A stretch of DNA of 64,000 bases, taken from an uncultured Planctomycetaceae bacterium (GTDB lineage: Bacteria > Planctomycetota > Planctomycetia > Isosphaerales > Isosphaeraceae). The stretch lies in contig CAWIAD010000001.1 of assembly GCA_963833985.1 (NCBI GenBank), forward strand, positions 3,072,001 through 3,136,000. The letters run 5' to 3'. The notes under the pieces are model-generated. The model was given only the letters and a program-made list of their open reading frames with translations. It had not been told where the DNA came from and made no database searches. The translations under genes and the position numbers were made by a program. Positions 1-64,000 of the stretch are shown piece after piece. Each line of letters opens with the position of its first letter. Position 1 is the first letter of the stretch.

Positions 1-2875
1 TGCGCTGGCGCCGTGGTCGCTGATCTCGGCCGCCACCTTGTACCCTTCAAGCACGTGCTGGAGCGACTGCACGCGAATGCCGAAACGCTCGGCGGTACGC
101 AGCAGCATGAGGATCTCGTCGCTGCGGTAGCAGTGGCTATGAATCTTGATCGAGCCCTCGACAATCTTGCCCAGCGCTTCCAGCCTGAGGTCCCTGCGCG
201 GGGGCGGACCGGCCTTGTCGCCGGCTTTGTTCACGGCATCGTCGTACCGCTTCCATTCGGCCAGGTAAGCCTTGCCTTCCTCGAACGCGCGCTCGATGAC
301 CGACTCCACGCCCATCCGGGAGTTGGGGAACCGCCCCGGCACACGCGTGACGTTCTCTCCGAGGGCAAACTTCACCCCTTGTGGCGCGTCGCGGAGGATC
401 AGCTCCCGGCCCGGCTTGCCGTAGCGCAGCTTGATCACCGCATCCTGGCCGCCAATGGTATTCGCCGAGCCGTGCAGCAGACGGGCCGCGGTCGTTCCTC
501 CGGCCAGTGCCCGATAGATCGACACATCATCGCCGGTGACCACATCTTTGACCCTGACCTCGGGGACGATGGACAGCGTTGCCTCGTTGACGCCGCCCTG
601 GATGGCGATATGCGAATGGGTATCGATGATCCCGGGCATGGCGACAAGTCCCTGCGCCTCGATCACCGTCACGCCCGGCCCGGCCTTCACGTCCTTGCCC
701 ACGGCCGCGATCTTGCCGTGCTCGATGAAGATGGAGCCGCGGTCGATCGTTCCCTGCGTGACGGTCAGGATCGTTGCGTCCTTGATCAGCACGCTGCCGC
801 CGGTCTTCAGCCTGGGCGTGCGGTCCGCGTCGAACTCGGTGGCCACGTCGATCAGGGGCCTGGGCGCCGTTTTCTCCGCCGGTTTGTCGGACGGTTTCTC
901 CGCCGGTGCGTCGGACGGCCTGGCTGCGGGAGCCGGCTTCGAGGGGCCCGCGGGTTCGCTCTGCTTCTGGGCGGCCGCGTCTGCCCTGGTCTTCTCATCC
1001 GGCTTCGAGCCGGGCTTCGACGCGTCAGCCTGAGCGGGATTCACAGCTTCCTTCTTCGCCTCAGTCTGCGACGCATCAGCCTGCGGAGGCTTCACGCTTT
1101 CCTTCTTCGGCTCCGCCTGAGACGCGTCACCTCGAGAGGGCTTCACACTTTCCTTCTTCGCCTCCGCGGGAGTGTTGTCCCTGGGCGGAGCGGCGGGTGG
1201 CCTTGGCGCGGGCCGCGGCTCGCTTTCGGCGCGCGGTCCGCGCCCGGTTCCCTGGCCCGTCCGTCCCGGTCCGCCGGGTCCGCCGGGCCTGGCCTCGCCG
1301 CGCGGGCCGGCCCCACCACCGCGTCGCGCTCCGGGACGAGCCTCGGCGGCGCCAGCGTCCGGCGGCTTGACCTCGAACTTCAGGCCGTCGACCAGCACGA
1401 GCTTCGCTCGGGCCGCCTCGTCCTGGAAGGCGGCCGTGAACGCCACCACGTGACCTAGCTTGCCGGGCTCCAGCGTGCCCAGCCTGCGATCCACGCCCGC
1501 GATCCTGGCGGCCTGGACCGTCAAGGCCGATAGCGCCTGGTCGGCCGTCAGTCCGTGCGCGATCAGCGCGCGCAACTGGGCCGGAAACGTGTCCAGCCGC
1601 TCCAGTCCCTCGGTGGCCAGCGCGAAGGGAATGCCCGCCTTCACCAGCGCCGCGGCCGTGGCGACCTGCTCTCTCCAGATCTCGCGGCGATGCACCAGCA
1701 GTTTCAGAGCGTCTTCCCGCTCGAGGGCCGGGCGATTGCGATACTCCTCCTCGGTGGGCACCTTGGGTTCCTCGGCAAAGCTCATGGGCAAGACGACCGC
1801 GACATGCTCTGCCTTGAGCCGGTCGCTCACCTTGGCGGCCTCGCGGCCGCCGACGATCACCGCCGTGGTGCCGAATTCGGCCGCCAAGTCGAGCGCGCGG
1901 TGAATCTCGTCGCGCGTCTCGGCCTGCCACCATACGGGCAGCTTCTTGTTCCGTGCCCGCCACAGCGCCTCGAGCGCAGGGTCAAAGGGCGCGCGCACGG
2001 AGCCGCCGTCCTGATCCAGGGTGATCAGCTTCTGGTGATACTCGGAGTCAAGCATGGCCTGCCGCAGGTGGGCCACAACACCCATCAGCGCGGGGATACG
2101 GGTTCTCGGTGCCGCCCGGCTCGGCGGCCTGCCGGCGCCGGAACTGGCCCTGAGGCACTTGCGGCTGTCCCGGTGCGGCCGCGCCTGCGCCATCGGTTGG
2201 CTGCGAGAGATGGATGCGCAGCGCGACGGGCGCCTTGATCAGGGCCTCGCGGCGTGGCAGGCCGCTCAAGCTCACCAGTGCGCTCTGGCCCGTTGCGATG
2301 GCTCCTCCAGGGGCGGAGAGGAAGTCGGTGAACCCCAGCCTGCGCCGGGGCTCTGCAAGGGCCTCGTTCAGCTCCAGGGCCCCGGCCGCCTCGAATTCCG
2401 GGGTCAACCCGCGGCGATTGTCGGCCGGCGTGGCGGCCAGGGGAGACTCGCCCAGGTCAACCGGGCGCCCACGTCCGGTCGCCGAGCGTTCGACGCCGGG
2501 ACGCTGGCCGATCGTGGTGAACAGGTCGATGAAGCCGGGGTAGACCACCAGCCCCTTGCCGTCGACCACCTCCGCGTCGAAGGGCACCGTGACCTCCCTG
2601 GCTGGCCCGACCGCCTCGATCACCCCGCGCCGGACCACGATCGTTCCCGGCTCGAAGACCTTCCCGGGTGCCGCGATGATCTTCGCATCACGGATGGCGT
2701 ATGCGATCGGGTACCCGTCGCGCGGCCGCGCCGGGTCGTCGTCGCCCCGCGCCGTCGTGATCACCGGCCGGCCGGCCGCAAGCCATGCCATCGTCATCAG
2801 CAATGACACGGTGTAAAGCAAGAAGCGGCCCAGCGCTGCCGCGGAACGCGAGACGGGACGGGAGGATCGTCGCAT
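1..2875 (-). CDS. Secreted protein with two tandem amidohydrolase-superfamily domains; 3' end runs off the window; apparent frameshift near 2085
   Basis: ORF 2048..2926 gives the N-domain (AIRDAKIIAAPG...VVYPGFID). The frame antisense to 1555..2238/13..1458 continues LMGVVAHLRQ...LGTLEPGK, a Pro/Lys linker, then PGIIDTHSH, LLHGSANTIGGQ, KFALGENV and IHSHCYRSDE. Confidence 0.8.
1019..1171 (-). repeat. 3 x 51-bp imperfect tandem repeat encoding a 17-aa E(A/P)KKE(S/A)V(K/N)P...DAS linker
   Basis: Units start GACGC(G/A)TCA at 1019, 1070 and 1121 and share TTCCTTCTTCG. Confidence 0.85.
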
Positions 2876-3306
2876 GGTGAAGGTCGCTCCGGATCGAATT
2901 CCAGCGGAGTGCCGGCACAGTGGCACCGGCCTGGTGGACGAGCGGAAACCGGGATCGGGCGGGAGAGGTTACGCCCGGGCAGACGTGCCTGTCTGCACCG
3001 GAATGCTACCAGAGATTGGACCCAACATGGCCTCAGCCATCAAGCCCCGACTCCGCTCACTCCCTGGAATGGCGTCTTTTCTCGGTTCGATGGACCGGGT
3101 TCTCATGGAACCTGGCCGTCTCGGTCTGTCGCACGCGCCCGGTTCGGTCTCCGATCCGCCCACGCCAGCCTGACTGCGCACCGGTCATGCCCCCGTTTCT
3201 TGTGGCCAGCCGGCACCCGGCCACGACAGAATGGACGTCCCGTGAGACACTTTCAGTCTTTCTCTCACAGCAACCCACACACTCCTTCAAAACGTCGGGA
3301 GGTACC

Positions 3307-5126
3307 ATGAGCGTCGACGAGGCACAGAAATGCGCGGTTCGAGGGCGGGCATGCCGAGGTCCGGCCGAGCTGGCGGTCGCTCTGGCGGCATGCCTGCTGC
3401 TCATGGGTTCCGGGCACGCCGAGGACGTGTGGACCTACCACAATGACAACCTCCGCACAGGCGTGAACCCCGCCGAGACCGAGCTCACGCCCGAGCGGGT
3501 CAGGACCGCGTTCGGCCGACTCTTCTCCCGCACGGTCGACGGCTACGTCTATGCCCAGCCGCTGTTCATGCAAGGCATCGAGGTCATGGGCCAGGGGAAG
3601 CACAACGTCGTGTTCATCGCCACGCAGCACGATAGTGTCTATGCGTTCGACGCCGATGCGGCCCCGCCTGCCGGCTCCGCGCCGCTCTGGATGGCTCGTT
3701 TTGTCGATCCCGCGAACAGGATCACCACGGTTCCCGCCAATCGTACGGAACGGGAGGGCCCCAATGACCTGGGTCCTTGCCACTGCGTGGACATCGTTCC
3801 AGAGATCGGTATCACGGGCACTCCCGTCATCGACCGTGCTTCCGGAACGCTCTACGCGGTGGCCAAGACCAAGGAGATCTACGGCGGCCATACGCACTAC
3901 GTCCAGCGGCTGCACGCCCTTGACATCCGTGATGGCTCCGAGAGGTTCGGCGGCCCCGCCACGATCGCCGACACCATCAGCGATGACGGCAAGACATTCC
4001 AGTATGTTCAGGGACCCACCGTGCCGGGAACCGGCGAGAGCAACGATGGCAACGGCCACGTGTACCTCAATGCCCTGCGCGAGAACCAGAGGCCGGGCCT
4101 TGCCCTTGCGCGCAGAGCACAGGGGGAAAGATGCGCAAGGTCGTCTATGTTGCCTGGGCATCGCACTGCGACACCGCCCCCGCGCATGGTTGGCTCGTCG
4201 GCTATGACGGCGCCAGCCTGGAGGTCGCGGGCGTCTTCTGCACCACGCCCAACGCCACATCCTCGCGAACCTGCTTGCCCGACGATTTCGCCGCGGGCGG
4301 CATCTGGCAGTCCGGAGGCGCCCCCGCGATCGACGCCGCGGGTGCCATCTACTTTTCCACAGGAAACGGCGTCTTTGATCCACTCGATGCCATGGGATTC
4401 CCACGCTCGGGAGATTACGGCGATTCGGTCCTGAAACTGGTGGCCGACGCCTCCACCGCCGCCGCCCCGAACGTGGGCGGATGGGGACTGAAAGTGGCCG
4501 ATTATTTCACGCCCTTCGACCAGAACACCATGGAGGAGCGCGATGCCGACCTGGGGTCCGGCGGAGTTGTTCTGGTGAACGATCAGCCCGTGCCGGGAAA
4601 GCAGATCGTGCTCGCCGCCGGCAAGGAGGGAACCATCTACGTGCTCGACTCCGCGAACATGGGTAAGTTCCATGCGGGCGACAACAGCCAGATACTCCAG
4701 TCGCTGCCGGCCGCCACTCACGCGGTCTTCGGCACGCCCGCCGTCTTCCAGGGCAGGGTTTACTATCTCGCTTCCCGCGACATGCTGAAGGCGTTCCAGA
4801 TCAAATCCGGGATGCTCTCGCCCTGGAACCCCACGCAGCAGAACCAGGTTTTCCAGTTCCCCGGCGCGACGGTGAGCATCTCTTCCCAGGGTGCGGCCCA
4901 TGGCATCGTCTGGGCCCTGCGCACCGACAGTTACAGCACGGTGGGCGGGCACGTCTCGCTGTACGCCTTCGGCGCCGACGATCTGAAACCTCTCTACAAC
5001 AGCGATGCGACACCCAACCAGGGGCTCCCCGGCGGGGCCGTCAAGTTCGCCGTCCCGACCGTGGCCAACGGCAAGGTCTACTTCGGCACCCAGTCCACGC
5101 TCGAGGTCTTCGGCCTCTTGAAATGA
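3307..5126 (+). CDS. Secreted PQQ-binding-like beta-propeller protein; frameshift near 4120-4130
   Basis: Signal peptide, then VWTYHNDNLRTGVN, VDGYVYAQPL, IGITGTPVID, ENQRPGL. Continues in ORF 4131..5126 with GGIWQSGG, DADLGSGG, AGKEG and KFAVPTVANGKVY. Confidence 0.8.
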
Positions 5127-5207
5127 CTGCACGACCCGAGAGAGCTACGGGCGCATCAAACCGCTTCTGAGGACCGGCCCGTCGGCCTGGTCCCATCCTC
5201 CCCAGGC

Positions 5208-6512
5208 CTATTCGTTCGCGGACTTCTCGAGCTCCTGGATCTCCTCCCGGACCTGGTAGATCAGGTCCGGGCGATGCAGCCTCGGGAGGATGTCCTTCAG
5301 CACTTTCAAGGCACCCGGCGGGTCGTCCTGGTCGTCTCGCTTCAGTTCGGCCAGTAGCCGGGCAGCGCGGCACAGCGGGAACTCCGAGGTCTCGGCGGCC
5401 AGGGCTGCCCGCAGCAGCTGCTCGCCCTTGTCCGCATGATCGTCGCCGCGCAGGTCCTGCACCCGCCGCTCGCGAACCACCACCCGGGCCATGAGCGGCA
5501 GTGCGGGTTCGCCAGCCAGCTTCGCCAGCATCTCTCCAAACGCGCCGTCGTCCGGCAGGGCGTCCTCAAGCTGGTCCAGCAGTCCAGCCAGCTCATCCTC
5601 GGAATCGCCCAGCGACTTCCGGAGCGTTGCGATGAGCAGATCGCGCGACCGCCCGGACTGGTGCTCGCGGGCGAGCATTGCGGCAGCACGGAGGGTCAAG
5701 TCCAGCCGATCGCTCCGGTCCAGGTCCGGAAAATCCGCATCGAGCGCCTCGATCGACCGCAGCGCCGCCTCGCTGCGCCCCGACCGCAGGGCGCGCAGGG
5801 CCTCAAGGATCCGCCGCCAGCCGGCCGCCTCGGCATCGTCCGGCCGGAACCAGCGGTCCATCCAGCGATCGGCCTCCGCGTAACGCCCCAGCGCGATGCA
5901 GCAATAGGCGCCGGCGTAGTGCACCTCGGCGATGCCGGAAAAATCGGCTGCCTGCTCGACCATCCGCTGGCAGTAGGGAAGGCAGGCGGCGTAGTCTTTT
6001 CTGTCGTCGAAGAGCACGTCGATGATCTGCATCGTGGCCTCGGCCCTCCATACCGAATCTCCGTGCTTCTGGACCAGCTCATTCCAGACCTCCAGCGCGT
6101 GGGAGTCGTCCTCGAGCCCCCGGTAGGCGTGACCAAGCTGGAGCAGGGCGTCGTCGGCCCATGTGTCGGCCGCCAGCTCGGTCCGGAACGGCGCCAGCTC
6201 CTCGACCGCCCCGTCAAACTCCTCGGACTTCACCAGGCAATACCCGGTCCAGAACCGCGCCTCGCGGCCGCGCGGGTCTTCCGGGTGTTCCCGGCGGAAC
6301 TCGCGGAACTTCGCGACGGCCTCGGACCAATCCTCCCGCTCGGAAAGCGATTTCGCCACGGCGAAGCGAGCCGCGGCCGCGGCCGAGCCCGCGGGCGGTG
6401 GATCTTTCTCGTTCCCACTCAGTCCTGCCGCCAGTAACGTTGCCGGCCCTGGCCCCAACTCCCCCGCCGGTGCCACTGCGAGCAGGGCGACGACCAACCA
6501 CGATCGCTTCAT
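5208..6512 (-). CDS. Exported tetratricopeptide-repeat protein (BamD/YfiO-like TPR pattern)
   Basis: MKRSWLVVALLAVA signal peptide; TPR-like EARFWTGYCL, ADDALLQLGHAY and EVHYAGAYC. Confidence 0.7.
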   Translation of the reverse strand: MKRSWLVVALLAVAPAGELGPGPATLLAAGLSGNEKDPPPAGSAAAAARFAVAKSLSEREDWSEAVAKFREFRREHPEDPRGREARFWTGYCLVKSEEFDGAVEELAPFRTELAADTWADDALLQLGHAYRGLEDDSHALEVWNELVQKHGDSVWRAEATMQIIDVLFDDRKDYAACLPYCQRMVEQAADFSGIAEVHYAGAYCCIALGRYAEADRWMDRWFRPDDAEAAGWRRILEALRALRSGRSEAALRSIEALDADFPDLDRSDRLDLTLRAAAMLAREHQSGRSRDLLIATLRKSLGDSEDELAGLLDQLEDALPDDGAFGEMLAKLAGEPALPLMARVVVRERRVQDLRGDDHADKGEQLLRAALAAETSEFPLCRAARLLAELKRDDQDDPPGALKVLKDILPRLHRPDLIYQVREEIQELEKSANE

Positions 6513-6556
6513 CTCTGGATCTCCTGCGACATTGCGGACCAGTTCCGCACGCCATC

Positions 6557-7189
6557 TCAGGCGCCTGGTGGGACGGATCGGACGGTGCGCGCGTGCCTTG
6601 CCATGCGGCTCCGCCCGCCAGGGCCCGGCTGCTTCAGGAAGGCCAGGGGCTCGAGCCGCGCCGCGCGGTCTGGATTTGTGTTGGCCAGCTCGATGGCGAG
6701 CATCTCGACGGAGGGTGGACGCTTTCCCGGCCGTGTCCGCGCCAGCACCAGCGCGCTCATCGCGGGATCCGCCCGGTCCGATCCGCAGTTGGCCCACTGG
6801 TACAGGGCGATCTCCGGGCCGGCAAGCCGCGGCCCCGAGGCCAGGAGATGCCGCCTGGAAGCCAGGGCAGGGGCCTTGATTTCCGACGGCCGTGAAAGAA
6901 CGGCTCCCGAAGGACTTCTTTGTGATGGACGGGACAGAACCAGAATCGCCGCCAGGCCGGCAGCGGCCGCCAGCACTCCAGCCGCGACCACAGCCAGCCC
7001 GCGCCGTGAACCGCGCCACGCCACGCCGGGGCGGTGGCGACGGGCCAGGCCGCGGAGCACGGCCAGCCGGTCCAGGTAACGCTGTGCGTCCTCGCTCTCC
7101 GCGGCGAGATCGGCCGTCTCGGCGTGCCGTGTTGCAGGCAGCTCGCCGTCGAAGTATTGCTCCAGGGTGAAGCGCAGCTCGTCGTTCAT
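6557..7189 (-). CDS. Putative membrane-anchored anti-sigma factor
   Basis: LEQYFDGEL N-terminal anti-sigma-like segment, one TM helix, ATGA overlap with the upstream sigma gene. Confidence 0.65.
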   Translation of the reverse strand: MNDELRFTLEQYFDGELPATRHAETADLAAESEDAQRYLDRLAVLRGLARRHRPGVAWRGSRRGLAVVAAGVLAAAAGLAAILVLSRPSQRSPSGAVLSRPSEIKAPALASRRHLLASGPRLAGPEIALYQWANCGSDRADPAMSALVLARTRPGKRPPSVEMLAIELANTNPDRAARLEPLAFLKQPGPGGRSRMARHARTVRSVPPGA

Positions 7190-7830
7190 GGCAGCCGCTC
7201 CTCGATCTGCTCCTTGAGATCTTCCAGCAGCCGGGCGCGGGCCCGGTGCAGCCGGCTCATCACGGTTCCCAGCGGGCAGCCCAGCGCCTCGGCCACCGCC
7301 TGGTAGCTCAGACCCTCCGCCTCATGCATCAGGAACACCGCGCGCTGTTCCGGAGAGAGCCGCCCAAGCGCCTGCTCGTAGGCCCGGACCAGCGCGGTCT
7401 CGCTCAGCCCCGGCCGGGACGCCAGGGCGGCACCGGCCTGTTCGGAAAGCGGCACCATCCTGCGCCTCTGAGCGGTGCCTCGGTGCGTCAGGTTGATGGC
7501 GATCCGCGTGATCCAGGTACTCACGCGGCTTTCGCCGCGGAACCGGCCGAACCCGCGCCAGGCGCGGAGGTAGGTCTCCTGCACCACGTCGTCCACGTCA
7601 CAGCCGCGCAGGCCGAGCCGGCCAAGGAACCGACGCAGCCCAGGCTCGGAGCGTTCCACGATCCGCGCGAACCGGTCTGGATCGCTCGCGGAGCCATCAC
7701 CGGACGGGCACACCGGCTCTCCCATCAGCGCGTCTCCCGGACCGTCAGCCATGACCACTGGCCCGGGCCATCCGCACGAATGGAGCCGGCCGCCAGATCG
7801 TAGCAATCTGACCCCCTCATCGTGCCGCAT
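7186..7830 (-). CDS. ECF RNA polymerase sigma factor
   Basis: DDVVQETYLRAW, STWITRIAIN and region 4 LSYQAVAEALGCPLGTVMSRLHRAR; GGAGG precedes ATG 7830 (start uncertain). Confidence 0.9.
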   Translation of the reverse strand: MRHDEGVRLLRSGGRLHSCGWPGPVVMADGPGDALMGEPVCPSGDGSASDPDRFARIVERSEPGLRRFLGRLGLRGCDVDDVVQETYLRAWRGFGRFRGESRVSTWITRIAINLTHRGTAQRRRMVPLSEQAGAALASRPGLSETALVRAYEQALGRLSPEQRAVFLMHEAEGLSYQAVAEALGCPLGTVMSRLHRARARLLEDLKEQIEERLP

Positions 7831-7898
7831 CGGACCCCCTCCGGGAAGGGAGCAATCGAGCGAGAGTGGAACGAAGCAAGCGGCAGAGGCCTGAACCC

Positions 7899-8807
7899 TC
7901 AAGCGTCGTCGTCATCGTCATCGTCATCGTCGTTCGCCTCGACGTCGATCGACTTGCCGTCCGCCGACACCGAGACCGTGACCCCTTTGCCTTCCTTGTC
8001 TTCGCCCTCCAGCTCGTAACTGGTGACGACCTGCCGGCAAACGGAGGCGGCCGAGCCGGGCTGGAAGGTTGGCAGCCTTTCCTTGAGCGCATTCGAGATC
8101 GCTGCCGGCACGTCCTCGATTTCCAGCTCGGTGCGGATTGATCCATCTCCGTTCTCGTCGATCAGTGCCGTCACGTCGTGCTCCTGCGCGTCGCTGCCCG
8201 CGGCCTCGAACGTCGTCTCCTCGCCCACCTTGCGGACGGCCTTGTTCCACGTCACCCCGGAGACCGATTTCACCAGCTCGGCCAGCGGATGTGGCAGGTT
8301 CTTCAAATCCAGGGCGGTTTCCACCGACGCCACGTGTAGCTTCAGCTCCACCGCGACCTCCACGGCGGCTCCCTTCGCGTCGGTGCCCTTGAGGGTGTAG
8401 GTCGTCTCCTCCTCGTCCTCCTCGGTCCGGATGACGGCCTCCGACCACGTCGCGCCGGGAACGGCCTTCTCGGCCTGAGATCGCACGCCCGCAGGTAGCT
8501 CCGCAAGCGCCTCGTGGCCGAGACTGATTTCCAGGGACTGCACCTTCCCCTCGGCGGAGATCTCCACCTGGGCCTCATGTCCCCGGGGGTTGGTCCCTTC
8601 CAGACGGTAAACGGCGCCGTCGTCCTCGGTCTCCTTCACCGCTTCGGTCCATTTCGCGCCGGGGAGGGCCTTGTCGGCCGCCTGTCGCACCGCCGCCGGC
8701 ACCTCGGCCACCTCGAGGCGCTGGTCATCGTCATCCCGGGCGCCGCCCAGGCCCATCAGTCCGAGCACGCAGATCATGGATAAGGCTCCGGCACACGCCG
8801 CTGACAT
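7899..8807 (-). CDS. Exported PepSY-like repeat protein with poly-Asp tail
   Basis: AAGGAG RBS; signal peptide; about 4 internal repeats (vPaaVr..a...PG..W.EA....Y.L.G....G..V.V); ends NDDDDDDDDA. Confidence 0.65.
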   Translation of the reverse strand: MSAACAGALSMICVLGLMGLGGARDDDDQRLEVAEVPAAVRQAADKALPGAKWTEAVKETEDDGAVYRLEGTNPRGHEAQVEISAEGKVQSLEISLGHEALAELPAGVRSQAEKAVPGATWSEAVIRTEEDEEETTYTLKGTDAKGAAVEVAVELKLHVASVETALDLKNLPHPLAELVKSVSGVTWNKAVRKVGEETTFEAAGSDAQEHDVTALIDENGDGSIRTELEIEDVPAAISNALKERLPTFQPGSAASVCRQVVTSYELEGEDKEGKGVTVSVSADGKSIDVEANDDDDDDDDDA

Positions 8808-9052
8808 GGTCTGTCTCCTTTTTGAAAGGGACTCCTTCTCACTCGCCATCGAAGAGTCGTGAGCTTGGAGCCGCGGGCGTGTCGATTATTCCGCCACATC
8901 GAAAAAGAATCGACAGTCGCTACGGCGGATCGGACGGGAGGACGGCGCACCAGGTACATTCGACAGGATGCTACCGGTCCGCGGCTGCCGGCACAGGGGC
9001 CGCAACGGGGTCACGGCCCGTGCGGCTCCGGCCGGGACGGGTCGTCAGGCCC

Positions 9053-9436
9053 TCATGTGCGCCGGGCGGGCTCGCCGGTGGGCGGAAACGCGTAGACCAC
9101 AATTCGATGGCCGTCGCTGTCACTCAGCTCGATAGCCTCTCCCCAGCCCATCGATTGCTCGCCAAAGTTCCGGATGCCGCTGGCCGAAAGGTGGGCCTTC
9201 ATGGCCGCCATGTCATCCACTTCAAAACCCAGCTCGATCGTGCGCGAGGGCTCCGCGCCGGTGGCCTTCGGAGGCGTGGCAAGGGTGACGTCGCACCCGT
9301 CCGAGCGTAGGTACACGAAGTCCGGCGGATGGGACCGGTCGGGATCCTCGACCATGCCGAACGCGTTCAGGTACAGTTTTTTTGAATACTGGGGGTTGGC
9401 GACCTGCAGGTTGATCGTCGCGAGCCTGATGTTCAT
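9053..9436 (-). CDS. VOC/glyoxalase family protein
   Basis: MNIRLATINLQV, IELGFEVDD and WGEAIELSDSDGHRI; GGAGG RBS. Confidence 0.8.
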   Translation of the reverse strand: MNIRLATINLQVANPQYSKKLYLNAFGMVEDPDRSHPPDFVYLRSDGCDVTLATPPKATGAEPSRTIELGFEVDDMAAMKAHLSASGIRNFGEQSMGWGEAIELSDSDGHRIVVYAFPPTGEPARRT

Positions 9437-9489
9437 GGCGGCCTCCGGCGGGAGCGGGCGTGGGCGGTTTCGCTCTCCACGCGGACATC

Positions 9490-10367
9490 TTACGCGACAG
9501 GGTCCGGCCCGTCTTGAACGAACGCGACATCGTGCGCTGCCAGCCACGCTTTCCTTGCCGCGCAGTCACGGGCGAACCGGGCCGGCGTCATGCCGCTGTA
9601 CCTGCGGAATGGCGGGTCATGTGCGGCTGGTCCGCATAGCCGGCCTCATGGGCCAGCCGGGACAGGTCCGTGTCCGGGTCGTTCCAGATCGCGTCGCGCA
9701 CCTGCTGGAACCGAGCGAGGCAGGCAAGCTGCCTGGGCGACGTTCCCGTGAGCCTGCGGACTTGCCGCTCGAGCTGTCGGCCGGATGTCGCGCGTTCGCC
9801 GGCGACCGCAGCGGTCGGGCGCCGCAACGGACCCAGAAAGGGCCCGACCATCCGATCGCCGGGAGTCGCGCGTCCGAGCCGCTCGACGAGCACCTCGTCG
9901 AAAACACCGGTGAGGGAAATCCAGTCGCAGCGCTGGACTCGCTTCAGGATGTCCGCACGCCGGGAGCCGAACACGTCACTCGCGTCCAGCCAGCCACGGG
10001 CGGGAACCTTGAGGTCCCGAGCGTCCGGCGCGAAGGTCCCGAGTGTCCAGGCGTAAATCCGGGCGGCCATGCAGTGGACGACACCAGCCGCCTCGAACCG
10101 AAGCGGCTCCGTGAGCAGCCCCACCAGGAAGCAGGCCGGCAGCCTCTCCCTGCCTCCCTCGCCCACTGCGTAGAGTTCCTCAGCACAGCAGACCAGCTCG
10201 CCGTAGCAATCCGGCGTGATCGTGAGCCCGCCCATCGCCGCCAGGTCGCGGGCACTCGCCCAGTATTCCACCACGAACGGCCGGAGCACGGGGTGCGGCT
10301 GGCAACTGAACCGTCCCACGGCCGGCGCTGGCTTCCCGGTTGCCTCGTGCGAGACCTTTCTCGTCAT
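9490..10367 (-). CDS. AraC-family transcriptional regulator; frameshift near 9610
   Basis: PHPVLRPFVVEYW, ITPDC, RQLERQ and LAHEAGYADQPHMTR; adding one T gives HFRRYSGMTPARF...VAFVQD and a stop at 9490. Confidence 0.8.
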
Positions 10368-10699
10368 CAAAGAATTGCCCCCCGACAATTGTCGCGGTCC
10401 CCGTGATTCGCCGTCTGCTCCGACCCCATGGTATACAGACGAGGCGGAATGAGTGTCCGGGAGGGCGCTGCATGGCCCAAGGTCAGTTGTCACCCGGCTC
10501 TCAAGCGCCTCGCAACCCCTATCGATGTCATTCTGCAAGCATACTTTGTTTCTGCCCGCAAGCCATTTCAGCATTCCCCATCGAAGGTGATAAGATCTTG
10601 GCGGTGCGCGGCGATCCCGCCAGGACCAGGCCCGCGTGTATTTGGAGGCGGCGATCTGCCGGGAACGGGATCGGAGTACACGTGCCGGCCTGACGATCA

Positions 10700-12316
10700 T
10701 CACGGTTTGATATCCTGGCCCCAGTCCGTATGATCCGGGCCGGGCCACTCATCCACGAAACTGCGCCGAGCCCAGTCGTTCCAGGCGGCTACCAGCTTTG
10801 CGGCACGCTCGGGCTCCTGCGTGATCAGGTCGTGCTGCTCGGTGCGGTCGGCCTCCATGTCGAAGAGCTGCCAGGGCTGCCGGTGACGCAGGACCAGCTT
10901 CCACTTCCCATCGCGCACGGCCTTGTTTCCCTCGTGCTCCCAGAAGATCGGCGCGGTGCGGCCAAGCGGTTTTCCCTCGAAGGCGGGGCGCAGGCTCACC
11001 CCCTGCATCGGCTCGATGGCCTGGCCGCCATAGGCGCGCGGGTAGGAGACGCCGGCAAGTTCGACGGCTGTCGCCATGACGTCGATCAGGTGCACCGGCT
11101 GCTTCTTGAGCGTTCCGCGACGCTGCGCCGGTATCCCCGCCGGCCAGTGGGCGATGAGCGGCGTGCTGATACCCCCCTCGTGCGTGAAGTGTTTGTAGCG
11201 GCGGAACGGCGTGTTGGCCAGCGTCGCCCAGTCCATGCCAAGAAGCACGTAAGACTGCGGGCCGCCAATCGGACCCTCACCACGCGTGACGCCGGGCGGA
11301 CCACCTTCCGCGTTGCCGCCGTTATCGCTCAGGAACAGGATCAAGGTGTTCTCGAGCAATCCCCGCGGCTCCAGTCCCGCAACCAGGTTGCCCAGGGCAA
11401 GGTCGATCCGTTCAATCATCGCCGCGTAGACGGCCATGATCTCATCGAAGCGCTGTCGCCGGTCGTCAGCCCGCGTCTCCCAGGCAGGCACGTCCGGCGG
11501 GCGCGCCGTAAGGCTCCAGCGCGGGTCGATCAGGCCCAGAGCGAGCTGCCTTGCGTAACGCTGATCGCGGAGCGCGTCCCAGCCTGCGAGGTAACGGCCC
11601 CGGTATTTCGCGATGGTCTCCGCCGGTGCGCGGAGCGGGAAATGCACAGCCCCTTGCGCGAGGTACAGGAAGAAGGGCTTCTTCTCCGCGCGTGCCTCAT
11701 CGATGAACTTCAGGCCCCACTCGGTGAAGAGGTCCGTCGAGTACCAGTCCTTGCCGAAGACCGGCGAATCCTTCGGCAGTTCCCGGCCGTTCAGGTAGAG
11801 GTTCACCGTCCCCGGCCGGTCGGACTCCCTGGGGAAGTAGATCTCACCAAAGCGCGAGTTGAGCGAGCGCTGAAAGCCCCGGTTCCAGGGAGCGCAACCG
11901 TGCTGCTGGCCGAGGTGCCACTTCCCCGCCATCGCCGTGAAGTAACCGGCGTCGCGGAGGACCTCGGCGATCGTCACTGACCGTGGCAGGAGCCGGCCTC
12001 GAATCCCCTTCGATCGCGGCTCGACCCGGGTATCGAGCCAGCCCATGCCGGCCTGATGCGGATAGAGGCCCGTCAACAGCGACGCCCGCGAAGGGCTGCA
12101 CCGCGCCGCGTTGTAAGCCTGCGTGAAGCGAACCCCCCGCGCGGCGAGCCGGTCAAGGTTGGGCGTGGGCACCTCGCCGCCGTAGCAGCCGATGTCGGAG
12201 AAGCCCATGTCGTCGACGAGCACGACAATGATGTTCGGCCGCTCGGCCGCGCTGGCCGGACAGTTCAGTCCAGAGCAGCCGCTCAGGAGAAGCAAGCAAG
12301 CGATCGACGTTCGCAT
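10700..12316 (-). CDS. Arylsulfatase (formylglycine-dependent, Cys type)
   Basis: RPNIIVVLVDDMGFSDIG, CSPSRASLLTG (CxPxR), GKWHLG, SDNG and EGGISTP. Confidence 0.92.
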   Translation of the reverse strand: MRTSIACLLLLSGCSGLNCPASAAERPNIIVVLVDDMGFSDIGCYGGEVPTPNLDRLAARGVRFTQAYNAARCSPSRASLLTGLYPHQAGMGWLDTRVEPRSKGIRGRLLPRSVTIAEVLRDAGYFTAMAGKWHLGQQHGCAPWNRGFQRSLNSRFGEIYFPRESDRPGTVNLYLNGRELPKDSPVFGKDWYSTDLFTEWGLKFIDEARAEKKPFFLYLAQGAVHFPLRAPAETIAKYRGRYLAGWDALRDQRYARQLALGLIDPRWSLTARPPDVPAWETRADDRRQRFDEIMAVYAAMIERIDLALGNLVAGLEPRGLLENTLILFLSDNGGNAEGGPPGVTRGEGPIGGPQSYVLLGMDWATLANTPFRRYKHFTHEGGISTPLIAHWPAGIPAQRRGTLKKQPVHLIDVMATAVELAGVSYPRAYGGQAIEPMQGVSLRPAFEGKPLGRTAPIFWEHEGNKAVRDGKWKLVLRHRQPWQLFDMEADRTEQHDLITQEPERAAKLVAAWNDWARRSFVDEWPGPDHTDWGQDIKP

Positions 12317-12532
12317 GGTCCTGGTACCTGGTTGAGCCTTCATGAGATGGGCCGCTCGCGGGGAGAAGCAGGATCAGCCGGCTTCCGTTTGACACGACCT
12401 TCGAGAGACGCCCGCATGGCCGCGATCCGGATCGCGGATGCCCGAAGATCGACAATCGATCAGCCGACGACGATACCGGTGCGGCGGAGGCATCGAAAGC
12501 CCCTGACCGGCCTTCGCCCTTTGTGGAGATCC

Positions 12533-12560
12533 TTGACTGAGCGGAGGGCCACAGTATGAT
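12533..12560 (+). promoter_or_regulatory. Candidate sigma70 promoter of the PQQ-ADH operon
   Basis: TTGACT-N16-TATGAT, about 150 bp upstream of the ADH start. Confidence 0.5.
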
Positions 12561-12706
12561 AGCCCAAGGCTGGGTCGGCCGTGGATTCTCTTGTCGCGAT
12601 TCCGATTCCCCAACACTTCTGAAGTCGCCTCGGACGCCGCGAGACACTTGTCTGCATCTCCTTCGTCTTGCCGCAGGCTCTTCGGAAGAGAGGAGAGGTC
12701 GCTGCT

Positions 12707-14545
12707 GTGAGCGTACTGCACTTCCACTTACTCGATCAGGCTCGACCGCGGGCGCGCAGTCGTACTCTCATCACGATTACGGGGCTTGCCTGCTGCCTGG
12801 TCCTGAGTGCGTGGGCGCTTCAGGCCGTCGCACCAGCGGCCCCCAGTCAGCCGCCCGGAGATGAACCGGTCGGCGCCGTCGACAACGAAGATCTCTTGAA
12901 GGCCGGCACCAACAATGGCAACTGGCTGATGTACGGCCGCACCTACAACGGCCACCGTTACAGCTCATTGAAACAGATCAACACCACGAACGTCTCCCGG
13001 CTCGTTCCAGCCTGGACGTTCCAGACGGGAGTGCTCGACGGCTTCGAGTGCTCGCCGCTGGTCATCGATGGGATCATGTATCTCACGACTCCCTGGAATC
13101 ACGCTTACGCGGTGGATTGCAAGACTGGCTCCCAGATCTGGCACTACCAGAAATCGCTGCCCGAGAACCTCGCGCTGTGCTGCGACGCGGTGAACCGGGG
13201 ATTCGGGGCCTGGGGCGACCGCCTTTACATGGCAACGCTCGACGCTCACCTGGTTTGCCTTGACATGAGGACCGGCGAGGAGGTGTGGGACACGCCCATC
13301 ACCGTCCGCGGCGAGGACGGCAAGGAGACCGGCGACATCTACAAGATGGCCTACAGCGCGACTGTCGCCCCGCTGGTCGTCAAGGGCAACGTGATCATCG
13401 GCATCAGCGGCGCGGAGTACGGTATCCGGGGATTCATCGACGCCTACGACGCGAAGACGGGGAAGCGGATCTGGCGGTTCTTTACCGTTCCCGGCGCGGA
13501 AGACACATCCGAGCCGGCCCGCAAGGCCCTGGCGACGTGGGAGGGCAATTCCTGGCTGACCGGAGGCGGCTCGGCCTGGGTGACCGGCACCTATGACCCC
13601 GAACTCAACACCCTTTACTGGGGAATCGGCAACCCCTCGCCGGACTTCAACGGCGAGGTGCGAAAAGGGGATAACCTCTTCACATGTTCCATTCTGGCTC
13701 TGAACCCGGACGACGGACGATACAAGTGGCATTTCCAGAACAGTCCCCACGATGTCTGGGACTATGACGGTGTGAACGAACCGGTCCTGGTCGACATCAC
13801 CAGAGACGGCAAGGCGACGAAGGCGCTCATCCAGGCACATCGAAACGGCTACTTCTACTGCTTGAACCGCGAGAATGGCGAGTTCCTTTTCGCGAAGCCA
13901 TTCTGCGAGGTCACCTGGACCGACCGCAGCAAGGGCGTGGATGGTCTCGATCCCAGGACGGGCCGGCCGTTCGTGAACCCGGCGGCTCTCCCGACCAGGG
14001 AGGGTGTCCGCGTCTGCCCTGGGGCCTCGGGCGGCAAGGAATGGAACCCGATGGCGTTCGATCCCACGTCGAACACGGCTTTCGTACCCGTCATCAATAA
14101 CTGCGCAAAGTTCACCTCGGGGAAGGCCTTCTTCATCAAGGGGCAGCCCTACTGGGGCAGTTCCCTGACACTCATCGACAACCAGGCCTCGGGCGCCTTC
14201 AAGGCCATTGATGCGACGACCGGGAAGATCAAGTGGGAAGTGGCCACACGATCGCCCATGGTGGCCGGTGCGCTCGCAACCGGCGGCGGCCTGGTTTTCA
14301 CCGGTGATGCCGAAGGTTTCTTCACGGCGTACGATTCCCAGACAGGGAAAACGCTCTGGAGCTTTCAGTGCGGCTCGGGACACCATTCCGGCCCCATCAC
14401 CTACAGTCTCGACGGCCGGCAGTACATCGCGGTGTCGGTGGGCTGGGGCGGCTGGACGGCCGGGTTCGCGGGTGACGGCGCTCCATGGCTCAAGAATGCA
14501 CGCCGCGGGAATACGCTCTTCGTCTTCGCACTACCCGAGAGTTGA
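12707..14545 (+). CDS. PQQ-dependent methanol/ethanol-family dehydrogenase with lanthanide-type active-site motif
   Basis: NWLMYGR, vicinal CC in LCCDAVNRG, SGAEYGIRG, GNPSP, PHDVWDYDGVNE, GGKEWNP and GRQYIAV; GTG 12707 follows GAGGAG. Confidence 0.92.
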   Translation: MSVLHFHLLDQARPRARSRTLITITGLACCLVLSAWALQAVAPAAPSQPPGDEPVGAVDNEDLLKAGTNNGNWLMYGRTYNGHRYSSLKQINTTNVSRLVPAWTFQTGVLDGFECSPLVIDGIMYLTTPWNHAYAVDCKTGSQIWHYQKSLPENLALCCDAVNRGFGAWGDRLYMATLDAHLVCLDMRTGEEVWDTPITVRGEDGKETGDIYKMAYSATVAPLVVKGNVIIGISGAEYGIRGFIDAYDAKTGKRIWRFFTVPGAEDTSEPARKALATWEGNSWLTGGGSAWVTGTYDPELNTLYWGIGNPSPDFNGEVRKGDNLFTCSILALNPDDGRYKWHFQNSPHDVWDYDGVNEPVLVDITRDGKATKALIQAHRNGYFYCLNRENGEFLFAKPFCEVTWTDRSKGVDGLDPRTGRPFVNPAALPTREGVRVCPGASGGKEWNPMAFDPTSNTAFVPVINNCAKFTSGKAFFIKGQPYWGSSLTLIDNQASGAFKAIDATTGKIKWEVATRSPMVAGALATGGGLVFTGDAEGFFTAYDSQTGKTLWSFQCGSGHHSGPITYSLDGRQYIAVSVGWGGWTAGFAGDGAPWLKNARRGNTLFVFALPES

Positions 14546-14547
14546 GG

Positions 14548-16931
14548 ATGATGCTCTCCCCCTGCCGAGCCGCCGTGTTGCTGATCGCCTCTGGTGCGTT
14601 GTGCTCCCATTGCATGGGGGACGACGACGGCCCGCGGGATGCTGCCGCCACCACGGGACAGCGGCCGCTGACGGTCTGTGCCTTGCCAGCCGCGATGCCT
14701 CGGACCGGCAAGGCGCCCGACGGCTCTCCGCGGGGGCTCGATGTCGGCGTTGCGCAGCGCCTGGCGCGCATCCTGGGACGAACCGTCGAGTTTCACTGGT
14801 GCGCCAGCGCGGAGTGCGGCTGGCATTGCCTGCCCGAGGGCCGGTGCGACATGGTCGTCGGCCAGCCGCAGGATTCCGGCCCCCGCGCGAGGTGGCCTGG
14901 AGCGTTCCCTATGCGGGTGCCCAGTTCGGGCTCCTGGTTCCGAACGGTACTCGGGACGTTCACTCCCTGACCGACCTCGGAGGCAAGCGCGTCGGCATCG
15001 TGGCCGGCACCGTGGCTCTCTCCGAGAAAGACCACTCAGTGGTTCGATTCAAGACACGTGAAGACTTGCTGAACAGCTTCGCAGGGGCGTCGCTGGACGC
15101 CGCGTTCGTTGACGCCGACTTCGCCGCCTGGTTCCTGCACGGGCACCCCCAGCTCGGGCTCCGGCTCGTGACCGAATACACTCCGCGCGAACGCTGGAAC
15201 ATGGCACTGGCCGTGCGCGCCCGAGATTCCCAGCTCATCGTGGAACTGAACCGGGCCCTGGCCCAGCTTGCGGAGTCGGGCGAGCTGCGGCGGGTTTACG
15301 CCGAGCACGGGGTGCCGTTCCGTCCACCGTTCACGGCTTCGGCCCAGCGGCCGGCAACCGCTGATGCCTGGCAGCAGATCAGCAAGCGCCGTCAGCTCGT
15401 GGTCAGTATGGACCCTGCCAACTTGCCCTACTCCAGCGCCAGGGTGGATCGGCCCGGGTTCGACGTCGAGCTGGCACACGCCCTGGCTGATCAGCTCCGG
15501 GTCGAGCTGCGCATCGACTGGCTGGATATCCACCACGAGACCGCGGTGGGGCGTCTCCTCAAGCGCGAGTGCGACCTGGTTTTCGGTGAGGCCGTGGCCC
15601 CCAATATCGTCGCCGATGAGGAGGAGCTGGCGGGCAAGGTCCTCTACTCACGGCCCTACTACGGGACGGGCTATGTCCTCGTCCGGCGCAAGGCCGGCCC
15701 CCACGTGCGGTCGCTGAGGGATTTTCAGGGAGCGAATTCGCAACGCCTCGGAGCCGAGGCTGGCTCGGTCGCCGACTACAACCTGCGTCAGAAAGGTTTC
15801 CTGCGCCGTCTCTACCGCAACCAGCTCGCCACGCTCAAGGCCCTGAGCGACGGAGACCTCGACGCGGCCTACCTCTGGGCCAACGTGGGCTGGACCCTGC
15901 ACACTTCCCCGGATTCTCCACTGGAAATCGTGCCGGATTACGTGCCGGAGGATCACTGGAACATCGCGGTGGCCATGAGCGCGGGGAACGGCGAGCTGAA
16001 GCGCCATGTCGACGAGGCCCTGGACCGTCTCATGTCGGACGGGACCGTCGCCCGCGCCCTGGACCGTTACCACGTGCCTCATCATGCCCCCTTCGAAGAG
16101 CGCCTCGGCGCTGCCCGGGGGAGCGCCGAGGCACCGATTCATCACGCAGTCGCCAACCGGGGTCCTGAACCCCGTATGCAGAAGATCACGACTTCGAGAC
16201 ACCCGTACTCCGCACTCTCCCGGGTCCATTCGGCCGGAGAATTGGTCGTGGGGCTCGACCCCAACAACCTCCCATTTTCGGCGGCCTATCCGCAGCCGGC
16301 CGGGCTCGATCACGAGATCGCGGGCCTGCTCGCCGCACAACTGGGCGTCCGCTTGCGCGTGTACTGGGCCTACTCCGCACATGATTCTTACCCGTCGAAG
16401 CTGGCGGCCAGGCAGCTTTGCGACGTGATCCTGGGCGTCATGCCCGACGATCGCTTCGGCCAGCGCGTCCTCTTTTCCCGACCCTACCACATCGCGAAGT
16501 ATTTACTCGTCGTGCGTCGTGGTGCAAGCCAACCTGCGGCCACGGAGCCCCTGGCCGTGGAGGAAGGCGTTGCGGTACGTGGCATGAAAGGCCACGAAGC
16601 GCGGTTCTACCCGAGTACCGAGGCCGTCCTCGAAGCCGTCGTGAAAGGACGCGCAAACAGCGGCTATGTGATCTCGACGCGCGGTCAGTGGCTGGCAGCC
16701 CAGCGCTGGCCGGGGTGCCTGACTTTTTGCCCCGCCTCTCCCTTCGAGGCCGCGGATTGCTTCCCCATTTGCGCAGCGGTTCGCAAGACGGACAGTGACC
16801 TGAAGGACGCCATCGACCAGGCCTGGGGTGAGCTCGAGCGCTCGGGCCGCCTGGCGCAGGTCTTCGCTCGCTGGCACCTCCCTTATGAGATCGTGGCCGT
16901 GTCTGACGAGTCGAAAGCGACGCACCCGTGA
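14548..16931 (+). CDS. MxaJ/XoxJ-like substrate-binding protein with three tandem SBP family-3 domains; frameshift near 14885
   Basis: Three repeats: LTVCALPAAMP..GLDV; LVVSMDPANLPYS..GFDVE..CDLV..SRPYY; LVVGLDPNNLPFS..GLDHE..CDVI..SRPYH. Confidence 0.75.
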
Positions 16932-17854
16932 AGCGCCGTATTCCTGACACACATCGCGGTGGTCGATGGGCCGTGCTGAGCGCCGGGCTGCTCATCTGTG
17001 GAGGCGTGGTGGCGGCCAGCACACCGGATCACGCACCACGAGCGGCCCTCGCCATGAATCCTCCTGCACTGCCTGAGACTGCCAGGTACATTTCCCTCGC
17101 AGTGCCAGCCGCCCAGGCCAAGGAGGTCGCCGCGGCCACGGCTCAGAACGCGGAGGAGCTCGAACAAGGCCAGTCTCTGTTCCGCGGTCTGTGCAGCGGT
17201 TGTCACGGAGGTGCGGGTCGCGGTGGTAAGGGACCCGACTTGACGGACGACCGCTGGATTCACGGCGGCACCGATGACGAGATCGCCCACGTCATCCAGA
17301 ATGGAGTGCCCAAGACAACCATGAAGAAGATGGGCGATTCCCTCAAGCCAGACCAGATTCGCAAGGTCATTGCCTACATCCGGAGCCTGGCACGCGCTCC
17401 TGGCGAGACGCAGTGGAAGCCATACATGAGCGGCGAGCCGGCGGCCGGGCGTAAGCTCTTCTTCGATCTCAAGAGCAAGGTCCAGTGCGCCAGGTGTCAT
17501 AACCTGGAAGGCGAGGGCGGCCGGATCGGCCCCAGCCTCGATCGCATCGCCAGCCGTCGCGCTCCGGAGTTCATCATGGAATCGATCCTCCAGCCCTCCA
17601 GGGAGATCGCCCCCGAGTACGAGGCGGTGATCGTTGCCACGAGAGAGGGCCGGATCATCACAGGTCTGCGCATCAACGAGACCAACTTCAGCATCCAGCT
17701 CACCGAGGAGAACGGCCGCTTCCACTCGTTCCTCAAGAAGGACCTGGAAGAATTCAAGGTCACGAAGAAATCGCTGATGCCCGACAACTTCGCGGAACTT
17801 CTCAGCGTCAAGGAGCTGCACGACCTTTTCGCGTTCTTGATGACGCTGGAATGA
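16928..17854 (+). CDS. Di-heme c-type cytochrome, probable electron acceptor of the ADH
   Basis: CSGCH and CARCH motifs; GPDLTDDRWIHGG; IGPSLD...ESILQPS...SLMPDNF heme-binding domain; GTGA overlap. Confidence 0.88.
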   Translation: MKRRIPDTHRGGRWAVLSAGLLICGGVVAASTPDHAPRAALAMNPPALPETARYISLAVPAAQAKEVAAATAQNAEELEQGQSLFRGLCSGCHGGAGRGGKGPDLTDDRWIHGGTDDEIAHVIQNGVPKTTMKKMGDSLKPDQIRKVIAYIRSLARAPGETQWKPYMSGEPAAGRKLFFDLKSKVQCARCHNLEGEGGRIGPSLDRIASRRAPEFIMESILQPSREIAPEYEAVIVATREGRIITGLRINETNFSIQLTEENGRFHSFLKKDLEEFKVTKKSLMPDNFAELLSVKELHDLFAFLMTLE

Positions 17855-18340
17855 GAGCGGTCAAGCCCCTTCATGCTCTCGACCGAGGCCCGCGCCTCGC
17901 GTCCCTGGGGTCGTCGCGGTGCTCCCGGTTCTCGAACTGCGCAAATCACAACAAAGGCGCGCGAAGCATCGCGGGAGTGGCCAGCCGCCACTGCTCCGGT
18001 ACTCCATACATCAGATTTGTTGATTTATGAAATTTCTGAAAAAAAGATATACTTGCAGACACCTTGCTGAAGCGTACTCCGTATGTTTGAATTCCGTACA
18101 TAGGACCTCGATGATCTCGGTTCTGTGCCGCCCTTCCAAGGCACATCTGCTGAAGCGGAATCCAGCGCGGCCGGAGGCGGTCCGAGATAACGCAGACCAG
18201 GCCAGGCTGATAGGTGACAGCGATCACGACGAGACCACAACGATGCGTGGGTAGCATGGTTCCTGCCCGATGACAAGGATGGCCGCCATCACTGCTGCCT
18301 GAGACCACGCAGCGGAACGGAACCGATGCCGGGAGGTTCA

Positions 18341-20614
18341 TTGAAGGTGGATCAGCTCATCTCCCCGTTTCGGCCCTACGTGCAGCTGAACCCGGCCTCA
18401 TTGCCGTTTTTCCTAGCCGCGGTCCTGTCGTTCTGCCTGGTCGTGCTCGCCTGGGGGCGTCGCAAAGAACCCTCGGCGCCTCCCCTCATCTCGCTGCTCG
18501 CGTTCGAAGGGATCTGGTCGTTATGTGAAGCGATGAAAGCGGTCTTGATCGACCCATCCGCACAGGCGGTGATGTACCGCCTGAAGCTGTCGGCCGTGGC
18601 CCTCGTACCGCCTTCGCTCCTGTTCTTCGTCCTCGAGTACACGAGCCGGACGGGTGCCCCGTCCTCGCGATTCAGGGTGTTGATCCTCGTCGTGCCGGCG
18701 GTCACCATCAGCCTCATTGCAACCTCCGGGGAACACCATCTCTTCCTCACGGGTATGGAACAGGTCGACATCTGGGGCTATCGGCTGCTCTCTCCCAGCT
18801 ACGGCCCTGCATTCTGGATTCATACCAGCTACTGTTATGCCCTGTTGTGCCTGTCGGCATGGCTGCTCGCCCGCTCCGCCATGGCGCTGAGCGGGGTCTT
18901 GAGGATCCAGATGCTCTTCTTATCAGCGTGCCTGTTCATCCCCCTCATCACCAACGTGGGAGACCTGCTGAAGATCATCCCGGAGCCCTACCGCCAATAT
19001 GACCTTACGGCCGCGACCTTCCTGGTGACGGGCGTGTTCGGCCTGATGCTGCTGCGGCGGTTCCATCTCATCAACACGGCGCCGGTGAGCTATTCCCTGG
19101 TGCTGCACGAGATGCTCGACGCGATCATCGTGCTCGACGCCTGGGGACGGATCGCCGGCGTGAACCGGGCCGCCCTGCGCCTCATGGGACGCCTCGATCA
19201 GGACATCGCGGGCTTCCCCGGCACCGTGATCCCGGCATGGCTTCAGATTCCTGAACATCTCTCGAAGCTGGAAGGAGCCGCCGAGCTATCGTATCGCCTG
19301 GTCCTGGACTCGCGTGATCCCGGTGCCACCTATGATGTCCGGGTCTCGCGCTTCCCGCACGGCCACGAACCGGGATGGCTGGTGATCATCCGCGACATCT
19401 CCGCGCAATCGCGCGCGGAAGCGGAGCGGACGGCCCGGATCGCAGCCGAGGAGGCCAACGGGGCCAAGGACGCGTTCCTGGCCAAGCTGAGCCATGAGCT
19501 CCGGACCCCGCTCACGCCTGTGCTCGCGATCGTTTCCGCGGCCCTCGATCGCCGGTCGATCCCCTCGGAATGGCGATCGTCCCTGGAGATCGTCCAGAGA
19601 AATGTCCGTCTCGAGGCGCGTTTGATCGACGATCTGCTGGACCAGAGCCTGATCTCGCTGGGGAGATTACGCCTGCGGTCGGAACTTGTCGAAGCGCACC
19701 AGCTCTTGCGGCAAAGCGTGGAGAACTGCGCGGAGTTTCTGCGGGATGCCGGCCTGGTCACCCGCCTTGAGCTTGGCGCGACGAGCAGCCGGCTCGCTGC
19801 CGATCCGGGCCGGCTCCAGCAAGTCTTTTGGAACCTCATCATCAACGCAGCGAGGTATTCGCACCCCCACAGCGTGCTGACGATCCGCACGCGAAACATC
19901 GCCACGGATACCATCGCCATCGAATTTCAGGACGAGGGGCGCGGCCTGTTGGCGTCGCAACTGGAGGAGATCTTCGAGCCCTTCATCCAGGGTACAACCC
20001 ACGGCCGCGAACGAGGTCCGGGCCTGGGCCTGGGGCTGTCGATCGGCCGGTGGATCGTCGAGGCCCACGGGGGAACCCTTGTCGCGGAGAGTCCGGGGAC
20101 CGGGAAGGGCGCGACGTTCCGCGTCGTCCTGCGCACGGCGGACCCCGCCGAAATGGGGCCCCTTGATCGACCGAGTCTCAGGGACGAGACCATCGAGCAG
20201 CCCTCCGCCGTAGAGCCCGCTGAAGTCCGAGAATCGAGCAAGCACACGACGATCCTGCTGGTCGAGGACAACGTGGATTCCCTGAACGCTCTGGCGATGT
20301 CTTTGTCGCAACTCGGCTACGAGGTGCACCCCGCGAACAGCGTCCGCACCGCCCTGGCCGCCGCCGAAACGGGAGACTTTGATATCATTCTCAGCGACCT
20401 GGAACTGGGGGACGGTACCGGGTTGGATCTGTTGCGTTCCATGGGCCCCGGCCGTTCGGTCCCGGCGATCGCCTTCACCGGATACGGGTCCGAGCAGGAT
20501 CGGAAAATGTGCCTGGATGCCGGCTTCGAGATACACCTCATCAAGCCCGTCTTGACCAGGCAGCTCGACGAGGCGATCCGGAGCCTCATCGAGAAACCAT
20601 CACTCAAGGCATGA
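18341..20614 (+). CDS. Hybrid sensor histidine kinase (7TM, PAS, HisKA, HATPase, receiver)
   Basis: About 7 hydrophobic helices; FLAKLSHELRTPL; LQQVFWNLIINA; DEGRG; GLGLGL; ILLVEDN...SDL...KPV. Confidence 0.92.
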   Translation: MKVDQLISPFRPYVQLNPASLPFFLAAVLSFCLVVLAWGRRKEPSAPPLISLLAFEGIWSLCEAMKAVLIDPSAQAVMYRLKLSAVALVPPSLLFFVLEYTSRTGAPSSRFRVLILVVPAVTISLIATSGEHHLFLTGMEQVDIWGYRLLSPSYGPAFWIHTSYCYALLCLSAWLLARSAMALSGVLRIQMLFLSACLFIPLITNVGDLLKIIPEPYRQYDLTAATFLVTGVFGLMLLRRFHLINTAPVSYSLVLHEMLDAIIVLDAWGRIAGVNRAALRLMGRLDQDIAGFPGTVIPAWLQIPEHLSKLEGAAELSYRLVLDSRDPGATYDVRVSRFPHGHEPGWLVIIRDISAQSRAEAERTARIAAEEANGAKDAFLAKLSHELRTPLTPVLAIVSAALDRRSIPSEWRSSLEIVQRNVRLEARLIDDLLDQSLISLGRLRLRSELVEAHQLLRQSVENCAEFLRDAGLVTRLELGATSSRLAADPGRLQQVFWNLIINAARYSHPHSVLTIRTRNIATDTIAIEFQDEGRGLLASQLEEIFEPFIQGTTHGRERGPGLGLGLSIGRWIVEAHGGTLVAESPGTGKGATFRVVLRTADPAEMGPLDRPSLRDETIEQPSAVEPAEVRESSKHTTILLVEDNVDSLNALAMSLSQLGYEVHPANSVRTALAAAETGDFDIILSDLELGDGTGLDLLRSMGPGRSVPAIAFTGYGSEQDRKMCLDAGFEIHLIKPVLTRQLDEAIRSLIEKPSLKA

Positions 20615-20850
20615 TGCGAAGACTCGTCGGGATCTCGAAGAGAACCAGGTCCAGCCGCTTGCCACCGGGAACCGATGGACCAGCCGCTGGAAACGAAGCC
20701 TCAGGAATGCGGGGCAGCCATTGAGAGTCTGTCCCACATGGGGAACAATCAGAGGCCGACGGCCCTGGCCAGGTATGCGGAACAAGGGGATGAGACCGGT
20801 GAAACGGGCCTGCCGCTGGCGAGCCTCACGGGTTGACCCTCAAGCCTCTC

Positions 20851-20917
20851 GCGTGGGACAAGATTCCATTCTTGTCTCTTCAAATCTTCTGATGATCCTC
20901 TCGTTTCGTGACAAGAT
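20851..20917. repeat. REP-like inverted-repeat pair; right arm split by the intron (remainder at 24927-24943)
   Basis: Left arm GCGTGGGACAAGATTCCATTCTTGTC (20851-20876); rejoined right arm GACAAGAT|CGGAATCGTGTCCCACG; similar element at 41941. Confidence 0.75.
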
Positions 20918-21081
20918 GTAGAGTCGAGGTGTGGCGCGGTGGGCTCGAGTCGATGGCTCGGCTGGGCCTCGTTTCCACACCCCGCTCATCAAACTGGACG
21001 GGCGGTGTTCCCGCATCCAGCTTTCGGACAAGGCTTGTCTCATCGGTTGAGTTCACACGTTCGCTCACGAAACCATCGCGG

Positions 21082-21681
21082 CTAGGTTCGTTGCAGCTGG
21101 TAAAGATGCAACTCCTGGTGCAGGTATCTGTCAGGGTAGCGTCTGAGCCCCTGACCCGGCACCTTGAACTTCGCACACAACCACTGACGTACCCGGTAGC
21201 GGACGTGGTGGTTGACTTGGCGATAGGCTGGGCTCACCGTTCCGATGCGAAAATAGTTGGACCAACCGCGGAACTTGCGATTGATCCGACCAATCTGCAT
21301 CTCGACGTCCTGTCCAGTGGTCTGGCGCGTCGTCATCGCACTGATCTCGCTGCACAGCCGAATGATCTTCTTCCGCGATGGGCGTGACCCTATGTAGGAT
21401 CGGCCCGTTCGTCGGTCGTAGTTCCGGCCGAGGGTATAACCCAGAAAGTCGAACGTCTCCTCAGGCAGGTGGCACAGCCGCGTCTTGGTCTCGTTCACCG
21501 TTAACTTCAGCCTGGACATCATCTTCCGCATCACCGTCATGGCCTCTTCGGCCGTGCCGCGACAGCAGATGACGAAGTCGTCCGCATAGTTGACGATTCG
21601 CGCGACCAGACGCCGCTCGTGTCCACCAGTCTTCCATCCCTTCACAAATCGTCGCATGTAGATGTTGGACAACAATGGTGA
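21082..21681 (-). pseudogene. ltrA: 3' half of the intron RT/maturase (199 aa)
   Basis: SPLLSNIYM, IVNYADDFVI, KLTVNETKT, FDFLGY and RGWSNYF. Confidence 0.9.
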
Positions 21682-23335
21682 GATCACGCCCCCAACAATG
21701 TTGCGAACTACGTTGTTGGGGGCCTTTCTCAAAAGGGGACGGACTGACCCGATACACGATGCGGACCTCCTGCTCGTCGATCTCGACCTTCTTCACCAAG
21801 GCCCGAACCACCTCCCGTCGCGTGGCCCAGTCCGGCTCTTGCAACCCTTGCGAGACGCGACGTGCGAACTCCTCCAACTGACCGATCACCAGTCGCAATT
21901 CCGCCTCTTGGGCGGCCTCGCCGATTCGTTGTCGATGCTCCTCCGCCAATCTCGAGAGGCGCGTCCTTGCCGCCGAGATCCGGGGCTCGAACTCCGATTT
22001 GTCGAGCAACCCGTCGCCGTAAGCATCGATTAATCGAGAAATCATCTTTTTCACATTATTTATCAATTTGCCGAGATGCTCCACCTCCTGATTCGGCCCG
22101 CCCTGGGCACCCTGCAGCCGCCGCTCGTACTCCTCCCGGACCCGCTCCGGCTCGGACAGGAGACCTCGTAAGTCCTCCCAGACGGCAGCGTCAAGGATAT
22201 CGGTGCGGATCTGCTTGTTCCAGCAGAGGCGCTGCCCGCCGAAACGATAGGCGTCAGAGCCCGTGCAACGGTAGTACGCGTAGCGGACCCTACCCTTGCC
22301 CTCGAACGCGGCTCGGCTCGTCGGCTTGCCGTAGCAGCCGTAGCCGCAGCGCTTGCAGACGACCAGGCCCTGGAGCAGATATCGGCCACCGCCGGGCCGG
22401 TCGCGACGGCGTTGCCGGTTCTCTTCAAGCTGGGCCTGGACAGCCAGGAAGAGGTCTTCGCTCACCAGCCCGGGGACTTCAATGAAGATTTGATCTTCCG
22501 AGGATGTATCAACCCGTGAGACCGGTCGCCGGGAGTGTTCGGGGCGGCCTCGCTGCGGGCGGAGGCGTTGAGGTTTGAACTCACCTGAGCGCGTCTTGCC
22601 GAAGGCCGCGGTCCCCTTGTAGGCAGGGTTCTTGAGGATCAACCAGACCGTCGCGCGATCCCAGGCCGATTTCCCGGTCCGCGTCGGGATACTGTCGCGC
22701 CGGAGGCGTCGGCACACCTCGCCGATCGAGCACCGTTCCTGACCCACCCATTCGAAGATCTTCCGCACGACCCGGGACTCTTCAGCGAGGACCTGATAAC
22801 GCGCCTCGCCACCTCCCTCGTGCTTGCCGATGTAACGGTAGCCGTACGGTGCGCCGCTGAGGACGTTGACCGAACCGCGGCGGGCGGCGTGTTGCTTGCC
22901 CCTGCGGCAACGCTCCATGATCTTGGCGCGCTCGTATTCCGCGATCATTCCCTGGACCTGAAGCAGCAGGTCGGCTTCCGGACTGCGGCCGACGGGGTTG
23001 CGCAAGAAGACGACCTCGACACCGCACCGGATAAGTTCCTCAAGGATCAAGACCTGATAGGCATACTTGCGTGAAAGTCGATCCGGATCGAGCATATAGA
23101 GGCGGTCGATGGCTCCAGCGGCGGCTTGGTCCCGAAGTCGCTCGAGTGCCGGTCGGGCCAGGATGTAACCGCTGACGCCGTCGTCCACGAAGTGCAGTTC
23201 GGGCTCGCATTCCAAGCCATCAGTGGCGATCCGCTGAGTGACCGCCTCGAGCTGGCTGGCGATCGTGTCCTCCTTCTCCTGCTGCTCCCCCGAAACCCGG
23301 GCGTAGAGCGCCACGCGGAGATTGTCCGTGATCAT
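21461..23335 (-). CDS. Large serine recombinase; last 73 aa read out of frame from RT DNA
   Basis: ALYARVS (catalytic Ser), DDGVSG..RPALERL, DRLSR, GAPYGYRY, LKNPAYKG, YLLQGLVVCKRCG...YYRC zinc ribbon, coiled coil. Confidence 0.93.
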   Translation of the reverse strand: MITDNLRVALYARVSGEQQEKEDTIASQLEAVTQRIATDGLECEPELHFVDDGVSGYILARPALERLRDQAAAGAIDRLYMLDPDRLSRKYAYQVLILEELIRCGVEVVFLRNPVGRSPEADLLLQVQGMIAEYERAKIMERCRRGKQHAARRGSVNVLSGAPYGYRYIGKHEGGGEARYQVLAEESRVVRKIFEWVGQERCSIGEVCRRLRRDSIPTRTGKSAWDRATVWLILKNPAYKGTAAFGKTRSGEFKPQRLRPQRGRPEHSRRPVSRVDTSSEDQIFIEVPGLVSEDLFLAVQAQLEENRQRRRDRPGGGRYLLQGLVVCKRCGYGCYGKPTSRAAFEGKGRVRYAYYRCTGSDAYRFGGQRLCWNKQIRTDILDAAVWEDLRGLLSEPERVREEYERRLQGAQGGPNQEVEHLGKLINNVKKMISRLIDAYGDGLLDKSEFEPRISAARTRLSRLAEEHRQRIGEAAQEAELRLVIGQLEEFARRVSQGLQEPDWATRREVVRALVKKVEIDEQEVRIVYRVSPSPFEKGPQQRSSQHCWGRDLTIVVQHLHATICEGMEDWWTRAASGRANRQLCGRLRHLLSRHGRRGHDGDAEDDVQAEVNGERDQDAAVPPA

Positions 23336-23700
23336 GGTTTGTCAAACCCCCCCGACCTTGGACTGGATAGTGTGGACCACAGTCGCGTGGTTGCGGCTGG
23401 GTCGCGGCCGATCCAGGCGCTGCGAAACGACCGGGATCAAGACCTGATATGCACGCGCGATCAATTGCTCCTGAAGCCGAGTGAACTCGAAGTGGCGGGT
23501 GACAGGAGGACTGAACGTGGGCCTCCGTGGGGACGTGATCATGTCGACTCCTCCTCTCCGAGAGCGCGGCCGCCAGCCTGCCTTGGATCGGGATCGAGTC
23601 GGGGCTGCCATCCGTGCCCGTACTTCGGTCGAAGCCGCGATCTGGAAATGACAGAGTCAGGAATCAGGGACGATTTTGCAACATTGTTGGGGGCGTGATC
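21682..23700 (-). mobile_element. About 2.0-kb large-serine-recombinase integrative element with 23-bp perfect inverted ends and GATC core
   Basis: GATCACGCCCCCAACAATGTTGC at 21682-21704 and its exact reverse complement at 23678-23700; removal restores the RT frame. Confidence 0.88.
23342..23542 (-). CDS. Small basic 66-aa protein upstream of the recombinase (candidate directionality/accessory factor)
   Basis: Strong GGAGGAG RBS before ATG 23542; stop lies 6 nt before the recombinase ATG. Confidence 0.6.
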   Translation of the reverse strand: MITSPRRPTFSPPVTRHFEFTRLQEQLIARAYQVLIPVVSQRLDRPRPSRNHATVVHTIQSKVGGV

Positions 23701-24395
23701 GGTGCACCTTGCGGTGTACCCATCCCCTGGTCTTTATTCCGGGTCGTTCGATGGCGCTGCCCCTTCCCGTCGGTTTCTTCCACCGGTGTTTCCAGCCACA
23801 TCTTGATCAGCCGCAGGACGCGACCGTCGCTGATGCGCCGTGACGCCGATTTCATTAACTCGGAATGGGGTATGCTATCGAAATATCCAGATAAGTCCGC
23901 GTCCACCACCTCGGTGTGCCCCGTCTTGAGCAGCCGTTCGACTTCGCGGACGGCGTCCAGGGCGCTGCGCTCCGGGCGGTAGGCGTGTTGTTCCGGCTCC
24001 AGGTCGGCCTCGAAGATCGGCTCCAAGACCAGCACCGCAGCCATCTGCACCACACGATCCTTGATGCAAGGAATGCCCAGCGGCCTTTGCTTGCCGTCCC
24101 CTTTGGGGATGTACACGCGCCGCACCGCCTGGGGTTGATACGTCTCCTTACGAAGTTGTTCCGCCAGTTCGTCCAGCCATCGTTCCTTCCCGGACGCCTC
24201 GATGTCGGCGAAACTCTGGCCGTCGATCCCCGGTGCGCCGCCGTTGGCACGGCAGCGTTCGTAGGCGAATCCCAGAACGTCACGTCGATAAATCTTGTCG
24301 TACAGGACGTAGAACCGATAGTTGGGCGCGTTCTTCGCTTTGGTGTGCAACGCCGTCTGCAACTTCCCGACCTTCAGTGGAGGTGATAGACTCAC
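23697..24395 (-). pseudogene. ltrA: 5' half of the intron RT/maturase (233 aa)
   Basis: RFYVLYDKI, GAPGIDG, VRRVYIPK..GKQRPLGIP..DRVVQ, VVDADLSGYFDSIPH and GTPQGAPI. Confidence 0.9.
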
Positions 24396-25061
24396 GCCAA
24401 TCTCCCGGCTGTCTGCCGCTTGTTGCGTTGACCTTGAACCAAGGCCCCTTCCCTCGACCGGAGTTACCCGGCGTCGACGGTACTACGGGCCTCTCCGCCA
24501 CCCCAGGCAGCCCGGCCGGTCCCTCGCGGGCGTCCGGTTGAGGGTCACGCGCCCTCACCGCTTGGGGTTTCCCGTGTTGTGTTGATCTCCGTGTGCCGAC
24601 ATGCCGTCGTCAATACCCCGGTGGCCCGCTGGGTTCTGATCGCTCGTGGGGCGGCCTATTCCAACCGTTTCCCTTTCATCCCCAGCGACGGCGGCCTTCC
24701 CCATATTCCAGCAAGGTCGGCGACCACATTGGACTTTTCGAGGCCTGCTCAACGTTCACTCGCGTTACGGCCTGTCGGTTCGCTGCATCGCCAAGCGACA
24801 CATCTGTCTCGAAGGCTCCGACGGTTTCGTCTCCTCCACCGCCGCTCCGATAGCTACCGGCTGGAGCGACCCAGTTGCCGGGTGGGAGTTACACCCACTG
24901 AAGACCAACACCTTTCCACGGCGCACCGGAATCGTGTCCCACGAGGCCGGACCTCATTGCATGGACTCTGAGAAGTTTGACGCAGATGAACGAACGAATC
25001 AAGAGTACAGGTGTTCCGAACCACGTGCTGTCTTTCATTCAGCACAGACCGGCCGCGGGGC

Positions 25062-28000
25062 TCAATCGCCTTGGGCAAAGGGCCTGGCCGGGAAGGCCAC
25101 GTCCATCATCAAGAGCTGGAAGTCTAGCCGGGTGCGGAGCGGCTCCAGTGAGGACTCGCCGTGGAGCTCGGGGGTCCGGAAGCCCTCGGCGGTGACCCGG
25201 CGGAGGACCGCCATCGCCTTATCGGCCTCAACCTGCCGTTCACCGGCCGGGATGCCCGAACCTTTCATGCCGGCGATTTGCGACAGCATCGCGTGGCAAC
25301 CGGCCTCGAACATCCCGAGCTCACCCGAGCGATCCGGCAAGCTCTCTCTCGCCACGAGCGCCAGGCGGAACTCAGCGACGGCGCCAGGGATGTCGCCGGC
25401 GGCGAGCCGGACCTGTCCCGATCGCAACCGGCACTCGCACATCCGGTAGCGATAGGCCCGGACCTGCGGGAAATCCCGGACCACCGCCTCCCTCATCGCG
25501 ATGGCCTCGTCACAGTTCGCCCGCGCCTCGGCCAGCCGTCCTTGAATGCGCTGGATCTCGGCGATGTTGATGAGGATGTTCGACAGCTCGTTCCGGGTCC
25601 TGGCCAGGACGTCGGGAGGATAGGTGTCGATGAGCTTCTGGAAGACGGCCCGCGCCGCCTCGTATTGCTCCAGGGCCTCATCCAGCCGGCCCAGGCCGAA
25701 GAGCAACCAGCCGAGGCGGTTGTACGAGATCCCCAGGTCGACGGGCTCGCCATATCGACCCGGATTGTCGTCGACCACCTTCTTCCAGGCGGCCACCGCC
25801 GCGCGGGAGTCGGCGATGGCCTCCTCCGCACGCCCCAGCTCGCCGGCAAAGTCGCCGCAGCCGCCGAGGCACTTGGCCAGGAACCGGCGATAGTCGACGA
25901 TGCCGGGATACTCATCGGCGAGTTTCCCCGCGATGTCCGCCCCCGCGCGATACGCCGATAACGCGTCGGACCACCGGTCCTGACTCCGCAGCGATCCGCC
26001 CATGTTGAAGTAGCTGACCGCATGGCTGATCCGGACCTGGGGGTCGTCGGGATCGGTGGCGGCGAGTTCCCGCGAGATCCGGAGCGCCCGCTCCTGATCG
26101 GGCAGCGACTCGGCGGCCCTCCCGAGAGCATTCAGCGGGCCGCTGAGCGCGTGGAGCATGCTCGCCAGGGACAGGAGCGCCTCCTTGTCCTGGGCGGAGA
26201 CGGGCCCGCGCGGCCGGGACGCGAGACCTTTCTCGACGGTTTCGCAGGCCCTTCGGAGCCAGATCACCGACTCTTTCTCGTTAGCCGACGCGTGGTACCA
26301 CCAGCCGATGCTCTGGAGGATCCGGCCTGCGACGAGGTAGACGGGCTCGGTCATGCCGTCCGCGGGCCGGAGCGTTTTGACGATCGCCAGGGCTTCGTCG
26401 TAGCAGGCCCTGGCCGCGGGCCGGTCGGACATCCCTTCCATCCCGAAGCCGGCGGACCTCAGGTTCCGCGTCAGGTCGAGCTTGATCGCGTCGGTCGCCC
26501 CTGGTCCCTCCGCGAGGGCGCGTCGGACCTCGATCGCCTTGCGGTAGATGGCCAGGGCGTCGCCGATGGAGAACGTGAGTTCGCCCAGCTCCTCGTAGGC
26601 GCGGCCCAGTGCGGCCCGCGATTCCGCGTCCGTCCGCTGCCTGAGCAGTCCCTCGAGCCGGCCGTAGAAGTCGGCCGCGCCCCGGAGCAGCTTGCCGCGG
26701 AGCTTCTGGAACTGGCCCTGCTTCAGCAGCAAGTCCTTGCTGATCTCGCCGTGGAACAGCTTGATCGCGTCCATGGCCAGGTTGAACCGCTCGCGCTCGC
26801 GGAGATTTGCGGCCTGGAGATCGGTATTGGCCCGGGTGACGTTCTCGTTCGCCTCCCTGAGCTCGGAGTTAGCCTCGACGACCCGGGCATTGGCCGAGGA
26901 CAGAGCCTTGTTGACCCGTTTCAGCTCGCCGTTGGCCTGGGCCTGGACGCCCGAGACTGCTACCAGGCCGGCCAGGGCCATCAACATGGCGGCAGCACAG
27001 GCGGTGACACCGGTACGGTGCCGCGTCAACCACCGCATCAGCTTGCGGCTCCACGGCTCTCTCCAGGCCACGACCGCCTCGTCGGCCATCCAGCGCTCGA
27101 TGTCGTCGGTCAGAGACTTGCAAGAATCGTAGCGGTCTTCCGGGTTCTGCGACATTGCCTTGAGGCAGATCGCCTCGAGTGCCCTGTCGATTGTGGCGTA
27201 GAGCTTGCGAGGAGACGGGAAGTCGCCCCGCTGTACCGCGCGCGATATCGCGACAATGTCTCCGCCTTCGAACGCTGGCTTCCCGGTCAAGAGACAGTAA
27301 AGGCAGGCGCCGAGACTGTAGACATCGGAGCGAGGACCGAGCTGGTCGATCTCGCCCCGGGCTTGCTCGGGGCTCATGTAGGCCGGCGTCCCCAGAGCGC
27401 TGCCGGGCAGAGTGTCGGCGCTGCCGCTGGCCGAGCTCGGCACGAGCATCCGCTCTTCCGGGTGGATCGTCGGCTCGGCCCGGCCCAGCGGCTTGGCCAG
27501 GCCCCAGTCGACCACCAGGGTCTCGCCGTGCTTGCCGACGATGATGTTGGCCGGCTTGATATCCCGGTGCAGGACGCCGCAGCTGTGTGCGTAGCCGATC
27601 GCGTTGCAGACATCGATGAATCGCCGCAAGAGCTTGCGGAGCTCCAGCGACCGCTGGCCAGGATCGTTCTTCAGCGTCTCATCGCCGTGGAAACTCTCGA
27701 TGGCTTCCTTGAGACTATCTCCCCGGATGAACCGCATGGCGTAATAGGGACGGCCGGTGCCGTACGTGCCCAGGCCATACACCGGGACGATCCCGGGGTG
27801 TTCGAGCCCGCCGGTGATCTCGGCCTCGATCAGGAACCGCTGTCGGCTGGTGGGGTCGTCGGCGTGGTGGTCGAGGATCTGCTTGAGCGCCACCTCACGA
27901 TTCAGCTCGGCATCCAGGGCCACGAAAACAGCCCCCAGCCCGCCGCGGGCATGCGGCCGGAGCACGCGGAACCGCTGACCGTCGCTGGTGGCTGTGCCGA

Positions 28001-28382
28001 CGGAGATGCTGCCGGTGCGTTCGGGATCATCGTCTTCCTCGCGGGTCAGGGGATGCGCCGACGCGACGTGGCCGAGTGTCGCCTCGATGTCCGGGTCGCC
28101 AATACGCACCAGGCTCTGCTGCGTCGACCTGGCGGCCGGGACCGCGGCCAGGCTTTTCTCCACGTCGCCGCCGTGGCGATTGAGGTGCCGGGCTACCAGT
28201 GCCTCGACCGCCACGCGGTCGTCCGCGTCCAGGTCGCCGCGTGCTTCCAGGTGCTCTGCCAGGCTCCTGGATTTATCGAGTGTCCAGCCCTGGAAGGCGG
28301 CCACAAGCTGACCCTGGTTGATCAGGCCGTTCTGTAGAGCGAGCAAGCCGAAGAGGAGGTGGCGGTCGGCAGCGGCAGTCAT
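25062..28382 (-). CDS. Ser/Thr protein kinase with TM segment, coiled coil and TPR repeats (planctomycete type)
   Basis: DRHLLFGLLALQNGLI N-terminus; ARGGLGAV, VALK, HRDIKPAN, DWGLAK, GTPAYMSPEQ and SDVYSLG. Confidence 0.92.
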   Translation of the reverse strand: MTAAADRHLLFGLLALQNGLINQGQLVAAFQGWTLDKSRSLAEHLEARGDLDADDRVAVEALVARHLNRHGGDVEKSLAAVPAARSTQQSLVRIGDPDIEATLGHVASAHPLTREEDDDPERTGSISVGTATSDGQRFRVLRPHARGGLGAVFVALDAELNREVALKQILDHHADDPTSRQRFLIEAEITGGLEHPGIVPVYGLGTYGTGRPYYAMRFIRGDSLKEAIESFHGDETLKNDPGQRSLELRKLLRRFIDVCNAIGYAHSCGVLHRDIKPANIIVGKHGETLVVDWGLAKPLGRAEPTIHPEERMLVPSSASGSADTLPGSALGTPAYMSPEQARGEIDQLGPRSDVYSLGACLYCLLTGKPAFEGGDIVAISRAVQRGDFPSPRKLYATIDRALEAICLKAMSQNPEDRYDSCKSLTDDIERWMADEAVVAWREPWSRKLMRWLTRHRTGVTACAAAMLMALAGLVAVSGVQAQANGELKRVNKALSSANARVVEANSELREANENVTRANTDLQAANLRERERFNLAMDAIKLFHGEISKDLLLKQGQFQKLRGKLLRGAADFYGRLEGLLRQRTDAESRAALGRAYEELGELTFSIGDALAIYRKAIEVRRALAEGPGATDAIKLDLTRNLRSAGFGMEGMSDRPAARACYDEALAIVKTLRPADGMTEPVYLVAGRILQSIGWWYHASANEKESVIWLRRACETVEKGLASRPRGPVSAQDKEALLSLASMLHALSGPLNALGRAAESLPDQERALRISRELAATDPDDPQVRISHAVSYFNMGGSLRSQDRWSDALSAYRAGADIAGKLADEYPGIVDYRRFLAKCLGGCGDFAGELGRAEEAIADSRAAVAAWKKVVDDNPGRYGEPVDLGISYNRLGWLLFGLGRLDEALEQYEAARAVFQKLIDTYPPDVLARTRNELSNILINIAEIQRIQGRLAEARANCDEAIAMREAVVRDFPQVRAYRYRMCECRLRSGQVRLAAGDIPGAVAEFRLALVARESLPDRSGELGMFEAGCHAMLSQIAGMKGSGIPAGERQVEADKAMAVLRRVTAEGFRTPELHGESSLEPLRTRLDFQLLMMDVAFPARPFAQGD

Positions 28383-28724
28383 GGTGCGGTTCCTGGCGAC
28401 GGACCGTCCGCGGCACGACCCAGGGCACTTCGTCGGATCCAGTTCAAAAGCGGAGGCGCACGTCGCGTCGGAGGCATTATCACAGGAACGCACAGGACCG
28501 TTTAATCCTCACCGGGCAGGCGCCGTCGTGCCGCGCGGTTTGCAAGATTCCCCCGCGGGGGACGCGGTTCTCACCTGGCAAGGAATTGCGAGCGCCTTCT
28601 GGATAGCGAAACCGCGGCAGCCAGTGTCTATGCAAATGCATGCTAATGTCAACACATTGCTCATAATTCGTCCCACCAGTCTGATGGTCGTGATCATCGA
28701 AGAATTCGTGATCGACCGCGTGCC

Positions 28725-28930
28725 TCAGTCGCCGATGCCGATTTCCCGATATTGCTCGCCCGGTCGGTGCTGGCTGATGCGGATGGTCATCCACTTGTCG
28801 AGGCGTTTGAGAAAGTCGAGAAGCTCTCTGGCGGTGAACCGGCTGAGATGACCGTTCATCAGGTGCGACACTTCCGGCTGCTTGAGGCCCAGAAGTGCCG
28901 CGATTCCCTGCTGCTTCGGCGACGGTCGAA
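28725..28930 (-). pseudogene. N-terminally truncated XRE/HigA-like HTH remnant
   Basis: KQQGIAALLGLKQPEVSHLMNGHLSRFT...LLDFLKRLD; no convincing start or toxin partner. Confidence 0.55.
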
Positions 28931-29083
28931 CCCGATCCAGGGCTCGGACCGGACGGTGTCGGCGATGCACAGGGCGGTTGCCCGCAGGGGCTCCGCCTGG
29001 CAGACTGAGGGGCAGGCTGGGTCGTTGGGCGAAACTTCCGGGTGAACAGCCGAGAAGACAACACTGGCGAGGAGATAAGTCTC

Positions 29084-30529
29084 ATGCAGCGGATCCCGAG
29101 TTTGATGTTGGGACTGGTACTGGTACTCGCACCAGTTGTTCGCGTGCCGGCACAGACGGTCGCTGACTTCGCCCAGACGGCCGCTTTTGCGGCGGCGCAG
29201 CAGAATGCCGACGGCGGGTTCGCGGGCAGCCCGGGACAGCCGTCGACCCTCGGGGCCACGAATACCGGCCTGCGCGTGCTGGACTACTCGGGAGGCTCCG
29301 TGCTCGATGAGGCGGGTTGCATCCGCTTCGTCAACTCCTGCAAGGTGCCCGGCGGCGGGTTCGCCCAGCGCCCGGGCGGCCAGGCCGACGTCGTCACCAC
29401 GGCGCTCGGGCTCATGGCCGCGGCCGAGCTGAAGATCGCCGACAAGTCCATGGTCGATGACGCCGTCGCCTACTTCGGCAAGAACGCCAGGGCCTTCGAG
29501 GAGGTCCGCATGGCTATTGCCGGGCTGGAGGCCGTAGGGGCCCGGTCGCCGGACAACGCGAAGTGGGCCAGCCAGCTCGAGGCCATGCGCGCCGCCGACG
29601 GCGCGTTCGGCCAGGAGGGACCCAGCCGGGCATTCACCAGTGGGGGTGTGGCCGCGTCGTTCCTGCGCATGGGCATGCCCCTGAACCACAAGGAGCCGGT
29701 CATCGCCGCCATCAAGGCCGGTCAGCACGACGACGGGGCCTGGTCGAAGGACGATGGACCGACCGACCTGAGCAGCTCGTACCGCGTCATGCGGGGGCTC
29801 TACATGCTCGGAGAAAAGCCCGACGTCGCTCGGCTCAAGGGTTATATCGACCGCTGCCGGCACGCCGACGGCAGCTACTCGAACACGCCCGGCGGTCCCG
29901 GCAGCCTGGGCGGCTCTTACTTTGCCACGATTATCCTGCGCTGGCTGAGGCTGCTGGACAACGCTCCACCGGTGCTGGAGGCGGCGCCCTTTACTCCCCT
30001 GTTCAACACGGCGGACCTGACCGGGTGGGAAGGCCACTCGTCGCTCTGGTCGGCGCGGGACCGCATGCTCGTGGGTACGTCGCCGGGTCTCGACCACAAC
30101 GAGTTCCTGGCGACCCGCCAGCCCTACGGCAACTTCATCCTCTCGCTGCGCTTCCGCCTGGTGGACGGCCAGGGGAACAGCGGCATCCAGTTCCGCAGCG
30201 TGCGGGTGCCGGGCACCGAGATGTCGGGCTACCAGGCCGACCTCGGCGAGAGCTACTGGGGCTGCCTGTACGATGAATCGCGGCGCAACCGGGTGCTGGT
30301 GAAGGCTTCGAGCGACGCCCTGGCCATGCTCAAGAAAGACGACTGGAACCAGTACGTGCTCTGCGCGGTGGACGACCGGATCACGCTCTTCCTGAACGGC
30401 GCGGCCTCGGTCATTTATCAGGAAGAGGGGCAGAACATTGCGCGCGACGGGCTGATCGCGGTGCAGCTGCACGCGGGCAAGCCGATGGAAGCGCAGTTCA
30501 AGGACGTCCTCATCCGCAAGCTGCCGTGA
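29084..30529 (+). CDS. Exported prenyltransferase/squalene-cyclase-repeat protein with C-terminal DUF1080 domain
   Basis: QNADGGF, GQHDDGAW and CRHADGSY repeats; PLFNTADLTGW, GNSGIQFR, GYQAD, WGCLYDE and GLIAVQLH. Confidence 0.8.
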   Translation: MQRIPSLMLGLVLVLAPVVRVPAQTVADFAQTAAFAAAQQNADGGFAGSPGQPSTLGATNTGLRVLDYSGGSVLDEAGCIRFVNSCKVPGGGFAQRPGGQADVVTTALGLMAAAELKIADKSMVDDAVAYFGKNARAFEEVRMAIAGLEAVGARSPDNAKWASQLEAMRAADGAFGQEGPSRAFTSGGVAASFLRMGMPLNHKEPVIAAIKAGQHDDGAWSKDDGPTDLSSSYRVMRGLYMLGEKPDVARLKGYIDRCRHADGSYSNTPGGPGSLGGSYFATIILRWLRLLDNAPPVLEAAPFTPLFNTADLTGWEGHSSLWSARDRMLVGTSPGLDHNEFLATRQPYGNFILSLRFRLVDGQGNSGIQFRSVRVPGTEMSGYQADLGESYWGCLYDESRRNRVLVKASSDALAMLKKDDWNQYVLCAVDDRITLFLNGAASVIYQEEGQNIARDGLIAVQLHAGKPMEAQFKDVLIRKLP

Positions 30530-31857
30530 TCAAACACGAGTCCATGAGGTTACTCAAACGTGAATATCCGCGAACGGGAGCTGCGAACATGAGCTCGATC
30601 GGGGGCGTCCCAGCAGGTGCGGTACGCAAAGGAATTTCTGATGGTGGGTTGCGCTGCGCCGACTCGCCTGGCGAGTCGTGGCGTCCGGTTCACGGGCTGT
30701 TGCTTTTGCTCGTGAGGCTGACGCTGCTGGGGGTTGCCGCCTGGCGTCCTGTACCCGTCCACGGCCAGGACTTCACGCCGCGGACGCTCCGGGCCCCGCT
30801 CCAGGAAGAGACCGGCCGGCGGACGCCGCCGGAGATGAACCACGTGCCCTCGGACGTGCGCGACAACGCGGGGCTGTTCTCGCCCACTGCGGTGGCGGCC
30901 GCGCGGGCCGCGCTGGAGAAGCTGGAGCGCACGCTGGGCGTGCCGGTGCTGGTTGAGACGGTGGAATCGCTGGGGGGCGAGAGCGTCGACGAGGCGGCAC
31001 TGCGGCACGCGCGGCGGGCCGGAGCGCAGGGGGTGTTCATCCTCATCGCCCGCAAGGAGTCGAAGATCGAGGTACTGGCGTCGCGGCGCTATAGCGAGGC
31101 GCTGTCGCGGCCGTCGCGACTGGGCGTCCGCTCGGCGTTCGTCGATGCGTTCCGGGAGAAGGATTTCGACGGCGGGCTGCGTGAGGGAATCTCGACGCTG
31201 GAGACCGCGCTCGCCGCGGCCAGGCGGCAGGGCAAGCTGCCGCAGGCGGAGCAGCCGGCCGGCCGTGATGAGTCGCCGGAACAGCCGCGCCGGATCCTTC
31301 CCCGGTCCAGCGCCGGCGCAGGTTCCGCAGCCAGCTTCGAGGGGACCGGCGGGCACGAGACAGAGGCAGGCAACGAGCGGGATCGGGGCAGTTCGTTGAT
31401 CGTCCGCAACCAGGTCCGACTGACGCTGGACGGGGCGCGGACGATGATGGCGGCAGCCGCGCGGCAGGCGGCAGCCATGAACCTGAAGATGAACATCGCC
31501 GTGGTGGACGACGGCGGGCACCTGCTGACCTTTGAGCGCATGGACGGCGCCCGGCCGGCCAGCGGCTATACGGCCATCACCAAGGCGACGACCGCGGCGA
31601 CCTTCCGCCAGCCCAGCGGGCCGATCCCCGCGGGCACGGCGAGCCCCGACCTACTGTTGAACGTGAGCCTTCAGCTCGCAGCCCAGTCGAGCGGGGGCAA
31701 GCTCACCACGCTGCTGGGGGGAGTGCCCGTCGTCGTGGAGGGCCAGGTGATCGGCGCTCTGGGCGTGGGAGGCGGCTCGGGCGAACAGGATGCTCAGGTG
31801 GCTCGCGCCGGGGTCCAGGCGCTGCTCGATGCGTTGCGGACGCAGGAGCCACGCTGA
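30526..31857 (+). CDS. TPM-domain plus GlcG/HbpS heme-binding fusion (start uncertain)
   Basis: VRDNAGLFS...VLVETVESL...GVFILI (TPM); NIAVVDDGGHL..FERMDGA..KATTAA..GGVPV..IGALGVGG (GlcG/HbpS). Confidence 0.75.
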   Translation: MIKHESMRLLKREYPRTGAANMSSIGGVPAGAVRKGISDGGLRCADSPGESWRPVHGLLLLLVRLTLLGVAAWRPVPVHGQDFTPRTLRAPLQEETGRRTPPEMNHVPSDVRDNAGLFSPTAVAAARAALEKLERTLGVPVLVETVESLGGESVDEAALRHARRAGAQGVFILIARKESKIEVLASRRYSEALSRPSRLGVRSAFVDAFREKDFDGGLREGISTLETALAAARRQGKLPQAEQPAGRDESPEQPRRILPRSSAGAGSAASFEGTGGHETEAGNERDRGSSLIVRNQVRLTLDGARTMMAAAARQAAAMNLKMNIAVVDDGGHLLTFERMDGARPASGYTAITKATTAATFRQPSGPIPAGTASPDLLLNVSLQLAAQSSGGKLTTLLGGVPVVVEGQVIGALGVGGGSGEQDAQVARAGVQALLDALRTQEPR

Positions 31858-31898
31858 GCGTCATTCGCCCTCTGCCGCTCGGCCGCCACGTACGTAGT

Positions 31899-32480
31899 CT
31901 ACGGGTTGATCTCCAGGCCGGACCATCGGCCGCGGTCGTCCATGGAGTATTTCCAGCGGTGCTGGGGGTTACCCTGAAGCTCCAGGTGATCGACGTCGCG
32001 GACTTCCAGAACAATCAGACGGAAATGCGGCAGGGGCTCGAGCGGGTCGGGTGCGTGCGTGGGAAATGGGGCCAGGGGCACGCGCGCCTGGCCTGGCTCG
32101 GGCCAGGTGTAGGTAAGCCGCGATTCATCGGACATTTCGCGCGATACCTCGAGCCGGGTCTCGCGCAGAGTGCGCTCGAGCGTCTCTGGGCCAACGGAGA
32201 TGACCGTGCCGCCGAACCGGAACTGCTCGCGGGTGAGGTGGAAGTACCAGCAGGCCTCGGCCCAGGGCGCGTTTTCCAGCTCGGCGGTCTTGGTGCTACG
32301 GCCGTCGGTGGCGAAGGTAAGCTTGTGGGTATCTCCCAGGAAGCCCCGGAAGACGAGCGTGCGCACGGCGGGCCGGCCGGAGTCGCGGACCGTCGCCAGC
32401 TGGACGAACCGCACCTGCGGAGACTGCCGGTTCCTGTGCAAGGCCAGGTCAAGTGAAGGACGCCACAGTTCTTCAGCCAT
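31899..32480 (-). CDS. Pyridoxamine 5'-phosphate oxidase-like FMN flavoprotein
   Basis: VQLATV..GRPAVRTLVFRGF, TDGRSTK, EACWYF..TREQFR, VDHLEL and EINP. Confidence 0.82.
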   Translation of the reverse strand: MAEELWRPSLDLALHRNRQSPQVRFVQLATVRDSGRPAVRTLVFRGFLGDTHKLTFATDGRSTKTAELENAPWAEACWYFHLTREQFRFGGTVISVGPETLERTLRETRLEVSREMSDESRLTYTWPEPGQARVPLAPFPTHAPDPLEPLPHFRLIVLEVRDVDHLELQGNPQHRWKYSMDDRGRWSGLEINP

Positions 32481-32556
32481 GCACCTATTCTGAGCCAAGA
32501 GGTGCGCCGGGGAAAGACCAATCCCCTCACGGATGCGGGTAGCCTCGGGGGTTCGG

Positions 32557-33428
32557 TCACTCGAGTGATCCGATCAGCGAGCCGAGGCGGACGAGTGCGC
32601 GGTGGACCTCGTCGATGGTGCGATCGAGGGTGGACGTGCCCGCCGTGAGGCCGACCACGGCGAAGCCATGAAACCAGGCCGGGTCCAGCTCGGCCGCGGA
32701 CTGTACGTGCAGCACGGGCCGGCCCTGACGGCGGCAGAGCTCCGCCAGCTCACGGGTGTTGTTCGAGTTCCGGCCGCCCACGACCACGACCGCATCGACA
32801 CGGCCCAGCAGCCGCTCCAGCGCGCGCTGATGGTCCTTGGTGGGCTGGCAAATGGTGTCGATGAAGCGAACCTCGGCGTGCGGGTTACGCGCGACAATGG
32901 CCGCACGGATCGTCGCGGCCTGGGACTCGGTGACGGTCGTCTGGCAGAGGACGCCCAGCCGGGACGACGGGTACGCGCGGACGTCGTCCTCGGACTCGAG
33001 CACTTCGGCGTGGTCCAGGCTGCCGACGATCCCGCGGACCTCCACGTGCCCCTTGCGACCGATCACCAGAACGGAATAGCCCTCGGCCTCGAGGACCCGC
33101 GCGGCCTGGTGGCGCGCTCCACGAGCGGGCAGGTCGTGTCAATGAGCGTCTTGCCGGCCGCCTGGAGTGCGTGCCGCCGGCGATCGCTGATCCCGTGCGC
33201 CGTCACCAGCACCCGCGGGCTGGCCGGTACGGGGCGCGTCGGGGTGCCATTTTGCGGCTCGTCCTCCATCGAGAACCCGCGCGCTTCCAGCTCGCCCAGC
33301 ACCACCTCGTTATGCACAAGCTGGCCCAGGATCGTCACGCCCCCGGGGTCTGCAACTTGACCAATCGTGTGCAGGGCGTCGCGCACGCCGAAGCACATTC
33401 CCAGCACATCCGCCCGGATCACGCGCAT
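32557..33428 (-). CDS. ispH: 4-hydroxy-3-methylbut-2-enyl diphosphate reductase; frameshift near 33111
   Basis: GMCFGVRDA, LVHN, TAHG, DTTCPLV, GHVEVRG, QTT, DTICQPT, GGRNSNNT and TAGTST. Confidence 0.88.
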
Positions 33429-33519
33429 GGCCTGTCTCCTCCCGGCCGGCTCGCTACTCGCTGGGCCAGCCTGCTTGATTCATCGGGGCCCTTTGGCGGT
33501 CACTTGTATTCGCCAATAA

Positions 33520-33534
33520 CTTTGCACCACAAAG
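33520..33534. promoter_or_regulatory. Palindromic operator candidate CTTTG-N5-CAAAG upstream of ispH
   Basis: CTTTGCACCACAAAG; sister site at 34677. Confidence 0.5.
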
Positions 33535-33597
33535 CAAGACGCACCAGAAAAGGGGCGGCCCGCGGAGCAGGGCCGACCAGCGGGCACACGGTTCGGT

Positions 33598-33996
33598 TCA
33601 GACGGGCGACCAGCCTTCGGTGAGGTTGGCCGAAGCGCCGGTCCTGGCGGCCTTGAGGGCATCCCGGACCACGGTCTCCAGGACGTTGATGTACTCAAGG
33701 AAGCGGCGGCGGCCGTCGTCAGTGAGCCGGCAGAGGGTCTGGGGGCGGTTCTTGTGGAAGCCTTTCCAGATCTCCACGAAGCCAGCCTCACTGAGCACCT
33801 GAAGGTGGCGGCTGAGGTTGCCGTCGGTCAGGTTGCAAAGTTCCTTGAGGTCGGCGAAGACGAGCCCGCGTGGATTGGTCACGAGCGAGGTCATGATGCC
33901 AAGCCTGGCCTTCTCGTGGAAGATCCGCTCCAGGCCCTCGTAAGCGAACCGGCCCAGGGCATCGTCGTGCGTGGTTTCAGGAGGCGTCATGGTCAC
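33598..33996 (-). CDS. Winged-helix transcriptional regulator (ArsR/MarR-like)
   Basis: IFHEKARLGIMTSL, LTDGNLSRHLQVL and RPQTLCRLT..GRRRF. Confidence 0.85.
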   Translation of the reverse strand: MTMTPPETTHDDALGRFAYEGLERIFHEKARLGIMTSLVTNPRGLVFADLKELCNLTDGNLSRHLQVLSEAGFVEIWKGFHKNRPQTLCRLTDDGRRRFLEYINVLETVVRDALKAARTGASANLTEGWSPV

Positions 33997-34591
33997 GCTC
34001 CAGTGTCTGATAAAGCACGGCGGCGGCCAGAAGTTGCCCCAGGCAGAACGGCAGGCCCATGGCCCAGGCGTCCAGCGCGTGCTGGCCCTGCATGAACGCC
34101 AGCGCGACCAGCCCGGTCAGCAGGTAGAAGACGGCCACGCCGAACATGAGGCGCGGGAGCAACCGCCGCGAGGCGAAGATGCCCAGGCTGTAGAGCACCT
34201 GCCAGAGACCTGGCAAGATCCAGACGCTCTCGGGCGCCGAGCGCACCACGACCAGCGTCACCAGGGCACCGGCGATGAGGCAGGGGCAGAACTGCTCGAG
34301 CGCCAGGAAGGTGAGCTCGCGGGTCAGCGGCGAGGCGGCATGCCGGGCGCGAATGCCCATCTCCACCACCGCGGAGGCACCGCTGATGGCCGCGGCCCCG
34401 ATCCACAGGATCAGGTAGGTGTTGATCTCCTGGACCGGGTCCTGCACCACCAGCGACTGAAGCGCCGCGGCCAGCAGCGCGACCAGCCCGGAGAAGGCTG
34501 CCGGCACCGCGCGATAACCCCGGAACAGCTCGGTCCGGGCCATCTGCAACCGGATCTCGGTGATCTGAGTGAGCGCCTCACGAAGTTCCAT
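33977..34591 (-). CDS. Multi-pass membrane protein upstream of the regulator
   Basis: MELREALTQITEIR..FRGY followed by about 6 hydrophobic helices. Confidence 0.7.
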   Translation of the reverse strand: MELREALTQITEIRLQMARTELFRGYRAVPAAFSGLVALLAAALQSLVVQDPVQEINTYLILWIGAAAISGASAVVEMGIRARHAASPLTRELTFLALEQFCPCLIAGALVTLVVVRSAPESVWILPGLWQVLYSLGIFASRRLLPRLMFGVAVFYLLTGLVALAFMQGQHALDAWAMGLPFCLGQLLAAAVLYQTLERDHDAS

Positions 34592-34676
34592 GCACGAGCC
34601 TCCCAGGAGCCCCCGATCGCCGCACGTTGTGGTGCCAGCCATGTCTTCCGGTAGACCTGCCCCGGACACACGAACG

Positions 34677-34691
34677 CTTTGCATTGTAAAG
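34677..34691. promoter_or_regulatory. Palindromic operator candidate upstream of the membrane protein-regulator operon
   Basis: (G)CTTTGCATTGTAAAG(C). Confidence 0.5.
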
Positions 34692-34951
34692 CCTCAAGGC
34701 CGCGCTGTCAATGCCTTCCAGTTGCGCGGTCGGGCGGTCCAGGCGTCGCTCGCCCGGGTCGCCGGGCGGCCAGGGAATGGAATGCCGTCGTGCGAACCCG
34801 CCGGATTCGGTGTACACTGGTGGCATTGGCACCAGAGGTTCTTGAGAATCCAGTTGATGCCGCTGTGACCGGTCGGCGTGCCAGCCATTTTCGAACGGTT
34901 TCCCCGAGGGGGACTCAATTCTCCCCGGGGAGCACGAGAACGCCTTCCACG

Positions 34952-36378
34952 ATGGATTATTCACAGTTCTTGATCATCGCCGGGCTGATCCTGGTCAACG
35001 CCTATTTCGTGACCGCCGAGTTCGCTCTGGTGAAGGTGCGGACCAGCCAGATCGACCAGCTCGTGGAGCAGGGAAGCTGGGCGGCACGCATGACCAGCAA
35101 GGCCCTGGACAAGCTGGACGTCTACCTCTCGGCCTCCCAGATCGGCATCACGGTTGCCAGCCTGGCGCTGGGGCGGGCCATCCAGGACTGGGTTGAGCCG
35201 ATGGTCGCCGCGGCCTTCTCCAACATGGCAGGCCTGCCCGGCATTCGCCAGGGCCTGGGCTTTCTGGCGCGGCCTGCCGCAGCCTCTTTGGTGTCGTCGG
35301 GCTCGACTTCGAGCGGCTGGTACCCGGGGTCTCGGTGGGGATCGTCCCGGTCGCAGCGCTCTGCCTGGTAACGTTCCTGCACATGGCGCTGGGCGAGCAG
35401 GCCCCGAAAACGCTGGCCATCCGCGCCCCGAGGATCCTCGCGCTGGTGACGGCGCCTCCGCTGGTTCTGATCGGCCACGTCTTCTGGCCGGTGATCTGGC
35501 TGCTGAACACGGCCAGCAACCTGACGCTGCGGGTGATCGGCCTGGGTCAAGGGAGCCACGAGGAGTTGACCCACACCGAGGAAGAGCTGCGGCATATCGT
35601 GCTCGAAAGCGTGGAAGGCGGGCACCTCTCGCGGAACGAGCGGATGATGATCGAGAACGTGCTCGACCTGGAAGAGAAGACCGCGCGGCGGGTGATGGTC
35701 CCGCGGCCGGACATCGTCTACCTGAGTCTGTCGCGTCCGCTCGAGGAGAACCTCCGGCTGGCGCGCCAGGCGGGGCACACGCGTTTTCCGCTTTGCGAGG
35801 ACGACCTCACCACCGTGATCGGCATGATTCACGTCAAGGACGTCTTCCGCTCCGGCGGGCTCCAGAACGGCCGGGTTGATCTCCGCCACCTGGCGCGCAA
35901 GGTGCCGTTCCTTCCGGTCACGCTGCGGCTCGACCAGCTTCTGCTCGAGTTCCAGAAGAACCGGGTGCACCTGGCGATGCTGCTCGACGAGTACGGCAGC
36001 GTGGTGGGAATGGTGACGCTTGAAAATGTGCTCGAGGAGCTGGTCGGGCCTATCCAGGACGAGTTCGACCGGGAGCCGCCCCAGGTGACGCCGGTGGGTA
36101 ACAATGTTTTCGAGGTCGAGGCGACATGCCCGCTGGACGTCCTGGCCGAGCAGGTGGGCATGGAGATTCCGGAGACCGAGGCCGAGACGGCCGGCGGCCT
36201 GGTGCTCGACCTCCTGGGCCGCCTGGCCCGTGCCGGAGACAGCGTGCAGACCGGAGGCCATCGCCTCACCGTGATCCGTGCCGACCCGACGCGAATTCGC
36301 AGGATCCGCATCGAGCCGGTCGAGGAACCCGAGGTGGAATCGCGAGGAAACCAAGCGGAAAAGGCCGATGGGCCGTAG
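34952..36378 (+). CDS. HlyC/CorC (CNNM-CBS) family membrane protein; frameshift near 35280
   Basis: AEFALVKVR, SQIGITVASLALG, GEQAPK, VMVPRPDI, HTRFPL, DEYG and TLENVLEELVG. Confidence 0.88.
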
Positions 36379-37509
36379 CCTTTGACTCCGAGCTCTCGAG
36401 CCAGCTCCGCAGAGTGGCGGCCACCTCGCCACAGGAGGCGTAGCGGCTTGCGGGAACCTTGGAGAGCATCTTCTCGCAGATCGCGGCCAGATGAGGCGGG
36501 ATGCGCGGGTTGATGGATCGTGGCGAACAGGGATCTTCGTTCGCAACCTGATAGAGCACGTAGAGTGGCGGCCCGGTGAACGGCAGCCTGCCACAAAGCA
36601 GCTCGTAGAAGACGGCACCAAGACTGTACTGATCGCTGGCGGGCAGGACGACGCCATCGACACCGCGTGCCAGCTCGGGTGCGACGTATGCCGGCGTACC
36701 GTGCCGCACGTCCACCTGACGAGGGAGCTCACCGGAATCGGGCCGGCAGGCAATGCCGAAATCCATGAGGTGAACCTGCCCCGCCTGATCGAGCAAAATG
36801 TTCAGTGGCTTGACGTCCCGGTGAACGATGCCCTGGCGATGAGCATGGGCCAGCGCCTCGGCCACATCCGCGACGATCTCCACAGCCCCGCGAACCTCGA
36901 CTCGGCCGGCTTCACGCTGGAGCCGATCCGCCAGGCTCTCGCCTTCCACGAGACCCATGACGATGAAGATGCAATCGGCGTCCTGGCCGACCTCGAAGAC
37001 CGGAACGATCCGCGGATGCTTGAGGCGCGCAGCGCTCGTGCTTCGTTGAGGAATCGCTCCTTCGTCCGCTCGTGCCGCAGCAACGAGGGTCTTGGCACCT
37101 TCAGTGCCACCGGCCGATCGAGTATGGGATCATAACCGCGATAGACCCGCGACTGATGCCCTTCTCCGAGCATGCCCAGAATCTGGTATCGTCCCAGTCG
37201 AGCGAGGCCCTTGCAACACGCGGTGGAGTCAGGCTCAAGCAGCGCCCGGCCCCAGGATGGGTCGTCATGGCCCCAGCCGAGCGTGGTCCAGTGAGGCTCA
37301 GGCCACCCGCCGTTGTCCTCGGGTCGCAAGCGGGCCAGGCCCGACGCACGTTCGCCCACGCCATGTGTCGTGGAATCGGCCTGCTCCGCAATGCTGCCGC
37401 CCAGCCTGCCATGGCAGCGCGGGCACCGGAAGATGCGCCCGGGAGGGTCACGGCTGACGCGCGAAAGTTGACCGCATCCCGGGTTGGGACAACGGATCAG
37501 CAGATTCAT
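36266..37509 (-). CDS. Ser/Thr protein kinase with N-terminal zinc ribbon; frameshift near 37030
   Basis: IRCPNPGC...FRCPRC; LGEGHQSRVY (atypical Gly loop), VALK, HRDVKP, DFG, GTPAYVAPE and SDQYSLG. Confidence 0.82.
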
Positions 37510-37642
37510 GATGCCTCCGCCTCGGCACGGCCCCGTCCTCTCCGGCGGCGTCGCCGGGCGGACTGGAAAGAGTGGCCATGAGGCCGCGCGGGTCTCATGG
37601 ACCGTTCGACACCTCAAGAACTCCGAGAAACCCTCGTTCTCA

Positions 37643-38641
37643 TCACTCGGGTGAATCGAATGCCATCCTGGCGGATCCGCGAGCAATGTCGAACTCACTC
37701 TTGGCGCAGCGCAGCGTGTCCTGTAAACGGTCGAGCACCCTCTCGAACGCTTGCCGCTCAAGCTCCCTGCCTTCGGAGGCCGTCTTGAGCTCGGAGACAA
37801 GCTGGCCGGCCCGTACCTCACAGTGCGAGACCCGATCCAGCGCGTCCCGCAGAATGGACCGCTCGCCCGCGGCTGTCTTGAGCCCGGAGATGCCGGCTGG
37901 CGTCGGCGTCTGTCGAGGACGAGAATAAGAAAAGCGGCCCGGGCCACCATTGCGGCCGGGATGGGGAGCGGACGGAACCGGCAAGCCCGCGCCGTTCTGA
38001 ATCGGCAGCCCGCGGATTCGATCGAGCTCTCCGGGGATTCGATCAAGCTCCCGGAGAAGCGTCATGCAGCGGTCCTCGACGCGCTGAAGCGCGACGCTCA
38101 GCCGCTCGATCTCGAGCTTGTCCCGCTCGGCGGCGGCCTGGCTTTCCGTTCGCCACTGGGTCAGGGAACTGAGGGTACTCTGCTGCTGGACCTTGAGCTC
38201 AAGCAGGGCTTGCTCCACAGGTACGATCCGTTCGCCATGCTGCTGTTGTGCGGCATTCATGCGGTCAAGCTGGGCCAGCGCAGCCTCGAGCCCCCTGTCA
38301 GGCTCTCCCTCGATGTGCAGACCCGCCGCCGGGTCGTGGAGCGGCAGGATCGCCACATGCTCGCCCGGGCAGGTCTTCCGCGAGCTGGTGGCCAGCTCCG
38401 GCCGGGCGCGGAAGGGCTCGTTGCAATGCCTGCAGACCACCTGGCGGTCAAGCATCTGCGGCAGGACTCGCAAGGAGGCTCGACACCCGGGGCAAGTGAT
38501 GTAAACGTGACCGGGCATCTGAAACACATGCTTGCAAACTTTGCATCGGGACCTCTGTCCCAGAAGTTCCGTGTAGGCCGGGCCTTCGTGCCGGCAGTAC
38601 GGACACTGAATGGTAACGGTCGACCGGATTGTCGAGCACAT
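37643..38641 (-). CDS. Double zinc-ribbon plus coiled-coil protein
   Basis: CPYC..CKVC..CPGC..CRHC followed by Q/E/L-rich heptads. Confidence 0.65.
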   Translation of the reverse strand: MCSTIRSTVTIQCPYCRHEGPAYTELLGQRSRCKVCKHVFQMPGHVYITCPGCRASLRVLPQMLDRQVVCRHCNEPFRARPELATSSRKTCPGEHVAILPLHDPAAGLHIEGEPDRGLEAALAQLDRMNAAQQQHGERIVPVEQALLELKVQQQSTLSSLTQWRTESQAAAERDKLEIERLSVALQRVEDRCMTLLRELDRIPGELDRIRGLPIQNGAGLPVPSAPHPGRNGGPGRFSYSRPRQTPTPAGISGLKTAAGERSILRDALDRVSHCEVRAGQLVSELKTASEGRELERQAFERVLDRLQDTLRCAKSEFDIARGSARMAFDSPE

Positions 38642-38987
38642 CGTGGTGATTCCCTTGTATTTCCCTGTTTCAGGACTTCCTCCCGGCGCACCGTCGAAGC
38701 AAACCGTCCTTGGCCAGTGAAACCATAGAATGGCACACGCGAACGGGGAGCGCGACATCAGGAATACCCTGAGGAACCGAACTATCCGCCGCGTGACTCG
38801 CAAGACGCGATCGGCGCGCATGGAATCGACGCACCGCACTGTTTCGAAGGACTCTACGCCCTGATACCGAGGGCGGAACTCGCTTATACTGAGGCGTCCG
38901 CGCTCGGCGGGTCGAGCCTGGGGCGGCGCGATCCGCCTCGTTTGGCCGGGTCAGCCCTGGAATTGACGCCAGGAGTCCAGTGCATCG

Positions 38988-39737
38988 ATGCAAGTTTCTC
39001 TCTTCATCGCCTGTTTCAACGACACGCTGTTTCCGGACACGGGCAAGGCGGTGGTGCGTCTGCTGGAGCGGCTCGGGCACACCGTCGAGTTCCCGATGGG
39101 CCAGACCTGCTGCGGGCAGATGCACTACAACACGGGCTACCAGCGCGAGACCATTCCGCTGGTCCGGCATTTCGTCGATGTCTTCCGCGACAGTGAGTTC
39201 GTCGTCTCGCCCTCGCCCTCGTGCGTGGGGATGGTCCACGAGTCGTTCCCGAAGGTCGCGGAGATGGCCGAGGATGAGTCGCTGGCGCGGGCGGTGGCCG
39301 AACTGATCCCGCGCGTGCACGACCTGTCGATGTTCCTGGTGCATGAGCTGGGCATCGAGGACGTTGGCGCGTACTTTCCGCACCAGGTGACGTTCCACCC
39401 GACGTGCCACTCCCAGCGCATTCTGCGAATCGGCGACGCTCCCCAGCGGCTGTTGCGGAGAGTGCGGGGCATCCGGCTCGTGGAGCTGCCCCATGCAGAG
39501 GAGTGCTGCGGCTTCGGGGGGACCTTCTCGGTGAAGAATGCCGATACCTCGGCGGCCATGCTGGCCGACAAGTTGCGCTGTGTGCTGGACACGGGTGCCG
39601 AGTACTGTGCCGCGGCGGATAACTCCTGCCTCATGCACATCGGCGGCGGCCTGCACCGCCAGCGCACCGGGGTGAGACCTCTGCACCTTGCCGAGATCCT
39701 GGCGTCGACCGAGGAGAACGGGAGCGACCCTTCATGA
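38988..39737 (+). CDS. lutA: Lactate utilization protein A (CCG domains)
   Basis: MQVSLFIACFND, QTCCGQ, HPTCH, ECCGFGGTFSVKN and DNSCLMHIGG. Confidence 0.9.
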   Translation: MQVSLFIACFNDTLFPDTGKAVVRLLERLGHTVEFPMGQTCCGQMHYNTGYQRETIPLVRHFVDVFRDSEFVVSPSPSCVGMVHESFPKVAEMAEDESLARAVAELIPRVHDLSMFLVHELGIEDVGAYFPHQVTFHPTCHSQRILRIGDAPQRLLRRVRGIRLVELPHAEECCGFGGTFSVKNADTSAAMLADKLRCVLDTGAEYCAAADNSCLMHIGGGLHRQRTGVRPLHLAEILASTEENGSDPS

Positions 39738-41259
39738 GCGGCAAGGTGCCGGCCACGCAAGGCGAGCTGATGTCGCGCGACCACGAGCCGTTGCCCACGC
39801 GCCCCGGTCTGTCGTTTCAGGATGCGGCAAGGCTCTCGCTGGCAGACCCCCAACTTCGCCACAACATGGGGGTGGCCACCCAGACAATCCTGCGCCAAGC
39901 GGGCCAGAGTTGTGCAGGAACTGCCGGACTGGGAGCTGCTGCGCGAGGCCGTGCGCGCCATCAAGTACCGGACTCTGCGGCACCTCGACTCCTATCTCTT
40001 GCAGCTCGAGTCGGTTGTCAGGCGCGCCGGCGGAACGGTCCACTGGGCACGCGACGCCGCCGAGGCGAACCAGATCATTGCCGGCATCGCCACGGCCCAG
40101 GGTGCCAGGGAGGTGGTCAAGATCAAGTCTCTGACCAGCGACGAGATCGGCCTCAACGAAGCGCTCAGCAAGGTGGGAGTGGAAGCCATCGAGACGGACC
40201 TCGCCGAGCTGATCATCCAGCTTGCCGGCGAGCGGTCCTCACACATCCTGGTGCCCGCAATCCACAAGAACCGCGCGGAGATCCGCGCCGTTCCGCCGCC
40301 GGATCAAGGACACCGAGGGGCTCACCGATGACCCCGCCGCCCTCGCCGCCGCCGCCCGGGCCCACCTTCGAGCGAAGTTCCTGAGCGCCCCCGTGGCCGT
40401 CAGCGGCGTGAACTTCGCCGTGGCAGAAACCGGCACGATCTGCATCGTCGAATCCGAAGGCAACGGCCGCATGTGCCTCACCTTGCCGCGTGTGCTGGTC
40501 TCGGTGATGGGCATCGAAAAGGTCGTCCCCACCTGGCAGGACATGGAGGTCTTCCTCCAGCTCCTGCCGCGCTCGAGCACGGCCGAACGGATGAACCCGT
40601 ACACCTCCTTCTGGACCGGCGTGGCGCCCGGCGACGGTCCCCAGGAATTCCACCTTGTGCTGCTGGATAATGGCAGAACGAAGGTGCTGGCCGACCCGGC
40701 CGGCCGCCAGACGCTGCAATGCATACGCTGCTCTGCATGCTTGAATATCTGCCCGGTCTACGAGCGTACCGGCGGACACGCCTACAACTCGGTCTATCCC
40801 GGGCCAATCGGGGCGATCCTCACGCCCCAGCTCGTGGGGGTTCAGAACGCGAGTTCGCTACCATTTGCCTCGACGCTCTGCGGCGCCTGCTACGACGTTT
40901 GCCCCGTGAAGATCAACATCCCCGAGGTACTCTTGCATCTGCGGGGCGAGGTGGTGCGGCACAAGCAGGAGAGCCGGGTCCTGCCCACCATGGAGGGGCT
41001 TGGCATGAAGATCCTGGCCGACCTCTTCGCCAGCTCCGCGAAGTTCGAGCAGATGCAGAAGCTTGGCCGCCTGGGCCAGCGCCTGTTCTTGAAGCGGGGC
41101 GTGATCACCAGCCTTCCCGGCCCGCTCGGCGGCTGGACGGCCGTGCGGGACATTTATCCGGTCGCCAGCCAGACGTTCCGCGAATGGTGGCGGACGCGAA
41201 AGAGAGATCCGGTCTCTTCCCAGCCCTCATTGCCCCAGCCCGCCGGAGAACTCCCGTGA
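39734..41259 (+). CDS. lutB: Lactate utilization protein B; frameshifts near 39891 and 40288
   Basis: VVKIKSL..EIGLN, ETDLAELIIQL, ESEGNGRMC, CIRCSACLNICPVY, YPGPIG and LCGACYDVCPVKINIP. Confidence 0.88.
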
Positions 41260-41938
41260 GCGATGCCCGGGAAGCCATGATCGGCCGGATTCGCAATGCG
41301 CTACGCGACGTCCCGCGGTCGGAACAGGCCGACGATGTGTCCGTGGAACGATCGTATCGCACAGAAGACCACGAGCCGCTCGCGGAACGACTTCGCCTCT
41401 TCATCGAGCGCGTCCGCGATTACGGGCGCGGGTCCACCTCGTCCGGCCGGAAAGTCTGGCACAGTCCATCGCCGAAACCTGCACCGCGCGTGGCGTGAAG
41501 CGCCTGATCGTGCCGGCCGACCTTCCCGAGGCCTGGGTGCCCGCGGGCCTGGCCGTACTTCGCGAGCCCGGTCTGAGCAACGACAGCCTGGAGAACAGTG
41601 ACGGCGTGCTCACCGCGGCCGCGCTGGGGATCGCCCAGACCGGGACCATCGTTCTCAATGCCGGATTTGCCCAGGGCCGGCGTGCCCTGACCCTGCTGCC
41701 CGACTATCACCTGTGTGTGATCCGCGAGGACCAGGTGATGGGCCTGGTTCCCGAGGCGGTCGCCCGGCTCCGGTCCGCCGCGGCCGAGCCCTCCCGGCCC
41801 ATCACGTTCATCTCCGGTCCTTCGGCCACATCCGACATCGAGCTGAACCGCGTCGAGGGCGTCCACGGGCCAAGGACGCTCGAGGTGCTGCTGGTGACCG
41901 AGCTGGAGCTGGAGTTGCAAGAGGCGCAGTCATCCTGA
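41256..41938 (+). CDS. lutC: Lactate utilization protein C; frameshift near 41425
   Basis: AREAMIGRIRNAL, IAQTGT, GRRALTLLP and ISGPSATSDIEL..VEGVHGP. Confidence 0.85.
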
Positions 41939-41940
41939 CC

Positions 41941-42023
41941 GCGTGGGACAAGACTCCATACTTGTCGTTCTTATCGCTGCCTCATCGGCTCATCAATGGC
42001 AAGCCAGGGACCTTGTCTCACGC
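41941..42023. repeat. Second copy of the REP-like inverted-repeat pair; right arm overlaps the sufSE 3' end
   Basis: GCGTGGGACAAGACTCCATACTTGTC (41941-41966) and degenerate inverse GGCAAGCCAGGGACCTTGTCTCACGC (41998-42023). Confidence 0.7.
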
Positions 42024-43796
42024 AAGGTCAGCCCGGCCGCGAAGCTCCGCAAGCGCTTGACCATCTCGGCCAGACCGTTGCGCCGGCTCATGAGGAGGTT
42101 CGTGGTCAGGCCCAGCCTGGCGAGCAGGCTGTTGAGATCAAATTCGATGATCTGGTCCGCCGGCTGGCCGGAGAAAATGGCCTGGAGCAAAGCGATCAGG
42201 CCGCGGACGATCTCGCTGTCGCTGTCGGCCAGGAACTCCACGATGTCGTTCGAGCCCGGGCGCAAGCGGGGGTGGAGAAAGACGATGCTCTGGCAGCCGC
42301 GCACGCGGTGATCCTCGATTTTCAGCTCCTTCGGCATGGCGGGCAGGCCGCGGCCCAGCTCGATCAGGTACGCGTAACGATCGGACCAGTCGTGCAGGTC
42401 CTCGAACTCGGCGGCGAAGTTCTCAGCGGCCGCCTGGATCGAGGCAGCCGATGCCGCGGGATAGTCCACCGAGTGAGAGTCCGGGCAGGGGGGTGATGCG
42501 GGCCGGAGCGGCACGCGAGCCTGCTCGCCGGCGATACGGCCCAGGCAGTCCGCCAGGGCGTCGACTTCCTCGAGGGTGTTGTACACGGAGAACGAGGCAC
42601 GCACGGTGCCGGCCACGCCCAGGCGGTGCATCAGCGGCTGGCAGCAATGGTGGCCGGTACGGACCGCAATGCCTTCAAGGTCAAGCCGCATGCCCACGTC
42701 GAGAGATGAGAGATGTGAATCCTCGAGCACGAACGACACGGCGCCCGACTCGGTGCGCCGGGCGACCCACGAGGCGCACGCCCGGAATGGCGGAGAGCGC
42801 CCGGACGCAGCGATCAACAAGCTCCGCCTCGTGCTCGGCGATGGCCTGACGGTCCTGCCCCTGGAGCCAGTCCAGCGCCGCGGCCAGGCCGATGGCCCCG
42901 GCGACGTGCGGCGTGCCGGCCTCGAACTTCAGTGGGGCGGGTGCGTACGAGGTCTTCTCGAACGTGACGGAGTCGATCATGTCGCCTCCGCCTTGCCATG
43001 GGGGCATCGCCTCGAGATGGTGCAGCTTGCCGTAAAGGACTCCCATGCCCATAGGCCCAAAGATCTTGTGGCCGGAGAACGCGTAGAAGTCGCAGTTGAG
43101 GTCCTGAACGTCAACGTCCACATGAGCCACTGCCTGGGCGCCGTCCACCAGAACGATCGCACCGTGCTGGTGTGCCCGATCGATGATGCGCTTGACCGGG
43201 TTGACAGTCCCGAGCGCATTGGACACGTGGCTGACGGCCACGATCCTGGTGCGACGCGAAAGCATTTCCTCCAGGGATTCGAGGTCGAGCTCGCCATCGT
43301 CGCTGATCGGCACGACGCGGAGCTTCGCGCCGGTCTGCTCGCAGAGGATCTGCCAGGGGACGATATTGGCGTGGTGCTCCATCCAGGTAATCAGCACCTC
43401 ATCACCTGGCTTCACGGTCTGCCGGCCGAAGCAATGCGCCGCCAGGTTGATGGCTTCGGTGGCGCCGCGGACGAAGACGACTTCCCGGTGAGAGGCGGCA
43501 TTGAGGAAACGGGCGATCGTCGTACGGGCCTGTTCGTACCGCTGCGTCGCCTGGTCGCTCAGCTCGTGCACTCCCCGGTGCACGTTGGCACAGCAGCCCT
43601 CGTAAAAGTCGGTCATCGCATCCAGAACGACCTGCGGCTTCTGGGTTGTGGCGGCGTTGTCCAGGTAGATGAGCGGTCTGTCGTGAACCCGGCGGGCGAG
43701 GATCGGAAACTCGCCACGGATCGCCGCCAGATCCAGTCCGGTGCCCCGGACTGCGGTGCGGCTGACTTCCAGGGCGCCGGGGTCGCTACGGTTCAT
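41993..43796 (-). CDS. sufS: SufS-type cysteine desulfurase fused to SufE; frameshift near 42745
   Basis: YLDNAATTQKP, FSGHK (PLP Lys), FEAGTP and RTGHHCCQP, then in the same frame WSDRYAYLIELG, RVRGCQS, DSDSEIVRGL and SRRNGL (SufE). Confidence 0.88.
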
Positions 43797-43869
43797 CAGG
43801 CATTCCTCGGTGTTCGTTTCGCCATACGATCTGGAGTGATGCGCTCATCCGTTCGACAGTCTCCATTCT

Positions 43870-43885
43870 AGCAGATTCAGCGCCG
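43870..43885 (-). promoter_or_regulatory. Possible sigma54 promoter for sufSE
   Basis: CGGCGCTGAATCTGCT (GG-N10-GC), weaker than consensus. Confidence 0.4.
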
Positions 43886-44001
43886 GGACGCCTGCTCCAC
43901 AGCCAAAAGAGAGAACCGGCACGAATTCCCGCCAGGGAGGAAGACGGGCACTTCCTTCCCGTTCTCGATTTGTCCGATTGGAACCAAATGTCTGCTCGCT
44001 G

Positions 44002-44017
44002 TGTGGTGTTTCCGACA
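44002..44017. promoter_or_regulatory. NifA upstream activator sequence
   Basis: TGT-GGTGTTTCCG-ACA (TGT-N10-ACA). Confidence 0.75.
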
Positions 44018-44093
44018 TGACCTGGGCTGGGAGGCCGCCTGTCCGGGTGCGGAAACCCCGGTGTTCCTGCACTTTTCCTGTAGCCGACCGGTT

Positions 44094-44109
44094 CGGCATC
44101 GGCCTTGCT
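44094..44109 (+). promoter_or_regulatory. sigma54 promoter of nifB
   Basis: CGGCATCGGCCTTGCT (GG-N10-GC). Confidence 0.7.
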
Positions 44110-44175
44110 TTGGCCCGATCGAGCCTCGCTACAGCCAACGGGAACGCGCACCGACCGCCCTGGGAGGGCCATCAC

Positions 44176-45654
44176 TTGAAACTCACGGTCCTTGGACAGG
44201 ACGACAACGCCGCGCAGGGGACAGGCTGCTCGGCCTCCTCGTGCGGCAGCACGGCCGACCAGTTCAACCAGCTTCCCCCGTCCATCCGCAGCCGCGTGTA
44301 CAACCATCCCTGCTATTCCGAGCAGGCCCATCACCACTTCGCGCGGATGCACGTGGCCGTGGCGCCGGCCTGTAATATTCAGTGCCACTACTGCAATCGC
44401 AAGTACGATTGTGCAAACGAGTCGCGTCCCGGCGTCGTCTCCGAAGTGCTGACTCCGGAGCAGGCCGTGAAGAAGACGCTCGCGGTGGCGGCGAAGATTC
44501 CCCAGCTGACCGTGCTGGGCATTGCCGGACCGGGCGACCCGCTGGCCAATCCCAGCCGCACGTTCCCCACGTTCCGGATGCTGTCCCAGCAGGCGCCCGA
44601 TATCAAGCTGTGCGTCTCGACCAACGGCCTGGCGCTGCCTGACTGCGTGGACGAGCTGGCGCGGCATAATATCGAACATGTGACGATCACGATCAACTGC
44701 CTGGACCCGGAAGTCGGCCAGCATATCTATCCCTGGGTCTTCTGGAAGCACAAGCGGCTCCGCGGCCGCGCCGCGGCTGCCATCCTCATCGAGCGGCAGC
44801 AGCAGGGGCTGGAAATGCTCGTGGAGCGCGACATCCTGGTGAAGGTGAATTCGGTAATGATCCCCGGCGTGAACGACCAGCACCTCAAGGAGGTGAGCAG
44901 GACGGTCAAGAGCAAGGGGGCCTTCCTGCACAACGTGATGCCACTGATCGCCGAGGCCGAGCACGGAACGTATTACGGCCTCGCGGGCCAGCGCGGACCG
45001 ACCGCGGCCGAGCTCCAGGCATTGCAGGACCAGTGCGCCGGCGACATGAACATGATGCGGCACTGCCGCCAGTGCCGGGCCGATGCGGTCGGCCTCCTGG
45101 GTGAGGATCGGGGCGCGGAGTTCACGCTCGACAAGATCGATGCCCTCGAGATCGACTACGCGGCCGCCATGGAGACTCGCGCTGCGGTCCACCAGGCGAT
45201 TCGCGCGCAGCTTGGAGCCAGCCTCCCCGCGTCGCCGCCGGCGCTTGCGCAAGTTCCCGGCGCAGCGCGCGCGGTGCTCATGGCGGTCGCCAGCCGGGGC
45301 GGAGGGCTCGTCAACGAGCACTTCGGTCACGCGCGCGAGTTCCTCGTTTACGAGGCTTCGCCCGCGGGCGTCCGGTTCATCGGGCATCGCAAGACTGATC
45401 TGTATTGCGGTGGCGGAGACACGTGCGGCGACGCCGAGTCCACGCTCGCCCAGACCATTCGAGCCCTCGAGGGCTGCGTGGCCGTGCTCTGCTCCAAAGT
45501 CGGCTTTGAACCCTGGGAACACCTGGAGGCCGCCGGCATCACTCCCAATGGGGAGCATGCCCTGGAGCCAATCGAGCAGGCCGTCGCGGCAGTTTACCTG
45601 GCCATGTACCAGGAGGGCCGGCTCATCCAGGCCGCCGGTCACAAGGCCGGTTGA
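44176..45654 (+). CDS. nifB: FeMo-cofactor biosynthesis radical SAM protein with NifX-like domain
   Basis: TTG start after GGGAGG; HPCYS, CNIQCHYC, CANESRPG, AGPGDPLAN, MRHCRQCRADAVG and EHFGHA. Confidence 0.95.
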   Translation: MKLTVLGQDDNAAQGTGCSASSCGSTADQFNQLPPSIRSRVYNHPCYSEQAHHHFARMHVAVAPACNIQCHYCNRKYDCANESRPGVVSEVLTPEQAVKKTLAVAAKIPQLTVLGIAGPGDPLANPSRTFPTFRMLSQQAPDIKLCVSTNGLALPDCVDELARHNIEHVTITINCLDPEVGQHIYPWVFWKHKRLRGRAAAAILIERQQQGLEMLVERDILVKVNSVMIPGVNDQHLKEVSRTVKSKGAFLHNVMPLIAEAEHGTYYGLAGQRGPTAAELQALQDQCAGDMNMMRHCRQCRADAVGLLGEDRGAEFTLDKIDALEIDYAAAMETRAAVHQAIRAQLGASLPASPPALAQVPGAARAVLMAVASRGGGLVNEHFGHAREFLVYEASPAGVRFIGHRKTDLYCGGGDTCGDAESTLAQTIRALEGCVAVLCSKVGFEPWEHLEAAGITPNGEHALEPIEQAVAAVYLAMYQEGRLIQAAGHKAG

Positions 45655-45680
45655 ACGCCAGCGCAGGAAAGGATCGATCC

Positions 45681-45959
45681 ATGGCACTGAAGATCAACGA
45701 CCAGTGTGTGAATTGCTGGGCATGCTTCGACGTGTGCCCCACGCAGTCGATCTCGCCGGGCAAGCAGCACGCCCACTTCTTCATCGACCCGCGCAGCTGC
45801 ACCGAATGCGAGGGATCGTTCCAGGACCCCCAGTGTGCCTCGATCTGTCCGATCGAGGGCGCGATTGTCCGCAAAGGGGTTCCGCTCAATCCTCCCGGCT
45901 CGCTCAGCGGTCTCGACCCGGAGTGGGTCCGCCAGAGACTGAGCGGCCAGCCAAGCTGA
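45681..45959 (+). CDS. fdxN: 2[4Fe-4S] ferredoxin downstream of nifB
   Basis: CVNCWACFDVCP and CTECEG...PQCASICP. Confidence 0.8.
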   Translation: MALKINDQCVNCWACFDVCPTQSISPGKQHAHFFIDPRSCTECEGSFQDPQCASICPIEGAIVRKGVPLNPPGSLSGLDPEWVRQRLSGQPS

Positions 45960-46050
45960 GTCTCCGGCTGCAAAGCGGCCGCCCGTTGAATCCTGGTACC
46001 AGGGTCCCACGGGCGGTCAGCAAGGAGAGGTTCGATTTCCCCGCCAGCGC

Positions 46051-46926
46051 TCAGCCGGCCAGCACGGCCTCCGTTTGCGTCCAGGTCGTCCGGTCGTGTG
46101 CGGCGTGGATCAGGTCGGTGATGGTGCACTCGAGGATCTCGATCTGCTTGGACTGGCAATAGCGGCGTTCCTTGGCGGTCGGCTCGGGAATCAGTGCCCA
46201 GCCCGCGGGAGAGTCGGCGTCGACGACGATGTCGGAGAGGATCATCCGCTGCGTGTCGCGTTTCATACGCACGCCGGCGATGAGGTATTGCTTGCCCTGG
46301 CGATGCTGCTTGACGAAGCCCGGCACGGCGAAGCCGCCCATGAGCTCGGTGATGTAGTCGACGAAGTCGGCATCCGAGGCGATATAAGTGGGCTCGGGGT
46401 GGGGAGTGCCCAGGGGCTTGAAGAGAATGGGCAGATCAGGGTTGGCCGAGTCGGGGCCCACCTCGCGGTAGGTCTCGCCGTCATACTCCCAGATGCGGAA
46501 CCGGTAATCCGAGGCCATGATCCGGGCCACGCCCGTCACCAGGGTGTGGCGGCGGTTCGCGTAACGGTGCTGGAGCAGCGCATCGCGATTGGTGTCGACA
46601 ATGTAGGGAAGCCGGAGCGAGCTCAGCCACTCGTGCACCGCGCCTCCGGTCCAGGGAGAGCTGTAGACTCGCGTCAGAAACGATGAGAGGAACCGGCGTC
46701 CCTTCTTGAGCTCGAAGTGCATGGCGGCTCGGGGGAACTCGGTCATCAGCTTGGGGCTGATCGGCCGCCCCTCGGTCATCGCCAGGATGAGCGGCTCGTC
46801 GGCCGCGGGGATCGGTGCGCCCGTCCCGGAGTGGATCACGTCGTCCAGGACCTGCGGGCCGAGGTACGGAATCACCTGGCCGGATCGCAGTCCCGCAAGA
46901 ATATGGTCGAATCGACTGGAAGGCAT
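46051..46926 (-). CDS. nif-associated SIR2-like domain protein
   Basis: VIPYLGP, IVDTNRD, ILFKPLG and ASDADFVD; resembles the SIR2_2-type fold. Confidence 0.7.
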   Translation of the reverse strand: MPSSRFDHILAGLRSGQVIPYLGPQVLDDVIHSGTGAPIPAADEPLILAMTEGRPISPKLMTEFPRAAMHFELKKGRRFLSSFLTRVYSSPWTGGAVHEWLSSLRLPYIVDTNRDALLQHRYANRRHTLVTGVARIMASDYRFRIWEYDGETYREVGPDSANPDLPILFKPLGTPHPEPTYIASDADFVDYITELMGGFAVPGFVKQHRQGKQYLIAGVRMKRDTQRMILSDIVVDADSPAGWALIPEPTAKERRYCQSKQIEILECTITDLIHAAHDRTTWTQTEAVLAG

Positions 46927-47004
46927 ACGTGTTTCCTTTCTCTGGTGTGGTCGTCTGTCTGCCCCAGCTCCGCTGCCGTGGGGAACTTCCTCGTTTCCGC
47001 CTGA

Positions 47005-47020
47005 AGCAAGCGACGTGCCA
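47005..47020 (-). promoter_or_regulatory. sigma54 promoter of the SIR2-like gene
   Basis: TGGCACGTCGCTTGCT, consensus. Confidence 0.8.
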
Positions 47021-47096
47021 GCCGCCGATCCGGCCCGCACAGGCCGCTCAGGGCGGCAACGAGCACGGCTGGCGCCGTGTCGCACAGCCAGCACCG

Positions 47097-47141
47097 CGTC
47101 GGAAACCCGACACAGCACCGCCCAATGTGGCAACTCCCACA
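47097..47141. promoter_or_regulatory. Tandem NifA UAS between divergent promoters
   Basis: CGTCGGAAACCCGACA (one mismatch) and TGTGGCAACTCCCACA (47126-47141). Confidence 0.75.
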
Positions 47142-47229
47142 CAATCCGACCCGCGGCTCACGGGATCATCGAGGCTGCCGGCCTCTATTCCAGGCTGCGC
47201 ACGCTTCCTTCGCGAGATGTATTTCGTGT

Positions 47230-47244
47230 TGGCACGGTCCTTGC
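47230..47244 (+). promoter_or_regulatory. sigma54 promoter of nifH
   Basis: TGGCACGGTCCTTGC. Confidence 0.85.
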
Positions 47245-47320
47245 GAGGTCCACGTCGGTCGCCCACGACGCTAGCTTCAGCAATGGAGCCGATTGACATC
47301 TACATACTCAGGAGACTTGA

Positions 47321-48223
<903 letters not shown>

Positions 48224-48351
48224 GCCCCAAATTGCGGCCCATCCTCCTCTCCCACCGGCCGTGGCCTGCGACCCAGGCCAGATCCTTCCATCGTCTTCCA
48301 GTCCTCTCCAGCGCCATCCGAGACCCATCCCCGATTTCGCAGGAGCCCTCC

Positions 48352-49803
48352 ATGTCCGTGATGACTCGAGAAGAAACCGAGGCCTTGATTCAAGAGGTGC
48401 TCGAGGTGTACCCGAGCGCCGCCCGCGAGGACCGGGCCAAGCACCTGGCCGCCAACGACCCCGAGCTCGCCCAGTCGAAGAAGTGCATCACCTCGAACAA
48501 GAAATCGCTTCCCGGCATGATGACGATCCGCGGCTGCGCCTACGCCGGCTCGAAAGGCGTCGTCTGGGGACCGATCAAGGACATGATCCACATCTCGCAC
48601 GGTCCTGTCGGCTGCGGCCAGTACTCCCGCGCCGGGCGGCGCAATTACTACATCGGCACGACGGGCGTGAACACGTTCGTCACCATGAACTTCACCTCCG
48701 ATTTTCAGGAGAAGGACATCGTCTTCGGCGGCGACAAGAAGCTCACCGCGCTGATCGGCGAGGTCGAAACCCTCTTCCCGCTCAACAAGGGAATCACGGT
48801 CCAGTCCGAATGCCCGATCGGACTGATTGGCGATGACATCGAGGCGGTTTCCAGGAAGGTCTCGAAGGAGATCGGCAAGCGGGTCGTGCCGGTGCGGTGC
48901 GAGGGCTTCCGGGGCGTTTCACAGTCGCTTGGCCACCACATCGCCAACGACTCGATCCGCGACCACGTCTTCACCGACGGCATCGAGGACCGCGCGACCG
49001 CCTGGCAGCCTTCGGATTACGACGTCTCGATCATTGGCGACTACAACATTGGCGGCGATGCCTGGTCGTCACGCACCTTGCTGGAAGAGATGGGCCTGCG
49101 CGTGGTTGCCCAGTGGTCGGGCGACGGCACGATCGCCGAGCTGGAAAACACGCCCAAGGTCAAGCTCAACCTGCTGCATTGCTATCGCTCCATGAACTAC
49201 ATCTCGCGGCACATGGAGGAGAAGTACGGTATTCCCTGGGTGGAGTACAATTTCTTCGGGCCCACCAAGATCGCCGAGTCGCTGCGGAGCATCGCGCAGC
49301 ACTTCGATGCGTCCATTCAGGAGGGCGCGGAGCGGGTGATCGAGAAGTACCGTCCCGAGTTCGAGGCGGTCGTCGAGAAGTACAAGCCGCGGCTGAAGGG
49401 CAAGCGGGTGATGCTCTTCGTCGGCGGCCTGCGGCCGCGCCACGTCATCGGCGCCTATGAAGACCTGGGCATGGAGGTGGTTGGCACCGGCTACGAATTC
49501 GGCCACAACGACGACTACGACCGCACGCTCAAGGAGATGGGCAACGCCACCCTGCTCTATGACGACGTCACCGGCTACGAGTTCGAGGAGTTCGTCAAGA
49601 AGATCAAGCCTGATCTCATCGGCTCGGGCATCAAGGAGAAGTACATCTTCCAGAAGATGGGCATCCCCTTCCGGCAGATGCACTCGTGGGACTACTCCGG
49701 TCCGTACCACGGCTACGACGGCTTCGCCATCTTCGCCCGCGACATGGACATGACGCTGAACAACCCGTGCTGGAACCAGATCCGGCCGCCCTGGAAGTCA
49801 TGA
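48352..49803 (+). CDS. nifD: Nitrogenase MoFe protein alpha chain
   Basis: RGCAYAG, PVGC, QSECP, GHHIAND, LHCYRSM, GGLRPRH and QMHSWDY. Confidence 0.99.
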
Positions 49804-49870
49804 CCCGGCCGCGCACCGCCACGGAACGACGCCTGGAGCAGACGCATACACCCCGAAGGGAGCGAGTCCC

Positions 49871-51442
49871 ATGAGCCAGAATGTGGAAGCAATCAAGCCC
49901 TGCTTTCCCCTCTTTCGCGAACAGGAATACAAGGATAGCCTCGCGCGCAAGAAGGAGCTGTACGAGGAAGCTCACGACGCCGGCAAGATCCGCGAGGTCT
50001 TCGAGTGGACCACGACGGCCGAGTACCAGGAGCTCAATTTCAATCGCCAGGCCCTGACCGTGAACCCGGCGAAGGCCTGCCAGCCTCTGGGCGCGGTGCT
50101 GTGTGCCCTGGGGTTCGAGAAAACCCTCCCCTACGTCCATGGCTCGCAAGGCTGCGTCGCCTACTTCCGGACGTATTTCAACCGCCACTTCAAGGAGCCG
50201 ATCTCCTGCGTTTCCGACTCGATGACCGAGGACGCGGCGGTCTTCGGCGGCCAGAAGAACATGTTCGCCGGCCTGGAGAATGCCCGGGCGGTCTACAAGC
50301 CCGACATGATCGCCGTGAGCACGACGTGCATGGCCGAGGTCATCGGCGACGACCTGAACGCGTTCATCAACAACGCCAGGAAGAACGGGCACGTCCCCGA
50401 GGAGTATCCCGTGCCGTTCGCGCACACCCCGAGCTTCGTGGGCAGCCACACCACGGGCTGGGACAACATGATGGAGGGGATCCTTCGCTTCTTCACGCTC
50501 AACCACATGGAAGGCAAGCGGGCCGGCACCAACGCCAAGATCAATATCGTTCCCGGCTTCGAGACCTACCTGGGCAACTTCCGCGTGATCAAGCGGATGC
50601 TGCGCGAGATGGACGTTCCGTTCACGTTCCTGTCCGATCCGGAAGAGGTGCTCGACACGCCGGCCGACGGCCAGTTCCGGATGTACGCCGGAGGCACCAC
50701 GCAGGAGGAGGTGAAGGACGCTCCCAATTCGTCCGCCACGTTCCTGCTCCAGCCCTGGCAGCTCGACAAGACGGCGAAGTACGTTGAGAACACATGGGGC
50801 CACGAGATCCCGATCACGCACATCCCCATGGGGCTGGAGTGGACCGACCAGTTCCTCATGAAGGTCTCCGAGGTGACCGGCAAGCCCATCCCGGCATCGC
50901 TCGAGAAGGAGCGCGGCCGGCTCGTCGACATGATGACCGACTCGCACACCTGGCTGCACGGCAAGACCTTCGCGCTCTGGGGCGACCCGGACTTCGTGAT
51001 GGGGCTGTGCAAGTTCCTCACGGAGGTGGGAGCCGAGCCCACTCACGTCATCTGCCACAACGGCAACAAGCGGTGGCGCAAGGAACTCATGGGGCTGCTC
51101 GCCGAGTCGCCCTACGGCAAGAAGGCCGAGGTGCACATCGGCCGCGACCTCTGGCACCTGCGCTCGCTGGTCTTCACCGACAAGCCTGACTTCATGATCG
51201 GCAACTCGTATGGCAAGTTCATCCAGCGCGACACGATCACCAAGGGACCCGAGTTCGAGGTCCCGCTGATCCGGCTCGGCTTCCCGATCTTCGACCGCCA
51301 TCACCTGCACCGCGACACGACGCTTGGCTACGAGGGCGCGATGCACATGCTGCGGACGGTCGTCAACGCCGTTCTTGAAAAGCTCGACCATGACACCCGC
51401 GGCATGGGTACGACCGACTACAACTACGACCTGATCCGCTGA
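49871..51442 (+). CDS. nifK: Nitrogenase MoFe protein beta chain
   Basis: NPAKACQPLG, HGSQGC, TTCMAEVIGDD, GFPIFDRH and NYDLIR; long group I N-terminus. Confidence 0.99.
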   Translation: MSQNVEAIKPCFPLFREQEYKDSLARKKELYEEAHDAGKIREVFEWTTTAEYQELNFNRQALTVNPAKACQPLGAVLCALGFEKTLPYVHGSQGCVAYFRTYFNRHFKEPISCVSDSMTEDAAVFGGQKNMFAGLENARAVYKPDMIAVSTTCMAEVIGDDLNAFINNARKNGHVPEEYPVPFAHTPSFVGSHTTGWDNMMEGILRFFTLNHMEGKRAGTNAKINIVPGFETYLGNFRVIKRMLREMDVPFTFLSDPEEVLDTPADGQFRMYAGGTTQEEVKDAPNSSATFLLQPWQLDKTAKYVENTWGHEIPITHIPMGLEWTDQFLMKVSEVTGKPIPASLEKERGRLVDMMTDSHTWLHGKTFALWGDPDFVMGLCKFLTEVGAEPTHVICHNGNKRWRKELMGLLAESPYGKKAEVHIGRDLWHLRSLVFTDKPDFMIGNSYGKFIQRDTITKGPEFEVPLIRLGFPIFDRHHLHRDTTLGYEGAMHMLRTVVNAVLEKLDHDTRGMGTTDYNYDLIR

Positions 51443-51489
51443 GCCTGCCGCTTTGACCGACTGAACCTTCTTTCCTCGAGGAATCTGCA

Positions 51490-51702
51490 ATGCCCAAGGT
51501 GATGCTCCGCCGGGCGGCGTCCGGCAGCCTCGTCTTCTACGTCGCCAAGAAAGACCTGGAAGACGAGGTGGCCTCGCTCGAGTTCGACCAGCCGGACAAA
51601 TGGGGCGGCGAACTGGTGCTGCGCGACGGATCGCGCTATTTCGTCGAGCCGTTCGACGCCCCGCCCCGGCTCCCCCTGACCGTGCAGGCGCAAAAGCTTT
51701 GA
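51490..51702 (+). CDS. nifT: NifT/FixU
   Basis: MPKVML..YVAKKDLE..WGG..LPLTV. Confidence 0.9.
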   Translation: MPKVMLRRAASGSLVFYVAKKDLEDEVASLEFDQPDKWGGELVLRDGSRYFVEPFDAPPRLPLTVQAQKL

Positions 51703-51730
51703 CGGGTCCTCGTTTCCGGGAGAATCAAGC

Positions 51731-52471
51731 ATGGGACTCTCGTTTTCACGCGAAACCGCGCTGCGGATTGGCAAGGCGGCGCAGGCCCTGCCGGGCGTGC
51801 CCGTGGCCGACCTGGTCGACGGACTGGCCAGGGAGCTGGGCTGGCCCCTGGATGAAGGCGTTCTCGATCGCGTGACCGTCAGCCAGCTGCGCAATGCCCT
51901 CGTCCAGGGCGGGCCTGGCGCCGCTGAACCCAGGTCGCCCTCCGCCGCGCTCGCCGATCGTTTCTCGATCGAGCGGCTCAAGGAAGTGGTCGAGATCCTC
52001 TGGGGCCAGAGGGAACAGGAGCAGGCGGAGCCCCCACTCGATGACTTCGCGGACGGGGCGATGCCCGGCTCGGTCCGGGTGGCCGTCGCCTCGGACGCGG
52101 GCGAGGAGATCGACGCCCATTTCGGCTCAGCCCGGCGCTACCTGGTCTACCAGGTGTCCCCGGGCGAAGCCCGGCTCATCGACATTCGCCGCACCGACGA
52201 TCCGGGCGAGACCCGAGACGGCACCGAGTTCCGCGTCGGGCTCATCGACGATTGCCACGTGCTCCTGGTGCAGTCGATCGGCGGGCCGGCCGCGGCCAAG
52301 GTCATCAACGCCGGGATCTACCCGCTGAAGCAGGCAGGAGGCGGCCCCGCACGCGTCTTCCTGGCCACTCTCCAGGCACGGATGGCCACAAGCCCGCCTC
52401 CCTGGCTGGCCAAGGCAATGAACGTCCCGCTCGAGGACCGCATTCGTCTCCACTCCGAGGCCGAGGTGTGA
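51731..52471 (+). CDS. nifY: NifY/NafY apo-dinitrogenase chaperone
   Basis: [10 protein letters not shown]-domain; [23 protein letters not shown] and PPPWLAK; position after nifT. Confidence 0.82.
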
Positions 52472-52565
52472 AACGCCCTGCCGGCCCCACGGAACCGCAT
52501 CGCGACACCTGAAACCGGTAACGCGGCATCTGCTCACCGAGAGGATCCTGAATCCAGGAGCCGGT

Positions 52566-53978
52566 ATGACTTCCAAAGATGTGGCCGAGCTGCTCAACGA
52601 GCCGGCCTGCGAACACAACAAGAAGGAGAAGTCTGGCTGTGCCAGGCTGAAGCCAGGCTCGACGGCCGGCGGATGCGCCTTCGACGGCGCCCAGATCGCG
52701 CTCATCCCGGTCGCCGACGTGGCCCACATCGTGCACGGACCGATCGCCTGCGCAGGCAGCTCGTGGGACAATCGCGGCACCCGGTCCTCGGGTCCGGAGC
52801 TCTACCGCATCGGCATGACCACCGACCTTACCGAGCAGGACGTGATCATGGGCCGGGGTGAGGAGCGGCTCTTCCATTCGATCAAGCAGGCGATCGACGA
52901 CCATGCCCCGGCCGCCGTCTTCGTGTACAACACCTGCGTCCCCGCACTCATCGGCGACGACGTGGAGGCCGTCTGCAAGGCCGCCAACCAGCGCTGGGGG
53001 GTGCCGGTGGTCCCCATCGACTGCGCCGGCTTCTTCGGCACGAAGAACCTGGGGAACCGCATCGCCGGCGACGCCATGCTCAAACATGTGATCGGTACCC
53101 GCGAGCCCGACCCGCTACCGCAGGGAATGCCCGCCGGCATCAGCGTGCACGACATCAACCTGATCGGCGAGTACAACATCGCCGGCGAGCTGTGGCACGT
53201 CCTGCCGCTCTTCGACGAGCTGGGCCTGCGCGTCCTCTGCACGCTTTCCGGGGACGCCCGGTTCCGCGAGATCCAGACCATGCACCGTGCCAGGGCGAAC
53301 ATGATGGTCTGCTCGAAAGCCCTGCTCAACGTGGCTCGAAAGCTCGAGCAGAAGTATGGAACGCCCTGGTTCGAGGGATCGATCTACGGCGTGGCCGACA
53401 CCTCGGCGGCGCTTCGGGATTTCGCCCGGATCATCGCCGATCCGGACCTGACACGCCGCACCGCAGCGCTCGTCGCGCGAGAGGAGGCCAGGATCCACGA
53501 GGCGCTCGAGCCCTGGCGCACCCGGCTCAAAGGTAAGCGGGTGTTGCTCTACACCGGGGGCGTCAAATCGTGGTCGATCATCTCGGCACTTCAGGACCTG
53601 GGGATGGATGTGGTCGCCACCGGAACCACCAAGTCGACCGAGGAGGACAAGAAGCGGATTCGCGAGCTCATGGGCGAGCAGGTGAAGATGATTGACGACG
53701 GCAATCCCCGTGCGCTCTTGAAACTGGTACGGGAGCTTGACGCTGACATCCTGATTGCCGGTGGCCGCAACATGTACACCGCGCTCAAAGCCAGGATCCC
53801 GTTCCTGGACATCAACCAGGAGCGGGATTTCGGTTACGCCGGCTACACCGGCATGCTCGAGCTGGCCCGCCAGCTCACGAACACCCTGGAGAGCCCGGTC
53901 TGGGAAGCGGCGACCCGACCGACACCCTGGCAGTCCGCCAGCGACATCATTCCCGCCCAACGGCGGCTTCGCGCGTGA
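52566..53978 (+). CDS. nifE: FeMo-cofactor scaffold NifE
   Basis: [36 protein letters not shown] and YTGGVKSWS. Confidence 0.97.
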
Positions 53979-53990
53979 GGAGGTCGGAAC

Positions 53991-55385
53991 ATGACCCGCA
54001 CCAGGATCATCCGCCGCAGCAAGCCGATGTCGGTCAGCCCGCTCAAGAGCAGCGCCACCATTGGCGCCGCTCTCGCGTTCATGGGCGTCGCCCGGGCAAT
54101 TCCGCTGATGCACGGAGCGCAGGGGTGTACGGCCTTTGGCAAGGTCTTCTTCGTGCGTCACTTTCGCGAGCCGATCCCGCTCCAGACCACCGCGATGGAC
54201 CAGGTGAGTTCAGTGATGGGTGCCGATGAGAACATCATCGAAGCTCTGGTCGCGGTCTGCGGCAAGCAGAAGCCCGACCTGGTGGGCCTGCCGACGACGG
54301 GGCTGGCCGAGACCCAGGGCACCGACATTCACGGGGCGGTCCGCCAGTTCCGCAACCGCTACCCTGAGTTTGCCGCGATCACCGTGGTGCCCGTGAACAC
54401 GCCGGATTACTCGGGATGCTTCGAGTCCGGTTACGCGCAGGCGGTGCGAGCGCTCATCGATACGGTCGTGCCCGAGACGCGAGCCGTCCGGCCCGCAGTA
54501 CCAAGACGCAACGGACGCGTTGCCGTGCTGGCCGGCTCGCTGCTCTCGGTGGGCGACGTCGAGGCGATCAAGGAGCTGATCGAGCTGTTCGGCTTGCAGC
54601 CGGTGGTCCTACCCGACCTGGCCGACTCGCTGGATGGACACCTGACTGACGAGGACTTCAATCCCTTGACGTACGGCGGCCTCTCCGTCGCCGAGCTGAA
54701 CGCACTGGGAACGGCCGACGCGACGATCGTCGTGGGCCGTTCGCTGAACGCGGCCGCCGACCTGCTGCATGAACGCACGGGGGTTCCGGATTACCGTTTC
54801 GACCATTTGCTCGGGCTCGAGGCCAGTGACGCCTTGGTCTACGCGCTGGCGGCGATCAGCGGCCGGGACGTGCCCGCGCACATCGAGCGGCAACGCGCCC
54901 AGCTTCAGGACGCCATGGTCGACACCCACTTCACGATCGGCCAGCGGCGGTACGCCATTGCGGCCGATCCAGATTTGATGCTCGGTTTCAGCCAGTTCCT
55001 CACCCAGATGGGCGGCGAAGTGGTTGCCGCCGTCGCTCCCGCGCACGGGCCTGCGCTGGAGTCGGTGCCGGCCGCCGAGGTGGCCGTGGGCGATCTGGAG
55101 GATCTCGAAAAGCAAGCGAGGGCGGCCTCCGCCGAGCTGGTGATCGGCAACTCGCACGCGGTGGAATCGGCGCGCCGACTGGGCCTGCCGATCTTCCGTG
55201 CGGGGTTTCCCCAGTTCGATCTACTGGGCGGTTACCAGCACACCTGCATCGGCTACCGGGGCGCCCGGCAGTTGCTGTTCGACCTGGCGAATCTGCTCCA
55301 GGAGCAAAGTCACACAGCCATTCCAGTCTATCGCTCGATCTATTCTCAGAAACAGGACCGGCCGGTCCAGGAGCGGGAACGATGA
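53991..55385 (+). CDS. nifN: FeMo-cofactor scaffold NifN
   Basis: [29 protein letters not shown] and [11 protein letters not shown]. Confidence 0.97.
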
Positions 55386-55870
55386 CAGGGTCGATCCCCG
55401 TGCAGCTGAAGATTTGCGATGACCGTGAAACGCCCTGCGAGCCGGCGCTGCTGGTGGCCTTCGCCAGCAGCGACATGACCGCCGTGGATCAGCATTTTGG
55501 GTCCGCGACGCGGTTCGTGGTTTATCGCGTCAGTGCACGCGAAGGGACGCTGCTCCATCTGACGCAGTTCGAGGAGACGAGCCAGGACGGCAATGAGTCG
55601 AAGCTGGCCGCCAAGATTGCGGCCCTCAGCGGCTGCTCGGCAGTTCTCTGCGTGGCCGTGGGTGCCTCGGCCCTGCGACAGCTCGTGGCCGCCGGCATCC
55701 AGCCCATCAAGGTGGAGCCTGGAAGCACGATCCGCGAGGCCGTGGCGCTTCTGGTCCAGGAGATCCAACGAGCTTCCACGCCGTGGGTGGTCAAGGGGCT
55801 GCGGCGTGCGGGTGGAACCCAGGAGTTCAGCCGGTTTGACGACATGGAACAGGGTGGCTGGAAAGGCTGA
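55382..55870 (+). CDS. nifX: NifX
   Basis: [28 protein letters not shown] overlap with nifN. Confidence 0.9.
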
Positions 55871-55989
55871 CCGCTGGACCCGGCCGGGTGTGCCGGTCGG
55901 GAGATTGGCGTCCCGGGCGATGCCCGCCCGCGGCGCAGATGACCTTTGAGTCGCGCGGACGGCCTTCACGGCGTCCGCGCCGGAGCTGG

Positions 55990-56448
55990 ATGTCCATGAG
56001 TACCACGACCGACCTGGCCCAACACGCGATCATTCGACAGATCGTCAAGCAGGTCCGGGCCAACGACACCTACGGTCAGTATGACCGGAGTACGACTGAA
56101 GAGCTGATCGCCCCGTTCATCGTCACAAAGGAGCAAAAGCACGAGATCCCCATCGTGGGTGACCCCGACGAGCAGACGATCGAGCGCGTGCGGGAGTATT
56201 ACAATGCCATCTCGTCGCTGGTCGAGGAAAGGACGGGGTTGATGGCGATCCCGATGATGAGCCTGACACATGAGGGGTTCGGCCGCGCGCTCATCACCGT
56301 GGGCAAGCTCGTTGTCTATGACCGGACGCTGCGCAACGTCCATCGCTACGGTTACAGCTCGGTCGAGCACCTGGAATCGGAAGCCGACAAGGCGCTCACC
56401 GGCATCCTGGGACTCATCGAGCGCTACCGAGAAGTGGCCGAGGACTGA
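55990..56448 (+). CDS. NifX-associated protein (DUF269)
   Basis: RANDTYG, IPIVGDPD, HEGFGR and LRNVHRYGY. Confidence 0.85.
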   Translation: MSMSTTTDLAQHAIIRQIVKQVRANDTYGQYDRSTTEELIAPFIVTKEQKHEIPIVGDPDEQTIERVREYYNAISSLVEERTGLMAIPMMSLTHEGFGRALITVGKLVVYDRTLRNVHRYGYSSVEHLESEADKALTGILGLIERYREVAED

Positions 56449-56467
56449 AACCGGAGATCGTTTCGCC

Positions 56468-56782
56468 ATGAGCACCAGCACGCTTTCGTATGTCGGCCGC
56501 ACGCGGGGCGGGGCCGAGTGGTACCCCAGATACGTCATGGCCCTGGACCAGTCGCGCTGCATCGGCTGCGGCCGGTGCTTCAAGTCGTGCTCGCGATCGG
56601 TTTTCCAGCTCGTCGCGCGGGAGACCGACGAGGATGACGACTGTGACGAGACCTCCAAGGTCATGCAGATTGCCGATGCATTCGACTGCATCGGCTGCGA
56701 GGCCTGCGGCAAGGTCTGCCCCAAGTCATGCCTCACGCACGAGTCAGTCGAGCAGTCTGCCGAGGCAGTTGCTGCAAGATGA
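56468..56782 (+). CDS. fdxB: nif-specific ferredoxin III
   Basis: TRGG..W.P, CIGCGRCFKSC and CIGCEACGKVCPK. Confidence 0.85.
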   Translation: MSTSTLSYVGRTRGGAEWYPRYVMALDQSRCIGCGRCFKSCSRSVFQLVARETDEDDDCDETSKVMQIADAFDCIGCEACGKVCPKSCLTHESVEQSAEAVAAR

Positions 56783-56870
56783 GACGGATCCCGTTCTGGA
56801 AGCCAGCAGACCTTCTCCGTGCGGCCAGTGCCCGGAGGAGGTCTTGCCGTTAACGGAGCCGGTCCGCGAC

Positions 56871-56916
56871 TGTCGGATCTTCGACATGGACCGGTAAAAA
56901 TGTGAACTTCGCGACA
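56871..56916. promoter_or_regulatory. Two perfect NifA UAS upstream of nifU
   Basis: TGTCGGATCTTCGACA (56871-56886) and TGTGAACTTCGCGACA (56901-56916). Confidence 0.8.
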
Positions 56917-56980
56917 CCCACCGCGCCGCGCAAGCGTTGCGCGGCCGCATCCGGGACGGTGTGAAATTGAAGTCAGGGAT

Positions 56981-56996
56981 TGGCATCCTATTTGTT
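56981..56996 (+). promoter_or_regulatory. sigma54 promoter of the nifU operon (GT instead of GC at -12)
   Basis: TGGCATCCTATTTGTT. Confidence 0.65.
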
Positions 56997-57116
56997 AGGC
57001 GAGTGGTCCGACGCGGATCAATGTCGTACCGACCAGCGAATCACCCAGTCCGGTGATCCATCTCCCGCGCGGTCGTAAACCGCCCCGAAACTCTCTCGCG
57101 ACGAAAGGTGTGCATC

Positions 57117-58031
57117 ATGTGGGAGTACTCCGAGAAAGTTCAGGACCATTTCTTCCACCCGCGGAACGCGGGCGCGCTGGTTGACGCCAATGCGGTGGGC
57201 GAGATCGGATCGATCGCCTGCGGCGACGCACTGCGGCTGATGCTCCGGGTGGACCCTGAGTCCGAACGGATCCTGGACGCGCGGTTCCAGACCTTCGGTT
57301 GCGGTTCCGCGATTGCGTCGTCCTCGGCGCTCACGGAGATCATCAAGGGCAAGTCGCTCGACGACGCGCTTCAGGTCTCGAACCAGGATATTGCCGACTA
57401 TCTCGACGGTCTGCCTCCCGAGAAGATGCACTGTTCCGTCATGGGGCGGGAAGCTCTCCAGGCCGCGGTCGCCAACTACCGGGGAGTGGCGCCGGCCGAA
57501 GATCACGAGGAAGGGGCACTGGTGTGCCACTGCTTCGGCATTCATGCCGGGCTGATCGAGGAGGTCGCGCAGAGCAACCGGCTGGCGACGGTGGAGGACA
57601 TCACGAACTACACGAAGGCGGGAGGCGGCTGCACTTCCTGCCACGAGAAGATCGAGGAAATGCTGGACCAGATCAAGGCGAAGCGGAGCCAGCGGCTGGA
57701 CCCGGTGGAGTCCGAGTGTCCGCCGCTACCGCGGGCACCGCGGTGGTCGGAGCTGACCATGCCCCAGCGGGTGCGCCGGGTCGAGTCCGTCATCGAGCGC
57801 ATCCGTCCCCAGTTGCGGGCGGACCACGGGGACATCGAACTCGTGGAGATCGATGGCAAGGCCGTCTTCGTCTCGATGCTCGGTGCCTGCAAGGGATGCG
57901 CGCAGGAGGCGGCCACGCTCGGCGGATTGCAGCAGAAGCTCATCGAGGAATTCGGCGAGCTGGTGACCGTACGTCCGGCCCATGCAATGGCTCTGGCCGC
58001 GGCCAGCCGGGGAGGCAATCACCATGGCTGA
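57117..58031 (+). CDS. nifU: Fe-S scaffold NifU
   Basis: [41 protein letters not shown] and GACKGC. Confidence 0.95.
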
Positions 58032-59239
58032 TATCTATATGGACAACAACGCCACGACCAGGGTTGATCCCGCGGTCGTGGAGGCGATGCTCCCCTTCTT
58101 CACCGAGCAGTTCGGCAATCCCTCGTCGATGCACAGCTTCGGTGACCAGGTGGGCAAGGCGATCAAGAAGGCGCGGGGACAGGTGGCCGGGCTCCTCGGC
58201 GCGGCCCACGATTCCGAGATCATCTTCACCTCGTGCGGGACGGAGTCCGACTCGACGGCCATCCTCTCGGCCCTCAAGTCGCAGCCGGACCGCTGCGAGC
58301 TGATCACCACGGCCGTGGAGCACCCCGCCATTCTCAATCTCTGCGAGCACCTCGAGAAGCAGCTCGGCGAGGATGGCTACGTCGTGCACCGGCTGCACGT
58401 CGATTCCAAGGGCCGGCTTGATCTCCGCGAGTATCGCCGGCTGCTCGGGCCGCAGACGGCCGTCGTCTCGGTGATGTGGGCCAACAACGAGACCGGGACG
58501 ATCTTCCCGGTCGAGGAGATGGCCGAGATGGCGAAGTCCTGCGGCGCCCAGTTCCATACCGATGCGGTCCAGGCCGTGGGCAAGGTTCCCATCAACCTCA
58601 AAGAATCCACGATCGACATGCTGTCGCTCTCCGGCCACAAGCTGCATGCGCCCAAGGGGGTGGGCGTACTCTACCTGCGCCGCGGAACCCGGTTTCGACC
58701 GCTGCTGCGCGGAGGCCACCAGGAGCGGGGGCGGCGCGGGGACGGAGAACACCGCGTCGATCGTGGCCCTGGGCCAGGCGGCCGAGCTGGCATCGGAGCA
58801 CCTCGTCCTCGAGAACACCACCGTCAAGGCAATGCGCGATCGCCTGGAACAAGCCATCATCGAGCAGGTGCCGAACTGCTTCGTCACGGGCGATCGCTCC
58901 AGCCGCCTGCCCAATACCTCGAACATTGCGTTCGAGTACATCGAAGGCGAGAGCATCCTGCTCATGCTGAACCGCCTGGGCATCGCAGCGTCGAGCGGTT
59001 CGGCGTGCACATCGGGATCGCTGGAGCCCTCGCACGTGATGCGCGCCATGGGCATTCCCTACACCGCTGCGCATGGAACCATCCGGTTCTCGCTCTCGCG
59101 TTACAACACCATGGCCGAGGTCGAGCGTGTGATCCAGGCCGTGCCGGGGATCGTCCAGCAACTGCGCTCGCTCTCGCCTTACTGGAACGGTGACTGCCCG
59201 GTCGCCGCCGAGGCCGCGTTCGCTCCGAAGTACGCTTGA
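58024..59239 (+). CDS. nifS: Cysteine desulfurase NifS; frameshift near 58735
   Basis: [35 protein letters not shown] and [16 protein letters not shown]. Confidence 0.93.
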
Positions 59240-59271
59240 CCCATCGTCGATTATTCATCCTCGAGGCATTC

Positions 59272-60433
59272 ATGGCTCTCTCGAAGACGATCGTGCTCGA
59301 CGACACGACGCTGCGCGACGGCGAACAATCGGCGGGCGTGGCGTTCACGGTCCAGGAGAAGATGGCGATTGCCCAGGACCTCGATCGCGCCGGCGTGCCG
59401 GAGCTCGAGGTTGGCATCCCCAGCATGGGCGACGAGGAGCGCGAAAGCATCCTGGCCGTCGCCTCGAGCGGGCTGAATGCCAGGCTTCTGGTATGGTGCC
59501 GGATGCGGCAGGACGACCTGGACGCCTCGGCCGGACTGGGCGCCCACATGGTCGACCTGTCGATTCCGGTCTCCGACCTCCAGATCCGGCACAAGCTGCG
59601 GCGCGACCGGCCGGCCGTGCTGAGGACGATCCGCGAGCTTGTGCCGCAAGCCGTCGCGGCCGGCATGGAAGTCTGCGTCGGCGGCGAGGACGCGTCACGC
59701 GCCAGCATCACCTTCCTGCTCCGCGTCATCGAGGCCGCCGAGTGCGCCGGCGCACGACGGTTCCGGTTCGCCGACACGGTGGGTATCCTCGACCCCTTCC
59801 GGACCCACCGCATCTTTCGCAGGCTGCGACGATCCACCTCCATGGAGCTGGAGATGCACGCGCACGACGACCTGGGCATGGCCACGGCGAACAGCCTGGC
59901 AGCCGCACGCGCCGGCGCGACTCACGTCAACACGACCGTCAATGGCCTGGGCGAGCGCGCGGGAAACGCGCCACTGGAGGAAGTTGCCGTTGCTCTGGAG
60001 ATGCTTCACGGCGTGCAGACCGGGGTGGATCTCCGGCGCCTGCCTGCCGTATCCACCCGGGTCGCGCAAGCGTCCGGCCGGCAGGTCGGCTGGCAGAAGA
60101 GCCTGGTGGGTGAGGGGGTCTTCACCCATGAGGCCGGCATCCACGTCGACGGGCTGCTCAAGAACCGGCTCAATTACCAGGGGGTCGACCCCGCGCTCCT
60201 GGGCCGCGAACACCGTCTTGTTCTGGGCAAGCATTCCGGCTCGCATGCCGTGGAGCGGGCCCTGGTGGCCCTGGGGCTGGACGCCGACCCTGGCGAGGTC
60301 GCCGAGATTCTCCGGCAACTCCGGTCGTTCGCCGAAGCTTCCAAGCGGTCCCCCACCGAGCACGACCTGCGACTCCTGGTACGCCAGACTCGTCACTCAT
60401 CGACCCCTGCCCAGCGGAGGACTCGTCCCGTGA
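59272..60433 (+). CDS. nifV: Homocitrate synthase (reads in frame into nifW as assembled)
   Basis: DTTLRDGEQ, RFADTVG, HAHDDLG, GLGERAGNA, HEAGIH and GKHSG. Confidence 0.93.
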
Positions 60434-60774
60434 TCAGCGACCCGATGCAGGAAGATCTTCAGGAGCTCGGCAGCGCCGAGGAGTTCCTGAACTACTTCGA
60501 AGTGCCGTTTGACGAGCGCATCGTACAAGTCAACCGCTTGCACATCCTTCAGAGATTTCACGATTATCTCGCGCGGGCCACGGCGGAGCGACCCCTTGCG
60601 GATGTCGTAAGCCGTGAGAGCTACAAGGCACTGCTGATGCGTGCCTACCAGGATTTCGTCGACTCCGACGCGATTACTCAGCGGGTCTTCAAGGTGTTCC
60701 ATGACGTCCGCGGCGAGAGCTTCGTGGCCGCGGAAACCATCGGCCTGCAACCAGGGAAGCCCACCCAGGAGTGA
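60430..60774 (+). CDS. nifW: NifW
   Basis: GGAGG then GTG 60430; SAEEFLNYF, VNRLHILQRF, AYQDF and VFKVF. Confidence 0.9.
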   Translation: MISDPMQEDLQELGSAEEFLNYFEVPFDERIVQVNRLHILQRFHDYLARATAERPLADVVSRESYKALLMRAYQDFVDSDAITQRVFKVFHDVRGESFVAAETIGLQPGKPTQE

Positions 60775-60778
60775 CGCC

Positions 60779-61246
60779 GTGATTCCAGCATTTGATTATG
60801 GGGACATGGTGCGCGTCATCCGCACGATCCGCAACGACGGAACCTACCCCGATATGGAGACAGGCGCCCAGCTCGTGCGGGCCGGCAGCGTGGGGCACGT
60901 CCGCAACGTGGGGACCTTTCTTCAGGAGCAGATCATCTACGCCGTGCACTTCCTGGGAGAGGACCGGATCGTCGGTTGCCGCGAGGAAGAGCTGGTCTCC
61001 ATCGACGCGCCCTGGACCACGACCCGGTTCCTCTTCCGCGATTGCGTCGTGGCGCGCATCCCTCTGACCGTCGGCGGGCAAGTGGTCGTTGCCCAGGGTT
61101 CGGCGGGCGAGGTGGTCCAGCGCCTGGGTGACGGACCACAGGGACCAAGCTACCATGTCGGTTTCGGCAACCGCGTCTTTCAGGTACCGGAGTCGGCTCT
61201 GGACGAGGCTCCGGTCTGCGACCTGCCGGAAGATCCCGGCGCATGA
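60779..61246 (+). CDS. nifZ: NifZ
   Basis: IRNDGTYP, GTFLQEQIIYAVHF and VGCREEEL. Confidence 0.92.
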   Translation: MIPAFDYGDMVRVIRTIRNDGTYPDMETGAQLVRAGSVGHVRNVGTFLQEQIIYAVHFLGEDRIVGCREEELVSIDAPWTTTRFLFRDCVVARIPLTVGGQVVVAQGSAGEVVQRLGDGPQGPSYHVGFGNRVFQVPESALDEAPVCDLPEDPGA

Positions 61247-61280
61247 GACGACCCCAGGCGCGGACACGTGGAGCGACGCC

Positions 61281-62084
61281 ATGCTTCCCGAGCTTTCGGA
61301 CGACGAGCGGACACGCTACGACAGGCAGATCGGGCCGGGCGTTCTCACCGAGCAAGGACAGCAGCGCCTGAAGGCCGCGACGGCCCTGGTAACGCGGGTG
61401 GGCGGCGTCGGCGGGCCAGCGGCGCTGGCCCTGGCCATGGCGGGCCTTGGCAAGCTCATCATCGCGCACGGCGGCCCGCTGGAATCGCCCGACCTGAACC
61501 GGCAGGTGCTGGGCTCGGAAGCTGGCGTGGGGCAGCCCCGCGCCTGGCAATTCGCGGAGAACATCCGCAAGCTCTGCCGGTTCGTCGAAATTGACGTCAT
61601 CCCGCACGAACCCGACGAGGACGAGGCCGTCGAGCTGGCACGACGCGCGCAGATCGTGCTCAGTTGCCCCGCGGACTTCACGCACCGGCTCCGGCTCAAC
61701 CGCGCGGCCCACCGCGCCGGTGTGCCATTCATCGACGCCGCGCAGTGGGGCATGGCCGGTTCGCTTTTCGTCAGTGATGGAGCGACGACGCCGTGCCTGG
61801 AGTGCCTCTACCCGGAAGAGCCCCCGTTCGAGCCTCGGTTTCCGGTCGTGGGAGCGATCGCCGGGGCCATCGGCAACCTGGCGGCCCTCGAAGCCGTGAA
61901 GATTCTCAGCGGCACCGGCAAGCCAATCTGGGGACAGATGTTGCTCATCGACGGGTTCAGCGGCGAGACGCACAGGATCTGCCTGCAACGGCGGCCCACG
62001 TGCCCGGTGTGCGCTGGCTATCCTCCAGCGACCGGCGAGAAGATCAGGACCTCGTCCCCTTCACGGAGCGTCCTTTCGCGGTGA
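61281..62084 (+). CDS. hesA: HesA/MoeB/ThiF-family E1-like adenylyltransferase
   Basis: RYDRQI, GQQRLK, VGGVGG, DLNRQ, PCLECL and CPVC. Confidence 0.88.
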   Translation: MLPELSDDERTRYDRQIGPGVLTEQGQQRLKAATALVTRVGGVGGPAALALAMAGLGKLIIAHGGPLESPDLNRQVLGSEAGVGQPRAWQFAENIRKLCRFVEIDVIPHEPDEDEAVELARRAQIVLSCPADFTHRLRLNRAAHRAGVPFIDAAQWGMAGSLFVSDGATTPCLECLYPEEPPFEPRFPVVGAIAGAIGNLAALEAVKILSGTGKPIWGQMLLIDGFSGETHRICLQRRPTCPVCAGYPPATGEKIRTSSPSRSVLSR

Positions 62085-62269
62085 TCGGCGACCGTGCCGA
62101 GATGCTCGCCGCAGACTGCGACCATGGTGCCAGGGCCCAGCGCGCACTGCCAGGCGCGAACCGCGGACAGCGCCTCGTCGAGCGATGCCCCCTCGGGGAG
62201 TTCCAGGACCTCGGGAATTGACCCAGACTCTGGATACTGCCTCCCCGTAATCTTCACTCGTACCTTCAC
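62018..62269 (-). CDS. MoaD/ThiS-like ubiquitin-fold sulfur carrier
   Basis: GGGAGG then GTG; LELPEGASL..LREGDEVLIFSPVAGG with C-terminal di-Gly. Confidence 0.8.
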   Translation of the reverse strand: MKVRVKITGRQYPESGSIPEVLELPEGASLDEALSAVRAWQCALGPGTMVAVCGEHLGTVADHRERTLREGDEVLIFSPVAGG

Positions 62270-62348
62270 TCGCCTTGCCTCCCAAGAATCTCTACGCGCT
62301 CTAGGCGGTTTTCTGACCGGTTGCAAGCAGCTTCTGAGGTCTTGGAAA

Positions 62349-62412
62349 GGGGGGCAGACATTCCTGTCTGCCAGGGCAGGCCGGCTCCGGCAGGCAGGAA
62401 TGCCTGCCCCCC
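62349..62412. repeat. REP-like 24-bp inverted repeat (second family)
   Basis: GGGGGGCAGACATTCCTGTCTGCC ... GGCAGGCAGGAATGCCTGCCCCCC. Confidence 0.75.
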
Positions 62413-62484
62413 TCAGTCTCAATCTGCGTTCCAAGTGAAAACCGCTCTAGACCTCGACAAGTCGCTCGCAGTGCATCGGCAGAT

Positions 62485-62653
62485 CGCTCGCGCATGGAGC
62501 GTTTCTGCTCCATTTGTGTGCAGAATGTGTGATCCAGGAAAGGCCTTTTTGTCGCAACTGTGGGATCTTGACAGGTCCCGCGGGCTAAAGCGAAGTCACC
62601 ATGCAGTTTACAAGCCGAGCTTCAACGGCCGCGAGGTTGGTGCGAGATTTGCA
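62485..62653 (+). promoter_or_regulatory. Candidate NtrC-type sites and sigma54 promoter of nifA
   Basis: TGCTCCATTTGTGTGCA (62506-62522), a weaker site at 62485-62501, and TGGTGCGAGATTTGCA (62638-62653). Confidence 0.5.
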
Positions 62654-62907
62654 CTTGTGAGACTGATCCTCGATCGCAGCGATGCCGGACGAGCGGATTC
62701 CATCCACGATTGACGATCGCCAGCGGACGTCGTTGGTCAACGCACAAATGAATCGTCATCTTCTCGATGGCGATGCACGGTTGCAAGCCGTCGAAGCGAT
62801 TCCTTGCATCGGACGGTGGAAAGCTGACATCGGATGGGGATGGTCCCGCGGTCAAAAGCCGCGTGGATCCAGAGTTCCAGGTCCGTTGAAGCTCCCGGAG
62901 GGAAAAG

Positions 62908-64000
62908 GTGGAGCCGCTACCCTTGGCCTGCCCGGCGACTGATTGTGCATCCTGCCCGATCACGATTGAACGCGACATGTTCTTCAGCGTCAGCCAGATC
63001 CTGGCTCACTCGCTGGATCTGCGCCGCACGCTTTCCGATGTGCTTCAAGAGCTGGAGAACCGGGTCAATCTCACACGGGGCATCGTCACCCTGCTGGACG
63101 CGGAGAGTGGCGACCTGATCCTGGAGGCGATGATCGGCCCCGATGGAACGATTTTCAAGCCGGCCGACATCCGCTACCGGAGCGGTGAAGGGATTCTCGG
63201 TCAGATCCTCGCCGAGGGCCAGACCATCGTCGTGAGCCGGATCGCCGACGAGCCGAGGTTCATTGGCCGCCTGGGGATCTACGATCCCGAGCTACCATTC
63301 ATCGCCGTACCGATCCGGCTCGGCACGCGGATCGTAGGAGTGCTCGCGGCGCAGCCGCAACCATCGTCGGACGTCGACCTCAGGGACCGGGCACGCGCCC
63401 TGGAGATGGTCGCCAACCTGGTCGGTCAGGTGATCCGACTTTCGTGGAACATGGCCGAGGAGCGCAAGCACCTGGTCAGCGAGCGTGATCGTCTCTTGCA
63501 GGAAGTTCGCGGCCAGTACGGCTTCGACAATATCATCGGCCGCTCCGCGCTCATGCGGCGAGTCTTCGAGCAGATCCGCGCGGTCGCCAAGTGGACGACG
63601 ACCGTGCTCATTCGCGGAGAGTCCGGCACGGGGAAGGAGTTGGTCGCCAACTCCATCCACTACAATTCCCAGCGGGCCGACAAGCCGTTCATTCGCCTCA
63701 ACTGCGCTGCACTGTCGGACCAGCTTCTCGAATCCGAGTTATTCGGTCACGAGAAGGGGGCGTTCACCGGCGCGGGCGATCATCGCCTGGGGCGTTTTGA
63801 GCAGGCCGACGGCGGCACGCTTTTCCTGGACGAGATCGGCGAAATCTCCTCCTCGTTCCAGGCCAAGCTGCTGCGCGTCTTGCAGGAAGGGGAGTTCGAG
63901 CGGGTCGGCAGCTCCCAGACCCGCAACGTCGACATCCGGATTATCGCCGCCACCAACCGCAATCTCGAAGAAGACGTGCAATCCGGCAAGTTCCGAGAGG
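62908..64000 (+). CDS. nifA: nif-specific sigma54 activator NifA (GAF plus AAA+), truncated by the window
   Basis: Not in the ORF track (no stop in window). GGAGG then GTG 62908; [40 protein letters not shown] and [18 protein letters not shown]. Confidence 0.93.

Follow-up and report, generated by a model that had tools for sequence, protein, structure and literature searches.

A putative class F-like group II intron that occupies one position of an intergenic REP repeat in a planctomycete and is interrupted by a serine-recombinase element

The genome of an uncultured Planctomycetaceae bacterium contains 13 copies of a group II intron (we found 13 5' ends and 13 3' ends), and 12 of these copies lie at the same position of an intergenic palindromic repeat of the REP type. 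The three guide sites of the intron (EBS1, EBS2, and EBS3) fit this position. We therefore think it likely that a class F-like intron uses ordinary retrohoming to spread among the numerous intergenic REPs. We studied the copy in a 64,000-nucleotide stretch of the genome (the window), which is interrupted by an element that encodes a large serine recombinase. An earlier, sequence-only reading of the window had proposed that an intron lies within a REP-like palindrome. All of its statements about the sequence hold, and the intron, which is on the minus strand, has its boundaries at 24926 and 20918 (4009 nt). The features are:

20918-24926, minus strand: composite element of 4009 nt, comprising a 1994-nt group II intron and a 2015-nt insertion
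20853-20876, plus strand: intact REP unit (GTRG-type tag and hairpin), the partner arm of the doublet
20910-20917, minus strand: 3' exon, which is the 3' piece of the split REP; IBS3 is position 20917
24927-24942, minus strand: 5' exon, which is the 5' piece of the split REP; IBS1 is 24927-24932 and IBS2 is 24936-24939
24705-24710, minus strand: EBS1 (intron positions 217-222), from covariation with exon ends
24711 and 24745, minus strand: delta and delta', which pair with each other
24731-24734, minus strand: EBS2 (intron positions 193-196, GUCC), from covariation and from a match to IBS2 at all 13 occupied sites
24613, minus strand: EBS3 (intron position 314, U), from covariation with the +1 base
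24652-24667, minus strand: conserved domain I stem-loop that adjoins alpha'; the hairpin of the sequence-only reading, not EBS1
24639-24870, minus strand: pairing of alpha (24870-24864) with alpha' (24645-24639), with compensatory changes
23701-24395, minus strand: N-terminal part of the RT gene, up to the PQG motif
21082-21681, minus strand: C-terminal part of the RT gene, with YADD and maturase domain X and no endonuclease domain
21682-23700, minus strand: serine-recombinase element with 26-nt terminal inverted repeats (21682-21707 and 23675-23700) and a GATC core at both ends
21461-23335, minus strand: large serine recombinase ORF (Resolvase, Recombinase, Zn ribbon)
23342-23611, minus strand: ORF of 89 aa upstream of the recombinase, with no match in Pfam or NCBIfam
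20918-21025, minus strand: domain V (21025-20991, 5-nt loop) and domain VI, from the fold
41942-41966, plus strand: second REP copy in the window, empty, with 2 mismatches

The intron matches Rfam RF02003 at 98.9 bits, and its ends (GUGYG at the 5' end and AY at the 3' end) and the fold of domains V and VI fit a group II intron. The alpha/alpha' pairing shows a compensatory double change in 5/53 sequences. We placed alpha' by covariation; in the energy fold it falls in a multiloop (in class F, it is at the end of the DId3 stem-loop). The RT/maturase ORF lies in domain IV and is split in the window, but two other copies encode intact proteins of 432 aa, which score 357-361 bits against TIGR04416, above the cut-off. 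The only domains are RVT_1 and GIIM, and the ORF stops after domain X, so the protein lacks an endonuclease domain. The 5-nt loop of domain V is common to classes IIE and IIF, as described in PMC3753933, and in a single pairwise comparison the protein is 50.6% identical to that of Ni.ha.I1 over 431 aa. We consider this to be an endonuclease-less, class F-like intron, where "class F-like" refers to these traits. The class F/g3 introns Ni.ha.I1 and D.a.I1 have the same RT-X architecture without endonuclease and are of similar size (PMC3552965), and they share the 5-nt domain V loop (PMC3753933). The available part of PMC3552965 describes their loci as IS4 transposase or "putative non-coding sequence" and does not mention REP or TIR targeting. 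Class IIC membership was rejected: EBS2 is present and covaries, and the insertion is inside a loop instead of downstream of a stem-loop.

The REP unit, whose consensus was derived from occupied sites, is 24 nt long and is itself a hairpin, with an 8-bp stem, a 4-nt loop, and a 5' GTRG-type tag. We counted 168 intact copies in the genome, which form 76 clusters; 48 clusters have at least two units. The reversed-genome control had no copies. By a crude gene finder, 166 of the 168 copies are intergenic. The match at 41942-41966 confirms the recurrence that had been noticed near 41941, and 0/100 shuffled controls had any match. The family has the hallmarks of GTAG-type REPs: a GT[AG]G tag, a stem of 5-13 bp, a short loop, high copy number, and dimers or clusters. 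It is genus-specific: it is found in 8/13 congeners and in none of 107 other genomes from the family. In two congeners (G009 and G007), the REP flanks a RAYT-like gene. In G009, five REP units surround a frameshifted ORF that matches NF047646 with E = 1e-15 and 57.7 bits, which is below the cut-off of 80. In the genome with the intron, none of the seven Y1 loci is flanked by this REP family, and one query for an orthologue of the RAYT found none (the best match, to part of the query, was 34% identical). GTAG-type REPs with RAYTs, as well as TIRtrons with TIRYT, are similar in having tagged hairpins in dimers or clusters that flank a tyrosine transposase (PMC3733652 and PMC6006769). We liken our REP to these by architecture (PMC3733652 covers 24 families); the main text of that paper does not contain the word "intron."

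Twelve of the intron copies are nearly identical (99.8% or more), and the other is diverged and has deletions. If the intron is removed from the window, the rejoined flanks form an inverted version of the arm at 20851-20876 (22/26 matches, counted by eye, as had been reported). Across the genome, 12/13 flank pairs rejoin into a REP with 0-3 mismatches, and all 12 are at one position, the 3' edge of the hairpin loop. This shared position and the intergenic location of 166/168 intact REPs support homing to an abundant intergenic repeat, as the sequence-only reading had suggested. It had also described the repeat as a safe harbour, which we would infer as well: insertions in intergenic REPs are probably tolerated, while insertions that hit genes would be lost. 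(The GC skew of the genome, which we checked for a replication-strand bias of the insertions, is weak and irregular.) A scan of metagenomes for the REP-intron junction gave four matches, of which three had no similarity to the intron and one ended 12 nt past the junction. Among public sequencing runs, the highest share of words was 0.30, and contigs from four runs yielded no usable junctions of empty sites, circles, or spliced exons.

Could the copies have arisen at the DNA level, by duplication, gene conversion, or RAYT-driven movement of REPs that carry the intron? Discordant SNPs suggest recombination among copies, and several copies have longer flanking repeats in common. But the junctions are exact to the nucleotide, the flanking REP variants and the neighborhoods differ, one copy is outside of any REP, and our one query did not find the cognate RAYT in this genome. 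We consider this explanation to be very improbable.

Instead, the intron likely finds its target by base pairing of RNA with DNA, as the guide sites suggest. Among 63 homologues, EBS1 pairs with the exon end at 333/378 positions (47% if shuffled; 0/2000 shuffles reach this value), across 39 different alleles, and its score stands out from those of all other windows of domain I (z about 19; the runner-up has 3.9). EBS2 pairs at 171/251 positions, versus 57% if shuffled, and is the best 4-nt window; because the homologues are related, significance is overstated by these shuffles of EBS1 and EBS2. Of the 23 homologues with a 3' exon, 20 have a Watson-Crick pair between EBS3 and the +1 base. We propose that the intron reverse splices into single-stranded DNA, where EBS1 would contribute 6 bp of guiding pairing, EBS2 4 bp, and EBS3 a loose contact.

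The sequence-only reading had proposed the loop of the hairpin at 24667-24652 as a candidate EBS1. The hairpin is present and folds as claimed, but its loop pairs with the exon ends of homologues at 143/372 positions, which is what is expected by chance (39% if shuffled), and the same hexamer is found in 43/63 homologues regardless of their targets. We rejected this loop as EBS1. The hexamer occurs twice in domain I, and the second occurrence, at 24710-24705 and 47 nt upstream, is EBS1; the sequences are identical by coincidence. The reading had linked its conclusion to the position of EBS1. Although EBS1 is elsewhere, homing to the REP still stands, and so does the nesting of the recombinase within the intron within the REP. 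A sample of 400 genomes from the phylum did not contain the UGGAAU allele of EBS1, and the sole match among 120 genomes of the family has a different allele.

Within this genome, IBS2 matches EBS2 at all 13 occupied sites but at just 54/168 empty REPs (Fisher's exact test on the 12 REP sites, p = 3e-6). At 3/13 sites, the +1 base is not a partner for the U of EBS3, and at three sites, EBS1 pairs at only 3-4 of its 6 positions. From the match to IBS2, we infer that the GGAC subtype of the REP is selected through EBS2. The GGGT subtype, which the intron passes over, accounts for 60/168 copies in this genome and for none in five congeners; it could pair with EBS2 via two wobbles, so the choice of subtype may have another cause. 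In PMC3753933, EBS2 of class E/F introns is described as dispensable for splicing, and a role in homing is proposed. The bias towards one REP subtype supports this role, and the contrast between 13/13 occupied sites and a third of the empty REPs provides a natural test of it.

The single insertion outside of a REP has full matches to both IBS1 and IBS2, and we thus see no indication that the REP hairpin itself is required. Alternatively, the intron or its protein might actively target REPs by reading the hairpin or the distal bases as well, much as class IIC introns recognize terminators or attC sites. Among minimal matches to IBS2 and IBS1, 9/34 sites in REPs are occupied versus 1/51 other sites (p = 0.0009), and the 30 sense-strand coding matches are all empty, even though splicing might tolerate insertion there. 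However, if only intergenic sites are considered, the comparison is 9/34 versus 1/12 (p = 0.25), which leaves a requirement for the hairpin unsupported. Also, the occupied non-REP site pairs at just 5/8 stem positions, a folded REP stem would conceal IBS2, and the exon ends of homologues vary freely along with their EBS alleles. Recognition of the hairpin seems unlikely to us, and we favor guidance by the three EBS sites.

Many homologues carry other guide sequences and occupy other transposase-linked repeats. GGGGWSAS (at most 1 mismatch), a motif in the TIRs of the tyrosine-transposase elements TIRtrons/TIRYT (PMC3733652 and PMC6006769), occurs at the constant offset of -15 to -8 in 39/87 homologue junctions, versus 0-3/87 at nine other offsets. 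The strict motif is absent from 48/87 junctions, and 38 still lack it if the motif and register are relaxed. A Y1 transposase is present in the fetched flank of only 6/87 insertions. Three target patterns of the GGGGWSAS type occur 3-39 times in 13/14 relative-genome rows (controls, 0-1), and target 15-mers from homologues are found in 11/35 Y1-transposase loci (0-2 in ten random sets). The intron may come from a lineage that otherwise occupies GGGGWSAS-type TIR repeats, and it may have arrived at the REP by a change in EBS1.

It is known that DNA insertion sequences land in REPs and that group II introns sit in IS ends or behind terminators; an intron lineage that retargets between REP and TIR families would join both fields and would have a way around target saturation. 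Among the closest systems are insertion sequences that target REPs: with few exceptions, copies of IS1397, IS621, ISKpn1, ISPsy8, ISPa11, ISPpu9/10, and ISRm19/22 are likewise inserted at a single fixed position of a REP, but these elements use DNA transposases and are not RNA-guided retroelements; the table in PMC1525189 gives a group II intron of P. putida with just 2/9 REP associations. RmInt2 of Sinorhizobium meliloti GR4 also lacks an endonuclease and occupies a repeated target, the ISRm17 inverted repeats, with several identical copies; it works with a 4-bp EBS2/IBS2 pairing. Unlike our intron, it is of another class (D), it enters the end of an autonomous IS instead of a dispersed REP of about 170 copies, and the available part of PMC4615759 mentions no recombinase insert. 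In Thermosynechococcus elongatus, TeI3/TeI4 introns also reached new targets by EBS divergence (one family is in an IS200 element), and copies without ORFs are mobilized in trans by a driver protein (PMC2882425). But these are CL/IIB1 introns with an endonuclease, and their dependent copies are shortened instead of carrying 2 kb of extra cargo. Our literature searches (intron with REP, and recombinase with intron), mostly at the level of titles and abstracts, found no matching description.

Most intron copies are interrupted by the 2-kb serine-recombinase element, and two are intact. The recombinase (Resolvase, Recombinase, and Zn-ribbon domains) integrates at a short GATC core. The element is found in introns in both orientations and has two further free copies at unrelated sites; in G039 and G046, it is at the same GATC in introns with other targets. 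We propose that this separate element would integrate, in either orientation, at the GATC of the PQG motif of the RT gene, and that interrupted copies would depend on the RT from the two intact copies.

A SNP at intron position 3260 is present in 7/7 copies with the element in orientation A and absent from the two inverted and two intact copies. The chance of this pattern among the 11 complete copies is 1 in 330, and no intact copy has the orientation-A allele. This suggests that the seven same-orientation composites spread as a unit. If the composite homes in trans, then 2 kb of cargo is naturally carried by an intron without an endonuclease, which is relevant to the design of targetrons and to how one mobile element rides another. 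A different explanation, which we think is somewhat less likely than not to be true, is that the intron spread while intact, and that the element then entered each copy separately, or excises and reinserts, without passing through intron RNA. The free copies, both orientations, and the shared site in G039 and G046 indicate that the element is self-mobile. Long cargo reduces intron mobility. In PMC2882425, smaller introns are described as more mobile. SNP patterns of the element and the intron are partly discordant, and SNPs other than the one at 3260 contradict a single tree of the copies. That SNP and the recombination core are 15 nt apart, and the SNP might itself bias the orientation. The co-segregation of orientation and SNP in 11/11 complete copies argues for spread as a unit.

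More speculatively, this planctomycete lineage of class F-like introns could be specialized on the repeats of HUH tyrosine transposases, switching between TIR and REP families by changes in EBS1 while EBS2 keeps to a shared G-rich head. Here, a 2-kb recombinase parasite would travel within the intron RNA and rely on RT provided in trans, the GGGT subtype would be an escape variant, and the whole would form an arms race among parasites at three levels. We consider this scenario possible but doubtful.

Tn4451 (with TnpX) and Tn5397 (with TndX) are mobile elements that are driven by one large serine recombinase. In comparison, our element is only 2 kb, lacks cargo, has terminal inverted repeats, and prefers a site inside the RT motif of a group II intron. 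In the orientation of the window, the frame of the recombinase extends beyond the end of the element. The upstream 89-aa ORF could encode a helper or directionality factor, but this is only a guess. One copy of the intron, B2, holds an extra insertion of 1295 nt.

The intron and its inner element are on the minus strand of the window.

Features of the intron in the window
24926-20918, minus strand: composite element (4009 nt)
24900-24760, minus strand: fragment of group II domain I (Rfam match)
23700-21682, minus strand: segment between the two pieces of the RT gene (2019 nt counting both GATC cores; net insertion of 2015 nt)

The RT gene is split: the upstream piece contains RVT_1, the downstream piece contains RVT_1 and GIIM, and a domain search of the window's proteins found no endonuclease domain in either. 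The 2019-nt segment is bounded by 26-nt inverted repeats, and it encodes a large serine recombinase and an 89-amino-acid ORF without a known family. Two genomic copies of the intron lack this segment and encode an intact 432-amino-acid RT, which places the insertion point at the codons after the PQG motif. Judging from the RT (50.6% identical to Ni.ha.I1) and the 5-nt loop of domain V, the intron is F-like. The end of the element provides in-frame codons that resemble the RT's own motif, as well as a TTG start (window 21082-21732, 23664-24395), so the C-terminal RT/maturase half (216 amino acids) could be made apart from the N-terminal half.

As the sequence-only reading proposed, joining the intron's flanks gives a 24-nt unit that repeats the arm at 20853-20876 in inverse orientation (22/26 matches over the span used in that reading, counted by eye), and the REP family does occur a second time in the window, at 41942. 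All REP units are hairpins with a tag, and the insertion point of the intron is at the 3' edge of the 4-nt loop. The 10.2-Mb assembly contains 13 5' ends and 13 3' ends of the intron.

Intron copies in the assembly
Composites in the window orientation: 7 copies, with the recombinase element as in the window
Composites with the recombinase element inverted: 2 copies, one of which bears an additional 1295-nt insertion
Intact introns: 2 copies, without the recombinase element
Broken copy: 1, split across both contig ends at the recombinase element
Diverged, internally deleted copy: 1

The recombinase element also has two free copies, at unrelated sites. Of the rebuilt insertion sites, 12/13 fit the REP consensus (which was derived from occupied sites) with 0-3 mismatches and with the insertion at the same base; 1/13 does not. 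There are 168 intact REP copies in the genome (at most 3 mismatches), in 76 clusters, versus 0 in a reversed-genome control. A crude codon-model gene finder places 166 of the 168 between genes, in a genome that is ~80% coding. Many REPs are part of a dispersed repeat of greater length, in which doublets have a fixed spacing of 74 nt and the subtype with GGGT at the IBS2 place forms 35-nt tandem runs.

The nesting of this intron in REPs is real. In its mode of action it resembles RmInt2, whose targets are inverted repeats of insertion sequences (PMC4615759), and REP-targeting insertion sequences have a like end result (PMC1525189). Literature searches covering mainly open-access papers gave no account of an intron that homes into REPs, nor of intron RT genes as the target of a recombinase element. 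Figure 1 or the supplements of PMC3733652 could list this repeat.

The REP-nested intron stands, but its EBS1 is not in the REP-matching hexamer of the hairpin loop at 24667-24652, where it had been placed. Homologues came from 121 family genomes and from a pattern scan that gave 103 loci. Dereplication of 111 pattern matches left 90 with a recognisable 5' end; 63 of these form the covariation set (27 were own-genome, truncated, or without a recognisable loop), and 87 homologue junctions form the exon-motif set. Intron positions 217-222 (window 24710-24705) have 39 alleles and pair with exon positions -1 to -6 at 333/378 positions (47% in shuffles, with 0/2000 reaching the observed value); an unbiased domain I scan places them far ahead of any other window. 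The originally proposed loop (intron 264-269) has one and the same hexamer in 43/63 homologues and is paired at 143/372 positions, which is the shuffle level. Because shuffling treats the homologues as unrelated, z values come out too high; the difference between the two candidate loops is independent of that. By the same covariation test, EBS2 is intron 193-196 with exon -10 to -13 (171/251 paired, with a one-base shift in some homologues), EBS3 is intron 314 (20/23), and delta' is intron 182 (63/63).

IBS2 is GGAC in all 13 occupied sites versus 54/168 empty REPs (p = 3e-6). The commonest REP subtype here, with GGGT at this place (60 copies), is occupied 0 times; it is absent from five congeners that bear the REP. 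Because GGGT could still form wobble pairs with EBS2, a role for EBS2 as a filter against this subtype is likely but unproven. The sole non-REP insertion site matches fully at both IBS1 and IBS2. Among the genome's 85 minimal IBS2+IBS1 matches, 9/34 REP sites and 1/51 other sites are occupied; 39/50 of the empty non-REP matches are inside predicted genes, and no difference in occupancy is seen among intergenic sites only (p = 0.25). Base pairing and selection suffice to explain the occupancy of REPs, and reading of the hairpin itself is a less likely addition. Not everything fits neatly: 8 copies have A at +1, 3 have T and 2 have G, and three sites pair poorly with EBS1.

This EBS1 allele is present in 0/63 homologues, and scans of 400 sampled genomes of the phylum and of 120 family genomes found none. 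The nearest relatives (~91% identity across domains I-III once the EBS regions are taken out) have different EBS1 alleles and one of two EBS2 alleles. GGGGWSAS, a motif of tyrosine-transposase TIRs (PMC3733652 and PMC6006769), is at -15 to -8 in 39/87 homologue junctions, versus 0-3 at other offsets. Three target patterns are themselves repeats, with 3-39 occurrences in 13 of 14 relative-genome rows, and target 15-mers are found in 11/35 Y1-transposase loci versus 0-2 in random sets. The motif is missing at 38-48 of the 87 junctions, many of them in a more distant clade of the homologue tree, and the fetched flank contains a transposase at only 6/87; the TIR-targeting habit is not universal among relatives. 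Since the REP and one TIR type share a G-rich head, it would have taken only a change in EBS1 to bring the intron onto the REP; we infer this shift, and the root of the homologue tree is provisional.

On the minus strand of contig C2, at ~4725500-4727500, there is another group II intron, which is unrelated to this one and encodes an intact RT (TIGR04416, 341 bits). We take it to be class E-like. Its flanks rejoin, as read by eye, to the reverse arm of a TIR repeat type that is also beside Y1 genes in two other loci (L010, L012), so two intron lineages in this genome may use transposase-linked repeats. Two loci from other genomes (L017 in G030, L025 in G042) contain head-to-tail tandem introns, with one starting exactly at the other's 3' end; PMC4615759 describes such tandems for RmInt2 in a homing assay.

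The introns of G039 and G046, whose targets are not the REP, contain the recombinase element at the same GATC; in G039 it is inverted, with an 80% identical recombinase. A palindromic core would permit both orientations, as expected from serine recombinases in general. Because the same GATC is used in introns with other targets, the nest reflects two independent targeting events. One intron SNP separates the seven copies with the element oriented as in the window from four others (1 in 330 by chance), which favours the spread of the composite as a unit, with RT that would come from the intact copies. Driver proteins serve other intron copies in this manner in T. elongatus (PMC2882425). Other SNPs conflict, so the element may instead have inserted independently into intron copies.

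Contigs C1 and C2 both start where the assembly breaks within an intron copy, at the precise position of its recombinase element. The break could stem from a sequenced population with mixed orientation or excision of the element, or could simply be repeat-induced. In one inverted-element copy (L002, C2:2143754-2149057), the extra 1295-nt insertion has terminal inverted repeats and lies in the 3' part of the RT gene, as a fourth level of nesting; an intact intron is ~3 kb downstream. The cumulative GC skew of C2 reverses at several points, one of them close to the two intron copies at 5.37-5.42 Mb; this weak signal might reflect inversions between intron copies.

The exact REP pattern is present in 8/13 congeners and in 0/107 other genomes of the family. 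In G009, five REP units surround a frameshifted RAYT-like ORF (NF047646, below its cut-off), and an orthologue in G007 (67% identity) has two REP units ~100-160 nt away. With this RAYT as the single query, we found no orthologue in the genome under study, so its REPs look orphaned. Locus L013 (C1:1080971-1084141) encodes a RAYT that scores 93 bits, above the cut-off of NF047646. The GTAG-tagged hairpin beside it differs from the REP described above and represents another REP family of this genome.

Follow-up and report, generated by a model that had tools for sequence, protein, structure and literature searches.

The window, as we call the whole 64,000-nt stretch analyzed here, comes from an uncultured Planctomycetaceae bacterium (GCA_963833985.1, contig CAWIAD010000001.1, positions 3,072,001–3,136,000 of the forward strand). 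It contains a group II intron whose reverse transcriptase (RT) gene is interrupted by a small mobile element, and all of the features described below lie on the minus strand. The intron (20918..24926; 1,994 nt without the element) matches Rfam RF02003 at 24760–24900, and its ends were placed by comparison of 11 copies, with the 5′ end (GTGCG) at 24926 and the 3′ end (...CTCTAC) at 20918. The 5′ part of the RT gene (23701..24395), recognized by domain matches, ends with GTPQGAP(I), and the 3′ part (21082..21681), which matches RVT_1 and GIIM of an RT/maturase, begins with SPLLSN. The 2,015-bp element thus interrupts the gene between GTPQGAPI and SPLLSN, and excising it in silico restores an RT frame of 432 aa. 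The intron itself sits in a palindromic repeat (GTGGGACAMGATTCC^..TCKTGTCWC; 20908–20918 and 24927–24940), a second, empty copy of which is present near 20853–20880. This repeat is REP-like and has 69 genome matches with no more than two mismatches, on both strands, a count that has no chance control.

The mobile element (21683..23699) is a 2,015-bp unit bounded by AT crossover cores at 23699–23698 and 21684–21683, and its arms form a 26-nt inverted repeat. The upstream arm (23675..23700; consensus CACGCCcCCAACAATGTTGCAAAA in 25 relatives) corresponds to the P half of attL and would encode HAPNNVAK in the circle, and the downstream arm (21682..21707), the P half of attR, encodes the final recombinase residues, QHCWGRD. 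Between the arms there are two genes. A large serine recombinase starts at an ATG at 23335 and runs for 551 codons (21683..23335) through CWGRD to the att core with no stop codon within the element, as the sequence-only reading had stated. A small ORF of 66 aa (23342..23542), with the core VxxxFExxRLxxQxLxxAYxxLxP, ends 6 nt ahead of the recombinase ATG. If the two cores are joined in a circle, the recombinase frame continues into a further 52 codons and a stop (23539..23697; HAPNNVAK...GEEEST), giving a 603-aa form whose TGA (23541–23539) overlaps the ATG of the small ORF (23542) as ATGA. The predicted circle is therefore the almost fully coding two-gene ring that had been proposed, and the arithmetic closes (1812+201−4+6 = 2015 bp). 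No match was returned by a sigma-70 promoter scan.

The recombinase scores above the Pfam cut-offs for Resolvase (PF00239), Recombinase (PF07508), and Zn_ribbon_recom (PF13408), its AlphaFold model includes a helical coiled coil, and the best structural matches of the model are complexes of large serine recombinases with DNA (4kis, Bxb1). Assignment as an SCCmec Ccr, XisF, or IS607 transposase was rejected because the curated NCBIfam cut-offs are missed, with scores far below them for CcrB (103 of 900 bits), XisF (101 of 375), and IS607 (26 of 110), and likewise for CcrC. In large serine recombinases the distance from the core to the outer motif contacted by the zinc domain is about 5 bp shorter for attB than for attP. 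In the element and its targets the best shift is 5 on the RT 3′ side (0.46), and the 5′ side has no clear peak.

The source genome contains 11 full copies of the element with 99.9–100% identity, and a twelfth that is cut by a contig end. Nine of the full copies are within copies of the intron, seven in the forward and two in the inverted orientation, and two are at unrelated sites; two empty intron copies with the insertion site are also present. All that the insertion sites have in common is the dinucleotide AT, with one mismatched copy that has TT in place of AT at one end, and a symmetric AT core accounts for insertion in both orientations, as expected of a serine recombinase. At a position 16 nt past the core, the seven forward-filled introns (including the window copy, C1:3092908–3096930) have one allele and the two inverted and two empty introns have the other. 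The forward copies may descend from a single insertion, with the loaded intron spreading as a unit using RT supplied in trans, or may reflect gene conversion. A decayed intron elsewhere in the genome (C2:4627303–4628477) carries a fragment of a second element, 81% identical and at the same RT site, which is an older and independent invasion.

Related elements are widespread. A scan of genome contigs, covering about half of the collection, gave at least 548 related stretches, from which we kept 79 loci in Planctomycetota, Chloroflexota, Pseudomonadota, and other phyla with 41–97% identity. For 49 of these it was possible to place both ends, and the 30 loci lacking two scoring ends were dropped. 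All 49 two-ended relatives are 1.9–2.0 kb long and have the same arms, none has a stop in the final 40 recombinase codons, and all keep the recombinase frame in register at the core. This bears out the prediction that attP lies inside the recombinase gene.

The targets are degenerate RT-coding sequence. In 32 of the 49 relatives the element has in-register RT sequence on at least one side (13 in the same orientation and 19 inverted), and the remaining flanks are odd (3), of other kinds (12), or too short (2). Three elements of an alphaproteobacterial type (L057, L061, and L062) are inserted in a transposase motif, GIFPNE..I|.RL.GA, which we take to be of the IS256 type, and two proteins that match a profile of the circle-only segment are fused to PF00872, in agreement with a transposase target. 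By eye, three other elements (L067, L034, and L055) appear to be inserted in intron RNA domains or in hairpins downstream of an intact RT gene. In another three (L007, L052, and L012) there are RT 5′ halves on either side of the element, which suggests that att sites in different copies recombined with each other to give inversions or rearrangements driven by the element.

The sequence-only reading envisaged a swap between two meaningful C-termini upon integration and removal of the element. Its measurements are reproduced, in that the integrated recombinase at this site reads through the core into 73 aa of out-of-frame RT DNA (21461..21682) to give a 624-aa form, but the swap itself is not supported. 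The 73-aa extension is peculiar to the present site and orientation. Among the source-genome copies it is 73 aa in seven, 47 aa in the two inverted ones, and 22 aa in one of the non-intron copies, the remaining full copy having a frameshifted recombinase, and among the 49 relatives it ranges from 0 to 372 aa. A functional role for this extension was rejected on the basis of this variation; since the lengths differ by site, the integrated tail is whatever DNA comes next. Integration is better read as the loss of a conserved tail than as an exchange of tails.

A caveat attached to the circle frame, that 52 open codons are not rare at this base composition, stands for the single locus but does not survive comparison with relatives. 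An equally long open frame arises in 20% of base shuffles of the window locus alone, and significance must therefore come from the relatives. When circles are rebuilt from homologs (39 unique elements after removal of duplicates and exclusion of L060, L067, and L068), the tail frame is open for at least 45 codons in 35 of 39, compared with 0 and 6 of 39 for the other two frames, although these counts come from related sequences and the codon tests below weigh more. In the relative L026 the tail is cut short by a stop at its codon 8.

The tail peptides align to NNVAKxxLExxxxIxRxRLRPxYGxGF, with many conserved arginines. Among 19 distant rows, pairwise identity at codon positions 1, 2, and 3 is 0.52, 0.67, and 0.28 for residues 17–29, and R19, L22, and G27 are retained by way of many synonymous codons; in the arm (residues 1–8) the values are 0.61, 0.82, and 0.76, a DNA-type conservation. 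In eight disjoint pairs from the planctomycete clade, dN/dS is 0.35 for tail codons 9–31 and 0.28 for the end of the recombinase, whereas the other same-strand frames over the tail give 1.56 and 1.32; one antisense frame gives 0.41, which is the usual shadow. Tail codons 32–46 are neutral (dN/dS of 1.32), such that a conserved segment is followed by a linker. Insertions and deletions in the motif region are of whole codons. We therefore rejected chance openness of the frame, given the 35 of 39 open frames, the codon-position pattern, and the dN/dS of 0.35, and these comparisons support the view that the tail is a functional coding sequence under purifying selection, with a conserved module of about 30 residues.

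A profile of the tail matches 65 of the 73 loci with enough upstream DNA (22 of the 65 having been used to train it), always on the coding strand and 270–410 nt upstream of the recombinase, and matches 385 cluster representatives at E values up to 0.001. The window tail has no in-frame ATG, GTG, or TTG, and readthrough from the RT gene arrives one base out of frame and ends after 10 codons. Translation of the peptide therefore requires its fusion to the recombinase, with which it is in frame (offset 0) in 49 of 49 relatives having both ends. In the ESM Atlas the tail region matches only hypothetical proteins, below 0.75.

Several other features of the tail sequence were noted. A TAGnnT hexamer is located just inside the upstream arm (positions 29–37) in 13 of 22 non-planctomycete elements, a count with no chance control; it is preceded by TG in five elements and is absent from the clade of the window. 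It is a possible extended −10 promoter beneath the recombinase footprint, and tail residues 11–13 may be partly constrained as DNA on this account. The tail core RLRPKYG (23620–23640) resembles a loop in the recombinase domain, RLRPQRG (about 22560–22590), and the likeness could be chance or mimicry; three alignments in which tails had been misplaced onto this internal loop or onto the coiled coil were left out of folding. In L057, L061, and L062 the tail frame is open for 111–114 codons, running through the whole of the small ORF and ending shortly ahead of the recombinase start, and the ring would therefore be nearly one continuous frame.

The small ORF is a real, conserved gene, as seen from its alignment, profile, and dN/dS. 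Its profile, trained on 20 loci, matches at 74 of 77 loci and on the same strand in all of them, and its dN/dS is 0.23 in eight disjoint pairs of the planctomycete clade. It matches no Pfam or NCBIfam family, a Pfam search with 21 members gave a single chance-level match, and in the ESM Atlas there are only hypothetical proteins, below 0.9. From its position and size we consider its product a likely directionality factor (RDF). A protein in which tail and small-ORF sequence are in one frame (P0041) was folded as a monomer with a pTM of 0.22, and no contact was seen.

Translational coupling through the ATGA overlap, proposed from the window, applies at most to part of the family. With L060, L067, and L068 left out of the count, the overlap is present in 21 of 21 planctomycete-clade loci (two of them with a frameshifted small ORF) but in just 2 of 25 others, where the tail frame either stops early or overlaps the small ORF by as much as about 190 nt. 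In the window the codons for GEEEST double as the GAGGAG ribosome site of the small ORF. Coupling may thus operate in the planctomycete clade, but as a trait of the whole family it was rejected.

Evidence for the joined form comes from proteins. Among 208 proteins matching the tail profile, P0063 (472 aa, encoded on a contig of 1,509 bp) is an exact fusion in which the recombinase passes through CWGRD directly into HAPNN, and P0019 is a near-exact fusion with one extra residue. A fold-back artefact would re-enter the same arm and not the tail, and P0063, known from the protein alone, accordingly points to a natural circle or to a head-to-tail pair of elements. The attP junction was not matched as DNA in metagenome contigs (two patterns), in viral contigs, or in 201 related genomes, and contigs from eight soil and rhizosphere runs, none of which held half of the words of the element, contained empty-site joints and no go-back joints. 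The tail is likewise absent from all of the 120 best recombinase matches. Rarity of the circles and the 40-bp palindrome at the junction would each keep it out of assemblies, and the DNA-level negatives are weak evidence against a circle. We infer that recombination at the AT core produces a circle through which the element moves.

Gain and loss of the tail offer a plausible control of directionality. The small protein is encoded in both states, and a classical RDF would therefore block integration of the circle unless the circle-borne enzyme ignores it. Most RDFs are reported to extend the zinc domain DBD2 by a strand, and in some integrases C-terminal β-extensions are predicted to block the RDF site on that domain (Shin et al. 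2025, PMC12286644). In an AlphaFold model of the natural fusion the zinc domain and coiled coil are complete; tail residues 17–21 are modeled as a strand with pLDDT barely above 50, and most of the tail is below 50. We lean toward a scheme in which integration is the work of the tailed enzyme and excision that of the tail-less enzyme together with the small protein. The att site of the element would split its own recombinase gene, and the conserved module of about 30 residues would be made only from the excised circle and would render the enzyme there integration-competent. Its strand would be added to DBD2 and exclude the small protein, and the circle would then integrate although it still encodes that protein. 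Once integrated, the tail-less recombinase and the small protein as candidate RDF would carry out attL × attR excision.

Other roles for the tail are conceivable. It may be needed for full activity or stability in both directions, such that integration turns the enzyme down in the manner of phage Mx8, excision happens as an occasional leak, and the role of the small protein lies elsewhere. We think this unlikely, although Mx8 provides a precedent with a less active shortened form (cited in PMC4701971), the tail is under selection (dN/dS of 0.35, codons 9–31), and integrated junk tails of any length are tolerated: to produce 11 near-identical copies that occupy three kinds of site in two orientations, the tail-less form would have to excise often, and the zinc domain is modeled as complete without the tail. 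A docking or DNA-contact module for target capture, acting with the small protein in integration (in attB recognition) and not against it, would suit the abundance of conserved arginines and the degenerate coding sequences that serve as targets. The overlap of tail stop and small-ORF start in the planctomycete clade would also favor co-production of the two proteins, but with the overlap absent from 23 of 25 loci outside that clade this role seems quite improbable.

Conservation of the region as DNA (an att arm, a promoter, or an accessory site), or as a separate peptide, with an incidental fusion to the recombinase, is very unlikely. Residues 1–8 are indeed the att arm, with a position 3 identity of 0.76, and some lineages have the TAGnnT hexamer, but beyond the arm third positions are near random and yet the residues are kept, codons 9–31 have the dN/dS of 0.35, and length changes in the motif region come in whole codons. 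A separate peptide is further opposed by the lack of a start codon in the window tail and by its being in frame with the recombinase in all 49 two-ended relatives.

Some aspects of this arrangement are familiar. Archaeal SSV-type integrases have attP inside the integrase gene, and the targets of Mx8 and SSV-type integrases are tRNA genes. Both Mx8 IntP and the SSV-type enzymes are, as described, tyrosine recombinases that lose a larger part of the enzyme, which is unlike the element. In Myxococcus phage Mx8, attP is inside the integrase gene, and integration replaces the C-terminus and lowers activity (cited in PMC4701971, as summarized there). In Bacillus phage vB_BsuS-Goe14, attP falls within the part of the serine integrase gene that encodes the C-terminus and the enzyme is truncated on integration; the authors of that work propose that the long form serves integration and the short form excision (bioRxiv 10.1101/2021.11.22.469490). 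Goe14 is a large phage with a single target, spoVK, loses 131 aa, and is reported with no RDF gene, whereas the element is a 2-kb non-phage unit with about 30 conserved residues, a conserved small ORF, and multi-copy mobile targets used in both orientations. The Streptococcus rumA ICEs also have an att site within a serine integrase gene and a different C-terminus in the excised form, but they are described as conjugative, have a housekeeping target, and come with no account of tail conservation (PMC4701971). Similarly, DsiB of the Dehalococcoides ssrA islands is a serine integrase without a stop inside the island, and its authors suggest full function on the circle only, but the islands, as reported, are multi-gene, are located at ssrA, have a second recombinase, and come with no demonstration of a conserved circle tail (PMC3146451). 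Large serine integrases with RDFs and SCCmec Ccr proteins share the domain order, a small partner gene beside the integrase, and C-terminal β-extensions, although the extension in those described is permanent or absent, whereas that of the element would follow the integration state (PMC12286644).

The principle of attP within an integrase gene is thus already published for Mx8, Goe14, the rumA ICEs, and DsiB. In the full-text literature searched, whose coverage excludes most subscription papers, we found neither a two-gene serine recombinase element targeting group II intron RT genes nor demonstrated selection on a circle-only tail, and a term search of the main text and eight text supplements of Durrant et al. 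(PMC10083194) did not find 'reverse transcriptase'. Judged from sequence comparison, what is new is a minimal, fully coding, intron-targeting family with demonstrable selection on the tail. As the best 120 database recombinases lack the tail, cloning them as annotated would give the wrong protein.

A broader picture, which we regard as tentative and on balance doubtful, is that recombination is used to bolt an anti-RDF strand onto an integrase across widespread, all-coding 2-kb rings, the integrated form being an excision machine and the circular form an integration machine with no transcriptional regulator, and that group II introns are parasitized reversibly, with the element also spread as cargo of retrohoming introns using RT from the empty copies. 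How direction is controlled in serine integrases with C-terminal extensions is named as an open question by Shin et al. (2025; PMC12286644), and in this family a single 2-kb element would supply one enzyme in extended and unextended forms, the extension being conserved, together with a candidate RDF. It is a mobile element specialized on mobile elements, with RT genes as targets and, in one lineage, transposase genes that are presumably of the IS256 type, and its insertion would reversibly silence intron mobility.

Follow-up and report, generated by a model that had tools for sequence, protein, structure and literature searches.

The question raised by this locus is what has cut the reverse transcriptase (RT) gene of a group II intron in two within a conserved motif, and whether the intruder is mobile in its own right. 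The window, by which we mean the whole 64,000-nt stretch of DNA analysed, contains a 2,019-bp segment (21682–23700) bounded by a perfect 23-bp terminal inverted repeat, just as the preliminary description had stated; the repeat extends to 26 bp if one mismatch is allowed. This is the longest of 72 inverted pairs in the 8 kb examined. The best explanation, to which we assign a probability of about 0.75, is that the segment is a minimal, self-mobile two-gene element that parasitises group II introns.

The host is a group II intron, with a GUGYG start, domain I, domains V–VI and an RT/maturase open reading frame. It occupies 20918–24926 on the reverse strand, runs from 5′ GTGCG to 3′ CTAC, and measures 4,009 nt with the element and 1,994 nt without it; these ends were mapped from 13 genomic copies. 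The Rfam model D1D4-4 matches domain I at 24760–24900. Domains V and VI lie at 20918–21023 (reverse strand), where a two-hairpin fold is predicted (z = −3.7) and where the empty, intact copies also match RF00029. The N-terminal half of the RT/maturase (23697–24395, reverse strand; 233 aa) ends in ...GTPQGAP-I and aligns to RVT_1 profile positions 1–124 and TIGR04416 positions 3–186. The C-terminal half (21082–21681, reverse strand; 199 aa) starts with SPLLSN, contains YADD and the maturase domain, and aligns to RVT_1 positions 126–205, TIGR04416 positions 187–352 and GIIM. Two element-free copies of the intron in the same genome encode a 432-aa RT with GTPQGAPISPLL. Because both do so, the empty allele is a natural one, and the intact protein of 233 + 199 residues, previously obtained by removing the element on paper, is borne out. 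The 5′ exon (24927–24943, reverse strand) is the first half of a palindromic repeat, which we take to be REP-like, with its inverted partner at 20852–20867. Under a strict pattern the exon motif occurs 35 times in the genome and is followed by the intron start in nine cases; a candidate complement of the 5′ exon is located at intron positions 217 and 264. A search with one simple pattern found no REP-associated transposase motif.

Measured from core to core, the element spans 21683–23699 on the reverse strand (2,017 bp), and its predicted circular form has 2,015 bp. The left end, attL (23678–23700), consists of an RT arm, an AT core (23698–23699) and an attP arm; the right end, attR (21682–21704), consists of an attP arm, the AT core (21683–21684) and an RT arm, both being given for the reverse strand. 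The larger gene encodes the 551-codon body of a large serine recombinase (21683–23335, reverse strand) with a catalytic domain containing the nucleophilic serine, recombinase and zinc-ribbon domains, and a coiled coil. The Resolvase, Recombinase and Zn-ribbon Pfam families (PF00239, PF07508 and PF13408) all score above their cut-offs, and residues Y11, R13, S15, D85, R86 and R89, together with four Cys, are invariant in 50 aligned sequences. The structure model of the enzyme matches solved integrases, the best being those of SPbeta, phiC31, Bxb1 and A118/LI, with sequence identity to solved integrases of 15–18%. The recombinase is probably active on the att sites, for which the recent near-identical copies provide indirect support. 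The second gene (23342–23542, reverse strand) encodes a small conserved protein of 66 aa, a candidate recombination directionality factor (RDF) on the basis of motif-bearing frames and a modelled complex. The earlier account of the contents, a recombinase plus a 66-aa ORF, was right as far as it went, but it overlooked that the recombinase's missing C-terminus is encoded in the 155 bp just before the small ORF.

Relatives of the element were collected in a scan of one genome per species, which returned at least 548; the best 79 loci were examined and their ends mapped with an arm profile. Within the element the recombinase frame contains no stop. In the present copy it continues to 21461, 76 codons past residue 548 and in RT DNA, and in the integrated copies of this genome position 548 is followed by between 25 and 76 residues of unrelated sequence. 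Among the best 79 of at least 548 relatives, 45 of 46 members have the recombinase frame in phase 0 where it passes out of the right end; at the left end, the frame read from the first base after the core is open for at least 40 aa in 51 of 56 distinct ends, with the other two frames open in 1/56 and 11/56. In our copy this left-end frame corresponds to a recombinase C-terminal tail of 52 codons (23539–23697, reverse strand), which is in frame only once the ends are joined. The tail carries a conserved motif and shows coding-like mismatches by codon position (928/574/1399). These patterns show that attP lies inside the recombinase gene: only joined ends encode the 603-aa enzyme, and the integrated state encodes the 551-aa body with a junk tail. 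The stop codon of the tail overlaps the start of the small ORF (ATGA), and the two genes with a 6-nt gap amount to exactly 2,015 nt, so the circle would be almost wholly coding.

Joined ends exist in assembled DNA, and both a circle and a tandem fit them. One of 35 protein matches, the natural protein P0065, belongs to a close relative and continues over the junction into the tail; it is encoded on a 1,509-bp contig, and a tandem copy may be its source. When proteins were searched again for forms that read through, P0065 was the only one among four matches. No recombination, excision or circle was observed, and four shallow read sets, too thin to be informative, contain neither the empty-site nor the circle junction. 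A junction probe detected one stretch in metagenome_contigs, a head-to-tail tandem of two unlike copies of a distant relative that also has the read-through, and none in viral_contigs. In the model of P0065 the tail forms a strand (pLDDT 78) that follows a disordered linker, and the structure model of the truncated recombinase ends in disorder.

The ends also locate the crossover. One off-target copy ends in C-AT-C and G-AT-G and the other in T-AT-C and G-TT-G, and homologues have only 2 bp in common at this point. These off-target ends show the core to be the dinucleotide AT, with a mismatch tolerable, and the 4-bp GATC core suggested in the preliminary description is not sustained. Across the best 79 of at least 548 relatives, cores at the fixed codon are AT, CT/AG or GT/AC, and in 19 of 52 loci the core at one end is not the same as that at the other. 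Differing cores are expected from exchange across a 2-nt overhang and not from target duplication. A 4-bp target duplication and a DDE element were both considered and rejected.

The joined ends (attP) form a near-perfect palindrome in which the inner 8 bp resemble the target codons; read through, the inner arm spells G-V-I-T-P, near the G-V-I-S-P of the RT itself. In 23 of 33 loci, five or more of the inner 8 bp are identical to the N-side target arm, and members at other targets have an altered inner arm that resembles the target in question and keep the outer motif (both among the best 79 of at least 548 relatives). In serine integrases the outer zinc-domain motif is typically nearer the core in attB than in attP, with an offset of 5 bp. 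Here the C-side arm repeats the outer motif in the A-N codons of LLAN, at a distance from the core that is 5 bp shorter, though codon constraint confounds the comparison; the shifted motif is absent from the N-side target arm. The 5-bp attB/attP offset does not appear in the accessible portion of PMC5499577.

Motif-bearing frames for the small protein yielded 57 distinct sequences from the best 79 loci of at least 548 relatives, and R22 and Y32 are invariant in 42 aligned. The protein has no match in Pfam or NCBIfam; a representative search gave 36 unnamed relatives, and an atlas search gave unnamed clusters at 0.87–0.88, which are a lead only. Modelled with the tail-less recombinase from custom alignments, the complex scores 0.65, with 0.00 for the best of three controls; the score mark used is reached by 116 of 157 solved complexes and by 2 of 215 mismatched pairs. 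The runs agree in at least 71% of contacts, with a partner pLDDT of at least 62. In the model the small protein contacts recombinase residues 376–406 and 490–532, which form the two termini of the coiled coil and the final strand. According to the accessible part of PMC12286644, verified RDFs bind at the DBD2-CC junction, most of them adding a β-strand, and C-terminal strands or extensions of serine integrases are predicted to block the RDF site; false-positive RDF predictions are reported in the same source. The modelling thus supports binding of the small protein at the directionality-factor site. That tail and small protein compete, and thereby set direction, we regard from the models as a matter of about even odds.

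The genome itself (G000) contains 11 full copies of the element at 99.9–100% identity and one fragment at 81%. Nine of the 11 occupy one shared site in copies of the host intron, seven of them with the recombinase in the RT sense and two in the opposite sense, and the other two are off-target. The 13 intron 5′ ends comprise nine complete introns with the element, one contig break at an element end, one decayed intron with a remnant, and the two empty copies; in all, 11 of the 13 host introns hold the element or a remnant. The genome also has an unrelated RT, with CT at the corresponding place, and no element sits in it. The element is real and recently active, and an assembly artefact is ruled out by the 11 copies, the natural empty sites and the homologues.

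The preference for RT genes extends across the family. The preliminary description had pictured a hyperparasite of intron RT genes and had put forward a tabulation of the genes flanking homologues as a check; the tabulation shows RT enrichment and the proposal is supported. In 33 of the 52 loci with both ends readable, among the best 79 of at least 548 relatives, an RT is split at the same codon, as judged by PQG-x-x on one side, S/T-P-x-L-x-N on the other and exact codon phase, with 0/3,034 for shifted-end controls. Orientation is balanced in these 33 loci of the best 79 of at least 548, 17 lying one way and 16 the other. The remaining loci of the 52, in the same best-79 set, divide into four flanked twice by one and the same RT half (five counting L041), two with RT next to a single end, and 13 in which neither end passes the strict motif. 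Those 13 (again within the best 79 of at least 548) comprise one RT by Pfam, two IS256-type transposases, one sulfatase, one Fic gene, two sites resembling intron domain V, two that look repeat-like by eye and four others, the domain V calls being a weak partial match at L067 (E 0.26) and a reading by eye at L035. Of a further 27 loci of the best 79 of at least 548, 10 have RT on their single readable side, eight have something else there, and nine are uninformative. The 52 loci are not independent, several coming from one genome or genus. Off-target insertions are also seen in a GNAT gene and in non-coding DNA.

Judging by record titles, the clean RT cases in the best 79 of at least 548 relatives span at least four phyla (Planctomycetota, Chloroflexota, Pseudomonadota and Acidobacteriota). 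One carrier in culture is Singulisphaera acidiphila DSM 18658 (L003). The occupied introns in that set belong to several Rfam domain I types, and over the 25 residues before the site their RTs have a median identity of 36% (30 loci). Different RTs are occupied within single genomes as well. In G001 the same element is found in two RT types and one sulfatase gene, and in G004 it is found in three different RT N-halves. The five RT insertions of G004 all point the same way, which shows that orientation need not be random. A quick tree (58 rows, SH-aLRT only, loci with frameshifted recombinases left out) has the RT label spread throughout, with the transposase-associated members on one branch (support 98) and both domain V members in another (support 100). 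Matches occur in 9 of 41 related genomes and in 32 plasmid records, one of which adjoins an annotated RT fragment. Overall, we are highly confident that the element targets the RT motif. This targeting is strong and not exclusive: 2 of the 11 copies here are off-target, and 13/52 of the readable loci in the best 79 of at least 548 fail the strict motif.

Some flanks carry only informal labels. The flank at L049 was read by eye as IS5, and Pfam gave it no name; L032 has only a weak rve match (E 0.004, below cut-off), and the flanks of L068 and L062 have no Pfam match. The labels GIY-YIG (L054), IS200 (L070) and REP (L006, L010 and L012) are presumptive.

How the copies multiplied is where other readings enter. 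Autonomous insertion is, on the evidence of the sequences, probably the main route, to which conversion or hitch-hiking may add. A transposon of low specificity that merely survives in introns because insertions are harmless there would be in keeping with the off-target copies in sulfatase, Fic and GNAT genes and in non-coding DNA, but survival bias cannot place 33 of 52 loci (best 79 of at least 548) at a single codon of RTs whose local identity is about 36%; it is refuted as the main cause and retains a negligible probability. Alternatively, the host or the intron might keep the element as a domesticated, reversible switch that silences the RT and is excised on a signal, with parallels in the regulated gene integrity of XisF or skin elements; a reversible off-switch had been raised in the preliminary description. 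If the element left precisely, the 432-aa reading frame would be restored; 11 of 13 introns are occupied, and a candidate excision factor is predicted from the modelling. However, recent copies are numerous, some insertions are off-target, both orientations occur, remnants have decayed and the spread is patchy (9/41 related genomes), all of which fits a selfish element; the two intact RTs mean that the activity is not fully off, and no regulator or signal was found. We consider such a switch improbable.

A somewhat larger, though still small, probability goes to hitch-hiking. Here only two or three insertions would have taken place, after which the 4-kb composite of intron and element retrohomed, the intact copies, two in number, providing the RT in trans; carriage by retrohoming had already been raised in the preliminary description, and the evidence cuts both ways. 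Intron position 1245 is C in all seven copies of orientation A and A in both B copies and both empty copies, so that orientation co-segregates with this SNP (7:0 against 0:2; Fisher p = 0.028, post hoc), and the composite introns have exact ends at separate sites. Mobilisation of ORF-less introns in trans is described for Thermosynechococcus in the accessible part of PMC2882425. Yet the SNP was picked afterwards among about five informative sites, other SNPs group incompatibly, and the elements are less diverged than the introns, with nine segregating sites in the intron and two in the element among the seven A composites (p = 0.038), a pattern which the same part of PMC2882425 reads, for twintrons, as independent insertion. 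The off-target copies and the copies in different RTs show autonomous movement, and G001 has the element both ways round within one and the same intron. Whether the base at target position +16 determines orientation was also considered; this was rejected, as across the family that base does not set it.

Gene conversion between intron copies ranks slightly below hitch-hiking in our estimate. Homologous recombination would copy the element with a short flank, perhaps started by a recombinase cut at the empty site. It would account for the nearest marker, 15 nt from the site, co-segregating with orientation when distant ones do not; the intron SNPs are not tree-like, and reciprocal chimeras in G001 show recombination between copies. 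Against this, it cannot explain the off-target copies or entry into unrelated RTs, and it rests on one marker, which consensus errors in near-identical assembled repeats could mimic. We therefore retain the two-gene mobile element as the preferred explanation; a sigma-70 promoter scan that returned no sites counts against it.

The sequences show that the element enters RT genes through a crossover with a 2-bp core, placed at the codon that follows PQG-x-x, that it can lie either way round, and that insertion cuts the RT in two. If the two-gene element is what we propose, it would then excise as a circle and re-integrate at another RT site, with a gain in copies if excision follows replication. 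The DNA state, circle or integrated, would set the direction of the reaction: the small protein would dock at the junction of the zinc domain and the coiled coil and enable excision, and the circle-only tail would supply a β-strand at or near the same site and exclude the small protein, so that the enzyme encoded by the circle would act as an integrase. The element could spread as it fills one copy after another of a growing intron family, each insertion removing one source of RT. Rare off-target sites and recombination between copies, the latter giving chimeric RT halves, would be by-products. In G001, two opposed copies about 13 kb apart have swapped flanks, and the N-half of one intron type is joined to the C-half of another; recombination between copies explains these flanks and the loci with the same RT half on both sides, or else misassembly does. 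For the mechanism as a whole, with circle, RDF and tail switch, we see an even chance at best.

Such an element may be one limit on the expansion of bacterial group II introns; here, 11 of 13 copies have lost their RT to it. It explains many RT genes annotated as 'fragmented' and offers a route to chimeric intron RTs. With both enzyme forms coming from one locus, it is a natural test of the rule, proposed in the accessible part of PMC12286644, whereby the RDF site of a serine integrase is blocked by C-terminal strands. Relatives that differ in inner attP arm and in target are a natural series on how serine-integrase specificity changes, useful for genome engineering. More broadly, and with a chance we place a little under even, there may be an undescribed family, spread across phyla, of 2-kb circles that carry two genes, are coding throughout and live at the expense of mobile elements of other kinds, with a tail strand as direction switch. 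Most of its members would hit the conserved RT motif of group II introns, and derived lineages would have been retargeted to intron domain V or DDE transposase genes through the inner 8 bp of attP; the family would cap intron expansions and shuffle RT halves.

Full-text literature searches found no description of the family; published target surveys, TIGER included, might list RVT_1. The text and eight supplements of Durrant et al. (PMC10083194) name no RT or intron target, the Pfam target histogram of that paper lying outside the look-up. Tn4451/Tn4453 (TnpX) and Tn5397 (TndX) resemble the element in having one large serine recombinase, no phage, many sites, a 2-bp core and presumably a circle, and the 11 copies found here, two of them off-target, agree with the recombinase-only movement of Tn4451 and Tn5397 to many sites. 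These two transposons are characterised by a GA core, a relaxed target, DUF4368 and resistance or mobilisation cargo; in the element there is no GA core, no DUF4368 match and no cargo. It differs from them further in its 2-kb size, palindromic attP, single conserved codon as target, location of attP inside the recombinase gene and small partner gene. The TndX clade and DUF4368 are treated in the accessible part of 10.1101/2021.11.05.467528.

Phage serine integrases with RDFs have the same domain order, the shifted outer motif (seen here in one arm) and a small partner, which for the element is modelled at the DBD2-CC junction. Unlike those systems, the element has no phage genes, a symmetric attP, both orientations, multiple copies, tolerance of mismatched cores and a gene split by integration. 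IS607 is also about 2 kb long, with two genes, a serine recombinase and a 2-bp core. Its genes are the small serine recombinase TnpA and TnpB, whereas the element has a 551-aa body with a zinc ribbon and no TnpB, and the IS607 profile NF033518 gives its recombinase 26.3 bits against a cut-off of 110. In SSV1-type integrases and in the integration-dependent immunity of mycobacteriophages, attP lies inside a gene. As in the SSV1 type, attP of the element lies within its own gene, so that the protein differs between free and integrated states; those systems, however, involve tyrosine integrases or repressors, whereas the serine recombinase here keeps all its catalytic and DNA-binding domains and swaps only the C-terminal tail. 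The SSV-type target is a tRNA gene, that of the element an RT gene. In the Thermosynechococcus TeI3/TeI4 twintrons and TeI4g::ISEL2f, a second mobile element occupies a fixed site in the intron ORF in several copies (PMC2882425, accessible part). By comparison, the insert here is a DNA recombinase element, which splicing does not remove, and its site is a conserved RT motif across phyla. Taken together, the element combines TnpX/TndX-like movement with phage-like att logic, a probable RDF and SSV-like gene splitting, and departs from the defining features of each.

The host intron (window 20918..24926, minus strand) is flanked at window 24927-24943 and 20850-20917 by a palindromic repeat family, which is its homing target. 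The 5' exon motif has 35 matches in the genome, and under a strict pattern the intron follows directly after nine of them. We take the palindromic repeats at this 5' exon to be REP-like. One of the 13 intron copies, at C2:1011493 (contig C2), lies at an unrelated site. The first bases of both contigs (C1:1 and C2:1) fall within an element-bearing intron; the assembly therefore probably breaks at a twelfth copy of the element. One element-bearing intron copy is broken by a second insert of about 1.3 kb (C2:2147541-2148825), which by eye is transposase-like. Adjoining the off-target element copy on C1 (L080:4705-5716) are frames that, also by eye, resemble an HNH-type nuclease and a helix-turn-helix protein.

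In one of the two intron copies empty of the element (L083, C2:2152285), the conserved LLSN is altered from Asn to Ser at intron position 1247. The change falls within the outer motif of the element's target, and this single case is possibly an allele that escapes the element.

Within the element, a 20-nt direct repeat (95%) has one copy in the recombinase gene (window 23044-23063) and the other in the small ORF (window 23434-23453), and both copies encode AYQVLI. This match between the two genes is absent from distant relatives.

In another element-bearing genome, two intron RTs are reciprocally chimeric around two inverted copies of the element (L089 and L094, contig C63 of G001), such that excision would produce hybrid introns.

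Relatives of the element are found at other targets. The inner arms of two members with CG cores (L035:3422-5413 and L067:3642-5614) resemble intron domain V, and both members appear to be inserted in this catalytic domain of the ribozyme. Upstream of the L067 relative are an intact RT and domain I. DDE transposase genes are the site of one family branch (L057, L061, L062, L049 and L032); IS256 is shown as the target for L057 and L061, while the transposase calls for L062, L049 and L032 are weak or made by eye. In a distant three-gene relative (L144:2163-3242), two unlike copies form a head-to-tail tandem and meet at a complete attP-like junction, which suggests that the end of an element itself serves as a target. 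A further family member is carried by the TOL plasmid pWW53 (L145, 4001-8505), where it has the toluate dioxygenase genes on one side and more recombinase genes on the other.

Follow-up and report, generated by a model that had tools for sequence, protein, structure and literature searches.

The window analyzed here, a 64,000-nucleotide stretch of contig C1 from an uncultured Isosphaeraceae genome (G000), carries a complete cluster for a group I Mo-nitrogenase at 44176 to 64481 (nifA ends just past the window), running from nifB-fdxN and a pnfA-like gene through nifHDKTY-ENX and nifUSVWZ to hesA and nifA. Our main reading, to which we give a probability of about two in three, is that this canonical cluster derives from a gamma- or betaproteobacterial source and coexisted in the genus with a group II system at the lutC-gltA site, of which only a sufS-sufE gene would be left here. 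The proteobacterial origin of Isosphaeraceae nif genes is already published: the part of Camargo et al. (PMC9938248) on which we draw describes MAGs of this family whose group I nifHDK branches with Gammaproteobacteria, read as horizontal transfer, and the present cluster adds a near-complete genome to that case. What is new here is that in three congeners this site is occupied by an unrelated cluster of group II, of which sufS-sufE is the remnant. As a rule, group I and group II systems are seen as traits that belong to a lineage. In this genus they alternate at one site, and that comparison matters more than the cluster itself. The features are as follows.

25062–28493: Ser/Thr kinase-TPR gene (profile search)
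29042–30529: PF06439 gene, which we take to be DUF1080 (profile search)
38988–41938, plus strand: lutABC-like genes for lactate oxidation, forming the host flank on the left (NCBIfam; lutB frameshifted near 40285)
41940–41966, plus strand: short hairpin repeat (11 genome copies; another at 20855)
41993–43796, minus strand: SufS-SufE fusion gene (NCBIfam/Pfam; 1-nt frameshift near 42745)
44002–44017, plus strand: NifA UAS (TGT-N10-ACA) upstream of nifB, kept in G002 and G010
44094–44108, plus strand: sigma54 promoter of nifB (motif search, alignment)
44176–45654, plus strand: nifB (TIGR01290, 652 bits; probable TTG start by alignment)
45681–45959, plus strand: fdxN-type 2[4Fe-4S] ferredoxin (NCBIfam; comparison with proteobacterial loci)
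46051–46926, minus strand: SIR2-fold, PnfA-like gene (PF13289), divergent from nifH
47126–47141, plus strand: NifA UAS between the pnfA-like gene and nifH (motif search)
47230–47244, plus strand: exact sigma54 promoter of nifH (motif search)
47324–48223, plus strand: nifH (TIGR01287, 463 bits)
48352–49803, plus strand: nifD (TIGR01282, 847 bits; 483 aa, group I length, lacking the group II insertion)
49871–51442, plus strand: nifK (TIGR01286, 888 bits; 523 aa)
51490–51702, plus strand: nifT (NCBIfam)
51731–52471, plus strand: nifY/nafY-like (NifX-domain match; placed after nifT as in proteobacterial loci)
52566–53978, plus strand: nifE (TIGR01283, 701 bits)
53991–55385, plus strand: nifN (TIGR01285, 595 bits)
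55382–55870, plus strand: nifX (NCBIfam best match)
55996–56448, plus strand: NifX-associated protein (TIGR02935)
56468–56752, plus strand: nif-specific ferredoxin III (TIGR02936, above cut-off)
56871–56995, plus strand: two UAS plus one degenerate sigma54 site ahead of nifU (motif search)
57117–58031, plus strand: nifU (TIGR02000, 442 bits)
58024–59239, plus strand: nifS, interrupted near 58735 by a 2-nt gap
59272–60774, plus strand: nifV and nifW in one open frame (nifW internal ATG at 60445)
60779–61246, plus strand: nifZ (PF04319)
61281–62084, plus strand: hesA/moeB-like adenylyltransferase (NCBIfam)
62304–62449, no strand assigned: MITE-like palindromic host repeat, 146 nt (46 copies, both contigs)
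62977–64000, plus strand: nifA, continuing past the window to 64481 (HTH in a shifted frame)

Nif proteins were called with the curated NCBIfam cut-offs, and Pfam was used for nifZ and the SIR2-fold gene. NifB, NifH, NifD, NifK, NifT, NifE, NifN, the NifX-associated protein, NifU and NifV scored above the cut-offs; NifX, NifY, NifW and the within-window part of NifA fell below them, yet those models were their best matches. The minimal Mo-nitrogenase set (nifH, D, K, E, N and B) is complete and full length with all six above cut-off, and 14 of 14 ligand and motif strings for the P-cluster, FeMo-co and the Fe protein, under residue labels and numbering that we presume, are present in NifH, NifD and NifK, in agreement with the original prediction of intact motifs. 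NifD, which was aligned to solved structures, scores 847 bits with the nifD model against 290 for VnfD and 264 for AnfD, marking a Mo type rather than a Vnf or Anf type, and the 67 nt between nifD and nifK hold no delta subunit gene. The short NifD (483 aa), the long NifK (523 aa) and the tree placement with Proteobacteria are those of group I. The gene list predicted earlier was recovered for nifHDKENB, T, Y, X, U, V, W and Z, while nifS and nifA were found in frameshifted form; its starting point at 41993 had to be given up, because 41993 to 43796 is the minus-strand SufS-SufE gene outside the group I cluster. That list had lacked fdxN, the SIR2-fold gene, ferredoxin III and hesA/moeB. The single nifV-nifW frame may reflect stop loss or an assembly error; a NifV-NifW fusion was dropped as a novelty, since four relatives have a stop (in frame, G013 and G089) or separate frames (G002 and G038) at the joint.

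Motif counts over the whole window stay at chance level (sigma54 with 1 mismatch, 6 against 4.1 expected; UAS, 5 against 5.4), but the spacer at 46927 to 47323 holds two exact sigma54 sites where 0.06 per 20 kb is expected, and all 6 planctomycete clusters that were aligned share an unchanged core of the nifH site. The components of a NifA/sigma54 regulon are present, namely rpoN in the genome, NifA with GAF, AAA and (frame-shifted) HTH domains, and conserved -24/-12 and UAS elements. The second exact site, at 47006 to 47020, belongs to the pnfA-like gene, which we named by description after PnfA of the Pseudomonas stutzeri A1501 nif island (PMC2820453); as in that island, the gene is divergent from nifH with sigma54 and UAS elements, and it is a possible member of the PnfA family, whose traits (~32 kDa, divergent from nifH, own sigma54 promoter and UAS) its size, position and promoter fit. 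Of 78 proteobacterial loci, 23 have a homologue next to nif genes.

In the NifHDK tree, built without G003 and Thiomargarita (one subunit each) and with a long G010 branch that reflects frameshifted pieces, the planctomycete group I clade (UFBoot 95) is nested within a gamma/betaproteobacterial clade at 100, and FastTree supports this placement at 0.998. The closest Nif relatives among the matches listed are planctomycetes, not proteobacteria. It appears from these sequences that this genome did not receive the cluster by direct transfer, and that the cluster is part of a group I clade of planctomycetes to which a second family also belongs. The original prediction of an old, ameliorated cross-phylum transfer is borne out because the host is an Isosphaeraceae bacterium with rpoN, NifHDK is of gamma/beta type, composition is host-like with no break at the cluster (9 of 9 4-kb bins across the nif region), and synonymous sites have diverged as much as those of the flanks. 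These observations support the view that the cluster would have entered planctomycetes long ago from a gamma- or betaproteobacterial source. The likeness to Azotobacter and Gammaproteobacteria claimed earlier was right as to the gamma/beta type, but Azotobacter was absent among the best 80 of at least 588 NifK relatives. As to the exact donor, the two trees point to different candidates, Tenderia plus a gammaproteobacterial MAG (0.81) in one and a 'Deltaproteobacteria' MAG (UFBoot 66) in the other. Dating by synonymous sites was abandoned as these are saturated.

In the congener G002, too, the group I cluster is flanked by lutC and gltA, and G010 shares the lut-side flank, which is common to nif-bearing and nif-less congeners. 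At this very site G011, G006 and G003 hold an unrelated group II cluster, whose NifD is 57% identical to that of Nitratidesulfovibrio and 38% to that of the cluster here; G013, G004, G012 and G008 have nothing at the site, and G013 has group I at another location. At least four site states occur in the genomes covered, 12 of the 14 in the genus. The SufS-SufE gene, one 608-aa ORF in G011, groups in its tree, at support 1.0, with the copies that are linked to nif in G011, G006 and G008, each of which follows group II nifV, and its position and orientation here match the tail of that module. By orthology and position, sufS-sufE at 41993 to 43796 is thus best read as the leftover tail of a group II nif module. 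Among 121 genomes of the family, 16 have a SufS-SufE fusion, and 10 of these 16 gave no match to nifD; therefore the gene is not exclusive to nif. A search upstream of sufS for a relic of group II nifV gave a collinear 69-nt match that was not significant, its score being equaled in 24 of 500 shuffled sequences and in 195 of 500 stretches taken at random. The congeners' cluster resembles those of Nitratidesulfovibrio, Clostridium and other Planctomycetota in its long NifD and branch, but, unlike in those, P-II genes are absent from the stretch between nifH and nifD; the cluster encodes a NifA-type activator of its own, and nifV-sufS-sufE forms its end. Its best NifK matches (67 to 68%) include Bacillota, Bacteroidota and Syntrophobacteraceae. 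We do not claim group II as the native planctomycete type, although 13 other Planctomycetota NifD join it (0.988) in a tree with only two non-planctomycete group II references.

Both systems are physically present in G008, where one contig joins group I nifA-hesA-nifZ-nifW-nifV' to group II nifA-nifH' and another joins a truncated group I nifB to sufS-sufE. This genome also holds an Fe-only nitrogenase; its group II nifDKE were searched for and not found, and its group II module is edged by a gltA relic and an 18-mer seen only there and behind its own lutC. In the species trees, built without G001 (282 aa), G000 falls outside a clade mixing G002 and G010 (group I) with G011, G006 and G003 (group II), and therefore a single simple replacement misfits and either a tandem state or recombination is needed. 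The balance of these observations favors an ancestor that held both Mo systems, with descendants losing one or the other; that this involved reciprocal sorting at shared sites with mutual displacement, one lineage also carrying an Fe-only nitrogenase, we rate as a little better than even. A group II, anaerobe-type module would once have sat between lutC and gltA, the two systems would have coexisted in the genus, and group I would have come to occupy the site in this lineage, the loss of group II leaving its tail gene while congeners kept the other system or neither. A less likely account has no long-lasting dual ancestor and treats lutC-gltA as an exchange point where whole nif modules were swapped by homologous recombination, sufS-sufE being a patch. 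The many site states and the separate group I location in G013 suit it, as does the fourfold-site difference between G008 and G011, which is 0.12 for group II nifH and nifB against 0.37 to 0.64 for housekeeping genes and therefore indicates that these lineages have recently exchanged the group II core. However, divergence like that of housekeeping genes, at fourfold sites near saturation, is seen both in the edges of group II (nifA, sufS-sufE) and in the group I genes that G000, G002 and G008 carry, the gltA and lutABC trees follow the rpoB grouping with no G000-type flanks in G002, and the coexistence in G008 speaks for the dual ancestor.

It is improbable that the cluster is real but decaying, with nitrogen fixation lost through true mutations in nifS and nifA. 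Both genes are broken in the assembly, a repeat element lies upstream of nifA, and G008 offers an example of such decay; but gaps of the same 1 to 2 nt affect lutB, gltA (twice), sufS, modA, PFOR and cydA, nifHDKENB are intact, and conservation extends to the two halves of nifS and to the HTH of NifA. The nifS and nifA frameshifts are probably long-read errors; the nifA gap is 1 nt near 64374, outside the window, with gltA next, tail to tail. Slightly more doubtful still is a direct arrival of group I at an empty site in this lineage, with sufS-sufE an unrelated neighbor: the four empty congeners, the mostly nif-free fusions and the insignificant nifV match would agree with it, whereas the placement of sufS-sufE as a group II tail and the planctomycete nearest Nif relatives speak for the coexistence reading.

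The host is an Aquisphaera-related Isosphaeraceae bacterium, as the prediction implied, and not a proteobacterium: its RpoB is 92% identical to that of Aquisphaera insulae, and its 16S matches both planctomycete probe sites with 0 mismatches. These markers lie on contig C2, to which the nif-bearing C1 is tied by a 4-mer correlation of 0.9995, common repeats and synteny with congeners. The planctomycete-like kinase and DUF1080-type genes noted earlier were found in the flank, and both repeat elements, near 41945 and at 62304 to 62449, are present; in G002 and G013 the corresponding spacer showed no copy of the latter. The sole Rfam match was a group II intron domain at 24760 to 24900. Composition turns foreign from ~3.372 Mb to the end of C1 (~140 kb), starting 236 kb away, and a Ccr protein there clusters at 90% with a Bradyrhizobiaceae protein, so this end looks alphaproteobacterial and the contig is probably chimeric there. 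That the nif block is likewise a misassembled proteobacterial piece is hardly tenable and largely refuted by synteny, since independent genomes have the same junctions, the bins are host-like, the 146-nt repeat sits inside the nif region with 0 of 46 copies in the foreign block, and NifHDK is not alphaproteobacterial; by the same comparison, the cluster junctions are judged not chimeric.

The gene content supports the view that this organism carries a canonical group I Mo-nitrogenase system and is a predicted diazotroph. NifA bound at the UAS sites would activate the sigma54 promoters of nifB, the pnfA-like gene, nifH and nifU; FeMo-co would be built by NifUS, NifB, NifEN, NifX and NifV, and NifH would reduce NifDK. 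Electrons most likely pass from pyruvate:ferredoxin oxidoreductase to the two cluster ferredoxins, and a bd oxidase may help keep oxygen low; modA, PFOR and cydA are all in the genome, each frameshifted in the assembly. FixAB was rejected as donor because the sole ETF pair of G000 lies in the foreign contig end. NifM reached at best 54 bits in G000 against a cut-off of 168 (0 of 5 genomes pass), RnfC was not found in the search, NifQ matched in 0 of 5 genomes in a search without a positive control, and no nifL-sized gene lies beside nifA within the window.

In the part consulted, the MAGs of Camargo et al. (PMC9938248) share family, group I nifHDK and proteobacterial cluster synteny with this genome; unlike here, that part gives group I only, without group II or Fe-only systems, site alternation or a cultured carrier. 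Our literature search returned no paper on an Fe-only or group II nitrogenase from Isosphaeraceae and, with the species description not included, none on nif in A. insulae. Its type strain JC669, which is cultured, carries the group I cluster, and therefore diazotrophy in Isosphaeraceae is directly testable. In the sources as far as covered, the only pure-culture proof of nitrogen fixation found in the phylum is Crateriforma sp. HD03 (PMC12628686), which has nifHDKBEN and nifA but is marine and of another genus; the survey section of that paper names Crateriforma and Novipirellula only. If the dual-ancestor reading is true, the genus would be a natural experiment on nitrogenase type against oxygen and molybdenum regime, with a cultured member available. 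Depending on the species, a nifH sequence from this single genus would be classed as gammaproteobacterial, as anaerobic cluster III or as anfH, which is misleading for nifH surveys of soils and peat. The order nifHDKTY then ENX is that of gamma- and betaproteobacterial clusters (Marinobacterium, Thiobacillaceae, Methylococcales, Chromatiales; NifK 74 to 80%), from which this one differs in its compact 20 kb, no NifM above cut-off, no RnfC and the single nifV-nifW frame; nifB-fdxN lies upstream, as here, in 3 of 78 proteobacterial loci.

The genus of the source genome (G000) holds three nitrogenase types, two of which alternate at one site, flanked by lutC on the left and gltA on the right. Within the genus, nifH and nifB are present in 8 of 14 genomes, and the site was looked at in 12 of the 14, with the following contents:

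Group I (proteobacterial-type Mo-nitrogenase): G000, G002 and G010.
Group II (anaerobe-type Mo-nitrogenase with long NifD): G011, where both flanks are visible, and G006 and G003, where the view is limited to the gltA side.
Group II gene order from gltA: gltA, nifA, H, D, K, E, N, B, 2Fe-2S, fdx, V, sufS-sufE.
Empty: G013, G004, G012 and G008.
Rearranged: G009 and G007.

Matches to nifD were found in 10 of 121 family genomes (5 group I, 4 long group II NifD, 1 AnfD) and in 15 of 401 genomes of a phylum sample, where all but G000 and G038, a planctomycete of another family, are group II-like (13). A literature search outside subscription journals and bioRxiv supplements found no published report of group I/II alternation at one site. 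An AnfD-like gene, 82% identical to that of G008, occurs in addition to a group II nifD in a planctomycete of another class (L188, G333:C1:938807-943135).

The window spans G000:C1:3072001-3136000. In G000 (10.16 Mb, 2 contigs; completeness 96.3%, contamination 3.9%), NCBIfam and Pfam profiles placed nifB, fdxN, a SIR2-fold gene, nifH, D, K, T, Y, E, N, X, a NifX-associated protein, ferredoxin III, nifU, S, V, W, Z, hesA and nifA between 44176 and 64481 in window numbering, nifA running past the window end, and 14 of 14 NifHDK ligand and motif strings sought were found, which bears out the gene set and intact motifs of the original prediction. Its cluster start at 41993 did not hold, since the opening 1.8 kb is a minus-strand SufS-SufE gene. 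Compared with G002, nifS and the end of nifA show 1- to 2-nt gaps, as do lutB, gltA (twice) and sufS, while modA, PFOR and cydA are split elsewhere in the genome; the pattern suggests long-read error. nifV and nifW, separate in relatives, share one open frame (window 59272-60774), by stop loss or assembly error.

The host is a planctomycete, as predicted: its three identical 16S genes have 0 mismatches at two planctomycete probe sites, and its RpoB shares 92% identity with the Aquisphaera insulae JC669 protein. These markers lie on the second contig, C2. The window's contig, C1, is tied to it by a lut-gltA region syntenic with that of a nearly closed congener, by a 4-mer correlation of 0.9995 and by a common repeat (17 copies on C1, 29 on C2). 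A chimeric junction is contradicted by G002, which carries the same cluster between the same lutC and gltA, and by G010, which has the lut junction and whose contig stops inside nifN. Nor was a compositional break found: the 4-mer distance of the nif region from the genome mean is 0.96, a distance reached by 23% of 507 20-kb windows (1.6-7.9 for six proteobacterial nif loci), GC3 of the nif genes is flank-like (0.83-0.91), and 9 of 9 bins are host-like. C1 is probably misjoined at ~3.372 Mb, 236 kb from nifA, judging by foreign composition in seven consecutive windows to its end, 0 of 46 copies of the host repeat and a Ccr clustering with a Bradyrhizobiaceae protein. This ~140-kb piece (L212, L213; C1:3372000-3511121), with Bradyrhizobiaceae-like ccr and etf, appears alphaproteobacterial.

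Among the best 80 of at least 588 NifK relatives, the top two come from Isosphaeraceae (84%), and the remaining 78 belong to gamma- and betaproteobacteria and two 'delta' MAGs (74-80%). In NifHDK trees, with references picked by closeness (cyanobacteria, Azotobacter and Pseudomonas left out), G000, G002, two named Isosphaeraceae and G038, of the same class, form one clade (FastTree 0.998; UFBoot 95) nested within a gamma/beta clade (support 100), which points to a donor somewhere within the gamma/beta group. Because fourfold-site differences between G000 and G002 in nif genes (0.36-0.61) match those in the flanks and rpoB (0.37-0.60), the acquisition reads as old, at a date that cannot be fixed. 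The predicted old cross-phylum transfer stands and is already in print; the cluster is real and of a published kind. Camargo et al. (PMC9938248) describe four Isosphaeraceae MAGs whose group I nifHDK branch with Gammaproteobacteria and show synteny with P. stutzeri. N2 fixation was shown in Crateriforma HD03 by Zhang et al. (PMC12628686); the only names in their survey section are Crateriforma and Novipirellula. Cultured A. insulae JC669 carries nifB through nifW (L047), and activity is therefore testable. The G038 cluster (L020-L022, G038:C5:1622215-1653132) is rearranged, with RnfC elsewhere in that genome, and two MAGs labelled Deltaproteobacteria (L089, L125) have gamma-type group I clusters with a pnfA-like gene, possibly further cross-phylum transfers.

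In every tree, G000 falls outside the clade of G002/G010, G011/G006/G003 and G009; it is sister to that clade in the protein (0.989) and gltA (0.90) trees, whereas the tree of rpoB nucleotides puts it at a deeper, weakly supported position. A tandem ancestral arrangement of lutC, group II, group I and gltA would yield G000, G002/G010, G011 and G009 by one deletion each, and we think it probable (about 0.6) that both Mo systems coexisted in an ancestor; no genome with such a tandem was seen. Serial swapping of nif modules instead seems unlikely to us. Recombination among congeners is real: G008 and G011 differ at 0.12 of fourfold sites in group II nifH and nifB versus 0.37-0.64 in housekeeping genes.

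G008 holds pieces of both systems. Contig C279 (L225) carries group I nifA, hesA, nifZ and nifW with a 3' nifV half, and beyond these a relic of gltA, then group II nifA and the nifH start; C253 (L214) carries a group II tail, then the 5' half of group I nifB with its promoter, and we infer that the two form one locus. The group I pieces share 72-88% identity with their window counterparts and cluster with G000/G002 (0.999). An 18-mer behind sufS-sufE occurs otherwise only behind G008's own lutC, and its group II module therefore came from the lutC-gltA site; group II nifDKE were not found in G008. On this reading, group I relics lie on both sides of a group II module, in a genome with three NifA-type activators. 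In addition, an Fe-only nitrogenase cluster with an anfA-like activator, anfH, D, G, K and anfO lies at L030:5937-13575 (G008:C42), close to ORFs resembling integrases and transposases.

In both place and orientation, sufS-sufE of the window matches a group II tail, and in the tree it falls with the G011, G006 and G008 copies (support 1.0); the same tail occurs in another genus (G092). However, of 121 Isosphaeraceae genomes 16 have the fusion (L194-L210), usually away from nif genes, and 10 of the 16 have no nifD match. A candidate nifV relic near the window copy was not significant. Both points count against the tail reading.

The predicted sigma54 promoters and UAS are supported by position and conservation, not by counts, which across the whole window show no excess over chance. 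The spacer between the SIR2-fold gene and nifH has 2 exact sigma54 sites, where chance would give 0.06 in 20 kb. All 6 of the 6 planctomycete clusters have an unchanged nifH site core, G002 and G010 retain both the promoter and the UAS of nifB, and 4 of 5 UAS matches fall in three nif spacers. The SIR2-fold gene resembles pnfA, described by Yan et al. (PMC2820453), in size, position and promoter. In profile searches of G000, rpoN passed its cut-off, as the prediction needed, and neither NifM nor RnfC did; the sole ETF pair sits in the foreign block of C1. Because PFOR and bd oxidase genes are present, electrons may pass from PFOR through ferredoxin to NifH at low oxygen.

Other features were also observed. 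A group II intron (window 21082-24900; Rfam D1-D4-4 at 24760-24900) has its reverse transcriptase cut in two by ~2 kb between 26-nt inverted repeats (21682-21707, 23675-23700). A palindromic MITE-like element of 146 nt with terminal inverted repeats (62304-62449) has 46 genome copies, and a short hairpin repeat (20850-20876, 41940-41966) has 11. Three repeats of 51-nt period occupy a low-complexity coding region (998-1164). In one congener, two adjacent full-length rpoB matches (L150, G005:C38:6365-14111) reflect duplication or an assembly artefact.
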